Shown here in pieces: positions 1 through 12,968 of a stretch of DNA of 12,968 nucleotides. The DNA is taken from IMG/VR virus record IMGVR_UViG_3300045988_034679, positions 1 to 12,968 of that record. One strand, 5' to 3'. The translations under genes were made by a program, and so were the position numbers. Source of the stretch: a virus. Below the pieces are notes generated by a model. It searched no databases. It saw nothing but the letters and a program-made list of their open reading frames with translations, and was not told where the DNA came from. Within the stretch, counting starts at the first letter, position 1; each line of letters begins with the position of its first letter.

Positions 1-173
1 GGGATTACCTAATAATATACTAATGATACGGCTTCCCCCATAAGCACAGCTAATGGCGAACCAACAGCCACAGCGGCCATGACCAGGACCGGCCGCGACC
101 TGGCCGCGACCTGGCCACGACTTGGCCACGACTTGGGCCACAGCGCCAGAGGCCGCAGCTCTTACGCCACGGC
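1..173. repeat. Left inverted terminal repeat (173 bp, perfect match to right end)
   Basis: Manual base-by-base reverse-complement comparison: 1-173 equals rc(12796-12968), with the first mismatch at 174 vs 12795. It begins GGGATTACC, followed by an AT-rich stretch (4-30) and then a GC-rich section with tandem repeats. Confidence 0.97.
91..134. repeat. Four tandem 11-bp repeats GGCC(G/A)CGAC(C/T)T inside the left ITR, with degenerate flanking copies
   Basis: The copies are ggccgcgacct (91-101), ggccgcgacct (102-112), ggccacgactt (113-123) and ggccacgactt (124-134). Degenerate copies are ggccatgacca (74-84) and gggccacagcg (135-145). The period is 11 bp, about one helical turn. Confidence 0.9.
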
Positions 174-189
174 AAGTTTGTTACCGTTT

Positions 190-215
190 TGTAATCAAAT
201 GTAATTATTTGTAAC
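190..215 (+). promoter_or_regulatory. Three TGTAA(T/C) motifs at exact 10-bp spacing upstream of the left promoter (possible regulator site, bend or UP-like element)
   Basis: The motifs are tgtaat at 190-195, tgtaat at 200-205 and tgtaac at 210-215, in AT-rich context just outside the ITR. Confidence 0.3.
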
Positions 216-225
216 TGGATACTAC

Positions 226-258
226 GGGCCGGAGTGGTATAATAATAGTGGGCCGGAG
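226..258 (+). promoter_or_regulatory. Left (early) promoter: extended -10 TGgTATAAT (235-243) bracketed by a 9-bp direct repeat GGGCCGGAG (226-234 and 250-258)
   Basis: A consensus TATAAT at 238-243 carries a TG at 235-236. No good -35 lies at 17-18 bp spacing, so the promoter would depend on the extended -10. It is the only promoter-like element between the ITR and the first gene. The direct repeats abut the -10 and the predicted +1. Confidence 0.5.
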
Positions 259-301
259 AGCGGCTCCGAGGGATACATCTGATATACAGGAGGAATTGAA
301 C

Positions 302-481
302 ATGAAATTGTATGATAAGAACACCGGCGTTGTTATTGCGGAGATCATTGCTAATCACAGTATGACCATTGATGATGCGCTGACCCTTATGCACTTTAGT
401 ATTGACGATGAGGGGCAAATATTTGATGACGATAACGGTGTCTATCTTGATGCATGGTATGATGATCTGGAACTGAAGTGA
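302..481 (+). CDS. Hypothetical small, highly acidic early protein (59 aa; 11 Asp + 3 Glu vs 3 Lys, no Arg)
   Basis: ATG at 302 follows a CAGGAGGAA RBS (288-296). The ORF-track start at 248 has no RBS. It is the first gene after the left promoter and has no recognisable motif. Confidence 0.6.
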   Translation: MKLYDKNTGVVIAEIIANHSMTIDDALTLMHFSIDDEGQIFDDDNGVYLDAWYDDLELK

Positions 482-489
482 GGTGTCAT

Positions 490-1167
490 ATGAAAGTATT
501 GATTGCTTGTGAGGAAAGCCAGACGGTTTGCAAGGCGTTCCGGGCGCTGGGACACGAGTCGTACAGCTGCGACGTGCAGGAGCCGAGCGGAGGCCGCCCA
601 GAGTGGCATATTTGGGGGGATGCGCTGGAGGCCGTCAAAGGCGGAGAGATCGTCACCATGGACGGACAGCGGCACGACATAAGCAAGTGGGAACTGCTGA
701 TCGCACATCCGCCATGTACCTATTTGAGTTCTTGTAGCGCTGTGCGTCTGTTTAACGCAGATCATACAGTCAGGGACTTGGCACGGGAGCGCAAGGGATG
801 GGTGGCAAAAGAGTTTTTCCTGGCGCTGCTGCGGTGCGGGGTGGAGCGGATCGCCGTGGAAAATCCCACACCGCTTCGGCATTTTGGATTGCCGAGATAT
901 GACCAGATCATCGAACCATATATGTTTGGGGATCCCTGGAGGAAGCGAACGTGTTTGTGGCTGAGAGGCCTTCCACCGCTCAGGCCCACCAACACGGTAG
1001 AGCCGAAGGGCCTGTGGGTGGGGGCCACCAGCAGACGGAGGGATGCTTCCAGGAAGGTACAATCCAAGTATGTGCTTAAATCGAATCGGGATAGTAAGAT
1101 CAGGGCAAAGACGTTTCACGGTATCGCCGCCGCTATGGCGGCGCAGTGGGGAGGTGATATCAGATGA
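490..1167 (+). CDS. Minimal C5-cytosine DNA methyltransferase-like protein (225 aa) with PPC and ENP motifs but an atypical motif I
   Basis: ATG at 490 follows GAGGTG (480-485). AHPPCTYL (PPC at 709-717) resembles catalytic motif IV. AVENP (ENP at 859-867) resembles motif VI (ENV). The N-terminal KVLIACEESQTVCKAFRALGHESYSCD looks like a Rossmann beta-alpha-beta ending in an acidic residue, but it lacks the FxGxG loop. The C-terminal TFHGIAAAMAAQWGG resembles the motif X region. The protein resembles a short phage family usually annotated as DNA cytosine methyltransferase. Confidence 0.6.
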   Translation: MKVLIACEESQTVCKAFRALGHESYSCDVQEPSGGRPEWHIWGDALEAVKGGEIVTMDGQRHDISKWELLIAHPPCTYLSSCSAVRLFNADHTVRDLARERKGWVAKEFFLALLRCGVERIAVENPTPLRHFGLPRYDQIIEPYMFGDPWRKRTCLWLRGLPPLRPTNTVEPKGLWVGATSRRRDASRKVQSKYVLKSNRDSKIRAKTFHGIAAAMAAQWGGDIR

Positions 1168-1367
1168 AATGCCCATGCACGAAAGACTGCCAGCACAGGA
1201 CTGTTAATTGCCGGTGCGTGTGTCGTGAATTTAAGGAATACGACCGGCAGCGCATGGAGGGCTATGTGGAGCGAGATCGCCAGCGGGCGAAGGCGCAGGC
1301 CCTGTCCCCGTTTAGCAATCCTCGATTTAACCGGTACGCACGACACAACAAAGAAAGAGAGGTTTAA
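1164..1367 (+). CDS. Hypothetical Cys-rich small protein (67 aa; C-x-C-x3-C-x6-C-x-C-x-C followed by a basic tail); possible zinc-binding nucleic-acid binder or regulator
   Basis: ATGA overlap with the upstream stop (1164-1167) and a GGAGGTG RBS at 1150-1156. There are six Cys in the first 20 residues, and the C-terminal half is Arg/Lys-rich. Confidence 0.55.
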   Translation: MKCPCTKDCQHRTVNCRCVCREFKEYDRQRMEGYVERDRQRAKAQALSPFSNPRFNRYARHNKEREV

Positions 1368-1368
1368 T

Positions 1369-1455
1369 ATGCTTATGTTAGCAATCACAGTATCCGCAGG
1401 TGCGGCGTGGCTATTACTAAAATGGTTGGAGGCTATCGAGTATGACGAAGAATAA
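1369..1455 (+). CDS. Possible 28-aa membrane micro-protein (MLMLAITVSAGAAWLLLKWLEAIEYDEE)
   Basis: ATG at 1369 lies 1 nt after the upstream stop, with AGAGAGG at 1356-1362. It has one hydrophobic helix and an acidic tail. It is very short, so coding status is uncertain. Confidence 0.3.
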   Translation: MLMLAITVSAGAAWLLLKWLEAIEYDEE

Positions 1456-1615
1456 AACCGGCGAACAGCCGTGTCCCTACAACATCGGCGTCAAGTGTGA
1501 TATCGGCGCTTGTGAGTGCGCCAGATGCGGCTGGTATCCCTTGGAGGCATACCGCCGCCGCAGGGACTTGCAGCAGAAGGGGGGCGCACCATATGGCCAG
1601 CAAGCCCAAAAGTAG
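1442..1615 (+). CDS. Hypothetical Cys-rich mini-protein (57 aa, below the ORF-track size cut-off): MTKNKTGEQPCPYNIGVKCDIGACECARCGWYPLEAYRRRRDLQQKGGAPYGQQAQK
   Basis: Hand-translated. ATG at 1442 lies 9 nt after GGAGG (1428-1432) and the stop TAG is at 1613-1615. The pattern is C-x7-C-x4-C-x-C-x2-C followed by an RRRR patch. It fills a stretch otherwise covered only by an RBS-less GTG extension of the next gene. Confidence 0.45.
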   Translation: MTKNKTGEQPCPYNIGVKCDIGACECARCGWYPLEAYRRRRDLQQKGGAPYGQQAQK

Positions 1616-2243
1616 TGTTCGGGGCCGTCGTGTCAAGTATTCTTTCCCGATCAGCGACTATCAGCTTCCCAGCGCCCTTGCAGAAAATTACAGCAAAAAG
1701 CAGCTGTTGTCCGAGTACAGGGCGCTGCGTATAGAAGCACAGGCCCGCTTGAAAGCGTTCCAAGGGACGAAATACGAGGGGAGTTATGCGTACCAAGCTA
1801 ACAAGCATTTTTTGGCCGGAGCATCATCCCCTTATAAATTAAACAAGCGCCAGCTGGCAGCGGGGCTGTCGGAGCTGGCCAGCTATCTGGAATCCCGAAC
1901 CAGCACACTATCCGGGACACGGTCGCAGGTGCGGAAGTCCATCAACACCTTTAAGGATCGCTGGGGTATGAACTGGCTGAACGAGGCCAATTATGAGGAG
2001 TTTACCAAGTTTTTGGAATTTGCCCGTGAATTGAAGGGGCAAAGGTATATCTTTGAGGAGGTCGTGGCCTTATACCGGAGCGCCAAATATTCGAAAATTC
2101 CTTTGGATCGTGTGAAAAGCAATTTCAATTTTTATTTGGATCAGATAGACATTACCGACGATCCAAACACAGCACGGCAATATCTCCGGCGAGATCCCAG
2201 TAAGCGGCGGAGCGCCAAAACTGTGAGAGGTAAGATGCGATGA
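1593..2243 (+). CDS. Terminal protein (replication primer) candidate, 216 aa
   Basis: ATG at 1593 follows a GAAGGGGGG RBS. Its stop overlaps the DNA polymerase start (ATGA at 2240-2243), the same TP-then-polymerase order and coupling as phi29 genes 3 and 2. The termini are basic (MASKPKSSVRGRR..., ...KRRSAKTVRGKMR) and the protein is predicted helical. No other unassigned protein of suitable size is present in the replication module. The assignment rests on synteny and elimination, not on a motif. Confidence 0.5.
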   Translation: MASKPKSSVRGRRVKYSFPISDYQLPSALAENYSKKQLLSEYRALRIEAQARLKAFQGTKYEGSYAYQANKHFLAGASSPYKLNKRQLAAGLSELASYLESRTSTLSGTRSQVRKSINTFKDRWGMNWLNEANYEEFTKFLEFARELKGQRYIFEEVVALYRSAKYSKIPLDRVKSNFNFYLDQIDITDDPNTARQYLRRDPSKRRSAKTVRGKMR

Positions 2244-4306
2244 AAACAACACCTATGGTGCGGGCCGCCGATGTTGACTTGGCATTTTTGATGCAAGTAG
2301 GGTTTGTCAAGCGTAAGCGAGGGAATCCGGCGAAAAAGCAAGAGCGTAAGTATCTGGACATCATTACAGCCTTTGACATCGAGACCAGCCACCACCCAGA
2401 ACGGGAGGAATCCCTGCTTTACGTCTGGCAGTGGCAATTTGGCGCCTTTTACACAGTCTATGGCCGCACATGGTCGGAACTGCGTTTATTCATCCAGCGG
2501 CTTCTCCGGGTGCTGGACGATCACGGCGATGTGTCTTTGGTCGTTCTGGTGCACAATTTGTCATATGAATTTCAGTTTCTGCGCGGCATTTATACATTTC
2601 AGCCGGATGAGGTTTTTGCCGTGGACTCCCGGCGCGTCCTGAAATGCACGATGGCCGACAAGCGCTTGGAATTCCGCTGTGCTATGCTGCACAGCAATAT
2701 GTCGCTGAAGCAGTATACAAAAAAGATGCACGTTGACCACCAGAAGCTGGACGGCGATGAATTTGACTACAAGGAACTGCGCTTTCCCGACACTCCATTG
2801 ACCGACCGGCAGCTGCAATACTGCCAGAACGACGTCTTGGGGCTGGTGGAAGCGTATCAGGCCGAAATGGCCAGAGATAAGGACAACCTTTATTCCGTCC
2901 CCATGACCAGCACCGGCTACGTCCGAAGAGACTGCAAGCGGGCAATGCGTTTTTGCTCCAGCAAAATGATCCGTGATTTACAGCCGGACGTGGAGCTGTA
3001 TAAAATGCTGCGAGAGGCGTTCCGGGGCGGTGATACACACTGCAACCGCCATTTTGCAGGTAAGGTGCTGGACAATGTCCATAGCGCAGATCGCAGCAGC
3101 AGTTATCCCGATGTGATGTGTAATTGCAAGTTTCCCATAGGCCGCTTTTACGCCTTTGACGGTGGTGTCGACCGTGCCATGGTTTTGTATCATCGTGGCT
3201 ATGCGCTGCTGCTGCGTGTCCGGCTGTGGGATGTGTCCTTGGCAGATCCGGCATGGGGGTTTCCGTATATCAGCTACGCCAAATGCCGGAATACGATCCA
3301 TCCGGTTTTGGACAATGGCCGCATCCTGTCGGCGGAGATGCTGGAGACTACGATCACAGATATTGATCTACGCATCATTTTAGACCAGTACGATTTTAGT
3401 GACATCGAGATCTTGACAGGCTACCACAGCAGATATGACCGGCTGCCGGCGCCGCTGGTGCGCTGCACCATCGACTACTACCAGACTAAAACAAGACTAA
3501 AGGGCGTGGTGGATGAACACGGCCACGAATCGCCCTTTTATAGCAAAAGTAAAAATTTGCTGAACTCCCTGTATGGCATGATGGCGCAGGATCCCGTGAA
3601 GCAATCCATATTGTTTGAAGAAGGCAGCGAATGGTTGTTCCGGCAGAAGGACGAGCCAATCGAGGATTTGCTGAACGCCAACAGTAAACGAGCGTTTTTG
3701 TGCTATCAGTGGGGCGTCTGGGTGACAGCTTGGGCGAGGTACCGACTGCAAGAGGGTTTGCGCATGGCCGACGGCGAACACAGCTGGCCTATTTACTGCG
3801 ATACCGACTCCGTTAAATACATTGGTGATGTGGACTGGGCGGAATATAACAAGAAGCGAATGGCCGACAGTCTACGTTCTGGCGCACACGCAACAGACCC
3901 ACATGGCGAGGAGCATTACATGGGCGTCTACGAGCAGGAGCATACGGCGAACCATTTTGTCAGTCTGGGAGCCAAGAAATACGTCACAGTTTATGAAGAT
4001 GGCAAATGCCGCTGCACCATCGCCGGAGTGAACAAGGAGAAGGGCGGCGCAGAACTTGACAAGCATGGCGGTATTACTGCTTTTAAGTCCGGCTTTTTGT
4101 TTGTGGACGCTGGCGGCACGGAGAGCGTTTATAATGACGATGTGGTGCCGCACACGGAGGAATGGCAGGGACATCGTTTTGAGATGGTGCCTAACATCCT
4201 GATTCGGGACAGCACCTATCGTGTCGGCATTACACAGGACTATGAGGACATCCTGAGCGATCCCGATTACTATTTACTGTGTAAGCACCGGTTCAGGGAT
4301 AAATAA
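2240..4306 (+). CDS. Protein-primed family-B DNA polymerase (688 aa)
   Basis: ExoI is FDIET (D46/E48). ExoII is HNLSYEFQF. ExoIII is YCQNDVLGL. Motif A is DRSSSYPDVM (compare phi29 DVNSLYPAQM). Motif B is KSKNLLNSLYGMMAQ (Kx3NSxYG). Motif C is YCDTDS (3794-3811). The KxY motif is GAKKYV. This order and these motif variants are typical of phi29-type polymerases. Confidence 0.95.
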   Translation: MKTTPMVRAADVDLAFLMQVGFVKRKRGNPAKKQERKYLDIITAFDIETSHHPEREESLLYVWQWQFGAFYTVYGRTWSELRLFIQRLLRVLDDHGDVSLVVLVHNLSYEFQFLRGIYTFQPDEVFAVDSRRVLKCTMADKRLEFRCAMLHSNMSLKQYTKKMHVDHQKLDGDEFDYKELRFPDTPLTDRQLQYCQNDVLGLVEAYQAEMARDKDNLYSVPMTSTGYVRRDCKRAMRFCSSKMIRDLQPDVELYKMLREAFRGGDTHCNRHFAGKVLDNVHSADRSSSYPDVMCNCKFPIGRFYAFDGGVDRAMVLYHRGYALLLRVRLWDVSLADPAWGFPYISYAKCRNTIHPVLDNGRILSAEMLETTITDIDLRIILDQYDFSDIEILTGYHSRYDRLPAPLVRCTIDYYQTKTRLKGVVDEHGHESPFYSKSKNLLNSLYGMMAQDPVKQSILFEEGSEWLFRQKDEPIEDLLNANSKRAFLCYQWGVWVTAWARYRLQEGLRMADGEHSWPIYCDTDSVKYIGDVDWAEYNKKRMADSLRSGAHATDPHGEEHYMGVYEQEHTANHFVSLGAKKYVTVYEDGKCRCTIAGVNKEKGGAELDKHGGITAFKSGFLFVDAGGTESVYNDDVVPHTEEWQGHRFEMVPNILIRDSTYRVGITQDYEDILSDPDYYLLCKHRFRDK

Positions 4307-4349
4307 TGTTAATAAGCTGGCGGGCTTTAACACGCAGAAAGGAAATAAT

Positions 4350-4631
4350 ATGAGAAACCGTAACACAACGAGCGAGACCAAGACCTACAATCACGAGTAT
4401 GTCGTGAGACGAGCAGTGCAGTTTGACAAGGACGTGCTGTTTGACCTGACCATCGACGACTTTACCATCTACGGCTGCCGTGTGGTGGAGGGCAAAAACG
4501 GCGACTTTATCAGCCTCCCCTCCCGCAAAGGGAAGGATGGGAAGTACTGGGGGATCGTCTACAAGCGCTTTAGTCAGGACGAAACAAGTCTGATCCTCGA
4601 CCTGGTCAGCGCCGCTCTGGCCGGGGTGTAA
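4350..4631 (+). CDS. SpoVG-like nucleic-acid-binding protein (93 aa)
   Basis: The core FDLTIDDFTIYGCRVVEGKNGDFISLPSRKGKDGKYWGIVYKRFSQDETSLILDLV parallels B. subtilis SpoVG [54 protein letters not shown], as I recall that sequence. The RV-x-x-G-x-NG-x-F-(V/I)-x-x-PS-(K/R) signature is shared. Confidence 0.7.
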   Translation: MRNRNTTSETKTYNHEYVVRRAVQFDKDVLFDLTIDDFTIYGCRVVEGKNGDFISLPSRKGKDGKYWGIVYKRFSQDETSLILDLVSAALAGV

Positions 4632-4633
4632 TA

Positions 4634-5680
4634 ATGAATCTTTACGACCGCCGAGGCTATCTGAACATTCCCGATATCCTAAAATGTAAGCAGCCGTTTA
4701 TTTTCGTGGTGGGCGGTCGTGGCACCGGTAAAACCTTCGGCGCACTGCGGGAAGCGCGTCGGAGGTATCGTGCCACAGGTGCGCGCTTTATGCTGCTCCG
4801 TCGGATGCAATCCCAAGTGGACTTGATAAACAAGCCGGAGTATTCGCCCTTTAAGGCTGTTGACCGTGTTGACCACCAGTGCACGGTCAGCAGATCGCTA
4901 AGCAAATACACGGCGGGTTTTTACGACGGCCAGCTGGACGAACACGGCACACCGCAGGTGACAGGGGATTGCATCGGGTATACCTGTGCGCTGTCCACCA
5001 TATCCAATATGCGTGGCTTTGATGCCAGCGACGTGGATCTGATTATCTTTGACGAGTTTATTCCCGAGGCACATGAACGACCAATCAAAAATGAGGCTGC
5101 AGCCCTGTTTAACGCATATGAGACGATCAACCGCAACAGGGAGCTGGACGGCGTTGCACCTTGTCAGCTTTTATGCCTTGCCAATGCCAATGACTTGGGC
5201 AATCCCGTGTTTTTGGAATTGGGGCTTGTCCGAAAAGCGGAGTCCATGCGCCGCAAAGGACAGGAGGTTTACATCGATCCCAAGCGGGGAATTTGTATGA
5301 TCATTTTGCAAAAGTCCCCCATTTCCCGTGAGAAAACGGCGACAGCATTATACAAGCTTGCAAAGGACGGAGAATACAATCAGATGGCCATTGGGAACAC
5401 CTTTGCAGGTGCCGGTGAAAACAGAATCCAATCCATACCACTACAGCAGCTGGTGCCGGTGGTGACCGTCGGGGAACTGACCGCATACCGCATCAAGGGC
5501 CAGAAGGATTATTATTTTAGTACGCATCCATCCGGGAATCCGCCGCATTACGGAACCGGGCCGTCCGAGCTGCGCCGTTTTAAGGTGACATTTTTGTGGT
5601 TGTGGGAGGCGTATATGCAGCGCCGTGTGGTATTCGAGGACCGCCTCTGCGAGATCTTGCTATTAAAATACTTGACATAA
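4634..5680 (+). CDS. DNA encapsidation (packaging) ATPase, phi29 gp16 type (348 aa)
   Basis: Walker A is FVVGGRGTGKTF (phi29 FVIGARGIGKSY). FMLLRRM matches phi29 FIYVRRY. Walker B is DLIIFDEFIPE (phi29 TIVFDEFIRE). NRNRE...LLCLANANDLGNPVF matches phi29 FRNRERVRCICLSNAVSVVNPYF. The size is similar to gp16. Confidence 0.9.
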   Translation: MNLYDRRGYLNIPDILKCKQPFIFVVGGRGTGKTFGALREARRRYRATGARFMLLRRMQSQVDLINKPEYSPFKAVDRVDHQCTVSRSLSKYTAGFYDGQLDEHGTPQVTGDCIGYTCALSTISNMRGFDASDVDLIIFDEFIPEAHERPIKNEAAALFNAYETINRNRELDGVAPCQLLCLANANDLGNPVFLELGLVRKAESMRRKGQEVYIDPKRGICMIILQKSPISREKTATALYKLAKDGEYNQMAIGNTFAGAGENRIQSIPLQQLVPVVTVGELTAYRIKGQKDYYFSTHPSGNPPHYGTGPSELRRFKVTFLWLWEAYMQRRVVFEDRLCEILLLKYLT

Positions 5681-5701
5681 TCCTTTGTGTTCTGGTATTA
5701 T
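5672..5701 (+). promoter_or_regulatory. Strong sigma-A/sigma-70-type promoter for the lysis and structural genes: TTGACA (5672-5677), 18-bp spacer, TGgTATTAT (5693-5701)
   Basis: It has a consensus -35, a near-consensus extended -10 and an AT-rich upstream stretch (tattaaaatac). It sits in the largest internal non-coding gap and shares the TGGTAT(A/T)AT core with the left promoter. Confidence 0.65.
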
Positions 5702-5706
5702 GTAAA

Positions 5707-5779
5707 GGAGGGAGGGCCGCACAATGTCAGCCCCGGAAGGGCGTGCGTGAGTTTGACAGACTCCTGATGCCCTCCCTCC
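5707..5779 (+). other. Predicted structured RNA at the 5' end of the late transcript: an 11-bp terminal helix closing a three-way junction
   Basis: GGAGGGAGGGC (5707-5717) pairs perfectly with GCCCTCCCTCC (5769-5779). Inner helix CGCAC/GTGCG (5718-5722/5743-5747) encloses the hairpin GCCC-cggaa-GGGC (5730-5742). A second small hairpin is GAGT-ttgacag-ACTC (5749-5763). The 5' arm starts at about the predicted +1 of the 5672-5701 promoter. Confidence 0.45.
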
Positions 5780-5803
5780 CAACAAAATAATCGAGGTGAC
5801 AGT

Positions 5804-6166
5804 ATGCGAGTCTATGTAATTGGCGTGGCAGTCTTTATTGTGGTGGACATCCTGTCCGGCCTGTTGAACGCGCTGTATAACAAAGAGTTCAAGTCTAGTG
5901 TGATGCGCAACGGGCTGTTCCACAAGGCGGGCGAATTTTTGGTCTTGGCCCTGCTGTATCTGGTGGAGATCGAGTCGGCGGCCATGGGCTTGGATGCGGG
6001 CCTGCCACTGTTTAAGACCGGCTGCGGCTATGTGGTGCTGATGGAGATCGGAAGCATCATCGAAAATTTGAAAGTGTTTACGCCAGGTATCGACAACATC
6101 ATCCGAAAGGAGACAGCAACCAATGGCAAAGAAAATTTTTCTGAGTCCCAGCGATCAGACGAGTAA
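5804..6166 (+). CDS. Holin (phage_holin_4_1 / TcdE-like family), 120 aa, three predicted TM segments
   Basis: GAGGTG RBS at 5793-5798. The hydrophobic segments are VYVIGVAVFIVVDILSGLLNALY, EFLVLALLYLVEI and GCGYVVLMEIGSIIENL. The VDxxSG...K...S...G...HK and E-x-x-S-I-x-EN motifs are typical of that holin family. It lies immediately upstream of the endolysin and overlaps it. Confidence 0.8.
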   Translation: MRVYVIGVAVFIVVDILSGLLNALYNKEFKSSVMRNGLFHKAGEFLVLALLYLVEIESAAMGLDAGLPLFKTGCGYVVLMEIGSIIENLKVFTPGIDNIIRKETATNGKENFSESQRSDE

Positions 6167-6794
6167 CCGGTACGCCTACGGCAACACCTCCGAGGCGATC
6201 CAGTGCGGCAAAATTGCGGTGGCACTGGAGGAGTCGCTGACACGCTGCGGCTTTGCGGTACGGCTTGTGCATTATCAGGATATGGCCACAAAATGTGCAA
6301 ATGCCGATGCATGGGGAGCAGACCTTTACATCCCTATCCACACCAATGCCTGCAACGGCGAGGTGTCCGGCACACGCATCTATACCTATGACAACACCGG
6401 AGAGGGCCGTAAGGCCGGACTGTGTGTCTATCACAATCTGGCGCCGCTGACACCGGGAAAGTCTGACAATATCAGCGCAGACGCCAGCCTGTACGAAATT
6501 CGCAAACCGGCGGCGCCGACCGTTTACTGTGAATGCGAGTTTCACGACGTCCCCGAGACGGCCCGCTGGATCATCACCCATACTAAAACTATCGCTGAAG
6601 CAATCTGCAAGGGCGTGTGCGAATATTTCGAGACCCCCTACAAGGCCCCGGACGAAGCGCCCAAAACCGAAACACTGTATCATGTACAAGTCGGAGCGTT
6701 CCGGGATCGGAAGAACGCCGAAAAAATGTTGGAATCCGTGAAATCACACGGATTTAAGGCTTTTATTAAGGAGGAAAAGCATGAAAGCAACTGA
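6123..6794 (+). CDS. Endolysin: N-acetylmuramoyl-L-alanine amidase (Amidase_3/MurNAc-LAA-like) with a C-terminal SPOR domain, 223 aa
   Basis: The N-terminal IFLSPSDQTSNRY...E...ADLYIPIHTNA...CEFHD pattern matches amidase_3-type zinc amidases. The C-terminal YHVQVGAFRDRKNAEKMLESVKSHGFKAFIKE (nt about 6675-6779) is a typical SPOR repeat. The start overlaps the holin 3' end by 44 nt. Confidence 0.75.
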   Translation: MAKKIFLSPSDQTSNRYAYGNTSEAIQCGKIAVALEESLTRCGFAVRLVHYQDMATKCANADAWGADLYIPIHTNACNGEVSGTRIYTYDNTGEGRKAGLCVYHNLAPLTPGKSDNISADASLYEIRKPAAPTVYCECEFHDVPETARWIITHTKTIAEAICKGVCEYFETPYKAPDEAPKTETLYHVQVGAFRDRKNAEKMLESVKSHGFKAFIKEEKHESN

Positions 6795-7125
6795 TATTAT
6801 CGCATTGGCAACTGCTGGCTACACGGCGGAGCAGATTGCCGTCATCGCAAAGGCTGCCAAGGAGCAGCCGGTACAGCAGCCGGTACAGCAGCCGGTACAG
6901 CAGCCGGTACAGCAGCCGGTACAGCAGCCGGTACAGCAGCCGGTACAGCAGCCGGTACAGCAGCCGGACGGTTATGCGGATCTGATGGGCAGGCTTGACG
7001 CACTGACCACACAGATCCAGCAAAGCGCTATCCAGCATAGCGCACAGCCCCCTGAGGATACGGCCGATGATATCTTGGCAAATATCATTGACCCGCCCGA
7101 ATTTCACCCGACAAACAGTAAATAA
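6781..7125 (+). CDS. Scaffolding protein candidate (114 aa) containing a perfect (PVQQ)x8 repeat
   Basis: AAGGAGG RBS at 6768-6774. It lies directly upstream of the capsid gene and has a size and position comparable to phi29 gp7. Helical N- and C-terminal parts are joined by the Q/P-rich repeat. The function is inferred from synteny only. Confidence 0.5.
   Translation: MKATDIIALATAGYTAEQIAVIAKAAKEQPVQQPVQQPVQQPVQQPVQQPVQQPVQQPVQQPDGYADLMGRLDALTTQIQQSAIQHSAQPPEDTADDILANIIDPPEFHPTNSK
6865..6967 (+). repeat. Perfect 12-bp tandem repeat CAGCCGGTACAG x8 plus a partial ninth copy (cagccgg)
   Basis: Read directly: copies start at 6865, 6877 and so on to 6949, and the partial copy is at 6961-6967. 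The repeat is in frame and encodes QPVQ units. Confidence 0.97.
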
Positions 7126-7137
7126 GGAGGTATAATT

Positions 7138-8352
7138 ATGGCTGGTGAAATGACTTTCAAACAGGCCGCCACGCTGCTGAACAGCATCCAGCAGCAGGCA
7201 ACCGGTCAGGCGGCATTGGTCGCAACTGACATCCACAGCTTTATCAGCTGCGCAACCACCACGTTGGCCACGGGCTATGATCCCGTGATCAACGCTATCA
7301 ATCAGGTGCTGACACGCACCATCTTTTCCACACGGCCCTATTCCCGCAAGTTTAAGGGGCTGGAAAAAACGGAATCCCAGTGGGGCAACCATGTCCGCAA
7401 GCTGTCCATTGCGGACAAGCCCGTCAGCGATGACGATCGCCACAAGTGGCCGGTGGCATATGATGCTACCCAGACCTCCAATCCGCTGGGCAACGGCCAG
7501 AGCGTAGACCAGGATGTCATCAACAAGCCGGAGATCCTGCAGACCAATTTCTACGGGGCCAATGTGTGGGAGGACTGGTATACGATCTTTAAGGATCAGC
7601 TTGACAATGCTTTTACCGGCCCCGATCAGCTGGGAAGCTTTATGGGCATGGTGGCGGGGAATATGTCCGATAAGCTGGAAAACATCCGGGAAAATATTTC
7701 CCGCGCTGCTCTGGCCAACTTTATCGGCGGCGTGGTCAACGAGGCGCAGGACGGCCGTGTCGTGCATCTGCTGACGGAGTACGAAGCGGCGACCGGCCTG
7801 AAGTTTAATACGCCGCAGGAAGTGTATCAGCCTGCCAACTTCAAAGCGTTCATCCAGTGGGCTTATGCCAGAATCGCCCAGATCTCTGACATGATGACGG
7901 AGCGGACGGAGTTGTTCCAGACGGTGGTCAATGGCAAGCACGTCATCCGGCACACACCAAAGGCCATGCAGCGGGCTTTCTTGTACGCTCCGGCTCGCCA
8001 TCAGATGAACATGATGGCCATCGCAGACACCTACCACGACGGCCTGCTGACCATGCCGGAGACGGAGACCGTCAACTTCTGGCAGTCGGCAGAGACACCC
8101 GACTCCATCAATATGAAGGTGGCCCGCATCGGCACCAATGGGGCCGTGACTGTGTCCACAGAGGCCATTGAACAGGCAGGGATCTTCGGCGTCATCATCG
8201 ACACCGAGGCCGTCGGCGTGGCCAACACCCAGAGCTGGAGCAATCCGTCTCCGTTCAACGCCAGAGGCGGCTATACCAACATCTGGATGCATGAAACGCA
8301 GCGCATCTACAACGACCACACGGAAAAGGGCGTTGTGCTGCTGCTTGACTAA
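7138..8352 (+). CDS. Major capsid protein (404 aa)
   Basis: It has the strongest RBS in the genome (AAGGAGG at 7124-7130). Its position is scaffold-capsid-tail as in phi29, and it is followed by a stable hairpin. There is loose resemblance to the N-terminal region of phi29 gp8 (..R....S.....KFKG...). The assignment rests mainly on synteny and size. Confidence 0.7.
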   Translation: MAGEMTFKQAATLLNSIQQQATGQAALVATDIHSFISCATTTLATGYDPVINAINQVLTRTIFSTRPYSRKFKGLEKTESQWGNHVRKLSIADKPVSDDDRHKWPVAYDATQTSNPLGNGQSVDQDVINKPEILQTNFYGANVWEDWYTIFKDQLDNAFTGPDQLGSFMGMVAGNMSDKLENIRENISRAALANFIGGVVNEAQDGRVVHLLTEYEAATGLKFNTPQEVYQPANFKAFIQWAYARIAQISDMMTERTELFQTVVNGKHVIRHTPKAMQRAFLYAPARHQMNMMAIADTYHDGLLTMPETETVNFWQSAETPDSINMKVARIGTNGAVTVSTEAIEQAGIFGVIIDTEAVGVANTQSWSNPSPFNARGGYTNIWMHETQRIYNDHTEKGVVLLLD

Positions 8353-8359
8353 TGCGCAA

Positions 8360-8384
8360 GGCCGGGCGGCTAAGCCGCCCGGCC
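8360..8384 (+). terminator. GC-rich hairpin after the capsid gene (partial terminator, attenuator or mRNA 3' stabiliser)
   Basis: GGCCGGGCGGC-taa-GCCGCCCGGCC forms an 11-bp perfect stem starting 8 nt after the capsid stop. It is followed only by a short ATTT, so the U-tract is weak. Confidence 0.5.
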
Positions 8385-8418
8385 ATTTACGAAGGTGGTG
8401 ATACATTTGTTTCCTGTA

Positions 8419-9792
8419 ATGCTATGGAAATTTTCCAAGACGGAAAACAGCACAAAGAGACCTTCGGACAGCGACTCCACCATGGTGGACTGCGAGACCA
8501 ATAACGACTTTGACCTGCTGCATCCGGTATTTGTGTTTAGCTTCCGTGGCGGCAGCAGCAATCCCACGCAGTATAATTACTGCTATGTGGGAACTTTTAA
8601 GCGGTATTACTGGATCACTGGGTGGACTTTTAGCAATGGCCAGTGGGTCGCTGATTGCACCGTGGACACGCTTGCCAGCTGGAAGCCGGATATTGGAGCA
8701 CTAAACGCATATGTTCTCCGATCCGCCGCAGAGTGGGACGGCAACATCATTGACAATATGTATCCGGCAAAGACGACTATTAGCACGGAACTGTCTGCCG
8801 GGGAGAAAAGCCCGTGGAGTACAGACCCTGAAAAAGGCACCTTTGTTGTGGGCATCATTGGGGCTGGGGCCACACAATATATCATGTTCACCAAGTCCGC
8901 CTTAGATTTATTTCTGAAGTACATTTTGTCGGATGCGTACGCAGTTAAGGCAATGGGGATATTGGGGTTTGCGACAAATAGTGAATTAAAAGCGGTGCTT
9001 GACCCCCTGCAATACATTTCCAGTATTGTATGGCTTCCGTTCCAAAAAGTCGGGTCTATCATTGACACTGTCAGGGTTGGCTATGTGGACGTGCCAGTGG
9101 CCGCAAGTAGTGTAGATTCGGGAATCGGATACGCAGAAATTAACTGGAATTTGCGGCGTCATCCCATGGCGGCAAGCCGTGGAGCCTATATGAACGCATC
9201 TATGGCGCACTACGATATGTTTTATCCGCCATTTGGTGTCATATCTCTGGATCCCGTGGTGTGCGCTAATACGGATACTATACATACGTTAGCCTTGGTA
9301 GATCTTAAAACTGGGCACGGCACGTTGATAGTCCAAACCAAAGAAGATAGGATTGTATCCCGAATCAGTGGCCAAGTTGGGATGGCATATCAGATCGGGC
9401 AGGTGACGGCCCCCGGATATGGTTTGGGCGCACTTGTTACTGATGCAATAGGCGTCGGCATGGCAGCGATTACTGACAACTACACCGGAACGATCGCCGG
9501 AGGGCTGTCCGCCATAGGAAACGCTGCCAAGGGGCGCATTCCAAGTGCTAATACCGTGGGCGGTGCTGGAGGCGCTGATCAGCTTCGAGGGATCCCCGCA
9601 ATGCTGTACGAATGGGAGATCCCAGTCGACGAAGATTTGACAGACAGGGGCAGACCTTTGTGCCAAGTACGGCGCATCAATTCGCTGCATGGATATGTTC
9701 TTTGTAGCGATGTTGAAGTTGATATACCGGCAACACAAAATGAAATTAGCGCAATTAAAGCATTCATGGAGGGGGGCTTTTACTATGAGTGA
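8419..9792 (+). CDS. Tail knob / distal tail tube protein (phi29 gp9-like), 457 aa
   Basis: The N-terminal block YNYCYVGTFKRYYWITGWTFSNGQWVADCTVDTLASW parallels phi29 gp9 [42 protein letters not shown], as I recall that sequence. It lies between the capsid and connector genes as in phi29. The start is uncertain: ATG at 8419 (MLWKFSKTENSTKRP) or TTG at 8407, 8 nt after GAAGGTGG. Confidence 0.65.
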   Translation: MLWKFSKTENSTKRPSDSDSTMVDCETNNDFDLLHPVFVFSFRGGSSNPTQYNYCYVGTFKRYYWITGWTFSNGQWVADCTVDTLASWKPDIGALNAYVLRSAAEWDGNIIDNMYPAKTTISTELSAGEKSPWSTDPEKGTFVVGIIGAGATQYIMFTKSALDLFLKYILSDAYAVKAMGILGFATNSELKAVLDPLQYISSIVWLPFQKVGSIIDTVRVGYVDVPVAASSVDSGIGYAEINWNLRRHPMAASRGAYMNASMAHYDMFYPPFGVISLDPVVCANTDTIHTLALVDLKTGHGTLIVQTKEDRIVSRISGQVGMAYQIGQVTAPGYGLGALVTDAIGVGMAAITDNYTGTIAGGLSAIGNAAKGRIPSANTVGGAGGADQLRGIPAMLYEWEIPVDEDLTDRGRPLCQVRRINSLHGYVLCSDVEVDIPATQNEISAIKAFMEGGFYYE

Positions 9793-9889
9793 TGCTAATA
9801 GACAAAGTCCTGCGCCAGTGCTGTCTGGAAAATTGCCTGTGTGGCTGCTGGCATATATCAAAAAAAGAAAACGGAGGCGAAAACTATGA
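9785..9889 (+). CDS. Possible 34-aa micro-protein (MSDANRQSPAPVLSGKLPVWLLAYIKKRKRRRKL) bridging the tail-knob and connector genes
   Basis: ATG at 9785 lies 7 nt after GGAGGGGGG (9769-9777) and overlaps the tail-knob stop. Its own stop overlaps the connector start (ATGA at 9886-9889). It has a hydrophobic core and a poly-basic tail. It is very short, so coding status is uncertain. Confidence 0.3.
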   Translation: MSDANRQSPAPVLSGKLPVWLLAYIKKRKRRRKL

Positions 9890-10800
9890 CCGGCGCACCA
9901 TACTTCTACGACTATCAAAACGCAATCATTTCCCGGACCACGCCTAACACTGTCCATGTCAAAAATGTTGGGCTGACACGGTTTTTCCAGCGCTATCTGC
10001 TGCAAAAAGCCATCAGTGTGTTCAAGTGGGATATGCCCCGCACATGGAGTCGGGACTATTTCCTGTATACCCTGTACTGCTGGGGCTTCGTCGCCATCGT
10101 CAACACGGACAAATTCGGCGTTATCCCGCAGGGCTGCGGCCTAAAGGGCTATAATGTCTTTTACCAGCCCCGATCAGTGATTATCCAAAATCCCCTTATC
10201 AGGCGAACGCTGGAACCGGAAATTGGGCGGAACTGTGTACTGCTAAAGCTGCAGCCGGATTTTTGCGGCATCATGGACTTGGTCAGCTTTTATGCGCAGG
10301 AGATGGCGCTGGCCTCCGAGGCGGTGGACGTCAATCTGCTTAACAGTAAGCTGTCCTATGTGTTTACGGCTTCCAATAAAAACGCAGCGGAGAGCCTGAA
10401 AAAGCTGTATGACCGTATCGCCAGTGGCGAGCCTGCCGTGGTGGTGGACAAGGCGCTGTATAATGATGATGGTACCGTGTGTTGGGAGGCATTCCAACAA
10501 AATGTCGGACAGAACTACATCGTCAGTGATCTCCTGTCCGATCTCCGCAAAATCGAGGCAGAATTTGACACCAAGGTTGGAATCCCCAACGCCAACACAG
10601 ACAAAAAAGAGCGGCTGATCTCCGACGAGGTTAATGCCAACAATGTGGAAACACGGAATCTCCCGGAGCTGTGGCTGGAATCCCTCCGGCTTGGATGTGA
10701 GGAGGCCCGCAAGATGTTTGGTATCGACTTGTCCGTGGACTGGCGCAATGATCCCGAGCAGGCCGTGCAAACCGAGGAGGTGCCCGACGATGAGGAGTAA
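9886..10800 (+). CDS. Head-tail connector / portal (phi29 gp10 upper-collar type), 304 aa
   Basis: GGAGG RBS at 9873-9877. FFQRYLLQKAISVFKWDMP...GFVAIV parallels phi29 gp10 [21 protein letters not shown]...GYVGFY. GIPNANTDKKERLISDEVNANNVE parallels [24 protein letters not shown]. The tail is acidic and the size is nearly identical to gp10. Confidence 0.9.
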   Translation: MTGAPYFYDYQNAIISRTTPNTVHVKNVGLTRFFQRYLLQKAISVFKWDMPRTWSRDYFLYTLYCWGFVAIVNTDKFGVIPQGCGLKGYNVFYQPRSVIIQNPLIRRTLEPEIGRNCVLLKLQPDFCGIMDLVSFYAQEMALASEAVDVNLLNSKLSYVFTASNKNAAESLKKLYDRIASGEPAVVVDKALYNDDGTVCWEAFQQNVGQNYIVSDLLSDLRKIEAEFDTKVGIPNANTDKKERLISDEVNANNVETRNLPELWLESLRLGCEEARKMFGIDLSVDWRNDPEQAVQTEEVPDDEE

Positions 10801-11317
10801 GCTATCTGTACTGGGCATCTATAACTATGACGGCCAGATTTTCGACCGGCTGGAGCTGCCGGACGGCGTTGACAAGGATACCGTGGTCAACAGTATACTG
10901 CTGGAGTGTGCCGATCTGGAGGTGCTGTATCCGGTGCCGGTCGTGCTGCAAACGGCCATCGGCTTGTGGTCTAAATCCATGCTGCCCAGCTGGGAACGCC
11001 AGTATCGGGCCATCACAGCGGAATACGATCCGATTGAAAACTACAACCGGATGGAAGATTGGACGGACACGGCACACTCCGAGGGCGCAGGCAGCAGCGA
11101 GGTGGCGGGCTTCGACAGCGGCAAAATGACACCAAGAGACGGCAGCCAGAGCGCCGCAGATTCCAACAGCGACCACCACGGACGCATCCACGGCAACATC
11201 GGCGTGACCACCTCAACGGCCATGGTGCATGAGGAAGTCAACCTTCGGCGCAAGCTATCCATGGTGGACATCATCGTCAACGACTTCAAAAGCAGATTCA
11301 CTCTGTTGGTGTATTAA
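10790..11317 (+). CDS. Structural protein, lower-collar / head-tail adaptor candidate (175 aa)
   Basis: ATG at 10790 lies 9 nt after GAGGAGG (10774-10780) and overlaps the connector 3' end by 11 nt. It occupies the gp11 position (after the connector, before the appendage). A conserved-looking block is LPDGVDKDTVVNSILLECADLEVLYP...WS...W...YDPIENYNRMED. The function is inferred from position only. Confidence 0.4.
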   Translation: MRSKLSVLGIYNYDGQIFDRLELPDGVDKDTVVNSILLECADLEVLYPVPVVLQTAIGLWSKSMLPSWERQYRAITAEYDPIENYNRMEDWTDTAHSEGAGSSEVAGFDSGKMTPRDGSQSAADSNSDHHGRIHGNIGVTTSTAMVHEEVNLRRKLSMVDIIVNDFKSRFTLLVY

Positions 11318-11329
11318 GGAGGTAACACA

Positions 11330-12784
11330 ATGGCGTTTGAACAATTCCCCTATACAAATTTACACGACCTCAACTTGGATTGGCTGTTGAAAACGGTCAA
11401 GGACACCAAGGACATTCTCGACAACACCGACATCCCGCAGCACGTCAGGGACGAACTCACTGTAATGTATAACGATGGGCGGCTGGAGAAGCTGGTCAAC
11501 GAGCGGATTCTGGCCGGAATACAGGCAAAGGTGGACGCCAACGCTGAAAGCATCGGGACGGCGAAGGAGGACATTGCAGCGAACGCGGAGGCCATCGGGA
11601 ACTTGAAGGTGACTGCAACGCTGGCGATGTTATCGGCACCAGACGCAGTGTCCGGTGATCCTGATCGTGGATATTCGCTGTGTATGGTGATCTACAACAA
11701 AGATTTCTGCGTCGTTTACGACCACGGCAATGACAGCGCAAACCGGCTGTTGGAGTATCTGCGGCAGAATGGCGTCAAGAAAATTACGGCATTCGTCGGC
11801 TCCCACTATCACAGCGACCATTGCACACTGGCGGGCGTTACGACAATTCTCAACAGCGGGATTCCTGTGGAAAAGTGGTATCTGCCTAACGGCGCCGTCA
11901 GTTGGGATGCATTCAAAGGCGTGAATTATCAGGCCGTACAGACCAGCATCAAGAATGCAATTACCGCCGCCGGCGGCGTGATCGTGGAGCCTGCCACGGA
12001 GGGAATGATGGTACAGGTGTCCAAAGCCGTCTATCTGGAGTTTTACAATGTTGCAGCACCAACCATCGCAGGGTATTACAACTACACGCTGGACGAGGAT
12101 TTGACCGACACCGGCAACACCAATTACAACAACTTTTCCATGTGCGCCCGGCTGCGAGTCGGGGACAAAATTCTGGCGCTGACCGGCGACATCGAAGAGC
12201 CTGCACAAGATAAGATGTTCCCCATCGTGCAGGGCGTGGACGTGATCCAGTTACCACACCACGGACTTGATCTCCGGGACAGCCACACCTTTATCCGTTC
12301 CATGGGAGCATCCGTCTATTTGACTGCGGCATATGGCATCGCAAGGTTTTACCGGCTGCAGTATCTCAGCAATGCGATGCTGCATAGGGCGATCATGTCC
12401 GGAAATTCCCTGTCCACGCTGGGCGGAAAAACCATCGAAATGGTATTTGGTTACAATGGATGCTATGTAACGGCGCCGGGGGCGCCCACGCCAATAGGGA
12501 CGTTTGGAGAAAGCATCCCGGCGGGCAGCGACTTCAACGACTATCGGGAAATCGGGTTTGCGGGGTATGTCCAGAATGCCAGCGTTGCGGCCAAGGTTGC
12601 CAATATGCCGGGGGCTTCTGGTGGCCGTCTCTGGGTAATAGCCAGCAACCAAAACAGCCAGCCTCACGGTAGTCTGGTGCAGGTATTCCTCCCTGCGTTT
12701 AGCTATGCGCACCCGGAGGTTAGTATTCGGATGCTGGATGATGACGCATGGAAGCCCTGGAAGACGTTCAAGACAGCCGACTGA
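11330..12784 (+). CDS. Tail appendage / receptor-binding protein with an embedded metallo-beta-lactamase-fold hydrolase domain (484 aa)
   Basis: AAGGAGG RBS at 11316-11322. The N-terminal FPYTNLHDLNLDWLLKTVKD is a fibre-anchor-type motif, followed by the repetitive AKVDANAESIGTAKEDIAANAEAIGNLK. The MBL motifs are SHYHSDH (HxHxDH, 11801-11821), NNFSMCARLRVGDKILALTGDIEE (12182-12199 covers TGDIEE) and IQLPHHG (12251-12265), as in ComEC-type MBL domains. The C-terminal 150 aa or so, ending ...GRLWVIASNQ...LVQVF...IRMLDDDAWKPWKTF, resembles fibre knob domains. Confidence 0.75.
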   Translation: MAFEQFPYTNLHDLNLDWLLKTVKDTKDILDNTDIPQHVRDELTVMYNDGRLEKLVNERILAGIQAKVDANAESIGTAKEDIAANAEAIGNLKVTATLAMLSAPDAVSGDPDRGYSLCMVIYNKDFCVVYDHGNDSANRLLEYLRQNGVKKITAFVGSHYHSDHCTLAGVTTILNSGIPVEKWYLPNGAVSWDAFKGVNYQAVQTSIKNAITAAGGVIVEPATEGMMVQVSKAVYLEFYNVAAPTIAGYYNYTLDEDLTDTGNTNYNNFSMCARLRVGDKILALTGDIEEPAQDKMFPIVQGVDVIQLPHHGLDLRDSHTFIRSMGASVYLTAAYGIARFYRLQYLSNAMLHRAIMSGNSLSTLGGKTIEMVFGYNGCYVTAPGAPTPIGTFGESIPAGSDFNDYREIGFAGYVQNASVAAKVANMPGASGGRLWVIASNQNSQPHGSLVQVFLPAFSYAHPEVSIRMLDDDAWKPWKTFKTAD

Positions 12785-12795
12785 TACAGCCGGAG

Positions 12796-12968
12796 GCCGT
12801 GGCGTAAGAGCTGCGGCCTCTGGCGCTGTGGCCCAAGTCGTGGCCAAGTCGTGGCCAGGTCGCGGCCAGGTCGCGGCCGGTCCTGGTCATGGCCGCTGTG
12901 GCTGTTGGTTCGCCATTAGCTGTGCTTATGGGGGAAGCCGTATCATTAGTATATTATTAGGTAATCCC
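12796..12968. repeat. Right inverted terminal repeat (173 bp)
   Basis: It is the exact reverse complement of 1-173. It begins 11 nt after the stop codon of the last gene. Confidence 0.97.
12835..12878. repeat. Mirror copy of the four 11-bp tandem repeats inside the right ITR
   Basis: The copies are aagtcgtggcc (12835-12845 and 12846-12856) and aggtcgcggcc (12857-12867 and 12868-12878). This is the reverse complement of 91-134. Confidence 0.9.

Follow-up and report, generated by a model that had tools for sequence, protein, structure and literature searches.

The 12,968-nt stretch of viral DNA analyzed here in full (hereafter the window) raises the question of whether so small a molecule can be a complete phi29-like phage genome and, if so, how it would replicate, package, and deliver its DNA. 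We consider it highly probable that the window represents, from end to end, the linear genome of a phi29-like podophage of the human gut, uncultured and non-integrating, with the gene roles proposed in Table 1. The same genome is already deposited in ENA.

Table 1. Features of the window, with the evidence for each
Feature	Position	Strand	Evidence
Left ITR	1..173	.	100% complementarity to 12796-12968
11-bp tandem repeat, ~5 copies, GGCCACGACCT-like	83..141	.	TRF; within ITR; mirror copy 12828-12878
Early promoter-like site, TGGATA-16-TGnTATAAT	216..243	+	Consensus scan, 10/12 matches, extended -10; putative function
Small early ORF, 59 aa	302..481	+	GGAGG ribosome-binding site; also called in independent assemblies
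Methyltransferase-like accessory protein, 225 aa	490..1167	+	phrog_757 'DNA methyltransferase', 2.8e-51; variable cargo region
Cys-rich small protein, 67 aa	1164..1367	+	Kept in 9/12 close relatives
Second Cys-rich small ORF, 57 aa	1442..1615	+	Same ORF called in independent assemblies; overlaps start of TP candidate
Terminal protein (TP) candidate, 216 aa, all-alpha, basic C-terminus	1593..2243	+	Directly 5' of Pol; ATGA overlap with Pol
Protein-primed family B DNA polymerase (Pol), 688 aa	2240..4306	+	PF03175, 47.7 bits; phrog_1907, 7e-60
SpoVG-like protein, 93 aa	4350..4631	+	PF04026, 33 bits (cut-off 29.6)
gp16-type DNA packaging ATPase, 348 aa	4634..5680	+	PF05894, 69.3 bits, residues 5-261; phrog_2150, 3.6e-34
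Late promoter-like site, TTGACA-18-TGnTATTAT	5672..5701	+	11/12 consensus matches, the best site in the window
Conserved structured RNA, 79 nt, candidate mini-pRNA	5704..5782	+	Covariation; covariance-model matches; MFE z-score
Holin, 120 aa	5804..6166	+	PF05105, 48.3 bits
Endolysin, N-acetylmuramoyl-L-alanine amidase with C-terminal SPOR	6123..6794	+	PF01520, 55.2 bits; PF05036, 29.3 bits; phrog_435
Scaffold-protein candidate, 114 aa	6781..7125	+	Directly 5' of capsid gene, as phi29 gp7 / Cp-1 orf8; putative function
phi29-type major capsid protein, 404 aa	7138..8352	+	Phi29_MCP PF25622, 49.5 bits, nearly full length
gp9-like tail knob, ~461-465 aa	8395..9792	+	AlphaFold model pLDDT 81.6; Foldseek to phi29 gp9
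Upper collar / connector, 304 aa	9886..10800	+	PF05352, 86.4 bits; phrog_2038, 1.3e-37
Lower-collar (gp11-like) candidate, 175 aa	10790..11317	+	Adjoins 3' side of connector; hhalign to phi29 gp11
Tail appendage protein, 484 aa	11330..12784	+	PF00753, 25.9 bits; phrog_7043 'tail protein'
Right ITR	12796..12968	.	Right ends of L006, L009, and L012 stop at the identical nucleotide

Every family-supported gene lies on the plus strand, and the nine largest minus-strand ORFs, one of which (546 aa) runs antisense to the capsid gene, have no PHROG match. In 13 of 16 genes, codon position 3 of the plus frames takes 55-82% of the substitutions that separate the window from 11 close relatives (82% for Pol); the comparison is uninformative for g03b (44%), g02 (50%, 28 substitutions), and g01 (4 substitutions). 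The plus frames are under purifying selection. The single coding strand claimed in the original prediction thus stands for the window but not as a clade-wide trait, as the replication/packaging block of MT835998 (L001) is inverted, so that its Pol and ATPase genes run counter to the structural ones.

Five of six phi29 hallmark proteins are confirmed, namely the protein-primed polymerase, gp16-type ATPase, phi29-type capsid protein, connector, and gp9-like knob, and the sixth, the lower collar, has a weakly supported candidate. These five, together with the holin, endolysin, and appendage, bear out the gene set first proposed, except for its TP, which has no match to the phi29 TP. To that set we add the methyltransferase-like gene, two Cys-rich ORFs, the lower-collar candidate, a metallo-beta-lactamase-fold (MBL) domain in the appendage, and the structured RNA.

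The ATPase, with its start at 4634, keeps a GGRGTGKT Walker A motif and matches phi29 gp16 by tblastn (2e-16). The connector starts at ATG 9886, preceded by a GGAGG ribosome-binding site, and these two proteins, both evident in the window, would form a phi29-type packaging motor. In Foldseek searches of the PDB, phi29 gp9 supplies the top five matches of the knob model (E 4e-12 to 1e-10, TM 0.52) and is its sole significant match. A Gly/Ala-rich hydrophobic loop of the knob (residues 336-392) would probably form a membrane channel like that of phi29 gp9; the C-terminal half varies between close relatives. The lower-collar candidate aligns with phi29 gp11 by hhalign (probability 56%, E 1e-4), has gp11 (6qz9, E 0.44) as its only PDB profile match, and is kept in 76 loci, including that of AD70P3. 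The scaffold candidate contains a 12-nt (PVQQ) repeat (TRF; 8.8 copies, 6863-6967), which has another length in another assembly of the window's genome.

The new result is a conserved and previously unnoticed RNA, found in the window and more than 80 relatives, between the ATPase and holin genes. It is predicted to be unusually stable (MFE z-score -4.3), and a covariance-model search recovers it at full length in 83 related loci. An 11-bp closing helix leads into a three-way junction, from which arm 1 extends as a helix-bulge-helix with an invariant CGGAA loop and arm 2 as a hairpin, its loop (5754-5758, UGACA) pairing with the arm 1 bulge (5725-5729, UGUCA). Covariation across the fold is very strong: compensatory changes occur at 23 of the 26 pairs, and pairing holds in 94% of cells, compared to ~43% in slid controls. 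The bulge-loop tertiary helix is 97.9% paired and includes double changes, with co-variation across at least 10 versions of its sequence.

This topology, including the co-varying bulge-loop pairing, is that of the phi29 prohead RNA (pRNA), an architecture described with sequence conservation of ~12% (PMC5066667). The phi29 pRNA is 174 nt long and lies at the left genome end, whereas the window RNA is 79 nt and follows the ATPase gene; its closing helix has 11 bp rather than ~25 bp with a CCA bulge, and it corresponds to domain I, with domain II absent. Neither the pRNA model nor any other Rfam family matches it, and its covariance model misses phi29's own pRNA. We regard the RNA as a candidate miniature prohead RNA. 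As the 5'-most element of the late transcript, it would probably act in packaging, its bulge pairing with the hairpin loop of a neighboring copy to form a ring that would dock the ATPase on the connector.

The RNA could instead act in cis as the 5' leader of late mRNA and have no packaging role, serving as a stabilizer, a partial terminator/attenuator, or a regulator binding site, with the bulge-loop pairing forming an intramolecular pseudoknot. In position it always follows a promoter and precedes the first late gene, whose ribosome-binding site is 25-40 nt away, and in the rearranged MT835998 it stays with the late operon, away from the ATPase gene. Many lineages have an A/U-rich tract after the closing helix, and in many a UCCGG that complements the invariant CCGGA loop lies shortly downstream. 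The window shows no terminator after the RNA, which may thus never exist in free form, and the covariance models' lack of a link to phi29 pRNA points the same way. However, the ribosome-binding site lies outside the conserved fold, there is no sign of an alternative (switching) structure, and the window's own lineage lacks the downstream UCCGG. For phages whose motor type depends on pRNA to show precisely the pRNA topology, co-varying bulge-loop pairs included, would otherwise be a large coincidence. We therefore hold the leader reading to be possible but somewhat doubtful and favor the mini-pRNA assignment.

Promoter-like sites suggest how these genes would be expressed. The early block (cargo genes, TP candidate, Pol, SpoVG-like protein, and packaging ATPase) would be driven from a promoter immediately inside the left ITR; TTGTAA(C/T) motifs repeat at 174-214, 5' of this promoter. 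The late block would be driven from another promoter, a strong one located where the ATPase gene ends and with its -35 hexamer on the final ATPase codons; this block would cover the structured RNA, the holin and endolysin genes, the scaffold candidate, and the genes for capsid, knob, connector, lower collar, and appendage. Each of the 30 lineages inspected has an equivalent TTGACA-17-TATAAT 5-8 nt upstream of the structured RNA, and a transcript from this conserved promoter would begin at the foot of the RNA.

A Clostridia-like host is plausible. The SPOR amidase and SpoVG homologue cited for such a host in the original prediction were both recovered by Pfam models, although the SpoVG-like protein scores 29.8 bits against NCBIfam SpoVG, under that model's cut-off; just 5 of the 68 distant relatives have its gene. 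The Amidase_3+SPOR endolysin has its closest cultured relatives in Bacillota phages. The appendage MBL domain, with an HYHSDH motif, matches the teichoic-acid phosphorylcholine esterase CbpE/Pce in the PDB (E 1.7e-4) and also the ComEC/Rec2 MBL domain (3e-9); this putative receptor-degrading esterase would probably attack a wall polymer. Some relatives fall in MAG bins of Treponema, Spirochaetia, Bacteroidales, and Coprenecus, and Gram-negative bacteria do have small phi29-like phages. Most bins of relatives, however, are Clostridia (Clostridiales, Christensenellaceae, Ructibacterium, and Eubacteriales), and 13-kb contigs bin unreliably into MAGs. A Gram-negative or spirochaete gut host thus seems unlikely.

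The left-end cargo also bears on the host. The methyltransferase-like protein has homologs so labelled in 156 phage records, its top cultured match (49.6%) being in a [Clostridium] scindens phage, and finds nothing in Pfam, NCBIfam, or the PDB; its gene is swapped out or missing in close relatives. Family searches with the 59-aa ORF and both Cys-rich ORFs returned no matches. That the window is instead a temperate or plasmid-like linear element is very improbable: phage-plasmids occur among phi29-like entries (PMC11476376) and relatives appear in MAG bins, but all MAG matches are stand-alone, phage-length contigs, family and profile searches found no integrase, repressor, partition, or toxin-antitoxin genes, and coding density is 93%, with each sizeable ORF accounted for.

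The genome type itself is not new, contrary to what the original prediction implied. IMG/VR holds more than 100 relatives at 12-15 kb, and GenBank holds human-faecal relatives and smaller cultured phages (10.4-12.3 kb); a 2024 review catalogues more than 2000 phi29-like entries, including 12-14 kb 'ct' genomes of uncultured gut phages akin to the window (PMC11476376). Nor is the window near a lower size limit, as had been supposed, since smaller cultured relatives exist: Vibrio phage K58 g2 (10.4 kb), Astrithrvirus (11.2-11.7 kb), and AD70P2/P3 (12.2-12.3 kb). Uncultured human-gut phages (IMG/VR 3300045988_032575; GenBank MT835998, MT836263) share its gene set and order, 12-15 kb size, ITRs, and structured RNA. 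Closer still are about a dozen IMG/VR contigs (Pol 95-98% and DNA 84-94% identical); the closest relatives differ in the cargo region (307-1161), the knob C-terminal half, and the inner ITR.

Among isolated phages, AD70P3 and astrithr are colinear with the window in gene order. The Amedibacillus phages AD70P2/AD70P3, labelled Guelinviridae, share the order TP-position gene, Pol, small genes, ATPase, gap, small gene, capsid, knob, portal, lower collar, and tail, and their post-ATPase gap contains a promoter and an RNA of the same topology, which the window's covariance model does not detect. They differ in Pol (only 36% identical), GC content (27% versus 53%), three small genes on the other strand, an ATPase-capsid interval free of a lysis cassette, and a deposited record without long ITRs. 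The Astrithrvirus group (Salmonella phage astrithr, Pectobacterium phage DU_PP_III, Acinetobacter phage Phanie, and Vibrio phage K58 g2; 10.4-11.9 kb) likewise has very small genomes with the ATPase right after Pol (33-35% identical). Unlike the window, these phages have Gram-negative hosts, the connector before the capsid gene, no post-ATPase gap, and no match to the RNA covariance model, and the astrithr ITR has 18 nt rather than 173.

Bacillus phage phi29 (Salasmaviridae) shares the protein-primed PolB (~24% identity, covering only part of the protein), gp16 ATPase, capsid, gp9 knob fold, and gp10 connector, and its gp11 probably has a counterpart in the window. As predicted, and in agreement with the phi29 record, the window differs from its 19.3-kb genome, 6-bp ITR, divergent early/late operons, and far-right ATPase. 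Homology to phi29 p4, p5, p6, head fibres, and gp13 is undetectable in the window; analogues of p4, p5, and p6 could still exist. Streptococcus phage Cp-1 resembles the window in its long ITR (236 bp in its record, upholding the likeness proposed), TP gene directly upstream of Pol, and mostly unidirectional coding, but has 19.3 kb, an ATPase gene close to the right end, and a much larger number of tail genes; by tblastn only ATPase and connector match.

The perfect 173-nt ITRs first described were confirmed, the two arms being 100% complementary and flush with both window ends. The outermost 46 nt (GGGATTACCTAATAATATAC...) are identical in the independent contigs L006, L009, and L010, and the terminal 30-mer recurs in these other-sample contigs and, with one base different, in L012. 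L006 and L009 have it at both of their own ends, each with its own internally matching ITR, and GGGATTAC-type termini are common to distant relatives. The inner ITR differs from genome to genome while the arms agree within each, indicating concerted evolution, and the copy number of the 11-bp repeats, which may be phased protein-binding sites, varies between close relatives. Because independent assemblies stop at the same nucleotide, the ends are real and the genome complete, as originally claimed. A mis-assembly can yield a perfect ITR at contig ends, and L102, another assembly from the same sample, is missing the outermost 118 nt of either end, but its break falls within the 11-bp repeats, a typical break point for short reads, and none of ~100 stand-alone relatives exceeds ~15 kb or lies inside a chromosome, so an inverted-duplication chimera or a truncated larger genome is largely refuted and scarcely credible.

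These ends, with the gene set, suggest protein-primed replication. The TP candidate, assigned from its position and family conservation (397 proteins, 195-224 aa), gives an AlphaFold model of pLDDT 82.3 and matches the phi29 TP neither by hhalign (sequence) nor by Foldseek (fold); the same fold occurs in uncharacterized proteins of other small podoviruses and one Tectiviridae sp. The polymerase would initiate at both genome ends with the TP as primer, and the conserved outermost 46 nt are the likely origin. The GGG run at the terminus would be compatible with sliding-back initiation.

The 124-nt gap between the ATPase and holin genes holds the best sigma-70-like promoter of the window (5672–5701) and a structured RNA of 79 nt. 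By using covariance models, the first built from nine sequences and the second from 31, we found this RNA at full length in 83 related loci, including the GenBank entries MT835998 and MT836263 and 11 MAG-binned contigs. Matches in distant relatives, in which the protein-primed family B DNA polymerase (Pol) is only 48–61% identical, scored 39–88 bits (E 2e-6 to 4e-20). Each of the 30 lineages inspected has a TTGACA-17-TATAAT promoter that stops 5–8 nt short of the helix, so the RNA would form the exact 5′ end of a transcript. The ribosome-binding site of the first late gene follows 25–40 nt after the RNA. In MT835998.1, the RNA lies at 1045–1125, at the head of the structural operon, and in a near-identical contig (L012), an insertion of ~550 bp (5662–6212) lies between the ATPase gene and the RNA.

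All four helices of the RNA are backed by covariation. For 36 distinct sequences, the fraction of paired cells is 94.4%, compared to 37–46% with slid partners, and 23 of the 26 pairs show compensatory changes; a structure-blind MAFFT alignment gives 98% versus 35–40%. The closing helix consists of 11 continuous, unbulged base pairs and opens into a three-way junction. In arm 1, a 5-bp helix is followed by a 7-nt bulge on the 5′ side and a 4-bp helix capped by an invariant CGGAA loop; arm 2 is a hairpin of 4 bp that closes a 7-nt loop. The arm-1 bulge is complementary to the arm-2 loop (UGUCA/UGACA in the window), forming 4–5 bp in most variants and 3 bp in loci L023 and L003. At least 10 co-varying versions of this pair occur, for example AGUCA/UGACU, GACCA/UGGUC, GCACA/UGUGC, GGGCA/UGCCC, and GUGCA/UGCAC. 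In a gap-free alignment, the bulge and loop positions are 97.9% paired, with double changes at three of the five pairs; the sequences are compatible with intermolecular and intramolecular pairing alike.

The 120-nt pRNA (prohead RNA) of phi29, when folded, has the same topology as this RNA: helix A, junction, C helix, CE bulge, E hairpin, and D hairpin. This is the architecture of pRNA domain I, in which the CE loop and the D loop are termed the "right-hand" and "left-hand" loops, and pRNAs keep the same fold despite only ~12% sequence identity (PMC5066667). Our best reading, to which we give about an even chance, is that the RNA would be a miniature pRNA for the connector/gp16 motor; its 79 nt amount to roughly two-thirds of the functional 120-nt pRNA of phi29. 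This reading draws on the shared topology and the co-varying loop–loop pairs, on a hairpin loop that is invariant and would suit protein binding, and on the pRNA-dependent motor type of the phages that host the RNA. Against it, the Rfam pRNA model (Phage_pRNA) has no match in the window at E ≤ 5, and the short, unbulged closing helix and the absence of domain II differ from phi29 pRNA, which has a long A helix with an ATPase-binding CCA bulge. A longer closing helix would not fit after the predicted transcription start, and there is no second RNA domain before the next gene. The lack of a terminator after the RNA in the window also counts against a miniature pRNA, as does the arrangement in MT835998, where the RNA accompanies the late operon and not the ATPase gene.

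The cultured Amedibacillus phages AD70P3 and AD70P2 have a promoter and an AT-rich RNA in the equivalent gap after the ATPase gene (6302–6367, minus strand, in AD70P3). Both RNAs show the same three-way-junction topology, with a hairpin loop CCGAA in AD70P3 and UCGAA in AD70P2 and a bulge AUCC complementary to the second loop GGAU. The AD70P3 RNA came to light only when the equivalent gap was folded, and that fold alone is not significant (z −1.1); the covariance model R2, run with filters off, matched nothing in AD70P3, astrithr, HM2, phi29, or Cp-1. Whether the RNA is a true pRNA of a large and diverse gut phi29-like clade that includes AD70P2 and AD70P3 appears evenly balanced to us. According to PMC5066667 (2016) and PMC11476376 (2024), no phages other than phi29 and its Bacillus relatives are known to have a pRNA; searches of open-access full texts turned up no description of one outside this group or in gut phages, although an earlier description may exist. 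A true pRNA here would make RNA-dependent packaging widespread among phi29-like phages, beyond phi29 and its close Bacillus relatives, and would answer whether other gp16-type motors also need RNA. Its short A helix would make it a minimal natural pRNA that defines the real needs of the motor and offers RNA nanotechnology a natural minimal scaffold with many co-varying kissing-loop pairs. The role of the RNA is directly testable because AD70P2, AD70P3, and their host are in culture.

Somewhat less probable, in our view, is that the RNA acts in cis as a late-operon leader with an intramolecular pseudoknot. In many lineages, UCCGG, the complement of the invariant loop CCGGA, occurs just 3′ of the RNA, which leans toward a cis role and may allow an extra UCCGG/CCGGA pairing; however, this motif is absent downstream of the RNA in the window's own lineage. 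It lies 10–20 nt 3′ of the RNA in related loci L056, L044, L053, L036, L033, L061, L083, L001, and others. Even as a late-operon leader, the RNA would be a phage RNA motif that is new and has strong support. The absence of an Rfam match and the lack of conservation in the junction strands led to the rejection of a known ribozyme or riboswitch. Rfam 15 has no family for the RNA, and other Rfam matches at E ≤ 5 were chance matches only, in a 12-nt repeat and on the opposite strand of the RNA. Be it a miniature pRNA or a leader, this pRNA-like RNA is the part of the genome worth following up and is more useful than the genome as such.

Features of the window, with positions, strands, and supporting observations
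Feature	Position	Strand	Observations
ITR (inverted terminal repeat) arms	1–173 and 12796–12968		Perfectly complementary, exactly at the window ends
11-bp tandem repeat	83–141 and 12828–12878		~5 copies per ITR arm
Methyltransferase-like cargo gene	490–1167		phrog_757, 2.8e-51; missed in the original prediction
Two small Cys-rich basic proteins	1164–1367 (67 aa) and 1442–1615 (57 aa)		Between cargo gene and TP candidate; missed in the original prediction
TP (terminal protein) candidate	1593–2243	+	Directly upstream of Pol, ATGA overlap with Pol
Protein-primed PolB (p2)			PF03175, 47.7 bits vs cut-off 25.8; phrog_1907, 7e-60
gp16-type ATPase (p16)			PF05894, 69.3 bits vs cut-off 25; tblastn to phi29 gp16, 2e-16
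Structured RNA, 79 nt	5704–5782	+	Directly after promoter; fold z = −4.3; missed in the original prediction
phi29-type major capsid (p8)			PF25622, 49.5 bits vs cut-off 27; profile positions 3–321 of 323
Upper collar/connector (p10)			PF05352, 86.4 bits vs cut-off 25.6
Lower-collar (gp11-like) candidate, 175 aa	10790–11317		Directly after connector; position fits p11
Appendage protein	11330–12784		Metallo-beta-lactamase (MBL) domain, HYHSDH motif
Holin			PF05105
Endolysin			Amidase_3 + SPOR
SpoVG-like protein			33 bits vs cut-off 29.6

Every window ORF with any family support lies on the plus strand, and PHROG searches with the nine largest ORFs of the minus strand gave no match. Relative to 11 close relatives, codon position 3 of the plus frame takes 55–82% of the substitutions in 13 of the 16 assigned genes, where 33% would be expected without selection; the exceptions are g03b (44%), g02 (50% of 28 substitutions), and g01 (4 substitutions only). 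Given these results and the perfect ITRs, the original description of an ITR-bounded, unidirectional genome is therefore correct. One of these nine, a 546-aa ORF (6766–8406) antisense to the scaffold and capsid genes, was rejected as a shadow ORF because it has no family match, its frame is codon-aligned antisense, and substitutions track the plus frame. The scaffold candidate contains a perfect 12-nt tandem repeat (6863–6967, 8.8 copies, PVQQ). This repeat differs in length in L102, another assembly of the same genome, where the frame is broken and the scaffold gene uncalled; its copy number is thus assembly-dependent. A tRNA scan of the window detected no tRNA genes. With its real ends, 16 genes, and 93% coding density (12,968 bp, GC 53.4%), the window shows cleanly what a complete genome of its lineage contains.

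Comparison of genome ends bears on two rival explanations, that the ITR is an assembly artefact or that the contig is truncated. Twelve IMG/VR relatives have Pol sequences 95–98% identical and DNA 84–94% identical to the window. Four contigs from other assemblies (L006, L009, L010, and L012) share the terminal 30-mer GGGATTACCTAATAATATACTAATGATACG at a start or an end, exactly or nearly so (one base differs in L012), and the window, L006, L009, and L010 have identical terminal sequences over 46 nt. The inner part of the ITR varies between genomes, including in the number of 11-bp repeats (~0–1 to 5 copies among near-identical genomes, with the terminal 46 nt invariant), and it matches end-to-end within the window, L006, and L009, the genomes with both ends assembled. 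Termini of more distant relatives are GGGATTAC-like. The identical genome was found again in one ENA assembly, whose scaffold breaks within the 11-bp repeats, and one Logan assembly. The proposed check for larger close relatives found none: among 114 Pol relatives in IMG/VR, the 80 contigs retrieved are at most ~15 kb long. GTDB "MAGs" contain 14 relatives, each a stand-alone contig (2.3–15 kb; 10 of them 12.5–15 kb), and chromosomal embedding was not seen for any of the 14. The shared termini, the within-genome ITR match, and the sizes of the stand-alone relatives refute both rivals. The ITRs and real physical ends are established, and the TP gene is a putative assignment by position.

The identically kept ends fit replication origins at both termini, as expected for protein-primed replication, and the 11-bp repeats, one helical turn long, possibly serve an origin-binding protein as phased sites. 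TTGTAA(C/T)-like motifs cluster at 174–214, in the stretch from the ITR to the putative early promoter. In AD70P3, intergenic regions are flanked by inverted repeats of a similar TTGTAA/TTACAA-rich kind (7956–7997, 10923–10955, and 11683–11724); such motifs are possibly operator sites.

The genome type is not new. Of the six hallmark proteins of phi29-like phages (p2, p16, p8, p9, p10, and p11; PMC11476376, 2024), the window has five, p2, p16, p8, p9, and p10, and the sixth, p11, is weakly supported. The same study counts >2000 phi29-like database entries, many of them human-metagenome genomes of 12–15 kb, and the window adds one more member to this large catalogued 10–15 kb group. A megablast search of the whole window against GenBank phages gave no match. 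GenBank does hold relatives from human faeces, MT835998 (14.0 kb, Pol 54% identical) and MT836263 (13.1 kb), and the Pol-then-ATPase order also occurs in cultured phages of equal or smaller genome size, including Amedibacillus AD70P2/P3 (12.2–12.3 kb), Acinetobacter Phanie (11.9 kb), Astrithrvirus (11.2–11.7 kb), and Vibrio K58 g2 (10.4 kb). Both the placement of this genome near the lower size limit for tailed phages and the implied novelty of its type were thus overstated.

Nor is the window Salasmaviridae-like in size, ITR, operon layout, or protein similarity. phi29 proper has a ~19-kb genome with a very short ITR and divergent operons, whereas the window has 13 kb, a 173-nt ITR, and one coding direction, and by tblastn only the Pol (24% identity over part), ATPase, and connector of phi29 are detectable in it. 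Pairwise Pol identity is 36% to AD70P3 and 34% to Clostridium phage HM2. GenBank labels AD70P2 and AD70P3 as Guelinviridae, and the Amedibacillus phages cluster apart from the Clostridium members (PMC11476376). Unidirectionality is a trait of the lineage only; in MT835998 the Pol and ATPase genes lie on the strand opposite to the structural genes. In a sister clade (MT835998.1 and loci L059–L072), the Pol/ATPase block is inverted relative to the structural genes, and the RNA heads the structural operon.

Curated profiles confirm the predicted Pol, gp16-type ATPase, capsid, connector, holin, endolysin, and SpoVG homologue; the ATPase start at 4634 is required to retain the Walker A motif. For the proposed TP, the position next to Pol and a large family (~400 proteins of 195–224 aa) stand, but likeness to phi29 TP is absent by profile and fold. 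An hhalign comparison to phi29 gp3 gave a probability of 0.8%, that is, no similarity, and a Foldseek search of the PDB with the confidently all-alpha predicted model (pLDDT 82.3) returned nothing below E 2.9. Beyond the candidate itself, this fold turns up only in uncharacterised proteins from other small podoviruses and from one Tectiviridae sp., so the identity of the candidate remains positional. Pentatricopeptide-repeat matches of its profile in the PDB are repeat artefacts with no passing stretch.

Sequence-level searches of the PDB with the knob, TP, and lower-collar candidates were negative or marginal. For the knob, profile and PDB searches gave no sequence-level match to gp9 (hhalign probability only 21%). 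Its AlphaFold model, built on 47 homologs (pLDDT 81.6), has phi29 gp9 as its sole significant PDB matches (E 4e-12 to 1e-10, probability 1.00, TM 0.52), upholding the predicted gp9-like knob by fold. Residues 336–392 form a low-confidence Gly/Ala-rich segment, at a position presumably equivalent to the pore-forming loop of phi29 gp9. The DNA at ~8781–9873, covering the C-terminal half of the knob gene and a short spacer, is unalignable to the near-identical contigs L009, L012, L013, L014, and L016. Variability of the knob C-terminus suggests host-range diversification at the tail tip. The lower-collar candidate is kept in 76 loci; its match to phi29 gp11 by hhalign is weak (probability 56%, E 1e-4, 43 columns only), and gp11 is its only PDB profile match, at a marginal E of 0.44. 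For the MBL domain of the appendage, the nearest matches are the pneumococcal teichoic-acid phosphorylcholine esterase CbpE/Pce and the ComEC MBL domain, which by analogy suggests a receptor-modifying esterase with a role like that of the teichoic-acid-degrading appendages of phi29.

Several features point indirectly to a Bacillota host, as proposed originally: GGAGG ribosome-binding sites, an Amidase_3+SPOR endolysin whose cultured relatives occur in Bacillota phages, a methyltransferase-like gene with its nearest counterpart in a [Clostridium] scindens phage, the esterase-like appendage, and the mostly Clostridia MAG bins of relatives. Treponema and Bacteroidales bins also occur, so a Bacillota host is a plausible candidate; MAG binning of 13-kb contigs is untrustworthy for host, and the taxa in GTDB MAGs are mixed. 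Profile searches and PADLOC detected no lysogeny, partition, or defence genes in the window.

PADLOC and NCBIfam returned nothing for the small early proteins. The two Cys-rich proteins, which have no homologs with assigned function, could be zinc-binding DNA- or RNA-binding early proteins. In 156 phage records, homologs of the methyltransferase-like protein carry the annotation DNA methyltransferase; the protein itself has no PDB sequence match. Its gene occupies a variable cargo slot at 307–1161: in L006 it is replaced by ~2 kb of other DNA, and in L010 it is reduced to ~90 bp. Outside this slot, both genomes are 88–94% identical to the window.

Follow-up and report, generated by a model that had tools for sequence, protein, structure and literature searches.

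A probable composite inverted terminal repeat in a phi29-type gut phage: terminal origin core, strain-variable 11-bp array and hairpin arm

We analysed a stretch of DNA of 12,968 nt (hereafter the window), which is the complete linear 13-kb genome of a gut phage of the phi29 type (a podophage). Comparison with about 100 relatives suggests that its inverted terminal repeat (ITR) is probably a composite of three parts, namely an origin core (bases 1-56), a dispensable spacer that holds a young minisatellite (57-136) and a block that supplies one arm of a hairpin (137-173). Judged from sequence conservation, the constrained parts of the ITR appear to be bases 1-56 and the hairpin arm.

Results

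Gene layout and relatives of the phage

All credible genes of the window lie on the + strand. A DNA methyltransferase (478-1167; phrog_757) is followed by two Cys-rich basic proteins of 67 aa (Cys67, 1164-1367) and 57 aa (Cys57, 1442-1615), a 217-aa open reading frame (1590-2243) and a protein-primed family B DNA polymerase (2240-4306; PF03175 DNA_pol_B_2, E = 1.4e-12, above the curated cut-off). Further rightward come a SpoVG-like protein of 93 aa (4350-4631; PF04026, E = 6.8e-8; PDB 2i9x, E = 1.3e-5), a packaging ATPase of the phi29 gp16 type (4634-5680; PF05894, Podovirus_Gp16, above cut-off), a holin and an amidase (5804-6794; Pfam), a phi29-type major capsid protein (7138-8352; PF25622, Phi29_MCP, above cut-off), a phi29 connector (9841-10800; PF05352, Phage_connector, above cut-off) and a last gene (11330-12784), whose stop codon lies 12 nt before the start of the right ITR. 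The initial annotation had read this DNA as a linear protein-primed replicon, and the DNA_pol_B_2, Phi29_MCP, Phage_connector and Podovirus_Gp16 matches bear this out.

By its position directly upstream of the polymerase gene, whose start it overlaps, the 217-aa open reading frame is a candidate for the terminal protein. It has homologues of 25-39% identity across much of the gut phage family, and also in phage HM2; searches of Pfam, PHROG and PDB gave no match and showed no homology with known terminal proteins. Pfam and PHROG scans of the window likewise returned nothing of the p6 family. The Rfam scan of the window gave no credible family of any kind and no pRNA match even at E <= 1, a search that a divergent pRNA would escape.

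Whole-window megablast found no nucleotide match among deposited phages, and relatives were found via the polymerase instead. The closest isolates by tblastn, at 33-36% polymerase identity, were the Amedibacillus phages AD70P2 and AD70P3 (Guelinviridae), Clostridium phage HM2 and Astrithrvirus. Hundreds of uncultured relatives of 12-15 kb were found in gut metagenomes of humans and animals, a diversity that a recent review has already pointed out (PMC11476376). When proteins were looked up for exact matches, nothing came back but the same strain in a second sample. Thirteen contigs (12 from IMG/VR and one from ENA) with a polymerase 95-98% identical to that of the window were taken as close relatives; they share about 92% nucleotide identity over 84-95% of the genome, and the seven that reach the terminus make up alignment A1. 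The names of the genome bins holding relatives were considered as a guide to the host and rejected; they conflict with each other (Clostridiales, Christensenellaceae, Treponema, Bacteroidales), so we claim no host.

The terminal repeat falls into three zones

The two arms of the ITR (1-173 and 12796-12968) are 173 nt long and 100% complementary, and both direct reading and comparison of the arms confirmed the perfect repeat that had been annotated. From this perfection the initial annotation had deduced that the copies are actively homogenised. The 100% identity is partly forced, since short-read assembly collapses ITR copies, and in a single short-read contig it is therefore weak evidence. 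Better evidence is the divergence between strains set against the match within genomes: differences between strains are large, and wherever both ends were assembled the two copies hold equal numbers of the 11-bp unit described below (5+5 in L005, 0+0 in L002). Homogenisation is thus plausible in this group but not universal, because the ITR copies of other clades are just 90-95% identical. If it occurs, it might proceed by pairing of the two copies in the displaced strand or by template switching.

Comparison of relatives divides the ITR into a near-invariant part (1-56; columns 9-56 of A1 are almost all invariant), a hypervariable GC-rich spacer (57-136), in which strains about 92% identical genome-wide differ by substitutions, indels and copy-number change, and a conserved inner block GCCACAGCGCCAGAGGCCGCAGCTCTTACGCCACGGC (137-173). 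The inner block is kept in A1; L008 and L010, with ITRs too short to reach it, lack it at their left ends. Across relatives the ITR ranges from 14 to 193 nt. The first zone, bases 1-56, is likely the minimal origin, as far as conservation can tell. The exact window terminus used as a query retrieved five contigs in IMG/VR and one in the metagenome collection, and none more.

The terminal core: end triplet, AT-rich stretch and C-rich box

Both ends of the window read 5'-GGGATTACCTAATAATATACTAATGATA, in longer form 5'-GGGATTACC. We confirmed the annotated terminal GGG (1-3, mirrored at 12966-12968), which makes each 3' template end CCC; the origin template strand ends in 3'-CCCTAATGG, with three terminal Cs. 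Independent assemblies ending at the same base include the window, L002 and L005 (all at both ends), as well as L006, L008, L087, L058, L069, L015 and L077. In a related clade (L032, L037, L045 and L236) Illumina adapter remnants directly abut the terminal base, which is therefore the physical end of the DNA.

Five end types were found in the family: GGGATTAC in the window clade, L015, L058, L069 and L077; CCCATTAC in L070, L232 and L233, confirmed at both ends in the full contigs L163 and L178 (with ITRs of 14 bp); GCG in L034, L037, L054, L063, L064 and L236; GTG in L038, L045 and L080; and CTC in L239. A search with the pattern CCCATTACRTAATAA gave chance matches for the most part, yet recovered two full contigs. 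Between relatives the terminal triplet changes either by all three G turning to C together or by the middle base alone, so that base 1 = base 3 is kept. The same equality holds in the isolates phiCP7R (ATA), Av-1 (TGT) and HM2 (ACA) but not in 44AHJD (TAA) or astrithr (GGC); the ends behind the rule include GCG, GTG, CTC, ATA and TGT.

These data modify the idea that the GGG is a terminal reiteration needed for sliding-back. The triplet is present, and relatives carry GGG or CCC, but what the family keeps is the identity of bases 1 and 3, not a run of G. Such a constraint suggests that the third base serves as template, which is the case in Bam35 (PMC5175343), and the sequences thus favour the third template base as the initiation site. 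By analogy, formation of terminal protein-dGMP followed by a backward step would be a reasonable expectation for the window ends. Sliding-back is established for phi29, Nf, GA-1, Cp-1 and PRD1 (PMC4974454), and a jump to base 1 from base 3 for Bam35 (PMC5175343). Known phi29-like phages have been stated to end 'always' in three identical bases (PMC6266182), a statement that the base 1 = base 3 pattern qualifies.

Next to the triplet lies an AT-rich stretch (4-29, mirrored at 12940-12965), made of ATTAC and then TA-rich sequence. The AT-rich zone annotated near the end is real: its A+T content is 81% against 47% for the genome, a value matched by 18 of about 12,600 26-nt windows of the unique region (0.14%). 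Both ATTAC (4-8) and the AT-richness are retained in relatives of the GGG and CCC types, and bases 4-29 are likely the unwinding zone.

A TTCCCCC box follows at 33-39 (+ strand; mirrored at 12930-12936), at a near-fixed distance from the end. In nearly every family clade with a complete end TTCCCC starts 32-38 nt from that end, and the sequence between end and box is unalignable between clades. Isolates have it as well: TTCCCC starts at 31 at the right ends of phi29 and B103, at 32 at the right end of GA-1, at 34 at both ends of Cp-1 and at 29 at both ends of phiCP7R, where it lies beyond the annotated 25-bp ITR; Av-1, 44AHJD and C1 have looser C-runs at the same place. The hexamer occurs 1-14 times per genome counting both strands, which puts the chance of meeting it at the box position at about 0.001-0.012 per genome. 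Where the ITRs of a genome are very short, just one end has the box, the end from which the early genes are read inward. From its placement, the box might be a positioning or recognition element for the initiation complex, or might serve in packaging or ejection. In some relatives the first promoter follows directly after the box, and such promoters, like the 14-bp ITRs of L163 and L178, indicate that phages of this family can do with about 40 bp of terminal sequence.

Two rules may extend across the phi29-like phages, a C-rich box (usually TTCCCC(C)A) placed 29-39 bp from the end and the equality of bases 1 and 3; we put this forward tentatively, as a possibility and not as the expected outcome. 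The minimal origin is usually taken to be 6-12 bp, and the first rule, if true, would add a second origin or terminus element beyond it. The second, if true, would mean that a third-to-first jump of the Bam35 kind is widespread in tailed phages. Neither rule was found in the searchable literature, which also held no mention of the TTCCCC box; older subscription papers lie outside that scope.

The 11-bp array is a variable and probably young repeat

The spacer contains four exact 11-mers in tandem (two of GGCCGCGACCT, then two of GGCCACGACTT; 91-134 on the + strand, mirrored at 12835-12878). Tandem Repeats Finder (TRF) reports period 11, 5.4 copies and 87% match over 83-141. Exact matches to GGCCRCGACYT lie at 91, 102, 113 and 124, the mirror positions matching too, and with one mismatch allowed the pattern has 10 matches in the genome against 0.94 expected, a number reached in 0 of 200 shuffles. 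A shorter core, GCCRYRRC, recurs nine times on the same strand between 67 and 173, at spacings of 9, 16, 11, 11, 11, 12, 15 and 14, against a mean of 0.14 in composition shuffles and a background of 0.36 per kb per strand; this comparison is inflated, since the motif was defined after looking. The TRF result, the exact matches and the recurring core all agree with the annotation of four tandem units with degenerate copies on either side. Its description of them as helically phased holds in part: the period is 11.0 bp, near yet not equal to 10.5.

The number of units varies between 0 and 5 among strains whose polymerases are 95-98% identical. L005 has five, the window four, L004 at least two (its contig starts inside the array), L006 and L087 two each, L007 about 0-1, and L002, L008 and L010 none, counts that come from short-read metagenome assemblies and may be off by one or two units. 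Scanning both ends of 98 family genomes revealed no 11-bp GC-rich array outside the sub-clade of the window. Units that lie side by side are identical, in the order AABB in the window and AAA in L005, which is a signature of recent duplication of single units.

Direct repeats in one orientation at near-helical spacing (period 11, on a single strand) are features of iterons and are present here, but an iteron would also keep its repeat sequence and number among close relatives, and in this group just the 8-nt core survives, in 2-7 copies of constant orientation, the two innermost always present. By comparison, the array has the features of a minisatellite: copy-number polymorphism between near-identical genomes, identical neighbouring units and a non-coding location. 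The initial annotation had proposed the array as a docking site for an origin-organising protein, and expected such a site to be conserved. Comparison of the relatives' ITRs refutes this, the array having 5, 4, 2 or 0 copies and being confined to one sub-clade; present in one sister strain and missing from the next, the array is no essential docking site.

Two other roles for the array were considered and rejected. Folding of the spacer relative to shuffles gave a z of about -3 for L005 and the window, compared with z > -1.3 for five strains with 0-2 copies; a conserved structure in single-stranded DNA or RNA was discarded, since self-structure seen solely with at least four copies is a by-product of the units. 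A coding role was dropped too: the open reading frames across the array (79-204 on the + strand, 50-418 on the - strand) have no support in the family, and a unit of 11 nt, not being a multiple of 3, shifts the frame with each copy.

The inner block belongs to a hairpin at the right end

At the right end an RNA hairpin with a 15-bp stem and a 6-nt loop (12789-12824, + strand) begins 5 nt after the last stop codon and folds better than shuffled sequences (z = -4.65). The 5' arm starts out in unique sequence, and zone 3 of the ITR provides the 3' arm. Two of its pairs stay paired through changes on both sides in six relatives, and one pair of the window hairpin is G.U when read as mRNA but would be A.C on the opposite strand. 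The hairpin is likely a terminator or a 3' stabiliser of the rightward transcript; it lacks a U-tract, and its exact role is for this reason a matter of inference. We take zone 3 to be conserved because its right-end copy forms the 3' arm; membership of the same hairpin would also account for the constant presence of the two innermost GCCRYRRC copies. The left-end copy of zone 3 is read as a passenger.

In the unique sequence beside the left ITR we found four TGTAAY/TGTTAC repeats (179-215, + strand) at spacings of 11, 10 and 10 bp, to which TRF assigns period 10. They closely precede the first promoter-like site (216-243, + strand; TGGATA-16-TATAAT, TG-extended) and occur in 3-5 copies in all close relatives.

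Candidate binding proteins and alternative explanations of the array

The SpoVG-like protein and the two Cys-rich proteins had been proposed as binders of the array. Every close relative with a covering contig encodes all three, at 71-98% identity and whatever the copy number: Cys67 is 76-97% identical in these strains, zero-copy strains included, and Cys57 71-85%, falling to 45% in L013 and L015. Beyond the close relatives, the clades nearest the window are the only ones where a SpoVG-like gene could be detected; clostridial phi29-like phages have already been reported to carry a stage V sporulation protein gene (PMC3362512). Other clades have phased ITR repeats of their own, GTGGACA or CGGACA every 21-24 bp, flanking the TTCCCC box. 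L015, which is SpoVG-positive, shares its GTGGACA repeat with a large clade that is SpoVG-negative, while the window clade lacks that repeat. We therefore rejected the SpoVG-like protein as a specific reader of ITR repeats, GTGGACA being shared by clades with and without it and the window clade having the protein with a different repeat. As the candidate proteins are independent of the array and of repeat type, nothing ties them to the array, and the proposal does not stand. The array as a set of targets for the phage DNA methyltransferase was rejected as well: a homologue of about 51% identity is present in L002 (0 copies) and was undetected in L005 (5 copies).

A broader version of the binding idea is that the GCCRYRRC cores and 11-mers are iteron-like sites for some phage or host DNA-binding protein, acting from one face of the DNA as an auxiliary enhancer or as a switch between replication and transcription, with copy number tuning the strength. 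The NFI/Oct-1 sites of adenovirus and the Spo0A boxes near the phi29 ends are comparable auxiliary sites. The excess of same-strand cores, their retention in constant orientation and the period near one helical turn all speak for it, as do the small basic Cys-rich and SpoVG-like proteins encoded nearby; the phased repeats of other clades suggest moreover that ITR repeats may be a recurring functional theme. We nevertheless consider this explanation rather unlikely. The 11-mer is absent from L002, L008 and L010 though all the candidate proteins are there, the two cores that are always kept are accounted for by the right-end hairpin, SpoVG does not track repeat type across clades, clades with 14-bp ITRs lack such repeats altogether, and the motif was defined post hoc.

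Improbable in our view is a third explanation, that the array is selected for bulk only, as a GC-rich clamp by the AT-rich end that limits fraying and stabilises a panhandle formed by the ITRs, so that length and G+C are what matter. Bases 60-173 do have 71% G+C, above every 114-nt window of the unique region, the ITR copies are alike within genomes and different between strains, and out-of-register pairing of tandem units would itself yield the observed changes in copy number. But the sister strain L002 manages with an ITR of 137 bp, 36 bp shorter than that of the window, and the more distant relatives L163 and L178 with just 14 bp; phi29 replicates from both ends without a panhandle (PMC4974454), and the imperfect identity of ITR copies in other clades also argues against it. 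That assembly created the array, or its copy number, is hardly credible: tandem repeats and ITRs confuse de Bruijn assemblers, and L224, where the same strain was assembled independently from another sample, breaks off within the array on either end, but the 11-mer unit occurs in four independent contigs from different samples with differing counts and unit variants, a read is longer than the entire array (44-57 bp), and the zero-copy strains have different sequence at the site and so are not collapsed arrays.

Discussion

A composite ITR, the reading we prefer, can be joined to what is established for phi29, Cp-1, PRD1 and Bam35 into a model of how the window might replicate. A heterodimer of terminal protein and polymerase would bind the protein-capped end, and the AT-rich stretch would then open. 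Opposite an internal C of the 3'-CCC, most likely the third, the terminal protein would receive dGMP, after which the complex would move back to base 1 and elongate, with the TTCCCCC box acting as a positioning or recognition element. The spacer at 57-136 would be dispensable, fast-evolving and GC-rich, and its 11-mers may have been amplified from the shorter GCCRYRRC motif by replication slippage or by out-of-register pairing of ITR copies. The units are quasi-palindromic (GGCC, CCAGG/CCTGG) and may form hairpins at about four copies, which would favour slippage. On this model the array would be unneeded for replication, offering at most GC-rich length beside the origin or weak binding sites. 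Zone 3 would be kept as the hairpin arm that closes a single rightward transcription unit, its left copy being carried along by ITR homogenisation.

Among known systems the layout of the window ITR is closest to that of Cp-1, a Streptococcus phage of the Salasmaviridae. Cp-1 also has a long perfect ITR (236 bp, with 3'-TTT ends), a terminal homotrimer, the TTCCCCC box at 34 nt from both ends and a terminal-protein gene directly upstream of the polymerase gene, both read rightward from the left end. Initiation in Cp-1 is established to occur at the third template base and to be followed by stepwise sliding-back (PMC4974454). It differs from the window in its AAA ends (GGG in the window), in an ITR that is AT-rich throughout and has no GC-rich tandem array, and in genome size (19 kb against 13 kb), and the similarity of its polymerase is too low for the tblastn match list of the window.

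The tectivirus PRD1 has a 110-bp ITR with 3'-CCCC ends, its G-run terminus reading GGGGATACG against GGGATTACC in the window, and initiates with dGMP (terminal protein-dGMP) followed by stepwise sliding-back (PMC4974454). Like the window it has C-rich boxes after the terminus; unlike the window it has four Gs, an unrelated membrane-containing tailless virion and no tandem array. Bam35 (3'-ATA...) uses single-nucleotide jumping-back, in which the third-to-first jump requires base 1 = base 3, as in the family of the window (PMC5175343). Bam35 is however a tectivirus, unlike the window, and a GGG end fits stepwise sliding equally well.

The concept invoked for the 11-mers was the p6 array of phi29, a periodic protein array beside the ends that opens the origin, in which p6 monomers contact the DNA every 12 bp (PMC4974454). 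Binding of p6 is not directed by repeated sequence, and the array of the window is missing in sister strains. Short head-to-tail units, identical neighbours, strain-variable number and a non-coding location are shared with bacterial and viral minisatellites; the window array differs in lying inside an ITR, so that each change must be copied to the other end.

The ITR of adenovirus has an AT-rich terminal origin and then a GC-rich inner part of type-dependent length, a layout that resembles that of the window. Window positions 11-20 read AATAATATAC, the same ten letters as bases 8-17 of adenovirus CATCATCAATAATATACC. This 10-mer is AT-rich and was found after the fact, and the identity is probably chance. 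Adenovirus differs from the window in being a eukaryotic virus with a trinucleotide terminal repeat (CATCAT).

For a replicon of this known kind, an ITR, a terminal triplet and an AT-rich stretch such as these are unremarkable, and in this respect the finding changes little: the window has a typical protein-primed phage end, with the 11-bp array as a strain-variable passenger. What the comparison adds is a narrowing of the likely functional origin of a large uncultured human-gut phage family to about 56 bp, and with it a concrete and cheap set of templates for initiation assays in vitro. Base 1 = base 3 and the TTCCCC box at fixed distance are testable regularities of protein-primed ends, and both could aid the design of artificial origins for phi29-type amplification and for orthogonal replication systems.

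Sequence elements near the genome ends

A TTCCCC(C) box was found at positions 33-39 and 12930-12936 of the window, and a box at this distance from the terminal base (29-39 nt) occurs both in the family of uncultured gut phi29-like phages related to the window through their polymerase and in distant phi29-like isolates, namely phi29 itself (L084), GA-1 (L221), B103 (L222), Cp-1 (L223) and phiCP7R (L242/L245). The sequence flanking the box is unalignable between the phages carrying it, the TTCCCC hexamer is rare genome-wide, and we found no description of the box in the searchable literature.

Inside the inverted terminal repeats (ITRs) of other clades, GTGGACA or CGGACA repeats recur every 21-24 bp and flank the TTCCCC box to left and right, at 20-126 of the right end of contig L015 and at 21-97 of the left ends of contigs L026, L038, L052 and L054. 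Window 11-20 reads AATAATATAC, a string also present in the adenovirus ITR (CATCATCAATAATATACC) at its bases 8-17, within the core origin region; because the match is AT-rich and was noticed post hoc, it is probably due to chance.

The initial annotation had proposed the four GC-rich 11-mers (91-134, mirrored at 12835-12878) as a docking site for an origin-organising protein. A better candidate for a regulator-binding array is a set of four TGTAAY/TGTTAC repeats, 10-11 bp apart, which occupies unique sequence at 179-215, immediately upstream of the first promoter-like site (216-243), and is kept in all close relatives in 3-5 copies. Either side of the -10 box there is also a direct repeat, GGGCCGGAG (226-234 and 251-259). 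The window's strain was recovered again in another assembly (L224, ENA ERZ28598826; L225, Logan ERR1398201), where the contig is broken within the 11-mer array at both ends, either because the assembly became tangled there or because copy number varies within the population.

At the right end, a strong RNA hairpin on the + strand (12789-12824) starts 5 nt past the last stop codon, with half of it lying within the ITR; it has compensatory changes among relatives and no U-tract.

Coding regions and non-coding gaps

The left accessory region (302-1167) is strain-specific: its 59-aa first gene had no detectable homologue in the fetched relatives other than the second assembly of the same strain, and homologues of its DNA methyltransferase (phrog_757, E = 3e-51) were detected in just five of these relatives (L002, L087, L014, L021 and L023), with identities of 42-52%. 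Between the capsid and connector genes, the 465-aa protein (8395-9792) is mosaic: one set of strains matches it at 96-97% identity, whereas another set drops to 46-49% here despite being ~95% identical in the rest of their genes. This pattern suggests that a receptor-binding or tail module has been swapped.

The gene for a 114-aa protein upstream of the capsid gene contains a perfect 12-bp tandem repeat (6863-6967, 8.8 copies) encoding (QPVQ)n, within which contigs of relatives (L007, L225) break; a weak Rfam match to isrG here was spurious.

Although a gp16-type ATPase and a connector are encoded, Rfam gave no packaging RNA match at any E-value up to 1 in the whole window, including the non-coding gaps (1-301, 5681-5803 and 12785-12968). 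The genome's best promoter match, TTGACA-18-TATTAT with TG, lies in gap 5681-5803.

Terminal triplets

Illumina adapter remnants (…GTGTGCTCTTCCGATCT) are joined to the genome terminus in the public viral contigs L032, L037, L045 and L236; these remnants are handy markers for true termini, yet they contaminate public records.

The family's end triplets are GGG, CCC, GCG, GTG and CTC, so that base 1 equals base 3 (ends of L032, L034, L037, L038, L045, L054, L080, L236, L239, L163 and L178). GCG, GTG and CTC contradict a general statement in the literature (PMC6266182) that the three bases at phi29-like ends are always the same, and the shared first and third base fits, by analogy with the tectivirus Bam35, a replication start that jumps from template base 3 back to base 1.

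Follow-up and report, generated by a model that had tools for sequence, protein, structure and literature searches.

Enzymatic receptor-binding proteins set the host range of phages and find use as depolymerases and diagnostics. To our knowledge, the catalytic bodies of the appendages of Gram-positive phages are β-helix lyases or hydrolases, SGNH esterases and GDPD phosphodiesterases. The first kind is exemplified by the appendages of picoviruses such as phi29, GA-1 and their relatives infecting Clostridium perfringens, in which a pectate-lyase-type β-helix is carried on an N-terminal anchor and a helical stalk: gp12 of phi29 is an enzymatic appendage processing teichoic acid, the wall polymer that serves as the receptor (PMC11476376), and the pre-neck appendage of phiCP7R (gp10) has been verified in virions by mass spectrometry (PMC3362512). 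The tail or baseplate GDPD enzymes of Lactobacillus, Enterococcus and Staphylococcus phages are phosphodiesterases of the virion for which an attack on teichoic acids during infection is assumed or has been demonstrated (PMC10194240). They are TIM barrels, unrelated to the metallo-β-lactamase (MBL) fold considered here, and have some biochemical support, whereas the case for an MBL appendage made below draws on sequence and model. Within the MBL fold, the two systems closest to our protein are Pce/CbpE (2BIB, 1WRA), which acts extracellularly on the Gram-positive envelope and carries a choline-binding module, and ComEC/Rec2 (9IC4, 9VCB), in which the MBL domain is combined with a competence channel domain and an OB fold.

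The window, i.e. the whole stretch of 12,968 bp that was analyzed, is a complete phi29-like genome bounded by inverted terminal repeats of 173 nt, in which family matches recognize PolB, the gp16 ATPase, Phi29_MCP and the connector (Table 1). The order of the late genes, namely the 465-aa gene, the connector, the 175-aa gene and the appendage gene, mirrors that of genes 9-10-11-12 of GA-1, with the appendage gene directly following the connector and lower-collar genes, i.e. in a gp12-like position. The 465-aa and 175-aa proteins gave no match in PDB sequence searches, and are therefore assigned purely by gene position; on that basis the appendage probably attaches to the 175-aa product. The appendage ORF starts with ATG and its stop codon lies 11 nt ahead of the right repeat. 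An Rfam scan of the window found no pRNA, and its isrG match was rejected as an artefact of a 12-nt tandem repeat. Only three relatives were present in the genome collection; the MAG contigs bearing them had been assigned to bins of Solibacillus, Lachnospiraceae and Aeriscardovia, which are taxonomically inconsistent with each other. The GC content of this gut phage is 53%, as against about 28-35% for the Clostridium phages with MBL tail proteins discussed below.

Table 1. Features of the MBL-bearing appendage gene and its neighborhood in the window
Feature	Coordinates	Strand	Basis or remark
Tail-protein (gene 9) position, 465-aa gene	8395..9792	+	position only; without family match
Upper collar connector, gene 10 equivalent	9841..10800	+	phrog_2038, E 1e-37
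Lower-collar (gene 11) position, 175-aa gene	10790..11317	+	position only; without family match
Shine-Dalgarno AAGGAGG	11316..11322	+	ATG 7 nt downstream; read from sequence
MBL-bearing tail appendage CDS, 484 aa + stop	11330..12784	+	last gene of the genome, gene-12 position
N-terminal anchor, aa 1-50	11330..11479	+	first 22 aa identical in P0056 and P0057
Long helix, aa 51-92	11480..11605	+	most variable segment; length varies
MBL-fold hydrolase domain, aa 93-382, ComEC/Pce clade	11606..12475	+	profile, model and structure matches
Motif II HYHSDH, aa 159-164 (H159, H161, D163, H164)	11804..11821	+	invariant in 34 homologues
NYNNFSM, aa 265-271	12122..12142	+	invariant; Asn in place of motif III His, as in ComEC
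LTGDIEE, aa 284-290	12179..12199	+	D287 is the motif IV bridging Asp, invariant
Motif V PHHG, H310-H311	12257..12262	+	invariant; within LPHHG, aa 308-312
C-terminal fibre knob domain, β sandwich, aa 383-484	12476..12781	+	phrog_3971, fold matches
Right inverted terminal repeat	12796..12968	.	pairs with 1-173; 3' bound of appendage gene

The product of this last gene shows the three-part architecture that the initial annotation had read from the letters: a helical anchor and coiled coil (aa 1-92), an MBL domain and a knob. The further readings made there, i.e. that the N-terminus is of the fibre type, the MBL of the ComEC/Pce type, the C-terminus knob-like and the MBL possibly a replacement for the β-helix, were each borne out by the comparisons that follow. 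In the AF2 model of the appendage (pLDDT 85) the N-terminus (MAFEQFPYTNLHDLNLDWLL) leads into helices at residues 11-31, 35-48 and 51-90, and the last of these presumably forms a trimeric coiled-coil stalk; its length differs from homologue to homologue in an alignment of 34 sequences. The profile of these 34 homologues aligns over aa 23-110 with aa 56-149 of phiCP7R gp10 (hhalign 95.5%, E 1.5e-8) and weakly with GA-1 gp12 (57%). Relatives of the window appendage also match phrog_17212, ‘pre-neck appendage protein’, for which the window sequence alone stayed short of E 0.01. Thus, the N-terminal collar-anchoring module is homologous to that of known pre-neck appendages, and the protein further shares with phi29 and GA-1 gp12 and the C. 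perfringens picovirus appendages its position after the lower collar and its helical stalk. They part ways at the catalytic body: in phiCP7R gp10 the same N-terminal module sits on a polygalacturonase-type (β-helix) body, whereas the window protein displays an MBL domain and no right-handed, pectate-lyase-like β-helix. Hence, there is good support for an MBL module having replaced the β-helix enzyme. The window appendage also differs in ending in a knob, with no sign of the auto-cleaved C-terminal chaperone of the gp12 type.

Membership of the MBL superfamily, with its αβ/βα sandwich fold, is seen from both a profile match above threshold (Pfam Lactamase_B, PF00753, 25.9 bits against a gathering cut-off of 22.7) and at least 50 MBL structures matching at E below 1e-3 in Foldseek. 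The end of the domain was placed at about aa 382, and the start of the knob at 383, because ComEC-type MBL domains usually close with the hairpin seen here at 362-382. D131, H159, H161, D163, H164, N265-M271, D287 and H310/H311 are invariant in the 34 homologues, the most distant of which are 40% identical. The domain thus carries the five-motif set of the superfamily in a modified form. The motifs had at first been taken for a complete-looking set; this holds for HYHSDH, LTGDIEE and LPHHG, but the canonical motif III His is absent, there being no His between residues 165 and 309, and the invariant NYNNFSM takes its place. An Asn may serve as a metal ligand in Pce too, but this is at odds with the wording of PMC8579336 and is left out of the argument here. 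A substitution of the motif III His by Asn has also been described for active ComEC (PMC8579336). A further aromatic and acidic patch (W183, W192, Y249, Y250, Y252, E256 and D257) is equally invariant. Between close relatives, the MBL is better conserved than any other segment of the protein (87-96%, as against 69-82% for the knob), which indicates purifying selection on the enzyme.

The best Foldseek matches are Pce (2bib/1wra, E 1e-14), followed by ComEC (9ic4, E 2e-12), with the remaining MBLs at E 3e-7 or worse; PDB sequence searches also place Pce and ComEC on top, ComEC being the best by profile (E 2e-9). Thus, the domain is nearest to these two in both structure and sequence, well apart from other MBL families, supporting its assignment to the ComEC/Pce clade with a conserved metal site that is predicted to be intact. 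Like Pce, it has the canonical HxHxDH motif II, and the extracellular action of Pce on the Gram-positive envelope may be counted as a further likeness. However, their identity is only 15-16%, and in sequence the window domain is about as distant from ComEC. The architectures also differ: the window protein has neither choline-binding (no Choline_bind match) nor any other recognized wall-binding repeats, its C-terminus being the knob, and its MBL is embedded between the anchor with its coiled coil and that knob, whereas Pce is not fibre-embedded.

When modeled alone, the knob (~100 aa) forms a separate β domain (pLDDT 88) that compares with the R1/R2 pyocin fibre knobs 6cl6/6cl5 at a TM of 0.70 and an rmsd of 2.2 Å; its fold also matches the P68 tail fibre and phi11 Gp45 (6iab, 5efv and 6v8i are among the matches). 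With a match to phrog_3971 at E 4e-5, it has the phage/pyocin fibre knob fold of that type. The same fold is found in the R-pyocin knobs, phi11 Gp45, the 80alpha RBP and the P68 fibre (TM 0.59-0.71), but there it comes in tandem, ahead of a separate foot or head that binds the receptor, whereas the window protein has a single copy at its extreme C-terminus. The knob may close the trimer and contribute to binding. A profile of the domain detected it in 902 representative proteins, for the most part in tandem and in company with matches to tail-fibre PHROGs; within fibres, this knob type thus generally serves as a repeated unit of shaft or knob. Overall, the identification of the protein as the appendage or fibre of this phage is supported.

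Relatives of the MBL appendage are already annotated in cultured C. perfringens phages, e.g. Susfortunavirus gp7 (‘late competence protein’), PhiS63 gp16 (‘BppU family baseplate upper protein / MBL family’) and phiCP26F gp21 (‘tail protein, MBL superfamily’), and in PHROGs 7043 and 14556. These proteins belong to the same HYHSDH subfamily (PHROG E 1e-12; BLASTP E 3e-10 over aa 21-363, at about 22% identity) and share the layout of tail anchor, MBL and distal module. They differ in the parts used: the distal module consists of choline-binding repeats or others rather than the window knob, and the anchors of the siphophages are BppU_N domains. Thus, in the PhiS63 baseplate the MBL is fused to BppU_N, while in Susfortunavirus gp7 the HYHSDH MBL is followed by choline-binding/cell-wall-binding repeats (28.5 bits with Choline_bind_3, whose cut-off is 27), which is the domain logic of Pce. 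By analogy, these wall-binding repeats and the BppU_N fusion would favor an envelope-linked role. The labels given to homologues in therapeutic-candidate C. perfringens phages vary between ‘late competence protein’, ‘hydrolase’ and ‘endopeptidase-endolysin’. The first of these, as used in GenBank for phage homologues, is a misnomer, because the channel and OB fold are absent and the matches to the NCBIfam ComEC models, which span the MBL part only, are weak and far below threshold; the absence of these domains led us to reject the reading as a ComEC family member.

The existence of these homologues in GenBank/RefSeq and PHROGs also bears on the novelty that the initial annotation had claimed for MBL-fold receptor-binding enzymes. 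That claim was overstated, the family being already in public annotation and not a new sequence class. However, our literature search found no paper characterizing an MBL-fold phage tail enzyme. Biochemical or proteomic evidence for the window protein or any homologue was likewise not found in the literature: an MBL protein is not in the virion mass-spectrometry set of phiCP7R (PMC3362512), and the gene or protein goes unmentioned in the C. perfringens phage papers PMC3118219, PMC3442830, PMC9033094 and PMC9965233.

Related phages show two patterns of module exchange. In the first, the anchor is kept and the body changes: in syntenic 13-kb phages the last gene encodes a CHAP-like or NlpC-like body preceded by an anchor whose first 22 aa are those of the window protein, and the proteins P0056 and P0057 share those 22 aa with the window appendage, yet their bodies differ. 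In the second, MBL and knob are kept and the anchor changes, as in P0046-P0055, where this pair is joined to a different N-terminus.

From the observed architecture, the homology of each module, the ligand conservation and the module exchange, we propose that the protein is a gp12-equivalent appendage whose MBL is a competent binuclear-metal hydrolase, cutting a phosphoester or phosphodiester bond in a glycopolymer of the host cell envelope, a proposal that we regard as evenly poised between right and wrong. Its trimeric state, virion location, catalysis and substrate are all predicted. Most likely, it would form a homotrimeric fibre docked on the collar by the N-terminal helical module, with the coiled coil setting it off from the tail, three MBL domains borne on the stalk and the C-terminal knob at the tip. 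Within wall teichoic or lipoteichoic acid, the bond cut could be that of a phospho-substituent or one in the backbone; a phosphodiester-containing surface polysaccharide is another candidate. The virion would thereby bind and process its primary receptor and work toward the wall, the role played by the β-helix enzyme in phi29-type appendages. Counting against this proposal, MBL domains throughout the family have an acidic character (net charge -4 to -17), which is no obvious fit for the polyanionic backbone of teichoic acids.

Among the alternatives, the one that survives best, although unlikely, is a virion-borne nuclease that would clear a path to the cell through ComEC-like cutting of extracellular or biofilm DNA, or cut host DNA at entry. 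The MBL domains of ComEC are proven Mn-dependent endo- and exonucleases (PMC8579336, PMC12455585). ComEC is, as noted above, the top PDB profile match and the second-best fold match, and beyond the clade and the motif III Asn the window domain shares with it the TGDIE and PHHG signatures and, if virion-borne, action outside the cytoplasm; indeed, the C-terminal half of the domain (NN.S, TGDIE, PHHG) is nearer in sequence to ComEC than to Pce, and the NCBIfam ComEC matches, weak as they are, point the same way. However, the invariant HYHSDH departs from the HxDxDH motif II of ComEC, with its Mn-type ligand set (PMC8579336, PMC12455585), and an invariant Leu follows HHG where the compared ComEC sequences have Ser (HHGS), which we infer to be the substrate-contacting S728 of M. 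glycerini ComEC. The acidic character of the domain throughout the family also argues against a nuclease. Moreover, the window protein has no match to the channel domain, the OB fold or any other DNA-binding module in Pfam, and the isolated ComEC MBL without the OB fold shows no measurable DNA binding (PMC12455585). Fusion of a C. perfringens phage homologue to cell-wall-binding repeats is a further point against this alternative.

Next, and again unlikely, is a hydrolase of a non-phosphate bond that would modify a receptor of capsule or wall polysaccharide, e.g. as an O-acyl esterase, as a sulfatase or through some other activity of the MBL type. In its favor, tail fibres with deacetylating or esterase activity are known from other phages. 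The leaving group is not fixed by sequence or model, and the MBL superfamily covers many hydrolytic chemistries (PMC12455585); yet Pce and ComEC, the two characterized enzymes of the closest clade, both act as phosphoesterases, and the ligand set matches theirs.

A third alternative, which we hold to be rather improbable, is a wall-penetration enzyme of the tail tip or collar, analogous to phi29 gp13, that might e.g. give the tail access to the membrane by cutting the phosphodiester through which secondary wall polymers are attached to peptidoglycan. The homology of the N-terminus to anchors of the gp12 type and not to gp13, the fibre features of stalk and terminal knob, and the position of the gene as number 12 all speak for an appendage instead. 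Nevertheless, the window contains no recognizable tail-associated peptidoglycan hydrolase, the Susfortunavirus MBL gene adjoins a gp13-like ‘morphogenesis protein C’, and Phage_lysozyme2 and a CHAP/NlpC-like body occur in the same slot of syntenic relatives. The CHAP/NlpC-like bodies leave room for wall penetration in place of receptor processing, and thus count against our main proposal.

Enzyme folds are at times re-used for binding in receptor-binding proteins, and the MBL pocket could accordingly be a catalytically silent module that recognizes a phosphorylated ligand, making the fibre a pure adhesin. This is more improbable still: the metal ligands and bridging Asp are invariant in the 34 sequences, and no other part of the protein is as well conserved as this domain, which is the pattern expected for an active enzyme. 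Finally, an intracellular anti-defence enzyme, i.e. an Apyc1-like (anti-Pycsar) cyclic-nucleotide phosphodiesterase encoded at the genome end by chance, is very improbable and was rejected, since the Apyc1 structure 7u2r, although among the Foldseek matches (E 2.6e-6), trails Pce or ComEC by 8 orders of magnitude, and the MBL is neither a stand-alone domain of ~250 aa nor nearest to the Apyc1/RNase Z type, but is embedded between appendage anchor and fibre knob in a gene of the late structural block.

Returning to the proposed receptor-processing phosphoesterase, a broader hypothesis may be advanced more tentatively, as one that we deem somewhat less probable than its negation: across the phages of Clostridia and other gut Firmicutes, MBL phosphoesterases carried on the virion would make up a distinct and widespread class of enzymes that process the receptor, cassette-swapped between picovirus appendage and siphovirus BppU anchors, removing or cutting phospho-substituents of teichoic acids or wall polysaccharides (phosphocholine, phosphoethanolamine, backbone phosphodiesters) and obligatory for adsorption. 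It is directly testable, with homologues in the cultured phages susfortuna, CPD7, phiQ and PhiS63. An active virion MBL phosphoesterase would be a new way to attack teichoic acids or phosphorylated wall polysaccharides, and such a widespread class would represent new adsorption chemistry beside the glycosidase/lyase tailspikes, the SGNH esterases and the GDPD enzymes. Such an enzyme, if active on the virion, would moreover account for a gene that recurs under wrong labels in therapeutic-candidate C. perfringens phages, and would offer a handle on the receptors of the abundant uncultured 13-kb picovirus-like phages of the gut.

Perfect 173-nt inverted terminal repeats (ITRs; bases 1-173 and 12796-12968) at both ends mark the window as a complete linear phage genome of 12,968 bp, which is very small for a tailed phage, with a GC content of 53% and all substantial genes on the plus strand. 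Its final four genes are arranged like genes 9-10-11-12 in Bacillus phage GA-1 (tail, connector, lower collar/adaptor and appendage), and the last of them, the target ORF, is therefore in the appendage position. That this ORF is real is supported by a strong AAGGAGG 7 nt upstream of its ATG, by 55 full-length homologues (40-96% identity) on 12-16-kb metagenomic contigs, and by a confident AlphaFold2 model (mean pLDDT 85, pTM 0.75) built on 34 of these. Model and alignment bear out the three-part build proposed in the initial annotation: helices (aa 11-31, 35-48 and 51-90), an alpha/beta domain (93-382) and a beta domain (383-484). The more distant proteins P0087 and P0093 show the same full layout of appendage anchor, metallo-beta-lactamase (MBL) and knob.

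Genes of the phage genome and annotated phage MBL proteins and related features at comparison loci
Sequence	Feature	Coordinates	Strand	Remark
Window	DNA methyltransferase	478-1167	+	phrog_757, E 3e-51; first gene past left ITR
Window	protein-primed type B polymerase	2240-4306	+	
Window	SpoVG-like protein	4350-4631	+	
Window	phi29 gp16-type packaging ATPase	4634-5680	+	
Window	holin	5804-6166	+	
Window	Amidase_3+SPOR endolysin	6123-6794	+	
Window	114-aa ORF	6781-7125		scaffold position ahead of capsid gene
Window	Phi29_MCP capsid protein	7138-8352	+	
Window	465-aa protein	8395-9792	+	no family assignment
Window	upper-collar connector	9841-10800	+	
Window	175-aa protein	10790-11317	+	no family assignment
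Window	target ORF	11330-12784	+	last gene ahead of right ITR
phiQ (L001)	phiQ_19	1916-3763		appendage anchor + MBL + choline-binding repeats
susfortuna (L002)	gp7	2220-4013		appendage anchor + MBL + choline-binding repeats
Syntenic relative (L003)	Phage_lysozyme2 gene	7836-8456		between tail protein and connector
Syntenic relative (L004)	Phage_lysozyme2 gene	7827-8456		between tail protein and connector
PhiS63 (L005)	gp16	6452-8353		'BppU family baseplate upper protein', note 'metallo-beta-lactamase family protein'
phiCP26F (L006)	gp21	6890-7954		'tail protein', note 'metallo-beta-lactamase superfamily'
Susfortunavirus picoviruses	MBL proteins			'late competence protein' or hypothetical
phiCP39-O type	MBL proteins			'endopeptidase-endolysin'
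vB_CpeS-1181	MBL protein			'minor structural protein'

By sequence and modelled fold, the central part is an intact MBL of the ComEC/Pce clade. [quoted passage not shown] Foldseek searches with the model retrieved Pce (2bib, 1wra; E 1e-14) and the Moorella ComEC MBL domain (9ic4; E 2e-12), with five orders of magnitude between these and every other MBL, so that both kinds of search confirm the type first assigned. The motif set, initially thought complete, does include HYHSDH (aa 159-164), LTGDIEE (284-290) and LPHHG (308-312) but lacks the canonical motif III histidine, in whose place stands an invariant NYNNFSM (265-271); catalytically active ComEC domains have Asn instead of this His (PMC8579336). 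Relative to Pce and ComEC, its characterised neighbours, the domain is a mosaic: its motif II has the HxHxDH form of Pce and canonical Zn enzymes, whereas the Asn at motif III and the TGDIE and PHHG sequences are ComEC-like. Across 34 homologues down to 40% identity the expected metal ligands (D131, H159, H161, D163, H164, D287 and H310/H311) are unchanged, and N265-M271, E289 and the aromatic or acidic residues W183, W192, Y249, Y250, Y252, E256 and D257 are likewise invariant. In close relatives no other part is as well conserved as the MBL (87-96% identity; knob 69-82%, coil 45-81%), a pattern suggestive of a working enzyme.

The N-terminal part is predicted, from sequence comparison, to be an appendage anchor. 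In hhalign the family profile (aa 23-110) aligns to residues 56-149 of the pre-neck appendage of phiCP7R (probability 95.5%, E 1.5e-8), a protein detected by mass spectrometry in purified virions (PMC3362512), and weakly to GA-1 gp12 (57%). The phiCP7R body is a polygalacturonase-type beta-helix, whereas that of the target is an MBL, and the alignment stops where the two begin; this supports, at the level of module homology, the earlier idea of a replaced catalytic body, on an anchor common to both. Clostridium phage susfortuna has a distant homologue, gp7, that matches target aa 21 to 363 (BLASTP E 3e-10). The first 140 gp7 residues share homology with the N-termini of pre-neck appendages in some 40 picovirus records from C. 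perfringens and with that of GA-1 gene 12, and also match phrog_17212 ('pre-neck appendage protein'). In two syntenic 13-kb phages the same last-gene slot encodes proteins (P0056, P0057) whose first 22 residues are identical to those of the target and are followed by a similar helical region, then by unrelated bodies with weak CHAP or NlpC/P60 matches, while P0046-P0055 keep MBL and knob behind a different N-terminus. The coil is the most variable part of the family in the alignment, also in length.

The C-terminal part is a fibre knob by its fold: modelled alone (pLDDT 88), it resembles R1/R2 pyocin fibre knobs (TM 0.70, rmsd 2.2 A), and it has further matches in the P68 tail fibre, phi11 Gp45 and the 80alpha receptor-binding protein. 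The fold proposed earlier therefore stands; the knob may bind the receptor, as was suggested with it, or may be structural, as domains of this kind often are in fibres. Its profile matched 902 representative proteins among 1.8 billion (E up to 1e-3), mostly as 2-8 tandem copies within 500-1900-aa proteins, and the matches scanned fall in PHROG families named tail fibre, minor tail or tail protein. This ~90-aa domain (phrog_3971 type; P0074-P0221) has no Pfam family though it occurs in at least that many representative proteins, and is a common fibre module outside Pfam coverage.

The novelty claimed for such proteins holds for the literature but not for sequence annotation. PHROG 7043 ('tail protein') and PHROG 14556 match the MBL part, and tblastn recovered the same subfamily in 42 phage records; a literature search found no paper discussing, purifying or assaying any annotated phage MBL tail protein. 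Two strong BFVD matches (940 and 354 aa) have the sizes of phiCP39-O- and phiCP26F-type proteins. The domain order of susfortuna gp7 and phiQ_19 is a Pce-like layout on a phage fibre, which the GenBank label misrepresents; DCp1, a sister phage, has BppU annotated in this slot, within a region reported to be highly divergent (PMC9965233). Since the MBL is fused to BppU_N in the C. perfringens siphophage PhiS63 and lies in tail modules in the phiCP26F/39-O group, it behaves as a cassette moving between tail architectures. Among analogues with functional support, GDPD phosphodiesterases of baseplates or tails come closest (PMC10194240); their fold is unrelated to MBL. The target would be an enzymatic appendage whose type of catalytic fold is present in existing annotation but unstudied.

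The SpoVG-like gene and the packaging ATPase (4350-5680) sit between the polymerase and lysis genes, a departure from phi29, which has gene 16 at the end of its order; genes of the SpoVG-like kind have also been reported from C. perfringens picoviruses (PMC3362512). The phi29-type ATPase is present despite the lack of any Rfam family match to prohead RNA, even at E up to 1, across the whole window, which has non-coding stretches at 1168-1496 and 5681-5803. The sole notable Rfam match, isrG, is far below threshold and an artefact, falling on a repeat at 6863-6967 with 8.8 perfect copies of a 12-nt unit coding (QQPV)n within the 114-aa ORF. Each ITR holds about five tandem copies of an 11-nt unit (83-141; 12828-12878), which could be origin or terminal-protein-related binding sites, and the methyltransferase probably has an anti-restriction role. 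A gut origin of the family is plausible, as one relative comes from a sample labelled XIAO16 and some unannotated phage-database matches from human faecal samples. The MAG contigs that carry relatives in the genome collection are inconsistent in taxonomy. On short contigs assigned to MAGs of Solibacillus (L007, 16.4 kb) and Lachnospiraceae (L008, 23.6 kb), distant homologues with MBL+knob (27-36% identity) are again encoded close to the contig end; these contigs, too, are probably small phage genomes, wrongly binned as bacterial.

By analogy, the favoured substrate would be a phosphoester or phosphodiester bond of a glycopolymer in the cell envelope. This is because both characterised relatives, Pce and ComEC, are phosphoesterases working outside the membrane; the homologous C. 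perfringens Susfortunavirus appendage combines this HYHSDH MBL with choline-binding/cell-wall-binding repeats, a domain logic in common with Pce; the PhiS63 MBL, on its BppU_N baseplate anchor, lies between Tal and the tail fibre; and the classical appendage that was replaced is an enzyme processing the wall polymer that serves as receptor. An esterase acting on a non-phosphate bond is possible in the same setting, and so is a binding-only module, to be set beside the enzyme-like conservation. A nuclease, possible given the ComEC-like motifs, is disfavoured relative to the envelope phosphoester by the acidity of the MBL domains of the whole family (net -4 to -17), by a motif II that is not the Mn-type HxDxDH of ComEC, and by the lack of a DNA-binding module in the target, the isolated ComEC MBL domain without its OB fold having no measurable DNA binding (PMC12455585). 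Possible, too, is a wall-penetration enzyme like phi29 gp13, no tail-associated peptidoglycan hydrolase analogous to which is recognisable in the window (compared region 8395-11317). The syntenic relatives, in contrast, carry a Phage_lysozyme2 gene and, on the same appendage anchor, CHAP/NlpC-like bodies instead of the MBL, and hence this phage may rely on other enzymes to get through the wall.
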